Shown here piece after piece: positions 1-64,000 of a DNA stretch of 64,000 bases. Within the stretch, counting starts at the first letter, position 1; every line of letters starts with the position of its first letter. The notes beneath the pieces are model-generated. The model searched no databases, was not told where the DNA came from, and worked only from the letters and a program-made list of their open reading frames with translations. The translations under genes were made by a program, and so were the position numbers. This stretch comes from Takakia lepidozioides (Eukaryota > Plantae > Bryophyta): assembly GCA_030704615.1 (NCBI GenBank), contig CM060731.1:38750001-38814000 (forward strand), given 5' to 3'.

Positions 1-382
1 AACTGCCGTGGCACCCCCCTCCACCCAAAATCCTACAATTTCCAAACTTCAAAAAATTCCTGACGGCGGAGTTTTTCTCTGTTGGGGGCGCCATAAAGAC
101 CTGCGTGTGCAGCTCGTTCCGCGCTACATTTTTTGTTGAAGCCGCTCGTTCATCGGACTTCATCCGTGTATGCTACAGATGGATGAAAAATCGGGCTGAC
201 TCGATTCGGGTTGGCTCGTCGTTTAGGGGTTAAAGAGAAGGGAAAACCCTGGGAGCGACAGCTCACAATTCAGGCCCTTTGATAGAGCGAGGAGAAAATA
301 ACCTCTTTCACAATAACCATGCCATGGAGGCTGAGAAATGGGACACCACCCAAGGGAAGGGGGAGAAGAGTATACCACACCC

Positions 383-453
383 GTCAAGTAGCAGGATTTG
401 ACCCCATAATCATCTGGGTGGCACTCAGTGCACTAACCAACTGAGCTACTGAC
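383..453 (-). other. tRNA-like sequence (tRNA pseudogene or tRNA-derived SINE head, possibly Gly-GCC related)
   Basis: Minus strand reads GTCAG-TAGCTCAGTTGG(A box)-TTAGTGCACTGAGTGCCACCCAGATGATTATG-GGGTCAAATCC(B-box-like)-TGCTACTTGAC. The ends pair (GTCA/TGAC), but the stems are imperfect. Confidence 0.55.
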
Positions 454-797
454 TGTTGGTATTTTTTATTTTTTTTCGAAATGAAACCGGGGCTACATAT
501 TGCCCCTTCATATGTCTTTTGGTACACATGACCATACATGTAAATACATATATATTTAGGCGAAGAACAGTACAATATATGCTCAATGGTAGAGGCCACA
601 TAGTTGGTATTCTGAAACAGTCAATGATGACCTGCACTTCCAATTGTTTTGCAACTGGTATCCTTTGTGTTACCCTATGAACTACATCTTGTTTATATAT
701 TTGATCTATAAATATGGATGAAATACTCCATGTACACCCCTCTTGAACTTATTTGTGAGTATCAGTGTTATGTTTGAGAACCCTCTGTGTAAGGTGG

Positions 798-1033
798 TGT
801 TAGGTGCCAACAGAGCTTGGACTGGAACTGTGAACCAGTTTGCGAACGCAGAAGGCAACTGCTGAAGTTTCAGCAACTACTGACGGACAGCTGCGGGTGC
901 AAAATCGGGCAAGCTCGTACGTCTCAAAAAGCTAGGGATTCGAGATGTGGAGAAGGAGAACCAGGGACGATGACGAAGAAGGTTGTGCTGTACATTTTTG
1001 GGCAAGTCTGGAATTGAGGAGATAATGTGCAGA
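798..1033 (+). repeat. 5' part of an LTR of an old Ty3/gypsy element (homologous to 29520-29760), truncated
   Basis: Begins TGTTAGGTGCCAA and aligns by eye over ~235 bp with the LTR that follows the PPT at 29520, with many substitutions. Confidence 0.8.
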
Positions 1034-1653
1034 GTTCCCATGAGGCCAGGACGAAACGAAGCAAAGACGTCGCTCGAGATTAGAAGGCTGGTAAAATTGC
1101 CACGATTTCGAGGTAAACCCTCTGTGAAGCTAGAAGAAATTTTGTCTTTCCTGGATACATTATAAGAATTCTTTGAGAACGACTATCCAGAAGAAGCCAA
1201 ACTGTTGCTCTGCAACTCCGATGCTACCAAACTATGGTGGTCGCACCAGAAACATGAACGGCGTGAACACAGGAAATCACATGTGGATAGTTGGGCCATG
1301 TTTAAGGCACAATTCTTAGCCCATTATTTATGCACACAAAATGAAGGTAGAACTGTTCAGGCTGAAACAGGAAACCTTGAGCATTGATGAATTCAAGACC
1401 AAATTTGAAGCCCACGCTAGCTACTTTCCTTTCCCTCAGTGAAGAAGACAGAGTTGATTTATTTGTGAATAGCCTAAATGATTCTCTTAAGTATAAAGTC
1501 AAGGCCCATAATCCTCGAGCAGAAGCTGAGGCTTATCGCTTGGCATGAAATATTGAAAGTGAGATAAGAGCACAAAGAATTGTGAGTCAGGTTCGTGAGG
1601 TTCGTGAATTCACGTCAACTGCAACACCATCTTGGCAGCCAACCAAGAAAAAA
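1034..1653 (+). pseudogene. degenerate retrotransposon gag fragment of the outer element
   Basis: KLPRFRGK...FLDTL*EFFE...ATKLWW...VDSWAMFKAQFLAHY is a Retrotrans_gag-like signature, with stops and frameshifts. Confidence 0.65.
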
Positions 1654-1723
1654 CACTATAGGAAAATGGGGGGGTTAGCGACGCTGCGGCGTTGTTAAAA
1701 CCCCTTTTTGGGGCGGGGTAGAA
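1654..1723 (+). mobile_element. putative CACTA (EnSpm) transposon terminus
   Basis: The gag sequence ends abruptly at CACTATAGGAAAATGGGGGGGTTAGCGACGCTGCGGCGTTG, which has a CACTA start, an A-run and a GCGACG subterminal motif. A matching right TIR/TSD was not confirmed. Confidence 0.5.
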
Positions 1724-3090
1724 TGTCACGCACCTCAATTCGGTGAACTCCCCTTCAAGTCATAGTAACTCGCTTTGATGCGCGCGCCTGACTCCCAACC
1801 TGGCCGCCGGGCCAACTTGGAGCTTCGGCTGCTCACCGGGACATAACGGTCCCCTTTTTGCTTCCCTCTAGAACCCTCCACCTAATTGGGACTAGGAGAA
1901 TTCCCTTTGGTAGATGGCAGTCCGGAACAGCTCCCCACTCTTTGGTCGCTTTCCGGCTCGCTCGCTTACTCACTAGCTTTTGGTCACCAACGGGCTTGCA
2001 CCGTTCTCAGGGTTACTACTCCCTATATATACTTCTGTAGCTGTCCGCGGGGGTTTCACAACCAGCCATGCCATTTTATGGTGAACCACCACGAAGACCC
2101 TCGATTCCCGGTGGTGAGTCGCGGTGAGTCTTGGCCCGCTCACCACGGCCCCTATGGACCGTGATGAGTCCCAAGACTCCCCACGACTCCCACCACGAGG
2201 TCTCCGCCCCCATGGTGAGTCCTATGCCACCCCCACTAAGTCCCACTAAGCTACCACCACCCCTTGTGGAGCCACCCCCACCGCAACCCGGTGTGCGGGG
2301 CTCCACCTAGTGAGCGCCTCCGCTTCCCTGAGTGCCTTGGGCACTCAAGGGTGCCTCAGCCCCATACCTATCGCTGCCGCTGCCCCCACCACAGGGGCAG
2401 CCCCTCATGTGTCCCGACCCCCTGCCCTCAAGGCAAAGGGCCGCGACACACACCCCTACCAAGAGGGAGTCGATGTCCTCATCGACTTGTCCATTTTATA
2501 GAAACGAACATCCAAGTTGTGGCGTCCCACATCAAGGAGTTTGTTTCCGCACCATGGCGTCCCATGGTAAAGAACCAAACCCCACACTTGACTCTACTCT
2601 CCACTAGCTAGTTCGGCCGACTTCCTCCAAGTCTCGGGCAAGGGTGGAGCCTCTCCAGCTCCTCCCAGTGCACTCTTCTTGGCCTACTTCAAGGCCAAGG
2701 AACGATCCTCCCCGAGGATCGAATCGCCTTACTGCAACAACATTGCTTGCGATCGCTCATGATGCCGCTTTTGGCATCACCTTGAGCAAGGGTTCCCTGG
2801 AACCCTCTTTGACTAGGAAGATAACCTTGAACCAACCGTGCGCCCCAATCACTACAATTGGGTCCGCCTTGGAATGCTGGCCTGAGGTACGGGAACACGC
2901 CGAAGCCGCACTACGACTTCGTCCCGAGGCTACACGATTATAGTACGTGAACGGAAGCACGTAGCTTCCGCGTTAGCCCGCACTACAAGGCAACCCCCTC
3001 GGTAGCGCAGTTATAGTACGCGCACGCGCCAAGCGCGCACTAGCACGTGAACTCCCAAAGAAGTCGCAAGTTTCTTTGCCCCTTGGATGG
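1724..3090 (-). mobile_element. truncated Galadriel-like chromovirus copy 1 (3' LTR 1724-2448, PPT and 3' non-coding region)
   Basis: LTR TGTCACG...CGCGACA is near-identical to the other copies. PPT (GGTAGGGGTGTG on minus) lies at 2449-2460. Homology to copies 2 and 3 ends at CCTTGGATGG (3090). Confidence 0.93.
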
Positions 3091-5135
3091 TGTGTACAAT
3101 ATACTGACAAAGTTTGAAAACAAAACAAAAATCATTTGGATGGGCAACCATTCGTTGGCCTTTTGAATCAATTTTGATTGATCTCATATTTGTCCAAGAC
3201 CTGTAAGATAGTAGATAGAACATACTGGCAAAATTTAAAAACAATAAAAAATTAATTTGGATGGGCAACCATTCGTTGGCCCTTTCAATCAGTTTCGATT
3301 GATCTCATATTTGTTGAGGACATGTCGGATGGTATGTAGAACATACTGGCAATGTTTGAAAACAAACAAAAACCATTTGGATGGGAAACCATTCGTTCGC
3401 CCTTTGAATCAATTTTGTTTGATGTCATATTTATCCAGGACCTGTTACATGGTATGGGTGATTGCAGCCTACAATGTCCATTTTTTGCTGTCACAACATT
3501 GTTTTTTCCAGACATAGAATAGTGGTAAATTATCATACTCCTACATGACAATGCCATCAATAAAAAGGGACTAATATATAGAGACTCATCTACATATACT
3601 TTCACACTTTTAAATCTCATTATCAAAAACCAGAATCTCTAGATGCTATGGACTTTTTTTAATATAGGAGTTAGAACAAAGTCAAGAAAATGGACTCTCT
3701 CAACCTTGCTTTGGAGAATGAAGAATCTGGAATGAAAACTATCATTCAAAAATATGAAGTTAAAAAAACATTATGTACTATATTGAGCCTCAAAAATAGC
3801 TATTTTCATAAAGTCTTTTAAGACTAAATTCTTTTGAAATAACAATTTTTTTCATTAGACGCATTCATTCACCATAAATGCAGAGTTGATTATGATCAAT
3901 TTGTGAATTGATATTATCGCAATTTGAAAATCTTGGTTTTAATAGTCAATAATAGACGGTCAAGATTGTCAGTTGAAGCAAATCCGATGGTTGAGGATTT
4001 GCCACATCATCCTTTATGTACTCTTTATGGACTCATGATCTGCCATTTTTGGTCCACTCTAGTTTGCAATCACCCGTATATAGAACATACAAGCAAAGTT
4101 TGAAAACAAACAAAAATCATTTGGATGGGCAAACATTCGTTCGCCATTTGAATCAATTTGGATTGATCTCATATTTGTTCAGGACCTATCAGATGGTACG
4201 TAGAACATTCGCAAATTTTGAAAACAAACAAAAATCATTTGGATAGGCAACCATTCGTTGGCCCTTTGAATCAATTTCGATTAAACTCATAATATTAGGC
4301 CAGGGCATGTCGAATGTTATGTACAACATGCTGGCAAAGTTTGAAAAGAAACAAAAATCATTTGAATTGGGAACCATACGTTTGCCCTTTTAATGAATTT
4401 TGATTGATTTCGTACCTATCCAGGACCTATTTGAGGGTATGTACAACATGCCGGGGAACCGTATGTTCGCTCTTTTATGAATTTCAATTGATCTCATACT
4501 TGTCCAGGACCTGTTTGAGGGTATGTAGAACATGCTGGCAACCTTTGACAAAAAATAAAAATCATTTGGATGGGAAACCATTTGTTTTCCATTTTCATGA
4601 ATTTCGATGGATCCCATACTTGTCCAAGACCTGTTTGAGGGTACATAGAACATGCTGGCAAACTTTGAAAAAAAAACAAAAATCTTCTGAATGGGGAACC
4701 ATTTGTTTGCATTTTTAATCAATTTTGATTCATGTCATACTTGTCCATGACCTGTCACATGATATACACAACATGTTGGCAAAGTTTGAAAACAAACAAA
4801 AATCATTTAGATGGGCAACCATTCGTTCGCCCTTTGAATCAATTTTGATTCATGTCATACTTGTTTAGGACCTGTCACATGGTATATACAACATGCTGAC
4901 AAAGTTTGAAAACAAGCAAAATTCATTTGGATGCACAACCATTTGTTCGCCCTTTTGAATCAATTTTGATTCATGCCATATTTGTCCAAGACTTGTCACA
5001 TGGTATGTAGAATGTACTGGCAAAGTTTGAAAACAAGCCAAAATCATTTGGATGAGGAATCAGTCGTTCGCCACTTGAACCCCTTCTGATGATCTCGTAC
5101 TTGTCCAGGACCCGTCATATGGTATTTAGAACATG
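3091..5135 (+). repeat. ~120-bp tandem repeat array (~12 diverged units) interrupted by a MITE
   Basis: Recurring unit TAGAACATACTGGCAAAGTTTGAAAACAAACAAAAATCATTTGGATGGGCAACCATTCGTTCGCCCTTTGAATCAATTTTGATTGATCTCATATTTGTCCAGGACCTG..ATGGTATG. Confidence 0.92.
3456..4075. mobile_element. 620-bp AT-rich MITE with TIRs and a 4-bp TSD (GTAT)
   Basis: Ends are GGGTGATTGCA...TGCAATCACCC (11 bp perfect, ~30 bp imperfect). GTAT lies at 3452-3455 and 4076-4079. Removing the element restores the 120-bp unit. Confidence 0.85.
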
Positions 5136-7129
5136 GATGATGGTACTGAAGTTTGAAACATTACATCACAACCCAAAGGTTTGCCTCTGTGGACGTCGGA
5201 TGGCTGTGAGATGCACTCCAACAAAACCCACCATTAAAAATTAGAACTTATTTCCTTTGTTGGGTAGGTTGAGTTAGTGTAGAAAGGCCAAACGTGTATC
5301 TCTTTGTTGTGGCTTCCACCAAAGCCACTTCAATAGATTATGTATAAGCTCAACACTACAACGTGCATCGACCTACTTGGATTGGTGACAGATGTAGAAG
5401 TGTTGGGCTGTCGCATTGCACTCTACATTCACATCCTTAGAATCACAGGTTCGTATATAGGTCACTGTTTTTTGTTGCTTACATCACTAGGGCCCAGGTG
5501 TCGCGCACCTCAATTCGGTAAACTCCCCTTCAAGTCATAGTTACTCGCTTTGATGCGCGCGCCTGACTCCCAACCTGGCCGCCGGGCCAACTTGGAGCTT
5601 CGGCTGCTCAACGGGACATAACGGTCCCCTTTTGCTTCCCTCTAAAACCCTCCACCTAATTGGGACTAGGAGAATTCCCTTTGGTAGATGGCAGTCCGGA
5701 ACAGCTCCCCACTCTTTGGTCGCTTTCCGGCTCGCTCGCTTACTCACTAGTTTTTGGTCACCAACGGGCTTGCACCGTTCTCGGGGTTACTACTCCCTAT
5801 ATATACTCCTGTAACTGTCTGCGGGGGTTTCACAACCAGCCATGCCATTTTATGGCGAACCACCACGAAGACCCTCGATTCCCGGTGGTGAGTCGCGGTG
5901 AGTCTTGGCCCGCTCACCACGGCCCCTATGGACCGTGATGAGTCCCAAGACTCCCCACGACTCCCACCACGAGGTCTCCGCCCCCATGGTGAGTCCTATG
6001 CCACCCCCACTAAGTCCCACTAAGCTACCACCACCCCTTGTGGAGCCACCCTCACCGCAACCCGGTGTGCGGGGCTCCACCTAGTGAGCGCCTCCGCTTC
6101 CCTGAGTGCCTTGGGCACTCAAGGGTGCCTCAGCCCCCCATACCTATCGCTGCCGCTGCCCCCACCACAGGGGCAGCCCCTCATGTGTCCCGACCCCCTG
6201 CCCTCAAGGCAAAGGGCCGCGACACACACCCCTTACAACAGGGAGTCGATGTCCTCATCGACTTGTCCATTTTGTAGAAACGAACATCCAAGTTGTGGCG
6301 TCCCACATCAAGGAGTTTGTTTCTGTACCATGGCGTCCCATGGTAAGGAACCAAACCCCACACTTGACTATACTCTCCACTAGCTAGTTCGGCCGACTTC
6401 CTCCAAGTCCCGGCCAAGGGTGGAGCCTCTCCAGCTCCTCCCAGTGCACTCTTCTTGGCCTACTTCAAGGCCAAGGAACGATCCTCCCCGAGGATCGAAT
6501 CGCCTTACTGCAACAACATTGCTTGCGATCGCTCATAATGCCGCTTTTGGCATCACCTTGAGCAAGGGTTCACCTGGAACCCTCTTTGACTAGGAAGATA
6601 ACCTTGAACCAACCGTGCGCCCCAATCACTACAATTGGGTCCGCCTTGGAATGCTGGCCTGAGGTACGGGAACACGCCGAAGCCGCACTACGACTTCGTC
6701 CCGAGGCTACACGATTATAGTACGTGAACGGAAGCACGTAGCTTCCGCGTTAGCCCGCACTACAAGGCAACCCCCTCGGTAGCGCAGTTATAGTACGCGC
6801 ACGCGCCAGGTGCGCACTAGCACGTGAACTCCCAAAGAAGGCGCAAGTTTCCTTGCCCCTTGGATGGGAGTCACCCGATTTCGGCACTGCGCAAACACAC
6901 GATTACCCAATTTACCTCTCCCACTTTTGTAAGCTAGCATACATTCTACACACTAGCCAACCACACCATGCATCACCATTCCAAACACAATATGACGCAC
7001 AATATTTGGAACCCATTTCCTTTATAACAAATTTTTGTACAATACAAGTTTTTGCAATCGGATTCCTGAGCTAGCTAAACCGGGCTAAGCATGCATTTCC
7101 TCCCCCACGCTCCAAGGTTGATGTCCCCA

Positions 7130-8147
7130 TCAACGCTTCTTCCGCTTTTGAGGTCGCCCTTCGAAAGCTGCAACCGCCTCGGATGCGTTTCCCATTTCTG
7201 AGTCACGCACCCAAGATGCCTCCACATGATGATAGCCCTTCCATTTGACGAGATACTCCGTTTCTCGGTTCCTGAACCTCCTCAACTTAAGTATTGCCTC
7301 CACCTCGTACTCAGGTTCATTTTCATGATCCAACAGCATAGGTGGTGGACGCAACACTTGATGCCGATTCGGACGCGCTTCATCTTTGAAGTAAGGCTTC
7401 AAAGGGAGACATGGAATACTGGGTGCACCTTGCTGTTTGCCGGCAGTTCCAATTCATACACATCCTCATTCATAACCTTCCGAATGCGAAAGGGTCCCGC
7501 ATACGGAGGTAGGAACTTCGGACTCACTTCCGGAGGTAGTCGGAAATTCTTGATGTTCAACCAGACCTCTATGCCTGCCTCAAACTTCACTTCCCTCCGC
7601 TTCCGATTTGCCTGCCTTTCATACCGTTTCCTAGCTTTGGCAATATTGTACTTTGCGAGCTTCAACAAACGCTCGCGTTCTTCCAGTACCGCGGCTACTG
7701 CCGGTTCCTCAACGTCCTGGGCGGCCCAACTTGTCGGCACCAGAGGTGCTTTTCCATAGACCAACACAAAAGGGGAAACTCCCGTTGCGGAGTTTTCTGT
7801 GTTATTATAACAGAACTCTGCCGCGTCTAAGTGTTCCATCCAGTTTGATTGGTCTGCCGACACGTAATTCCGCAAGAATTGCTTCACTACGGAATTCACT
7901 CTTTCCGTTTGGCCGTCCGTCGTAGGTCGGAAGGCGGTGCTCATCTTCAGCCTCGTCCCCATCTTCTTCCAAAGTGCTCTCCAGAATTTACTTGTAAACT
8001 TTGGATCGCGGTCCGAGACAATATCCTTCGGGACTCCATGATGCTTTAAGACGTGGGCGAAGTAAAGTCGCCCTGTCTCCTGCGCCGTTGCCGTCTCCTT
8101 GGTGGGGACGAAATGGCCCATTTTACTGAACCTATCTACCGCCACGA
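7130..8147 (-). pseudogene. integrase core/C-terminus and chromodomain of copy 2
   Basis: VDRFSKMGHF, IVSDRDPKFTSKFW, TDGQTERVN, GPF module, HPVFHVSL, YEVEAIL..EYLVKWKGY..EASW. One frameshift near 7400. Confidence 0.92.
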
Positions 8148-8295
8148 CTGTGACGGGCTGTGACGGGCTGTGTAACCACCCTCTACAGTGCGCTGCTGTC
8201 ACCCCTAAGGCTCATGTTGGTCTCAGTCTGTGCAAAAATTAAGGGTACCCTACAGATCCCGTATAAGTGTCTAAGTCCCTGACAGTCCTCTAACA

Positions 8296-9132
8296 GGTGC
8301 CGCCTTTACGTGTGAAGGCCCTCCCTTCGATTTCCACGTGCCATTATCGCCGCGTGGCCTATCCCACTTCTTTCCGGTCTTTTCAACGGTCGGAAGGAGT
8401 CAGCTTCCCGCCGAATCTTCTTGTGGTTCAGCTCCAATTTTGAAGACCATTTCTGGTTCTGCCATGTCCGCGACTTCGAGCAACAGCACATTGAAAGCCT
8501 GGACGTACCCCGAATGTCATCTGTTTGCTTCAAATTCCTCATCTTGTCCCGGGCAAGCCAGGACGCGTTGAGGGGCACAAACTGTCTCTTCAACAATTCC
8601 TTGAACCCACTCCAGTTCAAGTTTCCGGACTTGGACCTCGGTCGTGAAGGCGTTTCTGCCACCATTGTTGAGCATAGCCCCTCAATAGGTGGGAGCCACT
8701 TCCACGCGATCCTCGTCACTCAACTTGGCCGCCCGGAAGTACTGCTCCAGCTCCAAGAGCCAGGTGTTGAGTGCCTTCCGATTTCGGACGCCCTCGAAGG
8801 TGCCGGGTTCCTTAGGCTTCACCTTAAACTTTGCCTTAGTGGATGTGGCATTAGCCGCCTTCAACACGTCTTTCACAACGTCCCGCCAAACTGCGCCAAC
8901 AACCCTTCCCAAAAGCTGCCGGCATGGGAGACATCTCTTGGTTTGTCGGAGCTCTCAAGGATTCCTCGGGCTTCGACTCCTCGGATTCCTCCCGCTCTTG
9001 GGCGGCCTCGTTTTCGGAAACATGCATCGCTTCCTCAAACGGCCGCCTCGGTGACACGCCGCCCCCATCGGGCTCACCGGGATCATCATCTTTTGGGCCG
9101 TTCCGCTTTCGCTTCGGCTTGCCCGACCCCAT
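8296..9132 (-). pseudogene. gag N-terminal part of copy 2 (frameshifted, small internal deletion)
   Basis: Near-identical to 16590-17544 of copy 3: KPKEPGTFEGVRNRKALNTWLLELEQYF; WSGFKELLKRQF. Confidence 0.88.
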
Positions 9133-9938
9133 GATGAGGCCAATCCCAAGGACGATCGCGTACTGAACTCTAAGCTCTGATACCAAGTGTCGCGCACCTC
9201 AATTCGGTAAACTCCCCTTCAAGTCATAGTTACTACTCGCTTTGATGCGCGCGCCTGACTCCCACCTGGCCGCCGGGCCAACTTGGAGCTTTGGCTGCTC
9301 ACCGGGACATAACGGTCCCCTTTCGCTTCCCTCTAAAACCCTCCACCTAATTGGGACTAGGAGAATTCCCTTTGGTAGATGGCAGTCCGGAACAGCTCCC
9401 CACTCTTTGGTCGCTTTCCGGCTCGCTCGCTTACTCACTAGTTTTTGGTCACCAACGGGCTTGCACCGTTCTCGGGGTTACTACTCCCCTATATATACTT
9501 CTGTAGCTGTCCGCGGGGGTTTCACAACCAGCCATGCCATTTTATGGTGAACCACCATGAAGACCCTCGATTCCCGGTGGTGAGTCGCAGTGAGTCTTGG
9601 CCCGCTCACCACGGCCCCTATGGACCGTGATGAGTCCCAAGACTCCCCACGACTCCCACCACGAGGTCTCCGCCCCTATGGTGAGTCCTATGCCCCCCCA
9701 CTAAGTCCACTAAGCTACCACCACCCCTTGTGGAGCCACCCCCACCGCAACCCGTGTGCGGGGCTCCACCTAGTGAGCGCCTCCGCTTCCCTGAGTGCCT
9801 TGGGCACTCAAGGGTGCCTCAGCCCCCCATACCTATCGCTGCCGCTGCCCCCACCACAGGGGCAGCCCCTCATGTGTCCCGACCCCCTGCCCTCAAGGCA
9901 AAGGGCCGCGACACCAGGGGAGTGCATATTAGGTGAAG

Positions 9939-11352
9939 ATGAGGGAGGAATAAAGCCCTTGGTATACGGTAATCCCGAACACTGTCAGTGCCACTGGCAG
10001 TGTTGAGTGCAACCTATGTGGACTGAAGCTTTCTTATCGTAAGGATCGGCTGCTCGCTTATCTTGGCTATAAATGTAGGAAGAACGTCAAGGTGGGTTTA
10101 TGCCCTAAGGCATCTCTCCAGGTAAAAACCCATTTTGCCCAGTGTCGAGCCAATGTTCCAATGTCTTTGGATCTGGACACGACCTCTGAGTAGAACACTT
10201 CATCTTCCCGTCAGGATGCCCCAATTAGTACCCAAGGGGACTCTTGTGAGGCTTGAGGTGTCCGGGGACAAGTGGGTTGTGCCGGAGCAACACCTGCTTC
10301 AACACATCTTTGTATCCCTACACTTCAACGGAGTAGATTACGACAACAATCCATGCAGGAAAGCCTTAACTTGTCTGCAAAAAAACAGTTGGATAAAAAA
10401 TGGGCGCAGTTTTTCTTCGAGGCCAACATACCGTTTAATGTGGCAAGACTTCCGACATTTGTTTCTGCCATTAGAGCAACCTCGGAGTCCAAATCCACGT
10501 ACGTGCCTCTTTCTTATCAGAATCTCCGCACATGATTGCTAGAAGACGCCATGACACAGCTTACCCAAAAGGCAACGATGGACGGACGAGTCTCTGAGAA
10601 AATATGGAAGCACTATATGTGCCGATGGATGGACTTCTATTACAATAGACCATTGTTCAATGTCATGCTCGTATGTCCAGCTGGGGAACGGTTCTTGGGA
10701 TCGGTGGACACTAGTGGCGAGAAGAAAGATGGACGTAATCAATGTCAGCTATTGACGGACTTCATCGAATAGGTCGGAAATGATAGAATCATGCAAATAT
10801 GCACGATTCAATGCCGCTAACATGAGGAGCACTGCAAAGATGTTTATTGGTACGATATCCCCATATGTACTACCAGGGCTGTGCAGTTCATATCCTTGAC
10901 CTCATTTTGGAAGATTGGGGAAAAGAACAGTGAGTGAAATAACTTGTGCGGTGAGCGAAGACCATTGTGTCGTTCATCCGCACACACCACATCCCTTTGA
11001 CAATATATAGGAGGCATGAACCAAAATACAGCCTTCGGAATCTAGGCAAAACTCGTTTTGCCACTAACTTCTTGATGGTAGATCGGTTGGTGACGGTGAA
11101 GAGCAGTCTCGAGCACACCATCATCGCTCTTCAATGGGAAGGCTACACCGGACGTTGCGGGACTCGAGAAAAGCCAAGTCATTGCGCAAAAGTCGAAAGG
11201 TTAGGAACACCATTCGCAACGACGATTTCTGGAAGAAATGTGAGAACTTTGTTATATGGTAGAGCCGGTGGCTAATGCTTACATGAGTTTGATGGAAAGC
11301 AACCAGTAATGGGCAAGGCACGGTTACTAATGCAAAATCTAGAGAAGCGTGT
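9939..11352 (+). pseudogene. hAT transposase, N-terminal part (BED zinc finger and DUF659-type catalytic region)
   Basis: VECNLCGLKLSYRKDRLLAYLG..CPK (BED-like); AQFFFEANIPFNVA; DGWT..NRPLFNVMLVCPAGERFLGSVDTSG; CAVHILDLILED; KTRFATNFLMVDRL. Several stops and frameshifts. Confidence 0.9.
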
Positions 11353-14300
11353 TGTCGCGCACCTCACTTCGGTAAGCTCCCCTTCAAGTCATAGTTACTC
11401 GCTTTGATGCGCGCGCCTGACTCCCAACCTGGCCGCCCGGGCCAACTTGGAGCTTCGGCTGCTCACCGGGACATAACGGTCCCCCTTCGCTTCCCTCTAA
11501 ACCCTCCACCTATTTGGGACTAGGGAATTCCCTTTGGTAGATGGCAGTCCGGAACAGCTCCCCACTCTTTGGTCGCTTTCCGGCTCGTTCGCTTACTCAC
11601 TAGTTTTTGGTCACCAACGGGCTTGCACCATTCTCGGGTTACTACTCTACATACTTCTGTAGCTGTCTGTCGCGGGGGTTTCATAACCAGCCATGCCATT
11701 TTATGGCGAACCACCACGAAAACCCTCGACTCCCGGTGATGAGTCGCGGTGAGTCTTGGCCCACTCATCACGGCCCCTATGGACCGCGATGAGTCCCAAG
11801 ACTCCCCACGACTCCCACCACGAGGTCTCCGCCCCCATGGTGAGTCCTATGCCACCCCCACTAAGTCCCACTAAGCTACCACCACCCCTTGTGGAGCCAC
11901 CCCCACCGCAACCCGGTGTGCGGGGCTCCACCTAGTGAGCGCCTCCGCCTCCTCGAGTGCCTTGGGCACTCAAGGGTGCTTCAGCCCCCCATATCTATCG
12001 CTGCTGATGCCCCCACTACAGGGGCAGCCCCTCATGTGTCCCGACCCCCTGCCCTCAAGGCAAAGGGCCGCGACACACACCCCTACCAACAGGGAGTCGA
12101 TGTCCTCATCGACTTGTCCATTTTGTAGAAAAAACATCCAAGTTGTGGCGTCCCACATCAAGGAGTTTGTTTCCGCACCATGGCATCCCATGGCAAGGAA
12201 CCAAACCCCACACTTGACTCTACTCTCCACTAGCTAGTTCGGTCGACTTCCTCCAAGTCCCGGCCAAGGGTGGAGCCTCTCCAGCTCCTCCCAGTGCACT
12301 CTTCTTGGCCTACTTCAAGGCCAAGGAACGATCCTCCCCGAGGATCGAATCGCCTTACTGCAACAACATTGCTTGCGATCGCTCATGATGCCGCTTTTGG
12401 CATCACCTTGAGCAAGGGTTCCCTGGAACCCTCTTTGACTAGGAAGATAACCTTGAACCAACCGTGCGCCCCAATCACTACAATTGGGTCCGCCTTGGAA
12501 TGCTGGCCTGAGGTACGGGAACACGCCGAAGCCGCACTACGACTTCGTCCCGAGGCTACACGATTATAGTACGTGAACGGAAGCACGTAGCTTCTTCCGC
12601 GTTAGCCCGCACTACAAGGCAACCCCCTCGGTAGCGCAGTTATAGTACGCGCACGCGCCAGGTGCGCACTAGCACGTGAACTCCCAAAGAAGTCGCAAGT
12701 TTCCTTGCCCCTTGGATGGGGGTCACCCGATTTCGGCACTCCGCAAACACACGATTAACCCAATTTACCTCTCCCACTTTTATAAGCTAGCATGCATTCT
12801 ACACACTAGCCAACCATACCATGCATCACCATTCCAAACACAATAGGACGCACAACATTTGGAACCCATTTCCTTTATAACAAATTTTTGTACAATACAA
12901 GTTTTTTGATCGGATTCCTAAGCTAGCTAAGCCGGGCTAAGCATGCATTTCCTCCCCCACGCTCCAAGGTTGATGTCCCCATCAACGTTTCTTCCGCTTT
13001 TGAGGTCGCCCTTCGAAACGCTGCAACCGCCTCGGATGCGTTTCCCATTTCTGAGGCACGCACCCAAGATGCCTCCACATGATGATAGCCCTTCCATTTG
13101 ACGAGATACTCCGTTTCTCGGTTCTTGAACCTCCTCGACTTAAGTATTGCCTCCACCTCGTACTCAGGTTCATTTTCATGATCCAACAGCATAGGTGTGG
13201 ACGCAACACTTGATGCCGATTCGGACGCGCTTCATCTTTGAAGTAAGGCTTCAAAAGGGAGACATGGAATACTGGGTGCACCTTGCTGTTTGCCGGCAGC
13301 TCCAATTCATACACATCCTCATTCATAACCTTCCGAATGCGAAAGGGTCCCGCATACGGAGGTACGAACTTCGGACTCACTTCCGGAGGTAGTCGGAAAT
13401 TCTTGATGTTCAACCAGACCTCTGTGCCTGCCTCAAACTTCACTTCCCTCCGCTTCCGATTCGCCTGCCTTTCATACCGTTTCCTAGCTTTGGCAATGTT
13501 GTACTTTGCGAGCTTCAACAAACGCTCGCGTTCTTCCAGTACCGCGGCTACTGCCGGTTCCTCAACGTCCTGGGCGGCCCAACTTGTCGGCACCAGAGGT
13601 GCTTTTCCATAGACCAATACAAAAGGGGAAACTCCCGTTGCGGAGTGTTCTGTGTTATTATAACAGAACTCTGCCGCGTCTAAGTGTTCCACCCAGTCTG
13701 TTTGGTCTGCCGACACGTAATTCCGCAAGAATCTGCTTCACTACGGAATTCACTCTTTCTGTTTGGCCGTCGGTCGTAGGTCGGAAGGCGGTGCTCATCT
13801 TCAGCCTCGTCGCCTCGTCCCCTCTTCTTCCAAAGTGTCCTCCAAAATTTACTCGTAAACTTTGGATCGCGGTCCGAGACAATATCCTTCGGGACTCCAT
13901 GATGCTTTAAGACGTGGGCGAAGTAAAGTCGCCCTGTCTCCTGCGCCGTTGCCGTCTCCTTGGTGGGGATGAAATGGCCCATTTTACTGAACCTATCCAC
14001 CACCACCATGATTGCATCGAATCCTTTTGACAGCGGCATAGCAGTCATGAAATCCATCGAGACGCTTTCCCAAGTCCCCTCTGGAATCGGCAAGGGTTGT
14101 AACAGCCCCGCTTGCTTTTTGTACTCGCTCCGGTTTTGTTGGCATGTGGTGCATGTCTTGACATACTCCTCTGCCTCCTCCCTCAGTTTGGGCCAGAAAT
14201 ACTCTTTCTTCAAGAGTGCCGCAGTGCGCTTGGCTCCGCCGTGGCCCGCAAGCGGGCTATCATGGCATTCTCTCAAGAGGCTATCTCTGATCCCTCCCTT

Positions 14301-17300
14301 TGGCACGTAGAGACGTTTTTGCTTATACCGGAGCAGTCCATTTTGCAAGTGGAACTGCGATTTAACCCCCATCCTCAAGTCCTGCATCACGGACTTCGCC
14401 AGCTCATCCTTCCGGCAAGCCTTCCGGATCTTCCTTTGGAGCGCCGTCTCGCCCTTGTACACCAACAAGAGCTGCTGCTTTCTACTTAAAGCATCGGCCA
14501 CCACGTTGTCCCGTCCCGGTTTGTACTGGATATCCACGTCGAACACCGCCAAAGTATCTTGCCACCTAAGTTGTTTTGGGGACAACTTGGGCTGCGTGGC
14601 AAAATACTTCACCGTGACATTGTCCGTGAACACCTTCACTGGGTTGGAACCAACATAGTGGCGCCAAAGCTCAAGGCAATGCACCACCGCCTTCATCTCT
14701 TTTTCGTGCGTCGGCCACCGTCGCTCCACTTCATTCAGTTTCTTACTTTCGTAAGCCACTGACGTCCATCTTGCATAAGTACACCCCCAATCGCGAAGTC
14801 CGACGCATCTGTATGAATCTCAAACGGACGATCGAACTCCGGGATTTTCAAGACTGGAGCTTCCGCCATCCGCTGCTTCAATTCAGCAAAAGCTTGGCCA
14901 CAAAATGTGTTCCATACCCAGACTTTGGATTTACACAGAAGGTCACAGCGGCCCCGCGATCTTGGCGAAATTTCTCACATACTTCCGGTAATAGGAGGCG
15001 AGTCCTAGGAAGGATCGCACTCCCGGGACCGAAGTCGGAGGCTCCCAGTCCAAGATCGCCCTCACCTTTCTGTCATCCATTTTGATCCCATCCTGTGTAA
15101 TCACATGCCCCAGAACTCCACTTTTGTGACCCCGAATTCGCACTTTGAAGCTTTGGCATACAGCTTCCCTTCCCGCAATTTTTGGAACACCCTTTTGAGG
15201 TGCTCCAGGTGCTCCTCCTTTGTTTTCGAGTACACCAAGATGTCGTCGATGTACACGATCACAATCCAACCACTCCTGAAAAAGGCTGTTCATCAGCGTG
15301 CTAAAGGTCGCTGGTGCATTGGTGAGCCCAAAAGGCATCACCAAGAACTCATATGAACCATACCTTGTCCTGCACGCGGTCTTCTCCTCATCTCCTTCCG
15401 CCACCCGAATTTGATGATAGCCGGAGCGCAAGTCGATCCGGCTGAAATACTTCGCTCCTGCCAACCGATCGAAGAGGTCGTCGATCCTTGGCAAAGGTAC
15501 CGGTTTTTGATAGTCACCTTATTCAGAGCCCTGTAATCGACACACATCCGCAGCGTCCCATCCTTCTTGTCTGCAAATAGCACCGGGGCTCCGTAAGGTG
15601 ACTTACTCGGCCGGATGTACCCCTTTGACATTAGATCCTTGAGCTGAGTCTTCAGCTCGACCAACTCTCTGTGGCTCAACCGGTAGGGCGCCTTGGCAGG
15701 CGGTTCCGATCCCGGTATCACCACCTCAATCTTGTGGTCAACTCCTCTTCGCGGTGGCAAGCCGCTTGGTAAATCCTCCGGCATCACATCCTGGTATTTC
15801 TCCAAAATCCCCTTGATCCAATCTGGGCTCGGCTCCCCATCGCCTTCTCCCTTCACTTCTCTAATGTAAAGCAAAACTGGGGCTCGTGTGCCTCCTCCAC
15901 GGCCCACTCCTTTGCTGACAGAAGGTTTATTCGCCCTCCCACGGATTTGGGCGTTTCCGACACTCGTAAGACCTCGCCACCATTCCCACATGGCAGCGTG
16001 ACTACTCTCTTGCGGCCATCTATGACCGCTCCGGATTTGCTCAAAAAGGTCATCCCCAAAATGAGATCCACTCCATCGATCTCGCAGATGGTGAAGTTCT
16101 CACGTCCCTCCCAACTCCCCAGTTGAAGAGGAACATCAAACGCCAACCTTGTCGCCAACTGTGGTTCTCCTTTGGCAGAACGCACCTCAATAGAGGCCCC
16201 CACGTCACTTGTCGGGAGTCCCAGCTTTTGTGCCGCCGCCGGTGTCATGAAGGAGTGCGACGCTCCTGTGTCCACCAACAACGACACATTAGTTCCGGAT
16301 ATTATCCCATCCACGAACAATAACTGACTCCCTTTACGCAGGGCGCCAGTTTCCTGATACAACTCACAAGAATATTGCCTACCTTGCAAGTCCTGGCGAC
16401 CACCGCTTCCACCAAGCGACTGATGGTATCTTCCGACAGCTCCGTGGTCGCCCGAGTCATGTTCAATTGCCGGGGCTTCGTGCACTTCTTGGCCATGTGC
16501 CCGGGCTCCCCGCAATTGAAACACACTCCATCAAAGGTCGCCTTCTGTCCGCCATAAGCCGCTCCACCCGCTTTTCCTTTCGAAGCACCGGGTGCCGCCT
16601 TGACGTGTGAAGGCCCTCCCTTCGATTTCCACGTGCCATTTTCGCCGCGTGGCCTATCCCACTTCTTTTCCGGTCGGAAGGAGTCACCTTCCCGCCGGGT
16701 CTTCTTGTGGTTCAGCTCCGTACGGCCTTGTCTTTCACCCCTAGGGACATCCGAGAAACATTCAGCCCTCTCAATTGCCTCGTTCAAAGTCTTGGTGGCT
16801 TCTCTCTCTCCTCCAACTTCCGCCTGGCCCATGGGGCCAGTCCCGCCACAAAGTTGAAGACCATTTCTGGTTCTGCCATGTCCGCGACTTCGAGCAACAG
16901 CACATTGAAAGCCTGGACATACCCCGAATGTCATCTGTTTGCTTCAAATTCCTCATCTTGTCCCGGGCAAGCCAGGACGCGTTGAGGGGCACAAACTGTC
17001 TCTTCATCAATTCCTTGAACCCACTCCAGTTCAAGGTTTCCGGGCTTGGGCCTCGGTCGTGAAGGCGTTTCTGCCACCATTGTTGAGCATAGCCCCTCAA
17101 ATAGGTGGGAGCCACTTCCACCGATCCTCGTCACTCAACTTGGCCGCCCGGAAGTACTGCTCTAGCTCCAGGAGCCAGGTGTTGAGTGCCTTCCGATTTC
17201 GAACGCCCTCGAAGGTGCCGGGTTCCTTAGGCTTCACCTTAAACTTTGCCTTAGTGGAAGTGGCATTAGCCGCCTTCAACACGTCTTTCAACGTCCCGCC

Positions 17301-18320
17301 AAACTGCGCCAACAACCCTTCCCAAAAGCTGCCGGCATGGGAGGCATCTCTTGGTTTGTCGGAGCTCTCAAGGATTCCTGGGCTCCGACTCCTCGGATTC
17401 CTCCCGCTCTTGAGCGGCCTCGTTTTCGGAAACATTCATCGCTTCCTCAAACGGCCGCCTCGGTGACACGTCGCCCCCATCGGGCTCACCAGGATCATCA
17501 TCTTTTGGGCCGTTCCGCTTTCGCTTTGGCTTGCCCGACCCCATGATGAGGCCAATCCCAAGGACGATCGCGTACTGAACTCTAAGCTCTGATACCAAGT
17601 GTCGCGCACCTCACTTCGGTAAGCTCCCCTTCAAGTCATAGTTACTCGCTTTGATGCGCGCGCCTGACTCCCAACCTGGCCGCCGGCCAACTTGGAGCTT
17701 CGGCTGCTCACCGGGACATAACGGTCCCCTTTCGCTTCCCTCTAACCCTCCACCTATTTGGGACTAGGAGAATTCCCTTTGGTAGATGGCAGTCCGGAAC
17801 AGCTCCCCACTCTTTGGTCGCTTTCCGGCTCGCTCGCTTACTCACTAGTTTTTGGTCACCAACGGGCTTGCACCGTTCTCGGGTTACTACTCCCTATATA
17901 TACTTCTGTAGCTGTCCGCGGGGGTTTCATAACCAGCCATGCCATTTTATGGCGAACCACCACGAAAACCCTCGACTCCCGGTGATGAGTCGCGGTGAGT
18001 CTTGGCCCACTCACCACGGCCCCTATGGACCGTGATGAGTCCCAAGACTCCCCACGACTCCCACCACGAGGTCTCCGCCCCCATGGTGAGTCCTATGCCA
18101 CCCCCACTAAGTCCCGCTAAGCTACCACCACCCCTTGTGGAGCCACCCCCATCGCAACCCGGTGTGCGGGGCTCCACCTAGTGAGCGCCTCCGCCTCCTT
18201 GAGTGCCTTGGGCACTCAAGGGTGCTTCAGCCCCCATATCTATCGCTGCCGCTGCCCCCACCACAGGGGCAGCCCCTCATGTGTCCCGACCCCCTGCCCT
18301 CAAGGCAAAGGGCCGCGACA
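11353..18320 (-). mobile_element. full-length Ty3/gypsy chromovirus copy 3 (Galadriel-like; LTRs 11353-12075 and 17600-18320)
   Basis: Paired LTRs; TSD CGTGT at 11348-11352 and 18321-18325; PBS TGGTATCAGAGC at 17586-17597; PPT at 12076-12087; domain order gag-PR-RT-RH-INT-chromo. Confidence 0.97.
12982..17544 (-). pseudogene. gag-pol polyprotein of copy 3, fragmented by multiple small frameshifts
   Basis: Zn knuckle CFNCGEPGHMAKKC; protease LLVDTGASHSF; [41 protein letters not shown]; RNaseH AYESKKLNEVERRWPTHEKEMKAVVHCL; integrase HHCC, DDE and GPF; chromodomain. Confidence 0.93.
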
Positions 18321-18325
18321 CGTGT

Positions 18326-19185
18326 TCAATCCCTGAGGCATCCTCCTTTCTCCTTGGAACTTGAGCTTGCGGACAATGTCGAGGATGCATTTTACGAGCG
18401 TCGGTCGATGGTCCGAACGGACTTGCATTATGCGGGGTCTTTACTCAATCTATTCTGCTCGACAATACCATGTTCCGAGACGACGCTAATGCCAAGGTCG
18501 TCCCCGTACGAGTGCTCATGCGATTGACTCCTTTGAACATGGCAGATAGAGCTATATCCGAGTACCAATGCTTTTCAGATCGCCACGACCCTTTCGAGGA
18601 CATGCCGGATCCGAAAGAGCGGAACATGTTGCCACATGAATGGTGGGATTTGATTGGAGCTGGAGCAAGAACATTGACTCCCATTGCGAAGCATATTCTT
18701 GCCCAAGTGTGCTCTGCCTCATCTTGCGAACGCAATTGGAGCAGTTACTCATTGTTCACAACAAGATTCGCAACAAGTTGAATCCCGCGAGGGCTGACAA
18801 ATTGGTATATGTGTATACCAATTGCCAACTGTTACGTAAGATGACAGCGGATGATGCTGCAACATGGTATGAAAAGAACTTGCATTCCGAAGACTATGCT
18901 TTTGAGGCAGATTCGATGAGTGACGATATTGCGTCTCTGAGGGACTCATCTGCCTCCGATAGTGGAGATGGGTCTGATGATGCTCCCAACAATGAGTATG
19001 ACCCGTTTACGTTCACAGAGGACGATGCTTATATCCACCCTACCTTTGATGACCTTCTTGACGAAGTACGTATCGTAGATGAGGGTCAAGCTACAATTGT
19101 GTCCTCCCCAGAACGTGGTCTTCAAAATGAAGTCGGGGTCTACTCTCGCCCCCCCGTACACTCTGAAGCCACCGGTAGTGGCTGA
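18326..19185 (+). pseudogene. hAT transposase, C-terminal part including the dimerisation domain
   Basis: TDLHYAGSLLN; PHEWWDLIG..LTPIAKHILAQVCSASSCERNWS; HNKIRNKLNPARADKLVYVYTN. Joins in frame to 11352 (MQNLEKR|VQSLRHPPF) once copy 3 and one TSD are removed. Confidence 0.92.
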
Positions 19186-19611
19186 ATGGAGCTCAAGGGT
19201 GATGAACTACCACGACCGAGCGACGTACGCAATCCTGTTCATACAAACGATGTTGCCGAACCCATTGTACAGTCGACGGGACGGGAACATGCCTCACCGA
19301 TACGACCAGCTCCACCACAATCCAAAAATCGATGCAGCTCCCCATCAAGACAGCGGGCATTAAGGAGCAATAGGGTTGATCTGTTTTTAACACGCACGCA
19401 TCATTCTGCTGCATTGGACCGGGCAGAAGTTGAAGTCTCGGATGATGACAACTTGCCACTACAAAAGTTGCGATGGTCATTTGGTTATTTAAGGATTTCT
19501 TTACACATGTGTGGATCTGTTTCAGGTGGAGAACATCGACAGATTGGAAAAAGTGGACATGAAGAAGCATTGCATTACGAAGCAGGAGACACTACAAACA
19601 GAGCTTCAAAA

Positions 19612-19990
19612 GGCATACCATGTAATAGGTCCCGGTCTTATATGAGACGAAACAAAATTCATTCAATGGGCAATCGAATGATAACTGGTTGGGCATCCAA
19701 ATGATTTTCGTTTGCTTTCAAACTTTGCCACTATGTTCAACATACCATGTATCAGGTCCCGGACTAATATGAGATGAAACAAAATTCATTCGATGGCTGA
19801 TCGGATGGTTTTCCGTCGTCATTAGACATATGGTTCAAAAACGGAATAGAAAAAAAATCACGTGCACGCGAAACGCCGTCCAACAGGTCCAGAGCAGGAT
19901 CAAAAGAAATTCATCCAACGGTGAATTTGGAATTGGTTCGCTTTGAGACTTTCCTAGTGTGTTCAATGTACCATCCAAGAGGTCCCAGAG
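19612..19990 (-). repeat. 2-3 degenerate inverted copies of the ~120-bp repeat
   Basis: ATCCAAATGATTTTCGTTTGCTTTCAAACTTTGCCACTATGTTCAACATACCATG is the reverse complement of the 3091-5135 unit. Confidence 0.85.
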
Positions 19991-20163
19991 TCTCGTGTTA
20001 TTCAGCTGTCCAATCTTGCAAACTTGTCACTCGAACTTTTACCATTTTCGGCATCAGACTCCCCAGCCAAATCCTGAGCTCGTCTTTGCTATTCCGAGGA
20101 TATGTGATTGAATGCCCACCCCATCCTCCCTATTGCCAATTAGGGATTTCAGTGGGAGGCTGA

Positions 20164-21419
20164 AATCGGCGCCGATTATCCATGTCAATGAACTGTTGCT
20201 TGCAGGGTGACTTCGATCCTCACAAGTCATTCTTGTTAGGCTAAATATATGGAGGACAATTGTTAGCATACTCTTATAGCGTTATTGAGTCTTAGTACAT
20301 CTGTCAGGGAAATCGCCGCCGACTTTCCGTTTGTAATGGAAGAACATGGAAATTTTCTTTATTTGTCCTTCAATCCTTGACCGCTAGGGACAGTCTGTTT
20401 GATGTTTGCAGACAAATGAAACCTCCAATTTCTTTCCCTTGGTACATTTAGAAATCGGCACCGAATTCCACATTCCCCTGTGACGTTGGGGTGGGCTAAA
20501 CTTTATATTGATTGTGGGCAATTTGTGATACACTTTGAATTGGTCGCCTAATTCTGACATCTGACTTCATGTCACTCCCATTCACTGAAAGCCATTCTTA
20601 AATGCATGTGGCCCATATATGCCATTGTGTACTTGGCTGACAATGCACCACATGCGAAGCTCACATGCCGATGAGTGTTCAGGTTTCAGAATTCGGCGCC
20701 GACTTACCATTACACGACACTTCCGCCCACCTTTTTGCGAGCTTCGGTGAGTTCATATCAAGTTCTTAGAATCTTCTCTGAATTAAAAGGTGTTTGGTTT
20801 CGTTGAGGGCTAATCGGCGCCGACTTTTCTATACGAATATATAAACTTTGTTCTATCGGAACTTCTCACATCCAAACTCTCATTCACTGCCAGAGAATGT
20901 CTGTTTCTTTTTTTTGTTACGTAAATAATCTGGGCATGGGTCCAGTGATATATTGCTCCAAAACCCATAGATGAACCCACCCAAGGGCCAGCAACTAGAT
21001 AAAAGGACCCAAGATAAGAGGAAGGTACTCTTAACTTCCAAAGAAGGCATTCTTTCCATTCTTTCATAAGCAGGTTCCCTGTTAGGGAGGGGGGTTGTAC
21101 ATTAAGTCTGGAGTCACAATGCATTGATTTGAAGATATAGAAAAAAGCTCTTGATTCTTTAATTGGAAATGGTAAATCCCATCATGTTGGGATTTGGGAT
21201 GATTTTCAAGGCTTTCATGGTTGACATTTTTCCAGATTGTTTCCAAGTATGGGACCTTTGACTTCTAAAGCTAGAGGAGTTGATGTGTGCTAAGAGTCTT
21301 GGTCTCTTCAATGGCCTTATCAACTCACTATTTCCCTTGGGTCTTATAGGACCCACCCCCAAAAGGAGGCAGTAGCGGGAAGGTGAAGTGGCTCTTAGTT
21401 ACGCCACTTTGGCTGGCAT

Positions 21420-21468
<49 letters not shown>

Positions 21469-23535
21469 GGGATCTGTCTACCCTCATTGGAGTATTTGCT
21501 ATTGGTGCAATCTGTTGTGTTGTGAAATGGTTGCATAAGGCCAGGCTGATGCTCCAGTTGCTTGGGCAGGCAAATTTCTCTTTAAATGTTTTTTGAGTTA
21601 TTCACTTGAAGGGCTTGTTGCTCCACTCCAATTTCGGCATGTCCAAAGCCACCAGCTATGGTAATTGGTCCTCCCCACAAACTGAATGGTACTAAAATGG
21701 AAGGACACACTAATGCGATTGCTCTTACCAGATCACAGATATGGTGCTAGTGGAGTTCCCAGGTTCAATGAGTTGCCTACCCTCTAAAAGACAGGGTTTG
21801 GAGAGACCCATTTAACTATTGTTCTGGGACCTGAGAATACATTTGAAAGAAGCTGTAGATGTGGTCTCTGCCCCCAAGGTTGAAGAAGTATAAGATTGGG
21901 TTATCAAGTGCAGCAGCACTTGCAGTGATTTCACTTATAGTAGATGCTCATTGTGTAAGAGTTGATTAATTTTAAATGTCATCTTCAACAGTTCATTTTT
22001 TCGTCGTCATTTATCTGACATGCCACGTCATGTCACGTTCAAAGTTGCCATGCACTGGCTGCGAACGTCACGTGTATATTGCCAATATCTGACATTCAAT
22101 AGTTGCCACATGAGTTTGCATAGGCAAACTTGACAATCCCACGGCCACAGCCAATGTGGTTGTCTACCAAGCTTCTATGACAATCCTGCCAAACAGGATT
22201 TTTCAAATACAACGGCTATGTTCGTCCCAGCAGGTGGACGTTGGAAGCAAAAGTCGAAATAAATCAGTCCTCCGCTCTTGCTTCCGGGCATGATTGTCTC
22301 TGAATGTTCGTCCCGCTCTGCCCCTATTTTCTTCAATTCCCAAATTAGTAGTAGGATGTCTTTATGCGACAGGCCCTCATGCATTCGGCGAACAAGTTGC
22401 CGACGTTCGCAATGGCGACAACCACAGATGGGAGACATTGTGGTAGAGTTGCAATTTACCATCGCAGGCAATACTCGCAGTGTCTCCCCGTTTCGAGCAG
22501 TTCTCTGCGACTTGCAATGGCTCAGACCGACAAGAGGAAGACAGAGGATCCTGGTTGTGAGGGATCGAGATGGTCAACGCCATGCTCGGCTCTTCCTCAT
22601 GACCTGTTGTTGTGGCGAATTGGTGGCATCCTACACCCATTCCTACACTGCACCTCCACAATATTATCTCCCTGATCGAATTCATCAGTTGCTCTTGCAC
22701 TCATTTGGGCCGGGAAATATCTTGCTGACTTTAACGCAGAATCGAAACAGGTTTTAGGTTGATGCACGGCAGTTCGACGGCAATGTAGAGCACCTACCTC
22801 CCGACCTGCACCAATATCTACAAGTCTTCACCAACCTCATGAATATAGACGTGTTATACCTTCATGTTCGTCATCTTGATCCAGCAATGAACAATGGGAT
22901 GTGGAGGGCAGACTCGCCACTCCTCATTCTTGACATGTTTTTAGAGGATTCGCAGGTTCGTGCCGTGGATGTGAACACAAGAAGATAATGGATGTTTACT
23001 TTTTTCTGATCTTGTCTTGCCACTTTGCTTCAAGCACTTAGTTTGAAGTCTGAAGTACAGCGTGTGCTTCTATGGGCTTTCGTGCCAAATTATTTCAGTC
23101 TAGCCAAAGTTCTTCCCAGAGTAACTTGTGCTCATATTTCTACAAAAAATATCTGCTTTACTTCCGCTTTGGAGACGCTGCAGCTCCTAACAGTCATTGT
23201 GACGTATCATTTGACATATATTCTTTTGAAAACAAATGTTTGTGTTCCACTCGCATCATGGTTCAGTGAGCAAAATTTCAGTCCCCCATGGTCTTCCCAT
23301 TTGAATCCCACACAGATTGTTTTTGGATAATGCTGCAATGGGAAATCGGCGCCGACTTGGCCCCAATTGCCAAAAAAATGCGACAGCCCATATTTTTAGG
23401 GTTTGCTTCGTGCTCCTTTTCTCCGCACTTTCAGCTTCACTTGCTGAAAGTTTCATTTTCCGTTTTCATTTTCTTTTCCTGCTGCATTTATTTGTACTTT
23501 GCAGGGGTGGATGGGTAATTCGGCGCCGATTTACA
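20164..23535. repeat. dispersed palindromic motif (A/T)TCGGCGCCGA, ~7 copies in two clusters; probable DNA-transposon subterminal repeats
   Basis: Copies near 20164 (perfect AATCGGCGCCGATT), 20311, 20453, 20691, 20812, 23344 and 23519. Confidence 0.55.
21424..21465. repeat. (CT)n microsatellite
   Basis: About 21 TC units. Confidence 0.95.
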
Positions 23536-23672
23536 CCCAGAATGTGCATATTTACACCCCGTGGAATTAGGCGGTGTAGTTTGTAATTCCGTCGAATGTG
23601 TGAATATACCCCTTCGATTCTCTTTTGCTCATGCTCATGGCCGGTTTGCTCACCGCTCATGAGAAAACAATC

Positions 23673-24405
23673 CCCAGTCATGGCGGTCGCTCTATTTATA
23701 AAAATAAAAATAAAACGACCGCCATTACTGGCGGTCGCTCTATTTATAAAAATAAAAATAAAACGACCGCCATTACTGGCGGTCGCTCTATTTTGAAATA
23801 AATAATAAATAAAAGCAACCGCCACTAATGGCGGTCGCTGCATTTGAAAAAAAACAAAAATATACAAGCGACCGCTGTTACAGGCGGTCGATCTATGCAA
23901 AAAAATAAAAATTAATAGCGACCGTCGTTACTGGCGGTTGTTGCATTTAAAAAAAAAAAAAAAATAACGACCGCCATTACTGGTAGTCGCTCTATTCAAA
24001 AACAAATAAAAATAAAAGTGATCGCCAGTAATGGCGGTCGATGAATTTAAAAAACTAAAAAAAAAAAACGACAGCCGGTAACGGCGGTCGCTCTATTTAG
24101 AAAAATAAAAAATAAAATTCTGCGTTTAAAATAAATAAAATTTTCCAAGCAATAAAACAAGCAAAAACAAAAAAATTAAAGCGACCGCGAGTAATGGCGG
24201 TCGCTGCGTTTACAGAAAATAAAAAGAAAAAACGTCCGCTTCATTTACAAAACAAATTAAATGGAAGCGACAGCCACTGACGGTCGCTCCATTCAAATAA
24301 TAATATAATTGCAAGGGACCGCCGATTCTTTTAATATAATCGAATATTTGGGAGCGACGGTCGCTCCATTTTCAAGCAAAAAAAACCAATTCCATGCGAC
24401 CGCCA
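23673..24405. repeat. array of ~24-bp palindromes GCGACCGCCATTACTGGCGGTCGC with A-rich spacers (~50-bp period, 11+ copies)
   Basis: Directly visible in the sequence; resembles CACTA subterminal repeats. Confidence 0.88.
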
Positions 24406-25163
24406 TGACACCTACAACCGACAACCGACAACTGACAATTTTCTGCAGAGTTATACGCATTGGCACAATTGTTTCTCATTACAAAAGCAAAACACCACTG
24501 AACACAAACATGAGCAAATGACGATGCCGCCTTCGCGGACATTTTGGGTGGTATACACAATGACAACATCTTTTATTTCCCAAGACATACACAACTACAA
24601 ATACTTGATGCTCCGATGGCCTGAAAATCCGAGTCACCCTCGACTTCACCACCATTGCCATGATTAGTGCTGGAATCGTCCTCCTTATTCGACTTCCCAT
24701 GTCCAAGCTTTTGAACCTGCAAGCGACCTCGAACCACATTTAGTTCTCTCTGAGGTCGATTCTCACTCCGGTCTTGAATACCATCCACAGTATCTGGTCT
24801 GTTTGTGGGCCGATCGTCTACAAAAAGCTGGATTGTTCTCTGTCGTTTATGGAGTTAGGACGCATTCGAAGGTGGTATCGAAGAAGGTCTCGGAAAGGGT
24901 TGTGCCTGAGATGGATCGACATTAGATGGTATGGCATGTGAGGAACCATGGGTTTGCTGCGCAACACGTCGGTTAAGGTGGAATTAATTCTCCCAAAATT
25001 GTCATTCAACGACATCCATGTCCGATTCTCCAATGCTTTTGACAATCGCCATACAGTTGTAATGACAATGTCCATCTCTCTTGCAACATTATCGACATCA
25101 GACATGGTATCAGATTGAATTGCGACCCTCGAACATTCTCCAGTTTTTACTACTGATTCACTG

Positions 25164-25874
25164 TATCGCGGCCCTTTGTCTCGAGGGCAGGGGGTCGGGA
25201 CACAAGAGGGGCTGTCCCTGTAGTGGGGGCAGTGGCAACAATAGGTACGGGAGCCGAAGCACCAAAGCACTCAAGGAGGCGGAGGCGCTCACTAGGTGGA
25301 GCCCCGCACACCGGGTTGCGGTGGGGGTGGTTCCACGAGGGGTGGTGGTAGCTTAGTGGGTCTTAGTGGGGGTGACATATGACTCACCATGGGGCGGAGA
25401 CCTTGTGGTGGGAGTCGTGGGGAGCTTGGGACTCATCACGATCCAATGAGGCCGTGGTGGGTGGGCTAAAACTCACCGCGACTCATCACCGGGAATCGAG
25501 GATCTTCGTGGTGGTTCGTTATAAAATGACTGGGTTGTTTGTGAAACCCCCGCGGACAGTCACAAAAGTATATATAGGGAGTAGTAACCCCGAGAACGGT
25601 GCAAGCCCGTTGGTGACCGAAAGCTAGTGCGTGTGAGCCGGAAAGCGACCAAGGTGTGGGGAGCTATTCTGGATTGCCATCTACCAAAGGGAATTTCCAC
25701 TAGGCCCAAAGTGACATCTGGAGGGTCTTTTGGAGGAGCAAAGGGGGATCGTTATGTCCCGGTGAGTAGCCGAAGCTCCGAGTTGGCTCGGCGGCCAGTT
25801 TGGGAATTAGGCGCGTGCATCAAAGCGAGTAACTATGACTTGAAGGGGAGCTTACCGAAGTGAGGTGCGTGACA
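25164..25874 (+). mobile_element. solo LTR of the same chromovirus family (older, opposite orientation)
   Basis: T(a)TCGCGGCCC...GCGTGACA is the reverse complement of the other LTRs, with many transitions. TSD CACTG at 25159-25163 and 25875-25879. TATATATAGGG box present. Confidence 0.95.
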
Positions 25875-26312
25875 CACTGGCGAAAGAGAGAATATTATTG
25901 ACCCGAAACCAACTACTTTGGTATCCTCCCCAAGTAGTACCTCTATCTGAATAAATGCCCGTACGTTTTACCCATAATAGTTTTTAAAAGCTAATTTTCT
26001 AGAATAAAATGATTGTGGAAGCTAGAGGAGGGCTTCTGGGAGTATTCTGCAACGACTTCATAGAAATCACGGCAAAAAATACACCCCGCCTAGCCAATGG
26101 CCTCCTTCTCCACGTGACTACTTGTCGTAGAATGCACACTAAGTTGTGTGGAGAGGAAATGATGGGAGAATGAGCCTCCCTTGGCTTATACCCTTACCCC
26201 CCGCCCTCCCCATTCATCGGGCCACTCTGTCATAATGACAGGGGCCACCTATGTATAGGTTGACCGCCTATACTTGGGTAAACTCCTTCATTTTCAAAAA
26301 TAAAAATAAAAG

Positions 26313-27682
26313 AAGCGACCGTCGGTAATGGCTGTCGCTTCATTTTGAAAAAAAAATAGTTTAAGCGACTGCCGGTAATGCCGGTCGCTTCATTTACAAA
26401 AAAAATAAATAGAAGCGACCGCCAGTAATGGAGGTCACTTTTATTTTTTTTCAAAAAGAAAGAGAAGCGACCTCAATATTGGCGGCCACTTTCATTTAAA
26501 ATAAATAAATAGAAGAGACCGCAATATTGGCGGTCGCTTCATATTTAAAGAATAAAAACATAAAAGCGACTGCAATATTGGCGGTTGCTTCATATATTTA
26601 AAAATAATATACTAATAAAATTTATCAGGGCCACTGTCCCCTGTTCTATGACAAAAACAAAAAACGATCCCAATGTTGGCGGTCGCTTCATATTGTTTTT
26701 AAGAAAAAATAATAAAATTTATCAAGGCCTTTGTCCCCCTGTTCTGCCCAAAAAAAAAAAAAACGACCGTAATATTGGCGATCGCTTCAATTATTTTAAA
26801 TATAAAAATTAATAAAATTCATCAGGGTCTCTGTCCCCCGTTCTACCCAAAAAAAAAAAAAAAAAAAGGGACCACTATATTGGCGGTCATTTCATATTTA
26901 AGAAAAATAAAGTCGTCCGTTGGCGGTCGATTCATAATTAAAAATAAAACATTAAAGCGACCGCAATATTGGCGGTGACCTTATATTTAAAAAAAACATA
27001 GAAGCGACTACAATATGGAACACACTAGACATAGGATGGGAGTTGAATGCGCGCGTGCCAGCCTGCCGGTTCGGTCGTCGGGCCCTGCCGGAGCCGGGAC
27101 CCACGGGGGCCGCGGGGGTGGGGATTTGACGGCGGGCCCATCGGGGCCCTCCGTTAGCTCCGGGGATCATACCGGCAAGCTTCGCACGCGCGCATTCAAC
27201 TCCCATCCTATGTCTAGTGTTAATAGTGGCTGTGGTTTTTTAAATGAGGGGACCGCAATATTGGCCAATATTGACATACTTTTGGTCATATATGTTGCTT
27301 TAAAATGAGGCGACCGCAATATTGGTGGTCGCTTTATTATTAGAAATAGAAAATTAAAGCGACCACTATATTGGCAGTCACTTCAATTTAAAAAATTGAA
27401 AGTAAAACCGACCAAACTATTGACGATCGCTTCATTTTTTAAAATAAAACAATTAAAACGACCGCCAATATTGGCGGTCGCTTCATTTTTAAAAACAAAA
27501 CAATTAAAACAACCGCCAATATTGGCGGTCGCTTTTGTTTTTTTTAGAAAAAAAAACGACCACAATATTGATGGTTATTTTTAATTTAAAAGATGAAAAA
27601 TAATGAAAATGATCAAAATACTGGCGATAGTTTTATATTTAAAAATAAAATAAAAACAACTGTAATATTGGCGGTCGCTTCA
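26313..27682. repeat. second palindrome array GCGACCGC(C)AATATTGGCGGTCGC with A-rich spacers (~20 copies)
   Basis: Directly visible; same family as 23673-24405. Confidence 0.88.
27022..27220. mobile_element. 199-bp fold-back MITE with perfect 37-bp TIRs and a GC-rich core
   Basis: ACACTAGACATAGGATGGGAGTTGAATGCGCGCGTGC (27022-27058) has its exact reverse complement at 27184-27220. No clean TSD. Confidence 0.85.
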
Positions 27683-27884
27683 TATTTAAAAATAAAAAAG
27701 TGGTGGTCGTATTTAATTTAATTTTTTTCATTACTTATCTGCCACCGCCACCGTGTTGGCGACGTCGCTGCTTAAGTGGCATTTTTTTACCTAGAAGTTT
27801 TTTTACTCGAATACCGCCTAAACCTGACGTGACGTAGGTACCGTCAGCATCAGGTCTGACGCGACCTGACGCTGATGAATAGAA

Positions 27885-29480
27885 ACTGACCATCAGGCTT
27901 TGAAGTACTTGACCACGCAATCCCATTTGAGCCAGAGGCAGATTCGGTGGTCAGAACTGCTTCAACAGTCCCATTATAACCTACAGTATGTCAAAGGAAG
28001 GGAAAATGTGATTGTTGATGCACTTTCTAGGAGACCATTACAAGTTAATGTTGTCTCATGTATCAGTAACACTATATGGGTCCGTATGAGATCGATGGAT
28101 TTTTCAAGGAACTATTTGAGAGTTTGTCTCGTGACCAGAGGACTTCCATTGAAAAAGAGAAATATCGGTCATACCTCTTGAGAGATGAGGTGGTGTTTTA
28201 TAACGGTCGGTTGTGTGTCCTCATGATCCCAGACCTAAGATTGTGAATTATTCATGATAGTCATAATGTTCCAATCTCAGGATACCTGGGCTTTCAAAAG
28301 ACCTACAACGTCAATACAGAAGCACTACTTCTGGCCGGGTATGAAAAGAGAAATCAAAGATTATGTGCAGAGATTCCTCTGTCAGGTTTCAAAGTCAGAA
28401 AGAGTCAGAGCTCCTGGATTGTTGCAACCTCTATCTGTTCATGTATGGAATTGGGAATCCATCAGCATGGATTTTATTGTTGCTTTGCCCAGGACCAGAA
28501 ATGGTGGTTGTAAATAGGCTATCTAAAATAGCCAATTTGTTACCTATAAGGATGAGTGCTACGACATCTGATGTTGCATCCTTATTTATGAAAGAGATAT
28601 TCAAGCTTCATGGTCTGCTTCGTGAAATTATTTGTGACAATGATTCAAAGTTTACAAGTCGCTTTTGGGCTGACTTGTTCAAGAAATTAGGAACCAAGGT
28701 GAGGCTAAACAAACTATTACCCAGAAACAGATGCCCAAACAGAAAGAACCAACCGTACAATTGAAGAAATGTTAAGGATGTATGTTGGTGAGAGACAGTC
28801 CTCTGGGGAAGAGTATCTGTACTTGGTGGAATTTGCCTATAACAAGCATTTTTACAGTGCCATTGGCATGAGTCCATTTGAAGCCTTGTATAGACGAGAT
28901 TGTTTAGTTCCTGCTTCGTTTGTTACACCACCATCAAATGTGCAAAGTGTAAATGATAGAATCAAAGAAATGCGCTCTGTACTAGATCTGGTGAAGTGTA
29001 GTATGCAGGGTGCACAGGAACGGGCCAAGTTCTTTGCTGACAAGCATAAGACTTTTCGTGAGTTTTCTGTTGGTGATATATTGGTGTTCTTGAAGGTTAC
29101 ACCAAAAAAAAGCAATTTAACACTTGACAAGTGTTATAAGCTTTCATCAAGATTTGGGTGGCCCATTCAAGATCCTAGAACGTCATGGTAAAGTGACATA
29201 TGAATTAGATCTACCTCCCACGTGGAAGATTCACAAGGTTTTCCCTGTCAACCTTCTCCGGAAATATATGTGAGACCCGTCATATATCTTGCCCACGTGC
29301 CTCAAGCTATACACGATGGTCAGTTAATAGTTGAATCTGAAAAAGTTCTAGAAACTCGAGTGAAATACAGGTGCGCAACTGATCTTGCAAAGAACATTTG
29401 ATTGAATGGTTGCACTACCCAGAGACAGAGGCTACGTGGGAGAAATAAGGTGAATTGAAATTGAACTATCCTTCATTTTC
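27885..29480 (+). pseudogene. degenerate RNaseH end, integrase and chromodomain of the old outer Ty3/gypsy element
   Basis: TDHQALKYL..RQIRWSELL..YVKGRENVIVDALSRR; YFWPGMKREI; WESISMDFIVALPRT; IICDNDSKFTSRFW; VEFAYN..IGMSPFEALY; IEWLHYPETEATWE. Many stops. Confidence 0.9.
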
Positions 29481-29519
29481 TGTCATTGACGACAATGACC
29501 TGCCTTTGGAGGGGGAGCT

Positions 29520-30060
29520 TGTTAGGTGCCAATAGAACTCAAACTGGAACTGTGAATCAATTCGCAAATGCAGAAGGCAACCGCTGAAGTTTCGTCAAGT
29601 ACTGACACACACCCGCGGGCGATAAATTGGGCAAGTTTGTAAGTCTCAAAAGGCTAGGGATTCGAGATGTGGAAAAGGAGAACCAGGGAAGATGGCCAAG
29701 AAGATTGTGCTGTAGATTTTTGGGCAAGTGATATGGAATTGAGGAGATAATGTATAGAGAATAAGGCACGGTGTGGTGGCTAGGTGGACCGGGAGTGTTC
29801 CCCGATACTGTGCAGTTAGAGTTAGTCGAAGTAGAGATAGTTGCGGGTTTCTCTTGCTATTAGGAACTAGAACTAAGAGCGTCTCTTTTGTACAGAGTCA
29901 ACCCTCGTAAATCAAGCCAACAGAGCTTTGAATTGGAATGAGATCAAATTGAGTTGGGTTCCTGTCACGGTTGAGAACTGGGCTGAATCATACTTATGTT
30001 ACGATTGAAAGCTAGTGAGCATCGTGATAGGTAGTCTGCCTTGGGAAGGCGGGGCCAACA
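29520..30060 (+). repeat. 3' LTR of the old outer element
   Basis: PPT GGAGGGGGAG at 29508-29517 followed by TGTTAGGTGCC. The right end (GGGGCCAACA) is tentative because no TSD match was found. Confidence 0.75.
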
Positions 30061-31059
30061 AAAACACGCAAATCACAATTTACAAATATCCTTTGAGTAG
30101 TTATTGCATTTGTGCCAAACAGTCTTAAATTCAAACCTTGTCCAATTTAACGGCATTGGAAATTTACGGGGCAAAATCACAACCATGCAAAAATGGATAA
30201 TTAGTCATCCGGCAGCCTTTTGAAACATCGGAGGACCGAGGTCTTGGAAATTTTATTTGAGATTACTGGAGGGAAAAAGAAATTAAAAGCCTCCAGAAAG
30301 CCATAAGGCGTACAGAAATAATAGAACCAAGAATGCTCCCTTTAAAAAAAAGAAAAAAGAGGACCGCAAAGAAACACCACAAAATTCCTGGATGGCCCAG
30401 TAGACCCAACAATCACCAGAATACTGGCGAATGCTGGGTGGAGAAGAGACTGAATGGAGACTGGAGAGTCCCTTCTCAATGTATTTCCAGGGCCTCCATC
30501 GACTGTTCTCTAAACAAAATAAAAAAAACAAAAAAAAACAAAAAAGAATGGAGAGTAAGCGGACAACACAGACACTAACTGCGTGCAATCAGCAAACCTG
30601 AAAGATTTCAGAGGAGCCAAGGAGGCTGTCTGAGAACGGAGTCCCTTGCAAGTGGTGGCTGTCAAACCTTCTGGAATGCCAATGAAATTAGGTGACAACA
30701 CGAAACATTTTGCAGTTTTGAATTCTGGGGTCGCTGTGTTGTGTGCATCGTAAGATCCAGGCTTAGAATGCAGACAGAAACCAATCTAGTCTGGTCGAAG
30801 AAGCAAGAACGCACAGGGGATGGCAGACAAGGGCTGCAATTGGGAAAGTTGGCATGTAGGTGAATGCTGGAGCATGCAACAGCGCTTGCAGGAGTACTTT
30901 AAAGATCCTGCATGGTGGGACTACATCGTTGACAATGTGAGCTTTCTTCATGTAAGATTTGAAGGAGTTTTCATGGAGGGAGTTTGACTGACTCTGGTAC
31001 TATAATGTTTTGTGGACTGGATTGTACACTTGGTTGTTGAGTGAAGTTAGAATCCCGAC

Positions 31060-31254
31060 AGGCATTACCTGTTGGGCAAGAAGTTTATGTTCTATGTGGA
31101 TCACCAGGCTCTTATATACCTGGTAAACAAACCTCTGATAAGCGGAAGAATAGCAAGATGGTCAATAATCTTGCACGAGTTTGAGTTCGAGGTTGTTTAC
31201 AAGCCTGGGAGACTGCATCTTGTGGCGGATCACTTGTCAAGGTTATCATTCTGA
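31060..31254 (+). pseudogene. isolated Ty3/gypsy RNaseH fragment (different lineage)
   Basis: RHYLLGKKFMFYVDHQALIYLVNK..SGRIARWSIILHEFEFEVVYKPGRLHLVADHLSRL. Confidence 0.85.
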
Positions 31255-32464
31255 AAAAACCGTTTATTGTCAGTGTTTTCAGTATCGTAGGTTGTGCTTC
31301 CTAAGCAGGGCATGGAAGTATGAAGTGCAAGGTCTTTTCCCTAGAGTTTGCAAGTCACTTGGGAGGGTTGATGGTTGTGGCCTGGTTTGGTTTATTCTGT
31401 GGCTGCTCAGCTGCTCCTTTTCACCTCATTAGCCTGGTTGCCACTTGTAAGTTGGGACTTGTTTGCGATAGAGCCCAGAGTGTGAATGTTGTTGAAGCTA
31501 CTAGCACTCCTGAAAGGAACCTGTCAAAGTGTTGATGCTCTTCTAGTGTCTGGCATAAAGGTCAACATGGAGCATGGAAGAGCAATGGCGGAAGTTCTTA
31601 GGAGGATCGGTTTGGTCATAGGAGGTTGTCTTTAAACTATGGCTGTTCAGCTGCACAGTGATTTTTTCACAGAGCAATCCAAGATCTCCGGACTATAAAC
31701 ATAAGCAGCGGACACAAGAAGTCCTTTGGATCGAGGGTTGGTTGAGTGCTCCTTGGGTGAGGGAAAGCTAGCTACTTTGAGAATACACGTTCAAGGACAA
31801 TGTGGTGAGGGCACCTTCTTCAACAGTTTTTTGGCTTGCTTTGTCCTCTTATCAGATTCACCCCTATTTTTTCATGTCAATGTTAACTCAATGGGTGGAT
31901 CTATAATGTTACTGCCAATGGGGTATAGGCAAATATTTGAAAACCAACAACAGAGACGAGGAAAAGCTTTGGAAGGAGTATTTTTTGAACCCGAAGTCAA
32001 TGGTGGGACAATCGAGGCAACAAGGTGAATGTCTGTTTTACCTTGCAGAAGACAGAAAGATGCATTGAAAAGCTTCTTTGCAAATTGTCATCTTCCCTCT
32101 CTCCCCAACACATTTTGGAAGTCTTGTCAGCAATTGAGCCTAGGAACTACTGTGTGGTAAGTAGGGTTGGGGTGTCTGCTACCTAAATTTTAGGTTGTCA
32201 TTATCAGCTGCTAGCAACAAGGGGGAGGATCTGTGTTATTGTTGCCGAGCCAGGGATGGAGTCAGCCCTAATTCATCCAAGAGGGCCGGATTTAGCGCAA
32301 GAGTACCAATGAGGCCCTGTTGATTGGTAGCTACAAGAAACCTGCATGGGTAGATGGTCAACTGGAAGCAGCAGCGGCAGCACAGTTGATGACATCAGGC
32401 ACCTTCACCATGACCACTGATTCGGAGACAGGACCAAGAGAAGGAGTCTACAAGATATCTTCTG

Positions 32465-32790
32465 GCACTTCTGGGCATGTAAGGACAATGTAGCATCGTA
32501 GATGCGCACCAGGTGTTCAACAAAATCCCTGCATGAAATTTGGTAATATTGGCAGGGTTCACCAAGCATGGGTGTGGTAAGAATGCCTTGGAGACATATG
32601 AGCAAATGATGCAGGAAGGGGTGAAGCCTAACCAGGTCACGGTTGTTTGCATTTGCAAGGCATGTGCAACCCTGGCAGCCCTTGACAAGGGCAAAGAGGT
32701 TTGTGCTGACATAGAATTGTACCAAATATGATTCTGAACCATGCCCTTGTGGACATGTATGCCAAATGCGGGAGCCTCAAGGATGCAAAG
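32465..32790 (+). pseudogene. PLS-class pentatricopeptide repeat (PPR) gene fragment
   Basis: DAHQVFNKIP; ILAGFTKHGCGKNALETYEQMMQEGVKPNQVT..ICKACATLAALDKGKEV; after a frameshift, HALVDMYAKCGSLKDAK. In-frame stops present. Confidence 0.88.
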
Positions 32791-34314
32791 GTTGAACTTT
32801 GAAGTGCAGTAAGTTTGCTCCATACTTTGTAACTACTTTGATCACATGTAGTAGAGTACGCAATTTGGATACAGTATGGTAGTGCATATCATATGCTGAA
32901 CTACATGTTGCTGATCACGCTCATCAAACTAACTCATAATTCCGAAATTGTGTAGAAGTACCTTATAATGGTTTGCATATGACTCCCTTGGGAGGGTAGG
33001 TGAGAGGTGTGCATTCCTAAATAGCGAGGTGTAACATGTATCAAAATGGATATTTGGTAAATGGTTGTATTTCATCTTGAATCTTGTTCAAACTAAGTTT
33101 GTATTGAATTTTGAGATGCAAGTAGGCTTGACCGTTCCTTTGGACAAGCTGCTGGACATACTAATAGCCCTTTCGCAACCTGTATTACAGGAAATGTTTG
33201 AATTATGTAGGTGATGGAAGTTTTAGGTGGACAGATGGTAACAATGGTACAATTTGGGTAATGATGTGTAGCCTACCTTCCTGCGATAGCAATGGTGGGC
33301 ATGTATTTGGCTTAAATGAACAGCAGGGCTCCGACCTCTGACATTGATCAGTCAAATTTAATGCTTTGTGTTTCAAGAATCAAACTCAACTTTTCCACTA
33401 CCAACCAAGTCCATATTTGAGGATTGAGATTATTCAACACTTCATCTGCCACAATATGCCTGGTATCAGTTGGGGGTGGTATCAAGTTGCCAAAGCTGAA
33501 GGCAATAGTTGTTGTGGATTAGCTTGGAAGTAGTGACCATGGTATGAAAGAAATAGACCAATGAATAACTCCTTGGTGTAGCACCAAAATTGTGGGGAGG
33601 CAGTGAGTTTTCAGTCCTTTGTGGATGTATTTGTGTCCGTAGTATCTGTATTCTTTCTAGAGAATGCTTTCTTTGGGGATCTGGCACTTCAGATGATCTG
33701 TTGCAAAAACGCAATTTATTTCTGAAGACTGTCATTCAGATTTCTCCGACACCAAACTCCTCTATGAACTAGCTAATTAGTAACCAACTCCAGTAAGAGT
33801 AGCCAGTTGACGAAGACAAGAAATCTAAGACTTCACAGTACTTCCCTTCCATTCTCTTGCTATCATATCTCTTCCCACCCATAAGGGCTGAAATCAGTTT
33901 TGTGGGACTCTGTTTGTGGTGGTCTAGTCAGATGTTTGGTGAAAATCTAATGGAACCAACCTGGCCCAAGTCTCGCGAAAAACATCCAATGTTTGTCTTC
34001 AACAACAGTTGCAAATATGAGATCATAATAGTTCTTTGTGAGTAACACTTCCATTGAGTACAGAAGAAGGTAAGACATTTACTTTATTTGCTGTTCCCAC
34101 AATGAAATACTCTCACAACATCATCTTCAGATTCAATAGCATGCTCTCTACTAACAGTACAATATGAATAGTTCATAACAATTCTCTGGACTCCAGGCAA
34201 GCTTGTTCTCAGTAGTTCTTTGGCTCCCACCATCTTTGGCTCTCAGTAGTATCTTTGTCTCTCACGGTGGCTAACATCAAACGCCACACTGCAGTAAGAG
34301 AGCAAATACGTGAA

Positions 34315-34755
34315 TCAGGCGCATGGGGCTGCTGCTTCCTCTCCCTCGTGCAAGATGTTGTCCATGATGGAAACATCCGAGTGTCTTGTCACACCGTTCT
34401 GACACTCGATGTCTATTGCTGCGCGTGCTCCTTTTTCTGTGGAAAACTGTGCATCGACAATTGGTCCCAGGGCACCCATGCTTGGCAGTTCAACTGGATG
34501 GTTACCTTCGGCATGCTCGAGGATCACAGGGGGAACACTATCTCTGTAGCTGGCAATGGTTTCCCGAAATATTTCCTCCAATGATCTAGGAACAGAGTCA
34601 GTTTTCACTGGGTCACCTTTCTCAGTGAACTTCCAGGGGAGTATAGATACATGGTCCTGTTCGATGGGAATACCTTCTTCAGGTGCCACTATCAACTCTG
34701 AAACTCCATCAATGTGCTCTTTTGGAGTTGTTGGCGCGTTGGCCACTTCGAAATC
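34315..34755 (-). CDS. predicted terminal (or penultimate) exon of the giant repeat-protein gene
   Basis: Acceptor TTCGCAG|GAT at 34756/34755 is phase 0, matching the upstream donor. Acidic ORF DFEVANAP...EEAAAPCA*. Confidence 0.6.
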   Translation of the reverse strand, partial: DFEVANAPTTPKEHIDGVSELIVAPEEGIPIEQDHVSILPWKFTEKGDPVKTDSVPRSLEEIFRETIASYRDSVPPVILEHAEGNHPVELPSMGALGPIVDAQFSTEKGARAAIDIECQNGVTRHSDVSIMDNILHEGEEAAAPCA

Positions 34756-34922
34756 CTGCGAAGTGCCACCTTCTTTAGTCATTCTTTAAGTAAAGATGAG
34801 CTCTTTTAGTCAGTTTTTCTCAATCATGATCGGCTTATGTATATCATAAACCTCGGAGAGATTAGCTAATATGAGTAAGTAGCGACGGATGGATGCAGAG
34901 TAACAATGTGGACTTGCATTAC

Positions 34923-35200
34923 CTGCACATCGTCAATCTCGCATGCTTCTCTTGAGCTTTCAATTAGGGGACCCCGAATGAAGAGAATTTCTGGACTCGT
35001 GCATATGGCCCCATCTTTCTGAGTCTCTTCGAGAGACGTCACACTTGACATTACGCTCCATGCATTGTTTTCTGCATTTGGACCTTCCCCTGTCGGTTTT
35101 ACTCTTGTGGTAGGTGCTTCAGGCATCTCTTCTGTCTGGGTTGCTGCATCCTTGTATTTCACCACCTTCGCAACGCTATATGGTGTTACTTCGTTCTCAC
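34923..35200 (-). CDS. predicted internal exon of the giant repeat-protein gene
   Basis: Acceptor ATATCAG|GT at 35201/35200 (phase 1, matching donor ACAG|GTACAG at 35362/35361). Donor CAG|GTAATG at 34923/34922. Encodes GENEVTPYS...EIDDVQ. Confidence 0.68.
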
Positions 35201-35361
35201 CTGATATGTACCAATTAAACAATTTCATGGGGTCACGATTAACTCAGTTGAAAGTCCATGAACATGCTGGATAGGCGTATTCTAGGTTAAAACTGAAGGA
35301 CAATGTCATGGGAAGTACAAAATCTACGCAAATGTTATATTTTTGCCAAATTTTGCTGTAC

Positions 35362-38300
35362 CTGTTGTAATTGCAGACGCCACCATCTCTGGCTCCTTGA
35401 ATAAACGAGCATAGAGTTCACATCTTGTCTCCAAACAGGCTACCTTGGACGCTTGTATGGGTGTAATTATTGTTGTTCTCTCATTCCACTTTCCCTCAAG
35501 TTCGTGAAGGTCCAGCTGAGGTGCTTCGTTGTTCTTCATAGTGTCGTCTTCTAGCTCATGAGCTAGCTCATTCTGCGTTCCTTTTGTACACTGTTTCTCA
35601 GCTTCAAGAGTGGATGTGATATCCACAACATCAATTGTTGACTCACTCCCATTCTCCTCGAGTTCTTTGAGTGTGTCATCTCCCTGCACAATTATTGCTT
35701 TCGCATCTGAATCTGATCCAATCTTCATTGGCTCTGTAGGCGTCTCAGCTGTATCGGTTGTCTGGAAAGGAACCGTTTCTAAGTGTATCTCTTTCCATGC
35801 AAAACCTTCCGGATCCAGTTCCCTCGTTTCCTCAATGTTAGTTGCAGTCTCAATCTGTTTCTCAAGTGTTTCAATTGCCATTTCCCTTGGTGATTCCTCA
35901 ACATTCATTGCGACTTTTGTTGGCTCCAACATGAACTCCTTGCCTGCATCCTGGCAGTCCAATTGCTTTGGTGTTTCCTCTGCCTCAATGGTGATTTTAC
36001 TCAGCTCTTTCATACTGATTTCACTTGCCTGGATAGGCAGCTCTTCAACTGAGGTTCCTGAAGTAGTATCTCCAGTAGAAGCAAGACTAGCTGCAACACT
36101 GGCTGCCTCCAAACCAACCACTTGAGATATAGTCCAAAATCTCCTTAAAAATGTTTTTGTTTTTTTCTTCTCTTCATGTCTCTTGAGCTCCACCTTCTTA
36201 GGAATTGTTGTGCGTTCAGTTTCCTCAACACCAGAACCAATATGATGAAATGGAGAATCCACAACCACATAGTCTTGATCTAGACTCGTCGCAAGATCTC
36301 TCGTACCAACACCAAACTCCTCCATCAAGTTAGCCGTAGCAATCTCACCCTTCAACTTCTCTACTTTCGTCATGGGTTCCTCTTCCAATCCCGTGGCAAG
36401 CTTGGTGACGTCTAGTGTTGCGGTCTCGGCGTCTTCATGAGCAGGTGCAACCGGGGCCTCGGCAACAGCGCCGGGTGCCGGCTCTCCGGCCTCAGCTAGT
36501 ACATCCTCCTCTGCAATTGGCGTCACTTCAGGCTCCAGCACGTCCTTTGCTTCTTCCTGCAATGGCACTTCAAGTTTTGTGGGCTCCTCCTCGGCAGCAA
36601 CACTAGCAAGGGGCTCTGTGTATGGTGCAGCCTCGACAGGTGGCTCCTCTTGATCTACGGCAGCAATTGTTAGAGCGGCCCCCTCCACGGCAGCCTCCGC
36701 TTCATCGTGAACATCGGGTGCAAATGCCTTGGGCTGGAGATCCCTTGGTAATTCGGGTTCGTCGAGTGCTGCAACTGCAGCCTCTTGTTGCGCAATGGGT
36801 TCCTCCTCCACGAGGGCAACCTCCCTCTTGGCTACCAGCTCTGCAAGAGCTTCAAGCTCGAGGTCCCTTGCTTCTTCATGGACAGGTGCAACCGGCTCTT
36901 CCTCCAACTTGGCATCATGATCCTCAACTGGTTCAATAATATCGGGGGTGGCAGCTGCTTCATCCTCCGCTGGGACTGGATCAGCGGGAGGCGATGGTTC
37001 ATCAACCTCCTTGACCAGCTCCTTCTCCTCTGACTCTGGCGGCGCAAGTACATTAGTGACCTCCAGCTCGGGTTCTTCGCGGGGTTCAACGGCGGTCTCC
37101 TCATCAATAGCGGCAGGCAGGGCAAGCTCCGTCTCCTTCTCGAGAGCAAGTTCAAGTTCAGGCTCAAGCTCCTTTGGTTCAGCTTCCAAGGCTTGCTCAA
37201 CTGGTTCCTCCTCCACGGGGGCTGGTTCCCTCTCCGCTACTAGCTCTGCAAGCGCTTCGGGCTCAAGGTCCCTTGCTTCTTCATGGGCAGGTGCAACAGG
37301 CTCTTCCTCCAACTTGGAATCATGATCCTCAACCGGTTCAACAATATTGGGGGTGACAGCTGCTTCCTCCTCCGCCGGAACAAAATCATCGGGAGGCGAT
37401 GGTTCAGCAACCTCCTCGACCAGCTCCTTCTCCTCAACAATATTATTAGGGGTGGCAGCTACTTCCTCCTCTGCCGGGACTAGATCAGGAACAGGCGATG
37501 GTTCACCAACCTCCTTGACCAGCTCCTTCTCCTCGGACTCTGGCCGTGCAACTACATCAGTGACCTCCAACTCAGGTTCTTCCGGTTCAACGGCGGCCTC
37601 CTCAACAGCGGCAAACGTCGCAGGCTCCAGCTTCTTCTCGGGAGCAAGTTCAAGTTCAGGCTCAAGCTCCTTTGGATCGGGTTCCGGGGCTTGCTCAACC
37701 AGTTCTTCCTCCACGAGGGCTGGTTCCCTCTCCGCTACCAGCTCTGCAAGCACTTCAGGCTCGAGGTCCCTTGCTTCATCATGGACAGGTGCAACCAGCT
37801 CTTCCTCAAGCTTGGCATCATGATCCTCAACTGGTTCAAGAATATCGGGGGTGGCAGTGGCTTCCTCCTCCTCCGGGTTTAGATCAGCTGGAGGTGAACA
37901 TGGTTCAGCAACCTTCTCGACCAACATTTTCTCCTCAGCCTCTGGGAGCGCAACTACATCACTTACCTCTGTCTCAGGTTCTTGGTGTTCAACGGCAGCC
38001 TCCTTTGGTTCAGCTTCCGGGGCTTGCTCAACTGGTTCCTCCTCCACGGGGGCTGGTTCCCTCTCCGCTACCAACCCTCCAAGCACTTGAGGCTGGAGGT
38101 CCCTTGCTTCTTCATGGACAGTTGCAACAGGCTCTTCCTCCAACTTAGCATCACGATCCTCAACCGGTTCAACAATATCGGGGGCGGTAGGCGCTTCCTC
38201 CTCCTCCGGAACTAGATCAGCGGGAGGCGATGGTTTAGCAACCTCCTCGACGAGCTCCTTTTCCTCGGCCTCTGGCGGCGCTATGACCTCACTTACCTCC

Positions 38301-41300
38301 GGCTCGGGTTCTTCTGGTTCAACGACGGCCTCCTCAACAACAGCAAGCGACGCAGGCTCTCTCTCCTTCTCAGGAGCAAGTTCAAGTTTAGGCTCAAGCT
38401 CCTTTGGGTCAGCTTCCGGGGCTTCCTCAACCGGTTCCTCCTCCATGGGGGCTGGTTCCCTCCCCGCTACCAGCTCTGCAAGCGCTTCAGGCTCGAGCTC
38501 CCTTGCTTCTTCATGGACAGGTGCATTGGGCTCTTCTTCCAACTTGGCATCCTGATCCTCAACCGGTTCAACAATTTCGGGGGTGGTAGCTGCTCCCTCC
38601 TCCGCCGGAACAAGATTAGCGGGAGGCGATGGTTCAGCAACCTCCTCCACCAGCTCTTTTTCCTCGGCCTCTGGGGGTGCAAGTACATCAGTGATCTTTG
38701 GTTCGGGTTCTTCGGGTTCAACGGCGGCCTCTTCGATAGTGGAAGGTGGCGCAGGCTCTGCTACCAGCTCTGCAAGCGCTTCAGGGTCGAGGTCCCTAGC
38801 TTCTTCATGGACAGGTGAATTAGGCTCTTCCTCCAACATGGCATCATAATCTTGAACCGGTTCAACTATACCGGGGGTGGCAGTTGCTTCCTCCTCCGCC
38901 GGGACTAGATCAGCGGGAGGCAATGGTTCAGCAACCTCCTCGACCAGCTCCTTCTTCTCGGCCTCTAGCGGCGCAACTACATCAGTTACATCATCAAGTA
39001 TATCAGCGACCTCCGGCTCGGGTTCTTCTAGTTCAATGGCGGCCTCCTCAACAGCAGCAGACGACTCTCTCCCCTTCTCGGGAGCAAGTTCAAGTTCAGG
39101 CTCAAGCTCCTTTGGTTTAGCTTCCGGGGCTTCCTCAACCGGTTCCTCCTCCACGGGGGCTGGTTCCGTCTCCACTACCAACTTTGCAAGCGCTTCAGGC
39201 TCGAGGTCCCTTTCTTCTTCATGGACATGTGCAACGGGCTCTTCTTCCAACTTGGCATCATAATCCTCAATCGGTTCAAAAATATCAGGGGTGGCAGGCA
39301 CTGCTTCCTCCTCCGCCGGGACTAGATCAGCGGGTGGAAATGGTTCAGCAACCTCCTCGACGAGCTCCTTCTCCTCAACCTCTGGCGACGCTATTACCTC
39401 ACTTACTTCCGGCTCGGGTTCATCCGGTTCAACGGCGGCCTCCTCAACAACGGTAGGTAGCGCAGGCTCGGTCTCCTTCTCGGGAGCAAGTTCAAGTTCA
39501 GGCTCAAGTTTCTTTGGCTCAGCTTCGAGGGCCTGCTCAACCGGTTCCTCGTCCACGGGGGCTGGCTTCCTCTCCGCTACCAGCTTTGCAAGCGCTCGAT
39601 CGGGCTTGAGGTCCCTTGCTTCTTCATGGACAGGTGCAACAGGCTCTTCCTCCAACTTGGCATCATGATCCTTAACCAGTTCAACAATATCGGGGGTGGC
39701 AGGCGCTTCCTCCTCCTCCGGAACTAGATACGCAGGAGGTGATGGTTCAGCAACCTCCGCGACGAGCTCCTTTTCCTCGGCCTCTGGCAGCGCTATTACC
39801 TCACTTACCTCCGGCACGGGTTCTTCCGGTTCGACGACGACCTCCTCAACAGCGGCACGCAGCGCAGGCTCGGTGTCCTTCTCAGGAGCAAGTTCAAGTT
39901 CAGGCTCAAGCTCCTTTGGTTCAGATTCCGAAGCTTCCTCAACCCATTCCTCCTCCACGGGGGCTGGTTCCCTCTTCGCTCCCAGCTCTGCAAGCGCTTC
40001 AGGCTCGAGGTCCCTTGCTTCTTCATGGACAGGTGCAACCAGCTCTCCTTCCAACTTGGCATCATGATCCTCAATCGGTTCAACAATATCGGGGGTGGCA
40101 GGCAGTGCTTCCTCCGCCGGTACTAGATCAGCGGGTGGCAATGGTTCAGCAACCTCCTCGACCAGCTCCTTCTCCTCGGCCTCTTGGGGCGCTATTACCT
40201 CACTTACCTCCGGCTCAGGTTCTACTGGTTCGATGGCGGCCTCCTCAACAGCGGCAGGCAGCGCAGGCTCGGTCTCTTTCTCGGGAGCAAGTTCAAGTTC
40301 AGGGTCAAGCTCCTTTGGTTCACATTCCGGGGCTTCCTCATCCGGTTCCTCCTCCACGGGGGCTGGTTCCCTTTCCGCTACCAGCTCTGCAAGCGCTTCA
40401 CGCTCGAGGTCCCTTGCTTCTGCATGGACAGGTGCAATGGGCTCTTCTTCCAACTTGGCATCATGATCCTCAATAATATCGGGGGTGGCAGGCGCTGCTT
40501 CCTCCTCCGCTGGGACTAGATCAGCGGGTGGCAATGGTTCAGCAACCTCCTCGACCAGCTCCTTCTCCTCGGCTTCTGGTGGCGCTATTACCTCACTTAC
40601 CTCGGGCTTGGGTTCTTCCAGTTCCACGACGGCCTGCTCAACAGCGGCAGGCAGCGCAGGCTCGGTGTCCTTCTCGGGAGCAAGTTCAAGTTCAGGCTCA
40701 AGCTCCTTTGGTTCAGATTCCGGGGGTTCCTCAACCCGTTCCTCCTCCACGGGGGTTGGATCCCTCTCCGCTACGAGCTCTGCAAGCGCTTCAGGCTCGA
40801 GGTCCCTTGCTTCTTCATGTACAGGTGCAACGGGCTCTTCTTCCAACTTCGCATCATGAAACTCAATAATATCGGGGGTGGCAAGCGCTGCTTCCTCCTC
40901 CGCCGGGATAAGATCAGCGGGTGGCAATGGTTCCGCGACCTCCTCGACCAGCTCCTTCGCCTCGGCCTCTGGCGGCGCTATTACCTCACTTACCTCCGGC
41001 TCTGGTTCTTCAAGTTCCACGACGGCTTGCTCAATAGTGGCAGGCAGCGCAGGCTCGGTCTCCTTCTCGGGAGCAAGTTCAAGTTCAGGCTCAAGCTCCT
41101 TTGGTTCAGATTCCAGGGCTTCCGCAACCGGTTCCACCTCCATGGGGGCTGGTTCCCTCTCCGCTACCAGCTCTGCAAGCGCTTCACGCTCGAGGTCCCT
41201 TGCTTCTTCATGGAGAGGTGCAACGGGCTCTTCTTCCAACATGGCATCCAGATCCTCAACAATGTCGGGTGTGGCAGGCGCTCCTCCCTCCTCCGCCGGG

Positions 41301-44300
41301 ACTAGATCAGCGGGTGGAAATGGTTCGGCAATCTCCTCATTCAGCTCGTTCTCCTTGGTTTCTGGCAGCGCTATTACCTCACTTACCTCCGGCTCGGGTT
41401 CTTCCCGTTCAACGACGGCCTCCTCAACAGCGGCAGGCAGCGCAGGCTCGGTCTCCTTCTCGGGAGCAAGTTCAAGTTCGGGCTCAACCTCCTTTGGTTC
41501 AGATTCCGGGGGTTCCTCCTCCACGGGGGCTGGTTCCGTCTCCGCTACCAGCTCTGCAAGTGCTTCCGGCTTGAGGTCCCTTGCTTCTTCATGAACAGGT
41601 GCAACGGGCTCTTCTTCCAACTTGGCATCATGATCCTCAATAATATCGGGGGTGACAGGCGCTGCTTCCTCCTCCGCCGGGATTAGATCAGCGGGTGGCA
41701 ATGGTTCAGCACCCTCCTCGACCAGCTCCTTCTCCTCGGCCTCTGGCGGTGCTATTACCTCACTTACCTCCGGCTGGGGTTCTTCCGGTTCCACGACGGC
41801 CTGATCAACAGCGGCAGGCAGCGCAGGCTCGGTCTCCTTCTCAAGAGCAAGTTCAAGTTCAGACTCAAGCTCCTTTGGTTCAGCTTCCGAGGCTTGCGCA
41901 TCCAGTTCCTCCTCCATGGGGGCTGGTTCCCTCTCCGCTACCAGCTCTGCAAGCCCCTCAGGTTCGAGGTCCCTTGCTTCTTCATGGACAGGTGCAACCG
42001 CCTGTTCTTCCAACTTGGCATCATTCTCCTCAACAATATCGGGGGTGGCAGGCGCTGCTTCCTGCTCTGTCGGGACTAGATCAGCGGGTGGCAATGGTTC
42101 AGCAACCTCCTCGTCCAGCTCATTCTCCTCGGCCTCTGGCGGCGCTATTAACTCACTTACCTCCGGCTTGGGTTCTTCTAGTTCGACGGCGGCCTCCTCA
42201 GCAGCGGCATGCAGCGCTAGCTCTGTCTCCTTCTCGAGAGCAAGTTCAAGTTCAGGCTCAAGCTCCTTTGGTTCAGCTTCCGGGGCTTCCTTAACCGGTT
42301 CCTCCTCCACTGGGGCTGGTTCCCACTTTGCTACCAGTTCTGCAAGCGCTTCAGGCTCGAGGTCCCTTGCTTCTTCATGGACAGGTGCAACGGGCTCTTC
42401 TTCCAACTTGGCATCGTGATCCTCAACAATGTTGGGGGTGGCAGGTGGTGCTTCCTCCTCCACCGGGACTACATCAGCGGGTGGCAATGGTTCAGCAACC
42501 TCCTCGACCAGCTCCTTCTCGTTGGCCTCTGGCGGCGCTATTACCCACTTACCTTCGGCTCGGGTTTCATCGGTTCCACGGCGGCTCACAGCGGCATACA
42601 GCGCAGGCTCCGCCTCATTCTCGGGAGCAAGTTCAAGTTCAGGGTCAATCTCCTTTGGTTCAGATTCCAGGGCTTGCTCAACCGGTTCCTCCTCCACGGG
42701 TGCTGGTTCCCTGTGCGCTACTAGCTCTGCAAACGCTTCAGGCTCGAGGTCCCTTGCTTCTTCATGGACATGCGCAATGGGCTCTTCTTCCAAATTGGCA
42801 TCCTGATCCTCAACCGGTTTAACAATATCGGGGGTGGTAGGCGCTGCTTCCTCATCCGTGGCAACCTCTACAAGCTGCTCCTTTTCCACGGCCTTTGGAG
42901 GTGCAAGTACATCAGTGACCTCCGGCTCGGGTTCTTCGGGTTCAACGGCGGCTCCCTGAACAGCAGTAGGCAGCGCAAGCTCTGTGTGCTTCTCCGGAGC
43001 AAGATGTTCAAGTTCAGGGTCAAGCTCCTTTGGTTCATATTCCGGGGCTTCCTCAACTGTTTCCTCCTCCACGGGGGCTGGTTCCCTCTCCGCTACCAGC
43101 TCTGCAAGCGCTTCAGGCTGGAGGTCCCTTGCTTCTTCATGGACAGGTGCAACCGCCTGTTCTTCCAACTTGGCATCCTGAACCTCAACAATGTCGGGGT
43201 GGCAGGTGCTGCTGCCTCCTCCGCCGGAACTAGATCAGCGGGTGGCAATGGTTCAGCAACCTCCTCGACCAGCTCCTTCTCCTCGGCCTCTTGCGGCGCT
43301 ATTAACTCACTTACCTCCGGCTCGGGTTCTTCTGGTTCGACGGCGGCCTCCTCAACAGCGGCAGGCGACGCAGGCCTAGTCTCCTTCTCGGGAGCAAGTT
43401 GAAGTTCAGACTCAAGCTCCTTTGGTTCAGCTTCCGGGGCTTCCTCAACCGGTTCCTCCTCCACTGGGGCTGGTTCCCTCTCTGTTTCCAGTTGTGCAAT
43501 CGCTTTAGGCTTGAGGTCCCTTGCTTCTTCACGGACAGGTGCAACGGGCTCTTCTTCCAGCTTGGCATCGTGATCCTCAACAATGTCGGGGGTGGCAGGT
43601 GCTGCTTCCTCCTCCGCCGGGACTAGATCAGCGGGTGGCAATGGTTCATCAACCTCCTCGACCAGCTCCTTCACGTTGGCCTCTGGCGGCGCTTTTACCT
43701 CACTTACCTTTGGCTCGGGTTCATCGGATTCCACGGCGGCCTCCTCAACAACGGCATACAGCGCAGGCTCCGCCTCATTCTCTGGAGCAAGTTCAAGTTC
43801 AGGCTCAATCTCCTTTGGTTCAGATTCCAGGGCCTGCTCAACCAGTTCTTCATCCACAGGTGCTGGTTGCCTCTGCGCTACCAGCTCTGCAAACGCGTCA
43901 GCGAGGTCCCTTGCTTCTTCATGGACATGGTGCAACGGGCTCTCTCTTCCAAATTGGCATCCTGATCCTCAACCGGTTTAACAATATCGGGGGTGGCAGC
44001 GCTGTTCCTCCTCCTCCGCGCAACCTCTCAAGCTGCTCCTTTTCCTCGGCCTTTGGAGGTGCAAGTACATCATTGACCTCTGGCTCGGGTTCTTCGGGTT
44101 CAACGGCGGCCTCCTGAACAGCAGTAGGCGGCGCAAGCTCTGTGTCCTTCTCGGGAGCAAGATGTTCAAGTTCAGGGTCAAGCTCCTTTGGTTCATATTC
44201 AAGGGCTTCCTCAACCGGTTCCTCCTCCACGGGGGCTGGATCCCTCTCCGCTACCAGCTCTGCAAGCGCTTCAGGCTGGAGGTCCCTTGCTTCTTCATGG

Positions 44301-47300
44301 ACAGGTGCAACCGCCTGTTCTTCCAACTTGGCATCCTGAACCTCAACAATGTCGGGAGTGGCAGGCGCTGCTTCCTCCTCCTCCGCCGGGACTAGATCAG
44401 CGGTGGCAATGGTTCAGCAACCTCCTCGACCAGCTCCTTCTGGTTGGCCTCTGGCGGCGCTATTACCTCACTTACCTCTGGCTCGGGTTCATCGGGTTCA
44501 ACGGCGGCCTCGTCAACAGCGGCATACAGCGCAGGCTCCGCCTCATTCTCTGGAGCAAGTTCAAGTTCAGGGTCAATCTCCTTTGGTTCAGATTCCAGGG
44601 ATTGCTCATCCGGTTCCTCCTCCACGGGTGCTGGTTCCCTCTGCGCTACCAGCTCTGCAAACGCTTCAGGCTCGAGGTCCCTTGCTTCTTCATGGACAGG
44701 TGCAACGGGCTCTTCTTCCAAATTGGCATCTTGATCCTCAACCGGTTTCACAATATCGGGGGTGGCAGGCGCTGCTTCCTCCTCCGCGGCAACCTCTACA
44801 ACCTGTTCCTTTTCCTCAGCCTTTGGAGGTGCAAGTACATCAGTGACCTCCGGCTCGGGTTCTTCGGGTTCAACGGCGGCCTCCTCAACAGCAGTAGGCG
44901 GCGCAAGCTCTGTGTGCTTCTCCGGAGCAAGATGTTCAAGTTCAGGGTCAAGCTCCTTTTGGTTCATATTCCGGGGCTTCCTCAACTGGTTCCTCCTCCA
45001 CGGGGCTGGTTCCCTCTCCGCTACCAGCTCTGCAAGCGCTTCAGGCTGGAGGTCCCTTGCTTCTTCATGGACAGGTGCAACCGCCTGTTCTTCCAACTTG
45101 GCATCCTGAACCTCAACAATGTCGGGGGTGGTAGGCGCTGCTTCCTCCTCCGCCGGGACTAGATCAACGGGTGGCAATGGTTCAGCAACCTCCTCGACCA
45201 GCTCCTTCTCCTCGGCCTCTTGCGGCGCTATTAACCCACTTACCTCCGGCCCAGGTTCTTCTGGTTCGACGGCGGCCTCCTCAACAGCAGCAGGCGACGC
45301 AGGCCTAGTCTCCTTCTCGGGAGCAAGTTCAAGTTCAGACTCAAGCTCTTTGGGTCAGCTTCCGGGCTTCCCTCACCGTTCCTCCTCCACTGGGGCTGGT
45401 TCCCTCTCTGCCAGTTTTTTTGCAAGCGCTTCAGGCCTGAGGTCCCTTGCTTCTTCACGGACAGGTGCAACTGGCTCTTCTTCCAGCTTGGCATCATGAA
45501 CCTCAACAATGTAGGGGGTGGCAGGTGCGGCTTCCTCCTCCGCCGGTACTAGATTAGTGGGTGGCAATGGTTCAGCAACCTCCTCCACCAGCTCCTTCTC
45601 CTCGGCTTTTTGTGGCGCTATTAACTCACTTACCTCCGGTTCGGGTTCTTCTGGTTCGACGGCGGCCTCCTCAACAGCGGCAAGCGACGCAGACTCAGTC
45701 TCCTTCTCGGGAGCAAGTTCAAGTTCAGGGTGAAGCTCCTTTGGTTCAGCTTCCGGGGCTTCCTCAACCGGTTCCTCCTCCACTGGGGCTGGTTCCCTCT
45801 CTGCTACCTGTTCTGCATGCGCTTCAGGCCTGAGGTCCCTTGCTTCGTCACGGACAGGTGCAACGGGCTCTTCTTCCAACTTGGCATCGTGATCCTCAAC
45901 AATGTCGGGGGTGGCAGGTGCTGCTTCCTCCTCCGCCGGTACTAAATTAGTGGGTGGCAATGGTTCAGCAACCTCCTCGACCAGCTCCTTCTCCTCGGCC
46001 TTTTGGTGCGCTATTCCTCACTTACCTTGGTCTCGGGTTGTTCCGGTTTGACGGCGGCCTCCTGAATAGTGGCAGGCAGGGCAGGCTCGGTCTCCTTCTC
46101 GGGAGCAAGTGCAAGTTCAGGGTCAAGCTCCTTTGGTTCATATTCAGGGGGTTCCTGAACCGGTTCCTCCTCCACGGGGGCTGGTTCCCTGTCCGCTACA
46201 AGCAATGCAAGCGCTTCAGGCCCGAGGTCCCTTGCTTCTTCATAGACAGGTGCAACGGGCTCTTCTTCCAAATTGGCATCCTGATCCTCAAACGGATTAA
46301 CAATATCGGGGGTGGCAGGCGCTGCTTCCTCCTCCGCGGCAACCTCTACAACCTGTTCCTTTTCCTCGGCCTTTGGAGGTGCAAGTACATCAGTGACCTC
46401 CTCCGGCTCGGGTTCTTCGGGTTCAGCGGCAGCCTCCTCAACAACAGAAGGCGGCGCAAGCTCTGTGTCCTTCTCGGGAGCAAGATGTTCAAGTTCAGGG
46501 TCAAGCTCGTGTGGTTCATATTGCGGGGCATCCTCAACCGGTTCCTCCTCCACTGGGGCTGGTTCCCTCTCCACTACAGGCTCTGCAAGTGCTTCAGGCT
46601 CGAGGTCCCTTGCTTCTTCATGGACAGGTGCAACTGCCTGTTCTTCCAACTTGGCATCCTGAACCTCAACATTGTCGGGGGTGGCAGGCGCTGCTTCCTC
46701 CTCCGCCGGGACTAGATCAGCGGGTTGCAATGGTTCAACAACCTCCTCGACCAGCTCCTTCTCCTCGGCCTCTTGCGGTGCTATTAACTCACTTACCTCC
46801 GGCTCAGGTTCTTCTGGTTCGACGGCGGCCTCCTTAACAGCGGCAGGCGACGCAGGCTCAGTCTCCGTCTCGGGAGCAAGTTCAAGTTCAGACTGAAGCT
46901 CCTTTGGTTCAGCTTCCGGGGCTTCCTCAACCGGTTCCTCCTCCACGGGGACTGGTTCCCTCTCCGCTACCAGCTCTACAAGCGCTTCAGGCTCGAGGTC
47001 CCTTGCTTCTTCATGGACAGGTGCAACCGCCTGTTCTTCCAAACTGGCATCGTCATCCTCAACAATGTCGGGGGTGGCAGGTGCTGCTTCCTCCTTCGCC
47101 GGTACTAGATTAGTGGGTGGCAATGGTTCAGCAACCTCCTCGACCAGCTCCTTCTCCTCGGCCTCTTGCGGCCCTATTAACTCACTTACCTCCGGCTCAG
47201 GTTCTTCTGGTTCGACGGCGGCCTCCTCAACAGCGGCAAGTGACGCAGGCTTAGTCTCCTTCTCGGGAGCAAGTTCAAGTTCAGGGTCAAGCTCCTTTGG

Positions 47301-50300
47301 TTCAGCTTCCGGGGCTTCCTGAACCGGTTCCTCCTCCACTGGGGCTGGTTCCCTCTCTGCTACCAGTTCTGCAAGCACTTCAGGCCTGAGGTCCCTTGCT
47401 TCTTCACGGACAGGTGCAATGGGCTCTTCTTCCAACTTGGCAACGTGATCCTCAACAATGTCAGGGGTGGCAGGTGCTGCTTCCTCCTCCGCCTGTACTA
47501 GATTAGTGGGTGGCAATGGTTCAGCAACCTCCTCGACCAGCTCCTTCTCCTCGGCCTCTGGTGTCGCTATTCCCTCACTTACCTTTGTCTCGGGTTCTTC
47601 GGGTTCGACGGCGGCCTCCTCAATAGCGGCAGGCAGGGCAGGCTCGGTCTCCTTCTCGGGAGCAAGTGCAATTTCAGGGTCAAGCTCCTTTGGTTCATAT
47701 TCAGGGGGTTCCTGAACCGGTTCCTCCTCCACGGGGGCTGGTTTCCTCTCCTCTACAAGCTCTGCAAGCGCTTCAGGCCCGAGGTCCCTTGCTTCTTCAT
47801 AGACAGGTGCAACGGGCTCTTCTTCCAAATTGGCATCCTGATCCTCAACCGGTTTAACAATGTCGGGGGTGGCAGGCGCTGCTTCCTCCTCCGCGGCAAC
47901 CTCTACAACCTGTTCCTTTTCCTCGGCCTTTGAAGGTGCAAGTACATCAGTGACCTCCTCCGGATCGGGTTCTTCGGGTTCAACGGCGGCCTCCTCAACA
48001 GCAGTAGGCGGCGTAAGCTCTGTGTCCTTCGCGGGAGCAAGATGTTCAAGTTCAGGGTCAAGCTCCTTTGGTTCATATTCCGGGGCTTCCTCAACCGGTT
48101 CCTCCTCCACGGGGGCTGGTTCCCTCTCCGCTACCAGCTCTGCAAGTGCTTCAGGCTGGAGGTCCTCTACTTCTTCATGGACAGGTGCAACCGCCTGTTC
48201 TTCCAACTTGGCATCCTGAACCTCAACATTGTCGGGGGTGGCAGGCGCTGCTTCCTCCTCCGCCGGGACTAGATCAGCAGGTGGCAATGGTTCAGCAACC
48301 TCCGCGACCAGCTCCTTCTCCTCGGCCTCTTGCAGCGCTATCAACCCACTTACCTCCGGCTCAGGTTCTTCTGGTTCGACAACGGCCTCCTCAACAGCGG
48401 TAGGCGACGCAAGCGTAGTCTCCTTCTCAGGAGCAAGTTCAAGTTCAGACTCAAGTTCCTTTGGTTCAGCTTCCGGGGCTTTCTCAACCGGTTCCTCCTC
48501 CACTGGGGCTGGTTCCCTCTCTGCTACCAATTCTGCAAGCGCTTCAGGCCTGAGGTCCCTTGCTTCTTCACGGACAGGTGCAACGGGCTCTTCTTCCAGC
48601 TTGGCATCGTGATCCTCAACAATGTCGGGGATGGCAGGTGCGGCTTCCTCCTCCGCCGGTACTAGATTAGTGGGTGGCAATGGTTCATTAACCTCCTCCA
48701 CCAGCTCCTTCTCCTCAGCCGCTTGCGGCGCTATTAACTCACTTACCTCCGGCTCGGGTTCTTCTGGTTCGACGGCGGCCTCCTCAACACCGGCACGCGA
48801 CACAGGCTTAGTCTCCTTCTCGGGAGCAAGTTCAAGTTCAGGGTCAAGCTCCTTTGGTTCAGCTTCCGGGGCTTCCTCAACCGGTTCCTCCTCCACTGGG
48901 GCTGGTTCCCTCTCTGCTACCAGTTCTGCAAGCGCTTCAGGCCTGAGGTCCCTTGCTTCTTCATAGACAGGTGCAACGGGCTCTTCTTCCAGCTTGGCAT
49001 CGTGATCCTCAACAATGTCGGGGGTGGCAGGTGCGGTTTCCTCCTCCGCCGGTACTAGATCAGTGGGTGGCAATGGTTCAGCAACCTCCTCGACCAGCTC
49101 CTTCTCCTCGGCCTCTTGCGGCGCTATTAACTCACTTACACCCGGCTCGGGTTCTTCTGGTTCGACGGCGGCCTCCTCAACAGCAGGCGACGCAGGCTCA
49201 GTCTCCTTCTCGGGAGCAAGTTCAAGTTCAGACTCAAGCTCCTTTGGTTCAGCTTCCGGGGCTTCCTCAACCGGTTCCTCCTCCACTGGGGCTGGTTCCC
49301 TCTCTGCTACCAGTTCTGCAAGCGCTTCAGGCCTGAGGTCCCTTGCTTCTTCAGGGACAGGTGCAACCGTCTTTTCTTCCAAGTTGGCATCGTGTTCCTC
49401 AACAATGTCGGGGGTGGCAGGTGCTGCTTCCTCCTCCGCCGGTACTAGATTAGTGGGTGGCAATGGTTCAGCAACCTCCTCGACCAGCTCCTTCTCCTCG
49501 GCTTTTTGCGGCGCTATTATTTCACTTACCTCCGGCTCGGGTTCTTCTGGTTCGACGGCGGCCTCCTCAACAGCGGCAAGCGACGCAGGCTTAGTATCCT
49601 TCTCGGGAGCATGTTCAAGTTCAGGGTCAAGCTCCTTTGGTTCAGCTTCCGGGGCTTCCTCAACCGGTTCCTCCTCCACCGGGGCTGGTTCCCTCTCTGC
49701 TTCCAGTTCTGCAAGCGCTTCAGGCCTGAGGTCCCTTGCTTCTTCAAGGATAGGTGCAACGGGCGCTTCTTCCAACTTGGCATCGTGATCCTCAACTATG
49801 TCGGGGGTGGCAGGTGCTGCTTCCTCCTCCGCGGGGACTAGATCAGCGGGTGGCAATGGTTCAGCAACCTCCTCGACCAGCTCCTTCACGTTGGCCTCTG
49901 GCGGCGCTTTTACCTCACTTACCTTCGGCTCGGGTTCATCGGGTTCCACGGCGGCCTCCTCAACAACGGCATACAGCGCAGGCTCTGCCTCATTCTCTGG
50001 AGCAAGTTCAAGTTCATGCTGAATCTTCTCTGTTTCAGATTCCAGGGCCTGCTCAACCGGTTCTTCCTCCACGGGTGCTGGTTGCCTCTGCGCTACCAGC
50101 TCTGCAAACGCGTCAGGCTCGAGGTCCCTTGCTTCTTCATGGACATGTGCAACGGGCTCTTCTTCCAAATTGGCATCCTGATCCTCAACCGGTTTAACAA
50201 TATCGGGGGTGGCAGGCGCTGCTTCCTCCTCCGCGGCAACCTCTACAAGCTGCTCTTTTTCCTCGGCCTTTGGAGGTGCAAGTACATCAGTGACCTCCGG

Positions 50301-53300
50301 CTCGGGTTCTTCGGGTTCAACGGCGGCCTCCTGAACAGCAGTAGGCGGCGCAAGCTCTGTGTCCTTCTCGGGAGCAAGATGTTCAAGTTCAGGGTCAAGC
50401 TCCTTTGGTTCATATTCAAGGGCTTCCTCAACCGGTTCCTCCTCCACGGGGGCTGGTTCCCTCTCCACTACCAGCTTTGCAAGCGCTTCAGGCTTGAGGT
50501 CCCTTGCTTCTTCATGGACAGGTGCAACCGCCTGTTCTTCCAACTTGGCATCCTGAACCTCAACAATGTCGGGAGTGGCAGGCGCTGCTTCCTCCTCCGC
50601 CGGGACTAGATCAGCGGGTGGCAATGGTTCAGCAACCTCCTCGACCAGCTCCTTCTCGTTGGCGTCTGGCCGCGCTATTACCTCACTTACCTCTGGCTCG
50701 GGGTCATCTGGTTCACCGGCGGCCTCGTCAACAGCGGCATACAGCGCAGGCTCCGCCTCATTCTCTGGAGCAAGTTCAAGTTCAGGGTCAATCTCCTTTG
50801 GTTCAGATTCCAGGGCTTGCTCAACCGGTTCCTCCTCCACGGGTGCTGGTTCCCTCTGCGCTACCAGCTCTGCAAACGCTTCAGGCTCGAGGTCCCTGGC
50901 TTCTTCATGGACAGGTGCAACGGGCTCTTCTTCCAACTTGGCATCATGATCCTCAACAATGTCGGGGGTGGCAGGTGCTGCTTCCTCCTCCGCCGGTACT
51001 AGATTAGTGGGTGGCAATGGTTCAGCAACCTCCTCGACCAGCTCCTTCTCCTCGGCCTCTGGCGGCCCTATTAACTCACTTACCTCCGGCTCGGGTTCTT
51101 CTGGTTCGACGGCGGCCTCCTCAACAGCGGCAAGCGACGCAGGCTTCGTCTCCTTCTCGGGAGCAAGTTCAAGTTCAGGGTCAAGCTCCTTTGTTTCAGC
51201 TTCCGGGGCTTCCTCAACCGGTTCCTCCTTCACTGGGGCTGGTTCCCTCTCTGCTACCAGTTTTGCAAGCGCTTCAGGCCTGAGGTCCCTTGCTTCTTCA
51301 CGGACTGGTGCAATGGGCTCTTCTTCCAACTTGGCATCGTGATTCTCAACAATGTCTGGGGTGGCAGGTGCTGCTTCCTCCTCCGCCTGTACTAGATTAG
51401 TGGGTGGCAATGGTTCAGCAACCTTCTCCACCAGCTCCTTCGCCTCGGCCTCTGGTGGTTCTATTACCTCACTTACCTTGGTCTTGGGCTCTTCCGGTTC
51501 AACGGCGGCCTCCTCAATAGCGGCAGGCAAGGCATGCTCGGTCCTCCTCTCGGGAGCAAGTGCAGGTGCAGGGTCAAGCTCCTTTGATTCATATTCAGGG
51601 GCTTCCTCAACCGGTTCCTCCTCCACGGGGGCTGGTTCCCTCTCCTCTACAAGCTCTGCAAGCGCTTCAGGCCCGAGGTCCCTTGCTTCTTCATAGACAG
51701 GTGCAACGGGCTCTTCTTCCAAGTTGGCATCCTGATCCTCAACCAGTTTAACAATATCGGGGGTGGCAGGCGCTGCTTCCTCCTCCCCGGCAACCTCTAC
51801 AAGCTGCTCCTTTTCCTCGGCCTTTGGAGGTGCAAGTACATCAGTGACCTCCTCCGGCTCGGGTTCTTCGGGTTCAACGGCAGCCTCCTCAACAGCAGTA
51901 GGCGGCGTAAGCTCTGTGTCCTTCTCGGGAGCAAGATGTTCAAGTTCAGAGTCAAGTTCCTTTGGTTCATATTCCGGGGATTCCTCAACCGGTTCCTCCT
52001 CCACTGGGGCTGGTTCCCTGTCCGCTACCAGCTCTGCAAGCGCTTCAGGCTCGAGGTCCTTGCTTCCATGGACAGGTGCAACCGCCTGTTCTTCCAACTT
52101 GGCATCCTGAACCTCAAAAATGTCGGGGGTGGCAGGCGATGCTTCCTCCTCCGCCGGGACAAGATCAGCGGGTGGCAATGGTTCAGGAACCTCCTCCACC
52201 AGCTCCTTCTCCTTGGTCTCTTGCGGCACTAATAACTCACTTACCTCCGGCTCGGGTTCTTCTGGTTCGACGGCGGCCTCCTCAACAGCGGTAGGCGACG
52301 TAGGCTCAGTCTCCATCTGGGGGGCAAGTTCAAGTTTAGACTCAAGCTCCTTTGGTTCAGCTTCCGGGGCTTCCTCAACCGGTTCCCTCTCCACGAGGGC
52401 TGGTTCCCTCTCTGCTACCAGTTCTGCAAGCGCTTCAGGCCTGAGGTCCCTTGCTTCTTCACGGACATGTGCAACGGGCTCTTCTTCCAGCTTGGCATCG
52501 TGATCCTCAACAATGTCGGGGGTGGCAGGTGCGGCTTCCTCCCGCCGGTACTAGATTAGTGGGTGGCAATGGTTCAGCAACCTCCTCGACCAGCTCCTTC
52601 TCCTCGGCCTCTTGCGGCGCTATTAACTCACCTACCTCCGGCTCGGGTTGTTCTGGTTCGACGGCGGCCTCCTCAACAGCGGCACGCGATGCAGGCTTAG
52701 TCCCCTTCTCGGGAGCAAGTTCAAGTTCAGGGTCAAGCTCCTTTGGTTCAGCTTCCGGGGCTTCCTCAACCGGTTCCTCCTCCACGAGGGCGGGTTCCCT
52801 CTCTGCTACCAGTTCTGCAAGCGCTTCAGGCCTGAGGTCCCTTGCTTCTTCACGGACCGGTGCAACGGGCTCTTCTTCCAAATTGGCATCCTGATCCTCA
52901 CCAATGTCGGGGGTGGCAGGTGCTGCTTTCTCCTCCGCCGGTACTAGATTAGTGGGTGGCAATGGATCAGCAACCTTCTCCACCAGCTCCTTCTGCTCGG
53001 CCTCTGGTGGTGCTATTCCCTCACTTACCTTGGTCTCGGGTTGTTCTGGTTCGACGGCGGCCTCCTCAATAGCGGCAGGCAGGGCAGGCTCGGTCTCCTT
53101 CTCGGGAGCAAGTGCAAGTTTAGGGTCAAGCTCCTTTGGTTCATATTTAGGGGCTTTCTCAACCGGTTCCTCCTCCACGGGGGCTGGTTCCCTCTCCGCT
53201 ACAAGTTCTGCAAGCGCTTCAGGCCTGAGGTCCCTTGCTTCTTCACGGACAGGTGCAACGGGCTCTTCTTCCAACTTGGCATCGTGATCCTCAACAAGGT

Positions 53301-56300
53301 CGGGGGTGGCAGGTGCGGCTTCCTCCTCCGCCGGTACGAGATCAGTGGGTGGCAATGGTTCAACAACCTCCTCGACCAGCTCCTTCTCCTCGGCCTCTTG
53401 CGGCGCTATTAACTCACTTACCTCGGGCTCGGGTTCTTCTGGTTCGACGGCGGCCTCGTCAATAGCGGCAAGCGCCGCAGGCTTAGTCTCCTTCTCGGGA
53501 GCAAGTTCAAGTTCAGGGTCAAGCTCCTTTGGTTCAGCTTCCGGGGCTTCCTCAACCGGTTCCTCCTCCACGGGGGCTGGTTCCCTCTCTGCTACCAGTT
53601 CTGCAAGCGCTTCAGGCCTGAGGTCCCTTGCTTCTTCACGGACAGGTGCAACGGGCTCTTCTTCCAACTTGGCATCCTGATCCTCAACAATGTCGGGGTG
53701 GCAGGTGCTGCTCCTCCTCCGCCGGTACTAGATTAGTGGGTGGCAATGGTTCAGTAACCTCCTCGACCAGCTCCTTCTCCTCGGCCTTTGGGGGCGCTAT
53801 TCCCTCACTTACCTTTGTCTCAGGTTGTTCCGGTTCGACGGCGGCCTCCTCAATAGCGGCAGGCAGGGCAGGCTCGGTCTCCTTCTCTGGAGCAAGTGCA
53901 AGTTCAGGGTCAAGCTCCTTTGGTTCATATTCAGGGGCTTCCTCAACCGGTTTCTCCTCCACGGGGGCTAGTTCCCTCTCCGCTACAAGCTCTGCAAGCG
54001 CTTCAGGCCCGAGGTCCCTTGCTTCTTCATAGACAGGTGCAACGGGCTCTTCTTCCAAATTGGCATCCTGATCCTCAACCGGTTTAACAATATCGGGGGT
54101 GGCAGGCGCTGCTTCCTCCTCCGCGGCAACCTCTACAACCTGTTCCTTTTCCTCGGCCTTTGGAGGTGCAAGTACATCAGTGACCTCCTCCGGCTCGGGT
54201 TCTTCGGGTTCAGCTGCAGCCTCCTCAACAGCAGTAGGCGGCGCAAGCTCTGTGTCCTTTTCGGGAGCAAGATGTTGATGTTCAGGGTCAAGCTCCTTTG
54301 GTTTATATTCCGGGGCATCCTCAACCGGTTCCTCCTCCACTAGGGCTGGTTCCCTCTCCACTACCAGCTCTGCAAGCGCTTCAGGCTCGAGGTCCCTTGC
54401 TTCTTCATGGACAGGTGCAACCGCCTGTTCTTCCAACTTGGCATCCTGAACCTCAACATTGTCGGGGGTGGCAGGCGCTGCTTCCTCCTCTGCCGGGACT
54501 AGATCAGCGGGTGGCAATGGTTCAGCAACGTCCTCGACCAGGTTCTTCTCCTCGGCCTTTTGCGGCGCTATTATCTCACTTACCTCTGGCTCGGGTTCTT
54601 CTGGTTCGACGGCGGCCTCCTCAACAGCGGCAGGCGACGCAGGCTTAGTCTCCTTCTCGGGAGCAAGTTCAAGTTCAGGCTCAAGCTCCTTTGGTTCAGA
54701 TTCCGGGGCATCCTCAATTTTGGGGGCGGCAGGCGCTGCTTCGTCCTTCGCCGCATCACCTTCCACCAGCTCCTTTTCCTTGGCCTTTGGCGGTGCAAGT
54801 ACATTAGTGACCTCGGGCTCGGGTTCTTCGGATTCAACGACGGCCTGCTCAACACCAACAGGCGGCGCAGGCTCGGTCTCTTTCTCGGGAGCAAGCTGTT
54901 CAAGTTCAGGCTCAAGCACCTTTGGTTCAGATTCTGGGGCTTCCTCAACCGGTTCCTCCTCCACGTGGGCTGGATCCCTCTCTGCTACCAGCTCTGCAAG
55001 CGCTTCAGGATGGAGGTCTCTTGCGTCTTCATGGACAGGTGCAACGGGCTCTTCTTCCAACTTGGCATCATGATCCTCAACAATGTAGGTGGTGGCAGGC
55101 GTTGCTTCCTCCTCCGCCGGAACAAGATCAGCGGGAGGCGATTGTTCAGCAACCTCCTCCACCAACTTCTTTTCCTCAAGCTCATTTGGTTCAAATTCCG
55201 GGGCTTCCTCAACCGGTTCCTCCTCCACGGGGGATGGTTCCCTCTCCGCTACCAGCTCTGCAAGCGCTTCACGCTCGAGGTCCCTTGCTTCTTCATGGAC
55301 ACGTGGAATGGGCTCTTCTTCCAACTTGGCATCATGATCCTCAACAATATTGGGGGTGGCAGGCGCTGCTTCCTCCTCCGCCGGGACTAGGTCAGCGGGT
55401 GGCAATGGTTCAGCAACCTCCTCCACCAGCTCCTTCTCCTCCGCCTCGGGCGGCGCTATTACCTCACTTACCTCCGGCTTGGGTTCTTCGGGTTCAAAGG
55501 CGGCCTCCTCAACAGCGGCATGCAGCGCAGGCTCCGTCTCCTTCTCGGGAGCAATTTGAAATTGAGGCTGAAGCTCCTTTGGTTCAGATTCCGGGGCTTC
55601 CTCAACCGATTCCTCCTCCACGGGGGTTGATTCCCTCTCCACTGCGTGATCTGGAAGCGCTTCGGGCTGGAGGTCCCTTGCTTCTTTATGGACAGGTGCA
55701 ACGGGCTCTTCTTCCAACATGGCAACGTGATCCTCAACAATGTCAGTGGTGGCAGGTGCTACTTCCTCCTCCGCCGGTACGAGATTAGTGGGTGGCAATG
55801 GTTCAGCAACCTCCTCGACCAGCTCCTTCACCTCGGCCTTGGGTGGCGCTATTACCTCACTTACCTTCGGCTCGGGTTCTTCCGGTTCGACGGCGGCCTC
55901 CTCAATAGCGGCAGGCAGGGCAGGCTCGGTCTCCTTCTCGGGAGCAAGTGCAAGTTCAGGGTCAAGCTCCTTTGGTTCATATTTAGGGGCTTCCTCAACC
56001 GGTTCCTCCTCCACGGGGGCTGGTTCCCTCTCCGTTACTAGCTCTGCAAGCGCTTCAGGCCCGAGGTCCCTTGCTTCTTCATAGTCAGGTGCAACAGGCT
56101 CTTCCTCCAACTTGGTATCCTTATCCTCAACAATGTTGGGGGTGGCAGGCGCTGCTTCCTCCTCCGCCGGGACTAGATCAGCGGGTGGCACTGGTTCAGC
56201 AACCTCCTCAACCAGCTCCTTCTCCTCAGCCTCTGGCGGCGCTATTACCTCACTTACCTCCGGCTCGGGTTCTTCCGGTTCCACAGCGGCCTCCTCAACA

Positions 56301-59300
56301 ACGGCATGGAGCGCAAGCTCAGTCTTGTTCTCGGGAGCAAGTTGAAGTTCAGACTCAAGCTCCTTTGGTTCAGCTTCCGGGGCTTCCTCAACCGGTTCCT
56401 CCTCCACTGGGGCTGGTTCCTTCTCCTCGGCCTCTTGCGGCGCTATTAACTCACTTACCTCCGGCTCGGGTTGTTCTGGTTCGACGGCGGCCTCCTCAGC
56501 AGCGGCACGCGATGCAGGCTTAGTCTCCTTCTCGGGAGCAAGTTCAAGTTCAGGGTCAAGCTCCTTTGGTTCAGCTTCCGGGGCTTCCTGAACCGGTTCC
56601 TCCTCCACTGGGGCTGGTTCCCTCTCTGCTACCAGTTCTGCAAGCGCTTCAGGCCTGAGGTCCCTTGCTTCTTCACGGACAGGTGCAACGGGCTCTTCTT
56701 CCAACTTGGCATCCTGATCCTCACCAATGTCGGGGGTGGCAGGTGCTGCTTCCTCCTCCGCCGGTACTAGATTAGTGGGTGGCAATGGTTCAGCAACCTC
56801 CTCGACCAGCTCCTTCTCCTCGGCCTCTTGCGGCGCTATTAACTCACTTACCTCCGGCTCGGGTTCTTCTAATTCGACGGCGGCCTCCTCAACAGCGGCA
56901 GGCGACGCAGGCTCACTCTCCTTCTCGGGAGCAAGTTCAAGTTCAGACTCAAGCTCCTTTGGTTCAGCTTCCGGGGCTTCCTCAACAGGTTCCTTCTCCA
57001 CTGGGGCTGGTTCCCTCTCTGCTATCACTTCTGCAAGCGCTTCAGGCCTGAGGTCCCTTGCTTCTTCACGGACCGGTGCAACGGGCTCTTCTTCCAAATT
57101 GGCATCCTGATCCTCAACAATGTCGGGGGTGGCAGGTGCTGCTTCCTCCTCCGCCGGTACTAGATTAGTGGGTGGCAATGGTTCAGCAACCTCCTCGACC
57201 AGCTCCTTCTCCTCGGCCTCTGGTGGTGCTATTCCCTCACTTACCTTGGTCTCGGGTTGTTCTGGCTCGACGGCGGCCTCCTCAATAGCGGCAGGCAGGG
57301 CAGGCTCGGTCTCCTTCTCGGGAGCAAGTGCAAGTTCAGGGTCAAGCTCCTTTGGTTCATATTCAGGGGCTTGCTCAACCGGTTCCTCCTCCACGGGGGC
57401 TGGTTCCCTCTCCGCTACAAGCTCTGCAAGCGCTTCAGGCCCGAGGTCCCTTGCTTCATAGACAGGTGCAACGGGCTCTTCTTCCAAATTGGCATCCTGA
57501 TCCTCAACCGGTTTAACAATATCGGGGGTGGCAGGCGCTGCTTCCTCCTCCGCGGCAACCTCTACAAGCTGCTCCTTTTCCTCGGCCTTTGGAGGTGCAA
57601 GTACATCAATGACCTCCTCCGGCTCGGGTTCTTCGGGTTCAACGGCGGCCTCCTCAACAGCAATAGGCAGCGCAAGCTCTGTATCCTTCTCGGGAGCAAG
57701 ATGTTCAAGTTCAGGGTCAAGCTCCTTTGGTTCATATTCCGGGGCTTCCTCAACCGGTTCCTCCTCCACGGGGGCTGGTTCCCTCTCTGCTACCAGCTCT
57801 GCAAGCGCTTCAGGCTCGAGGTCCCTTGCTTCTTCATGGACAGGTGCAACCGCCTGTTCTTCCAACCTGGCATCCTGAACCTCAACAATGTCGGGGGTGG
57901 CAGGTGCTGCTTCCTCCTCCGCTTGGACAAGATCAGCGGGTGGCAATGGTTCAGCAACCTCCTCGACCAGCTCCTTCTCCTCGGCCTCTTGCGGCCCTAT
58001 TAACTCACTTTCCTCCGGCTCGGGTTCATCTGGTTCGACGGCGGCCTCCTCAACAGCGGCAGGCGACGCAGGCTCAGTCTCCTTCTCGGGAGCAAGTTCA
58101 AGTTCAGACTCAAGCTCCTTTGGTTCAGCTTCCGGGGCGTCCTCAACCAGTTCCTCCTCCACTGGGGCTGGTTCCCTCTCTGCTACCAGTTCTGCAAGCG
58201 CTTCAGGCCTGAGGTCCCTTGCTTCTTCATGGACAGGTGCAACCGCCTGTTCTTCCAACTTGGCATCCTGAACCTCAACAATGTCGGGGGTGGCAGGCGC
58301 TGCTTCCTCCTCCGCCGGGACAAGATCAGCGGGTGGCAATGGTTCAGCAACCTCCTCGACCAGCTCCTTCTCCTCGGCCTCTTGCGGCCCTATTAACTCA
58401 CTTACCTCCAGCTCGGGTTCTTCTGGTTCGACGGCGGCCTCCTCAACAACGGCAGGCGACGCAGGCTCAGTCTCCTTCTCGGGAGCAAGTTCAAGTTCAG
58501 ACTCAAGCTCCTTTGGTTCAGCTTCCGGGGCTTCCTCAACCGGTTCCTCCTCCACTAGGGCTGGTTCCGTCTGTACTACTTGTTCTCCAAGCGCTTCAGG
58601 CCTGAGGTCCCTTGCTTCTTCACGGACAGGTGCAACGGGCTCTTCTTCCAACTTGGCATCCTGATCCTCACTAATGTCGGGGGTGGCAGGTGCTGCTTCC
58701 TCCTCCGCCGGAACTAGATTAGTGGGTGGCGATGGTTCAACAACCTCCTCCACCAGCTCCTTCTCCTCGGCCTCTTGCGGCACTATTACCTCACTTACCT
58801 CCGGCTCGGGTTCTTCCGGTTCCACAGCGGCCTCCTCGGCATGCAGCGCAAGCTCAGTCTCGTTCTCGGGAGCAAGTTTAAGTTCAGACTCAAGCTCCTT
58901 TGGTTCAGCTTCCGGGGCTTCCTTAACCGGTTCCTCCTCCACTGGGGCTGGTTCCCTCTCTGCTACCAGTTCTGCAAGCGCTTCAGGCCTGAGGTCCCTT
59001 GCTTCTTCACGGACCGGTGCAACGAGCTCTTCTTCCAAATTGGCATCCTGATCCTCAACAATGTCGGGGGTGGCAGGTGCGGCTTCCGCCTCCGCCGGTA
59101 CTAGATTAGTGGGTGGCAATGGTTCAGCAACCTCCTCGACCAGCTCCTTCTCCTCGGCCTCTTGCGGCGCTATTAACTCACTTACCTCCGGCTCGGGTTC
59201 TTCTGGTTCGACGGCGGCCTCGTCAACAGCGGCAGGCGACGCACGCTCACTCTCCTTCTCGGGAGCAAGTTCAAGTTCAGACTCAAGCTCCTTTGGTTCA

Positions 59301-62300
59301 GCTTCCGGGGCTTCCTCAACCGGTTCCTCCTCCACTAGGGCTGGTTCCCCCTCTGCTACTTGTTCTGCAAGCGCTTCAGGCCTGAGGTCCCTTGCTTCTT
59401 CACGGACAGGTGCAACCGCCTGTTCCTCCAACTTGGCATCCTGAACCTCAACAATGTCGGGGGTGGCAGGCGCTGCTTCCTCTTCCGCCGGGACAATATC
59501 AGCGGGTGGCAATGGTTCAGCAACCTCCTCGACCAGCTCCTTCTCCTCGGCTTCTTGCGGCCCTATTAACTCACGTACCTCCGGCTCGGGTTCATCTGGT
59601 TCGACGGCGGCCTCCTCAACAGCGGCAGGCGACGCAGGCTCAGTCTCCTTCTCGGGAGCAAGTTCAAGTTCAGACTCAAGCTCCTTTGGTTCAGCTTCCG
59701 GGGCTTCCTCAACCGGTTCCTCCTCCACGAGGGCTAGCTCCCTCTCTGCTACCACCTCTCCAAGCGCTTCAGGCCTGAGGTCCCTTGCTTCTTCATGGAC
59801 AGGTGCAACGGGCTCTTCTTCCAACTTGGCATCCTGATCCTCACCAATGTCGGGGGTGGCAGGTGCTGCTTCCTCCTCCGCCGGCACTAGATTAGTGGGT
59901 GGCAATGGTTCAGCAACCTCCTCGACCAGCTCCTTCTCCTCGGCCTCTTGCGGCGCTATTAACTCACTTACCTCCGGCTCGGGTTCTTCTAATTCGACGG
60001 CGGCGTCCTCAACAACGGCAGGCGACGCAGGCTCTCTCTTCTTCTCGGGAGCAAGTTCCAAATCAGACTCAAGCTCCTTTGGTTCAGCTTCCTGGGCTTC
60101 CTCAACCGGTTCCTCCTCCACTGGGGCTGGTTCCCTCTCTGCTACCAGTTTTGCAAGCGCTTCAGGCCTGAGGTCCCTTGCTTCCTCATAGACAGGTGCA
60201 ACGGGCTCTTCTTCAAAATTGGCATCCTGATCCTCAACAATGTCGGGGGTGGCAGGTGCTGCTTCCTCCTCCGCCGGTACTAGATTAGTGGGTTGCAATG
60301 GTTCAGTAACCTCCTCGACCAGCTCCTTCTCCTCGGCCTCTGGTGGTGCTATTCCCTCACTTACCTTGGTCTCGGGTTGTTCTGGTTCGACGGCGGCCTC
60401 CTCAATAGCGGCAGGCAGGGCAGGCTCGGTCTCCTTCTCGGGAGCAAGTGCAAGTTCAGGGTCAAGCTCCTTTGGTTCATATTCAGGGGCTTCCTCAACC
60501 GGTTCCTCCTCCACGGGGGCTGGTTCCCTCTCCGCTACAAGCTCTGCAAGCGCTTCAGGCCCGAGGTCCCTTGCTTCTTCATAGACAGGTGCAACGGGCT
60601 CTTCTTCCAAATTGGCATCTTGATCCTCAACCGGTTTAACAATATCGTGGGTGGCAGGTGCTGCTTCCTCCTCCGCGGCAACCTCTACAAGCTGCTCCTT
60701 TTCCTCGGCCTTTGGAGGTGCAAGTACATCAGTGACCTCCTCCGGCTCGGGTTCTTCGGGTTCAACGGCGGCCTCCTCAACAGCAATAGGCGGCGCAAGC
60801 TCTGTGTCCTTCTCTGGAGCAAGATGTTCAAGTTCAGGGTCAAGCTCCTTTGGTTCATATTCCGGGGATTCCTCAACCGGTTCCTCCTCCACAGGGGCTG
60901 GTTCCCCCTCCGCTACCAGCTCTGCAAGCGCTTCAGGCTCAAGGTCCCTTACTTCTTCATGGACAGGTGCAACCGCCTGTTTTTCCAACTTGGCATCCTG
61001 AACCTCAACAATGTCGGGGGTGGCAGGCGCTGCTTCCTCCTCCGCCGGGACAAGATCAGCGGGTGGCAATGGTTCAGCAACCTCCTCCACCAGCTCCTTC
61101 TCCTCGGCCTCTTGCGGCCCTATTAACTCACTTACCTCCGGCTCGGGTTCATCTGGTTCGACGGCGGCCTCCTCAACAGCGGCAGGCGACGCAGGCTCAG
61201 TCTCCTTCTCGGGAGCAAGTTCGAGTTCAGACTCAAGCTCCTTTGGTTCAGCTTCCGGGGCGTCCTCAACCGGTTCCTCCTCCACGAGGGCAAGTTCCCT
61301 CTCTGCTACCAGTTCTGCAAGCGCTTCAGGCCTGAGGTCCCTTGCTTCTTCACGGACAGGTGCAACGGGCTCTTCTTCCAACTTGGCATCCTGATCCTCA
61401 CCAATGTCGGGGTGGCAGGTGCTGCTTCCTCCTCCGCCGGTACTAGATTAGGGGGTGGCAATGGTTCAGCAACCTCCTCGACCAGCTCCTTCTCCTCGGC
61501 CTCTTGCGGCGCTATTAACTCACTTACCTCCGGCTCGGGTTCTTCTGGTTCGACGGCGGCCTCCTCAACAGCGGCAGGCGACGCAGGCTCACTCTCCTTC
61601 TCGGGAGCAAGTTCAAGTTCAGACTCAAGCTCCTTTGGTTCAGCTTCCGGGCTTCCTCAACCGGTTCCTCCTCCACTAGGGCTGGTTCCGTCTGTACTAC
61701 TTGTTCTCCAAGCGCTTCAGGCCTGAGGTCCCTTGCTTCTTCACGGACAGGTGCAACGGGCTCTTCTTCCAACTTGGCATCCTGATCCTCACCAATGTCG
61801 GGGGTGGCAGGTGCTGCTTCCTCCTCCGCCGGTACTAGATTAGTGGGTGGCAATGGTTCAGCAACCTCCTCGACCAGCTCCTTCTCCTCGGCCTCTTGCG
61901 GCGCTATTAACTCACTTACCTCCGGCTCGGGTTCTTCTGGTTCGACGGTGGCCTCCTCAACAGCGGCAGGCGACGAAGGCTCACTCTCCTTCTTGGGAGC
62001 AAATTCAAGTTCAGACTCAAGCTCCTTTGGTTCAGCTTCCGGGGCTTCCTCATCCGGTTCCTCCTCCACTGTGGCTGGTTCCCTCTCTGCTACCAGTTCT
62101 ACAAGCGCTTCATGCCTGAGGTCCCTTCCTTCTTCACGGATAGGTGCAACGGGCTCTTCTTCCAACTTGGCATCGTGATCCTCAACAAAGTCGGGGGTGG
62201 CAGGGGTTGCTTCCTCTTCCGCCGGTACTAGATTAGTGGGTGGCAATGGTTCAGCAACCTCCTCGACCAGCTCCTTCTCCTCGGCCTCTGGTGGCGCTAT

Positions 62301-64000
62301 TACCTCACTTACCTGGGTCTCGGGTTCTTCCGGTTCGATGGCGGCCTCCTCAATAGCGGCAGGCAGGGCAGGCTCGGTCTCCTTCTCGGGAGCAAGTGCA
62401 AGGTCAGGGTCAAGCTCCTTTGGTTCATATTCCGGGGCTTCCTGAACCGGTTCCTCCTCCACGGGGGCTGGTTCCCTCTCCGCTATAAGCACTGCAAGCG
62501 CTTCAGGCCTGAGGTCCCTTGCTTCTTCATAGACAGGTGCAACGGGCTCTTCTTCCAAATTGGCATCCTGATCCTCAACCGGTTTAACAATATCGGGGGT
62601 GGCAGGCGCTGCTTCCTCCTCCGCGGCAACCTCTACAAGCTGCTCCTTTTCCTCGGCCTTTGGAGGTGCATGTACATCAGTGACCTCCTCCGGCTCGGGT
62701 TCTTCGGGTTCAACGGCGGCCTCCTCAACAGCAATAGGCGGCACATGCTCTGTGTCCTTCTCGGGAGCAAGATGTTCAAGTTCAGGGTCAAGCTCCTTTG
62801 GTTCATATTCCGGGGCTTCCTCAACCAGTTCCTCCTCCACGGGGGCTGGTTCCCTCTCCGCTACAAGCTCTGCAAGCGCTTCAGGCCCGAGGTCCCTTGC
62901 TTCTTCAGATACAGGTGCAACGGGCTCTTCTTCCAAATTGGCATCCTGATCCTCAACCGGTTTAACAATATCGGGGGTGGCAGGCGCTGCTTCCTCCTCC
63001 GCGGCAACCTCTACAAGCTGCTCCTTTTCCACGGCCTTTGGAGGTGCATGTACATCAGTGACCTCCTCCGGCTCGGGTTCTTCGGGTTCAACGGCGGCCT
63101 CCTCAACAGCAATAAGCGGCACATGCTCTGTGTCCTTCTCGGGAGCAAGATGTTCAAGTTCAGGGTCAAGCTCCTTTGGTTCATATTCCGGGGCTTCCTC
63201 AACCAGTTCCTCCTCCACGGGGGCTGGTTCCCTCTCCGCTACAAGCTCTGCAAGCGCTTCAGGCCCGAGGTCCCTTGCTTCTTCAGATACAGGTGCAACG
63301 GGCTCTTCTTCCAAATTGGCATCCTGATCCTCAACCGGTTTAACAATACGGGGGTGGCAGGTGCTGCTTCCTCCTCCGCGGCAACCTCTACAAGCTGCTC
63401 CTTTTCCTCGGCCTTTGGAGGTGCAAGTACATCAGTGACCTCCTCCGGCTCGGGTTCTTCGGGATCAACGGCAGCCTCCTGAACAACAGTAGGCGGCGCA
63501 AGCTCTGTGTCCTTCTCGGGAGCAAGATGTTCAAGTTCAGGGTCAAGCTCCTTTGGTTCATATTCCGGGGCTTCCTCAACTGGTTCCTCCTCCACGGGGG
63601 CTGGTTCCCTCTCCGCTACCAGCTCTGCAAACGCTTCTGGCTCGAGGTCCCTTGCTTCTTCTTGGAGAGGTGCAACCGCCTGTTCTTCCAACTTGGCATC
63701 CTGAACCTCAACAATGTCGGGGGTGGCAAGTGCTGCTTCCTCCTCCGCCGGGACTAGATCAGCGGGTGGCAATGGTTCAGCAACCTCCTCGACCAGCTCA
63801 TTCTCCTCGGCCTCTTGCGGCACTATTAACTCACTTACCTCCGGCTCGGGTTCTTCTGTTCGTTGGCGGCCTCCTCAATAGCGGCAGGCGACGCAGGCTT
63901 ACTCTCCTTCTCGGGAGCAAGTTCATGTTCAGACCCAAGCTCCTTTGGTTTAGCTTCCGGGGCTTCCTCAACCGGTTCCTCCTCCACTGGGGCTGGTTCC
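35362..64000 (-). CDS. giant exon encoding a Glu/Pro/Ala-rich tandem-repeat protein (titin PEVK-like composition); 5' end outside the window; apparent frameshifts
   Basis: Colinear ORF segments of 2614, 2127, 2565, 596 and 386 aa, plus shorter ones, all encode the same repeat. Breaks coincide with small indels. No nonsense codons were noticed in the repeat frame. Confidence 0.85.
36790..64000 (-). repeat. coding tandem array of ~70 units of 393 bp (131 aa) or 378 bp (126 aa)
   Basis: Shadow-ORF starts recur at 393-bp spacing (57888, 58281, 58674) and 378-bp spacing (62599, 62977). Unit: DHDAKLEEEPVAPVHEEARDLEPEALAELVAEREPAPVEEEPVEEAPEAEPKELEPELELAPEKETEPALPAAVEEAAVEPEEPEPEVSEVIAPPEAEEKELVEEVAEPLPPADLVPAEEEAAPATPDIVE. 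Confidence 0.97.

What the first reader, a model, noticed from the sequence alone, without database searches (positions are those of the whole stretch)
34315..64000. A plant 'titin-like' giant: ~9,800+ codons, ~70 copies of a 131-aa Glu/Pro/Ala repeat in one >28-kb exon
Seen: more than 27 kb of tandem units keep one coding frame, with no nonsense codon noticed, although the units differ at many positions. The consensus unit is about 33% Glu, 18% Pro and 18% Ala (my count) and almost lacks Cys, Trp, Met and Gly. The array runs in frame into a unique acidic tail and phase-compatible GT-AG exons. Known: this composition resembles the titin PEVK region and small acidic plant proteins (Hev b 5-like, VEE-motif cation binders), while typical very large plant proteins are ~5,000 aa. 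Inference: a megadalton, intrinsically disordered polyanion that could act as an entropic spring or spacer, a Ca2+/metal sponge, or a desiccation or sperm-cytoskeleton component. I recognise no family for it.
Basis: partly seen in the sequence, partly recalled or inferred. Interest (0 to 1): 0.88.

Follow-up and report, generated by a model that had tools for sequence, protein, structure and literature searches.

The report
Megadalton acidic repeat protein in plant
This transcribed and spliced plant gene carries about 70 different copies of a 131-amino-acid acidic repeat and likely encodes one floppy protein of 9,800 or more residues, predicted to work as a tethered, calcium-sensitive spacer or spring inside the cell; acidic giants of similar size are already annotated in other plant genomes.

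Summary
The gene is real, but the 'one open frame' claim needs correcting. On the - strand, 36743-64000 holds about 70 distinct 393-bp units, followed by a 708-aa tail. As assembled, the frame breaks 18 times. The breaks are mostly 1-2-nt indels in short homopolymers. Units show 0 of 48 possible nonsense changes against 12.2 expected, and pairwise dN/dS is 0.56. Contigs of two studies splice both predicted introns exactly, and repeat variants found only 15-24 kb upstream occur in such a run. The product would be at least 9,793 aa (1.06 MDa, pI 4.05) and is predicted disordered. No homologue was found. It is not titin. It fits a listed but uncharacterised class of acidic plant giants (PMC6681478), with RBB1 the nearest functional analogue. 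The mechanism is inferred and the N-terminus lies outside the window.

The parts
36743..64000 (-). Tandem array of about 70 units of 393 bp (131 aa); each unit is three related sub-repeats of 33, 48 and 50 aa; continues past the window edge
   Evidence: among 61 units mean pairwise identity 87.5%, maximum 98.9%
35362..64000 (-). Giant coding exon, at least 28,639 nt (array plus 460 codons of unique tail); single exon inferred, no intron-like island inside the array
   Evidence: donor at 35361 confirmed; lowest GC of any 60 nt in the array 0.42, introns 61-64% AT
42546..63858 (-). 18 frame breaks in the assembly: 63858, 63346, 61649, 61413, 53698, 52542, 46013, 45378, 45355, 45000, 44959, 44409, 44020, 44001, 43937, 43200, 42586, 42546
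35362..36742 (-). Non-repetitive acidic tail, first part; no homologue found
   Evidence: single-sequence fold pLDDT 40
36116..36187 (-). Most basic patch of the regions scanned (net +6 in 18 aa, core KKTKTFLRRFW, hydrophobic moment 0.71); candidate membrane or cytoskeleton anchor
   Evidence: inside a predicted helix, pLDDT 62 in that block
35201..35361 (-). Intron 1, GT-AG, 161 nt, phase 1
   Evidence: skipped in contigs of X5 and X6, present in X1 and X4
34923..35200 (-). Penultimate exon, 278 nt
35127..35153 (-). KDAATQTEE, a TQT anchor of the LC8 (dynein light chain) client type; the only TQT in 9,793 aa
   Evidence: motif definition from PMC6607443 passages; binding untested
34756..34922 (-). 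Intron 2, GT-AG, 167 nt, phase 0
34315..34755 (-). Coding part of last exon, 146 aa plus TGA
33704..34314 (-). 3' untranslated region; the spliced contigs reach 33841 (X5) and 33704 (X6); the true end is not shown by contigs

Best explanation
This is a transcribed, spliced plant gene whose repeat array is under selection to stay coding, and it likely makes one intrinsically disordered polyanion of 9,800 or more residues that is predicted to work as a tethered entropic spacer or spring in the cytosol. Shown: transcription and splicing of the 3' end, absence of nonsense changes in the units, a net charge of -0.27 per residue, and contig support for the missing base at two frame breaks. Inferred: (1) the other breaks are also assembly errors and the full-length mRNA is translated; (2) the array is an expanded Glu/Pro/Ala coil, about 3.7 um in contour length, whose function depends on length and charge more than on exact sequence; (3) the C-terminal tail would anchor it through its one basic amphipathic helix (to an anionic membrane such as the tonoplast, or to cytoskeleton) and perhaps dimerise through the TQT motif; (4) Ca2+ or pH would tune its extension by screening the glutamates, as reported for titin's E-rich PEVK motifs. 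It would then hold membranes or cytoskeletal tracks apart, in the way suggested for Arabidopsis RBB1. My odds: intact coding gene 0.85; disordered polyanion if made 0.95; tethered spacer or spring as the main job about 0.5 overall.
For: Splicing at both predicted introns in 2 of 2 RNA-like runs from two studies, with intron bins at depth 0. Repeat pieces in run X5 match variants that the assembly holds only at 58040 and 59606 (67 nt) or only at 49202-61593 (56 nt), so transcription likely reaches 15-24 kb upstream of the 3' end. 0 of 48 possible nonsense changes in 61 units against 12.2 expected; pairwise dN/dS 0.56; third positions vary most (0.102 against 0.073 and 0.061). The five indels shared by 3-19 units with a length divisible by 3 outnumber the one frame-breaking indel shared by 3 units. 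At 61408 the missing G is put in for 766 of 766 (X1) and 638 of 638 (X3) depth units, and 8 of 8 listed pieces crossing either tested site carry a gap. No break falls in the older, more diverged 5.8 kb at the 3' end. Disorder: mean hydropathy 0.42 below the 0.51 boundary; fold from a 47-unit alignment has pTM 0.13 and one short helix; no PDB match and no Pfam match below E 0.1. No hydrophobic segment in the tail (best 19-mer 1.23). Most basic patch and single TQT lie in the tail. Analogues: RBB1 is large, cytosolic, partly membrane-associated and conserved mainly at its C terminus (PMC4411111); E-rich PEVK motifs make titin a calcium-dependent spring (PMC5424795).
Against: No protein evidence, no full-length transcript and no N-terminus (no genome held), so a signal peptide or folded domain upstream could change the picture. 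Only 2 of 18 breaks were laid; 113 pieces were not shown; one X5 contig (depth 89.3) over 61408 has no G listed and may end inside the G run or lack it. Amino-acid constraint is modest: distinct non-synonymous variants are 274 against 334.6 expected, a ratio of 0.82, and pairwise values are not independent. Tail differences between individuals are 11 non-synonymous to 5 synonymous, close to neutral, and one of the 11 (36681) is seen in all four runs and may be an assembly error. No homologue was found, so neither the basic helix nor the TQT motif can be shown to be conserved. Many TQT peptides do not bind LC8 (PMC6607443). Composition alone cannot separate a spring from an ion buffer.
Confidence: 0.5

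Rival explanations
1. Same intact giant protein, but its main job is chemical: a high-capacity, low-affinity Ca2+/cation buffer or fixed-charge osmotic gel, a scaled-up VEE-motif cation binder.
For: 194 VEE and 178 EEE triplets and 33% acidic residues in the array; Glu positions are among the better kept in the unit (0.89). The PCaP/VEE cation-binder family is recalled; my search on it returned no usable paper.
Against: Buffering does not need a single 1-MDa chain, which is costly to transcribe and translate. E>K is the commonest replacement among units (33 variants), and Leu, Ala and Val positions are kept as well as Glu.
Confidence: 0.2
2. The gene is transcribed but some breaks are real, so this allele makes truncated protein, or the working products are much shorter isoforms made from internal starts or from the donor-like sites in the units.
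Against: Breaks are mostly private to one unit and sit in short homopolymers; DNA contigs of the likely source sample restore the frame at the sites tested; real decay should also leave nonsense substitutions, and none was seen; RNA contigs run unbranched through both real acceptors.
Confidence: 0.15
3. A secreted wall or mucilage protein, an acidic Pro/Ala-rich glycoprotein resembling arabinogalactan proteins.
For: Pro plus Ala is 31% of the array; the N-terminus is unseen, so a signal peptide is possible.
Against: P+A+S+T is only 35% and Glu 29%; there is no hydrophobic C-terminal GPI signal (best 19-mer 1.23); the basic helix and TQT motif suit a cytosolic protein.
Confidence: 0.1
4. A non-coding satellite, or an array inflated by the assembler, next to a small gene.
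For: Frame breaks in the assembly; dN/dS not far below 1.
Against: No two of 61 units are identical (maximum 98.9%); nonsense changes are absent; open stretches reach 2,636 codons and run into the spliced tail; DNA contig depth is 1.4-1.7 times what the window's copies explain, not less (a rough measure).
Confidence: 0.02

Closest known systems
Acidic 'titin-like' or unknown giants annotated in plant proteomes (PMC6681478): Punica PKI66547.1 11,234 aa pI 3.87; Sphagnum Sphfalx0133s0012.1 9,126 aa pI 4.05; Selaginella XP_002985373.1 8,462 aa pI 4.02; Marchantia OAE35580.1 7,651 aa pI 4.83; Gossypium XP_017639830.1 7,209 aa pI 4.21
   Same: Size class (at least 9,793 aa, 1.06 MDa), pI 4.05, plant, no function assigned.
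   Different: Their sequences were not in hand, so shared repeat or homology is unknown. A search for six of these accessions found only that survey. Here transcription, splicing and selection are shown.
Arabidopsis RBB1 (At5g40450) and its orthologous group
   Same: Very large plant protein without known domains, whose body has few alignable relatives; RBB1 is cytosolic, partly membrane-bound and affects vacuole bulbs and trans-vacuolar strands (PMC4411111).
   Different: RBB1 is 2,890 aa (putative orthologues to 3,715) and is recognised by a 75-aa C-terminal region; no such match could be shown here. The word 'repeat' does not occur in that paper.
Titin PEVK region
   Same: Long Pro/Glu/Val-rich repeats, predicted disorder, E-rich motifs of the kind that make PEVK calcium-sensitive (PMC5424795).
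   Different: Ala replaces Lys (A 15.8%, K 4.0%), P+E+V+K 57.5%, unit 131 aa rather than about 28, no Ig, Fn3 or kinase domain in the window. An analogue, not a homologue.
Giant-exon repeat proteins of animals (MUC16; AHNAK and neurofilament-H recalled)
   Same: A huge repeat region in one exon. The exon here is at least 28.6 kb, longer than the largest human internal exon, MUC16 exon 3 at over 21,000 nt (PMC3467050).
   Different: Mucins are secreted and Ser/Thr-rich; this array is 4% Ser+Thr. No sequence link was found.
Plant VEE-motif cation-binding proteins (PCaP1/PCaP2, vacuolar Ca-binding proteins; recalled)
   Same: Acidic disordered chain rich in VEE, paired with a short basic segment.
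   Different: Those are small proteins by recall; this one is about 50 times longer, with the basic patch near the C terminus. No paper on them was read.

Membership tests
Titin/connectin | Arrays of Ig and Fn3 domains, kinase domain | tested here: not met
   No such Pfam family in 2,635 aa of array end plus tail, in two repeat stretches or in the last two exons; N-terminus unseen
Titin/connectin | PEVK segment with about 28-residue repeats rich in P, E, V, K | tested here: not met
   Unit 131 aa (sub-repeats 33, 48, 50); P+E+V+K 57.5%, K 4.0%, A 15.8%; repeat size from PMC5424795
Titin/connectin | Calcium-dependent entropic elasticity | not testable with these tools
   Needs force spectroscopy
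RBB1 group | Very large plant protein without known domains | tested here: met
   At least 9,793 aa; no Pfam or PDB match in the parts scanned
RBB1 group | Conserved 75-aa C-terminal region | tested here: inconclusive
   RBB1 sequence not in hand. The 466-aa tail found 0 hits among 1.84 billion representatives, but the last 238 aa were only scanned against Pfam and, for the last exon, metagenome contigs
RBB1 group | Cytosolic and tonoplast-associated, needed for trans-vacuolar strands | not testable with these tools
   Needs localisation and a mutant
Acidic 'titin-like' plant giants (annotation class, PMC6681478) | Over 7,000 aa and pI about 3.9-4.8 | tested here: met
   9,793 aa in the window, pI 4.05, assuming the frame breaks are errors
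Acidic 'titin-like' plant giants (annotation class, PMC6681478) | Sequence homology to the listed proteins | not testable with these tools
   The giant-length search covered only 4,613-5,000 aa and found none of 2,440 candidates significant
LC8 client | TQT anchor inside a disordered region | tested here: met
   One KDAATQTEE at 35153-35127; definition in PMC6607443
LC8 client | Binding to LC8 | not tested
   No LC8 sequence was in hand and no complex was predicted; many TQT peptides do not bind
VEE-motif cation binders (recalled) | Many VEE motifs in an acidic disordered chain | tested here: met
   194 VEE in 9,085 aa; the motif definition is recalled
VEE-motif cation binders (recalled) | Ca2+ binding; myristoylated basic N-terminus | not testable with these tools
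   N-terminus outside the window
Arabinogalactan proteins | P+A+S+T above about 50% (recalled) and often a GPI signal | tested here: not met
   35%; no hydrophobic C-terminal segment; signal peptide not testable
Non-coding satellite DNA | No reading-frame constraint, not part of a spliced mRNA | tested here: not met
   0 of 48 nonsense changes, 12.2 expected; in frame with a spliced tail

The most novel reading that the evidence does not exclude
Land plants make a titin-scale elastic protein of their own: a 1-1.5 MDa, 4-5 um polyanion from one exon of more than 28 kb, anchored by a short C-terminal helix and tuned by Ca2+. It would be one case of a class of giant acidic springs that moss, liverwort, lycophyte and flowering-plant lineages each build from unrelated repeats. 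If the array runs 8-14 kb past the window, as contig depth hints, it would exceed every land-plant protein listed in PMC6681478.
Probability: 0.2. Interest if true: 0.8.

Novelty: new member of a known kind. Interest (0 to 1): 0.52.

Why it matters
Plant proteomes list several acidic proteins of 7,000-11,000 aa under labels such as 'titin-like', and it is easy to dismiss them as annotation noise. This case shows that such a gene can be spliced, transcribed far into its array and purged of stop codons. It also shows that ordinary annotation would cut it into fragments at assembly errors. If the protein is made, it offers a clean test of whether plants use giant disordered polyanions as mechanical spacers, and of how a plant transcribes a 28-kb exon with 47 donor-like sites without splicing at them. 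The repeat and tail have no detectable relatives, so the sequence family is new even though the kind of protein is not.

Tried and rejected
Whole genome: none held, so the N-terminus and paralogues could not be seen. Homologue searches: the 466-aa tail gave none in the 817-2,330 aa class, none in the 256-816 aa class and 0 among 1.84 billion representatives; the 2,635-aa end of the gene gave none among 2,440 candidates of 4,613-5,000 aa. Atlas: no usable hit for the tail; for two units the best scores were 0.83 and 0.76, within chance. Metagenome scan with the last exon: 159 pattern matches, 1 locus, L001, rejected as a chance 9-residue match in a frame with stops, although it beat 1,000 shuffles because it had been picked for that word. 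Pfam: only sub-threshold hits for the gene. PDB: 0. The single-sequence fold of the tail (pLDDT 40) is uninformative. No run is on record as RNA; X5 and X6 are taken as RNA because their contigs skip both introns. RNA contig depth per repeat copy upstream is 0.05-0.14 of the tail's, but contig depth cannot rank parts of a gene, so it is not used. The 145-nt joint at 61484-61630 occurs in DNA runs too, so it is not splicing. Selection on the GTAAGT site beyond shared descent was looked at and not shown. Three look-ups of earlier findings returned nothing. Nine paper searches listed no functional study of a megadalton acidic plant repeat protein; the library lacks most subscription papers, and I opened no supplements. 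The plant lineage was not determined.


Full report
Anatomy. The gene lies on the - strand and is cut by the window's right edge. Tandem Repeats Finder gives a 393-bp period over most of 39-64 kb. Splitting at a recurring motif gives 72 segments between 64000 and 36701, 29 of them exactly 393 bp. The 131-aa unit is itself three related sub-repeats of 33, 48 and 50 aa. Among 61 full-size units, nucleotide identity averages 87.5% (range 80.7-98.9%). Unit types recur in higher-order blocks, and the 3' units are the most diverged. The array runs in frame into 460 unique codons and two more exons, ending at TGA 34317-34315. The surroundings, Ty3/gypsy remnants and a broken PPR fragment, fit a plant; I did not determine the lineage, and no genome is held.

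The frame is not continuous as assembled. The longest open stretches are 43234-35327 (2,636 codons), 61447-53687 (2,587) and 52550-46014 (2,179). A codon-model path needs 18 switches, 12 of them in 42.5-46.1 kb and none in the last 5.8 kb. Against sister units the breaks are mostly 1-2-nt losses or gains in short runs of one base, and the same loss of one C from a run of five recurs at three sites. Of 44 distinct indel events in 61 units, the five shared by 3-19 units with a length divisible by 3 look inherited. 23 of the 26 frame-breaking events are private, some being parts of one compound gap.

Test of the breaks. I laid 61380-61700, which holds two breaks, on contigs of two DNA runs of the likely source sample and two RNA-like runs. 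At 61408 a G is put in for 766.2 of 766.2 depth units in X1 and 638.3 of 638.3 in X3; in X6 all depth carries an inserted letter (30.7 G, 7.9 A). At 61648 a G is put in for about half the depth in each run, and the two listed DNA contigs without it stop at the run with three letters unaligned. All 8 listed pieces that cross either site carry a gap. I read the breaks as long-read consensus errors in a repeat that short reads cannot polish (inference, about 0.85).

Coding constraint. Relative to the majority unit, 61 units show 113 synonymous, 274 non-synonymous and 0 nonsense single-base variants. 48 nonsense changes are possible and 12.2 would be expected at the rates seen for the same mutation types (Poisson chance about 5e-6, my arithmetic); codons near gaps were left out. 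Mean pairwise dN/dS is 0.56 over 1,830 non-independent pairs, and by distinct variants the ratio is 0.82. Selection therefore guards the open frame strongly and the exact residues mildly. In the tail and the last array codons, 16 coding differences between individuals are 11 non-synonymous, 5 synonymous and 0 nonsense; the one indel is in the 3' UTR.

Expression. No run is on record as RNA. But single contigs of X5 and X6, from two studies, skip exactly 161 and 167 nt with GT-AG ends, and intron bins have depth 0, while DNA runs X1 and X4 are continuous. X5 also holds repeat pieces that match the assembly only at 58040 and 59606, or only from 49202 upwards. Transcription therefore likely extends 15-24 kb up the array, with the caveat that X5 is another individual. 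A single transcript is not shown. Three DNA contigs have 1.4-1.7 times the depth that the window's copies explain; depth is a poor copy count, but it argues against over-expansion and hints at 8-14 kb more array.

The product. Within the window it is 9,793 aa, 1.06 MDa, pI 4.05. The array is E 28.6, A 15.8, P 15.1, V 9.9, L 8.5, D 4.5, K 4.0%, with net charge -0.27 per residue and hydropathy below the disorder boundary. AlphaFold2 on a 47-unit alignment gives pTM 0.13 and one 10-residue helix. Contour length would be about 3.7 um and radius of gyration 30-47 nm by recalled scaling laws. The tail has no transmembrane or GPI-type segment. It has the most basic patch of the regions scanned (+6 in 18 aa; three long array stretches reach 0, +1 and +3) with the highest hydrophobic moment, 0.71, and a single TQT motif of the LC8-client type (PMC6607443, passages).

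Relatives. None was found: word-indexed, set length classes; phmmer, 1.84 billion proteins, 0 hits; Atlas; Pfam, PDB; one chance hit. The last 238 aa were not in the large protein searches, and proteins above 5,000 aa were not covered.

Mechanism. I favour a tethered entropic spacer or spring in the cytosol (0.5). Selection keeps length, frame and composition more than sequence, which is what a spacer needs. A single 1-MDa chain makes little sense as a mere ion buffer, and the only candidate binding elements sit in a short tail. Ca2+ tuning is borrowed from titin's E-rich motifs (PMC5424795, passages). The cellular setting is borrowed from RBB1, a 2,890-aa cytosolic, partly membrane-bound protein that affects vacuole bulbs and strands (PMC4411111, passages and sections 15 and 17); a cotton orthologue is a fibre-quality candidate (PMC5103610, passages). 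Rivals are a cation buffer (0.2), truncated or short products (0.15), a secreted wall protein (0.1) and a satellite or artefact (0.02).

Comparison and novelty. It works like a PEVK or RBB1-type spacer by inference but fails titin membership, and RBB1 membership is open. PMC6681478 (passages and first part of section 5) lists plant proteins of 7,181-11,234 aa with pI 3.9-4.8 in Punica, Sphagnum, Selaginella, Marchantia, Klebsormidium and cotton, and larger, less acidic ones in sunflower (12,581 aa) and pear (11,880 aa), so size alone is not new. Searching six of those accessions found only that survey, and my other searches listed no functional study. The exon, at least 28,639 nt, exceeds the largest human internal exon, over 21,000 nt (PMC3467050, passages). 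PMC9825244 (passages) reports that long internal exons tend to encode disordered regions. No supplements were opened; that survey's Table S1 may list further giants. Verdict: a new, well-supported member of a listed but uncharacterised kind; interest 0.52.

Noticed in passing
window 37968-63840, - strand: 47 perfect AG|GTAAGT splice-donor-like sites, at most one per unit, all at a codon boundary and closer to consensus than the gene's two real donors. RNA contigs run unbranched through both real acceptors, so no use with those acceptors was seen. They could allow length isoforms or bind U1 along the long exon.
   Followed up: partly
window 36681: All four runs laid, including the likely source DNA, differ from the assembly at this base, so it is probably an assembly substitution error.
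   Followed up: partly
window 42500-46100: 12 of the 18 frame breaks cluster here, which suggests a locally poor consensus or a join between reads or haplotypes.
   Followed up: partly
window 32480-32800, + strand: Broken PPR gene fragment (Pfam PPR_2, E 1.4e-7) with stops and a frame change, about 1 kb from the giant gene's 3' end and facing it.
   Followed up: partly
window 7400-8211 and 12985-16943 (- strand), 27990-29500 (+ strand): Ty3/gypsy-type retrotransposon remnants: zinc knuckle, protease, RT, RNase H, integrase and SH3 pieces in several frames.
   Followed up: partly
window 3085-5135: Array of about 120-bp AT-rich tandem repeats, about 80% alike.
   Followed up: no
window 23681-27697: Several arrays of a 50-bp unit with a palindromic CGACCGCC...GGCGGTCG core and A-tracts, possibly transposon subterminal repeats.
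   Followed up: no
window 49000-64000: Units fall into recurring types (378-bp and 393-bp variants) arranged in higher-order blocks, as in satellite evolution, yet coding.
   Followed up: partly
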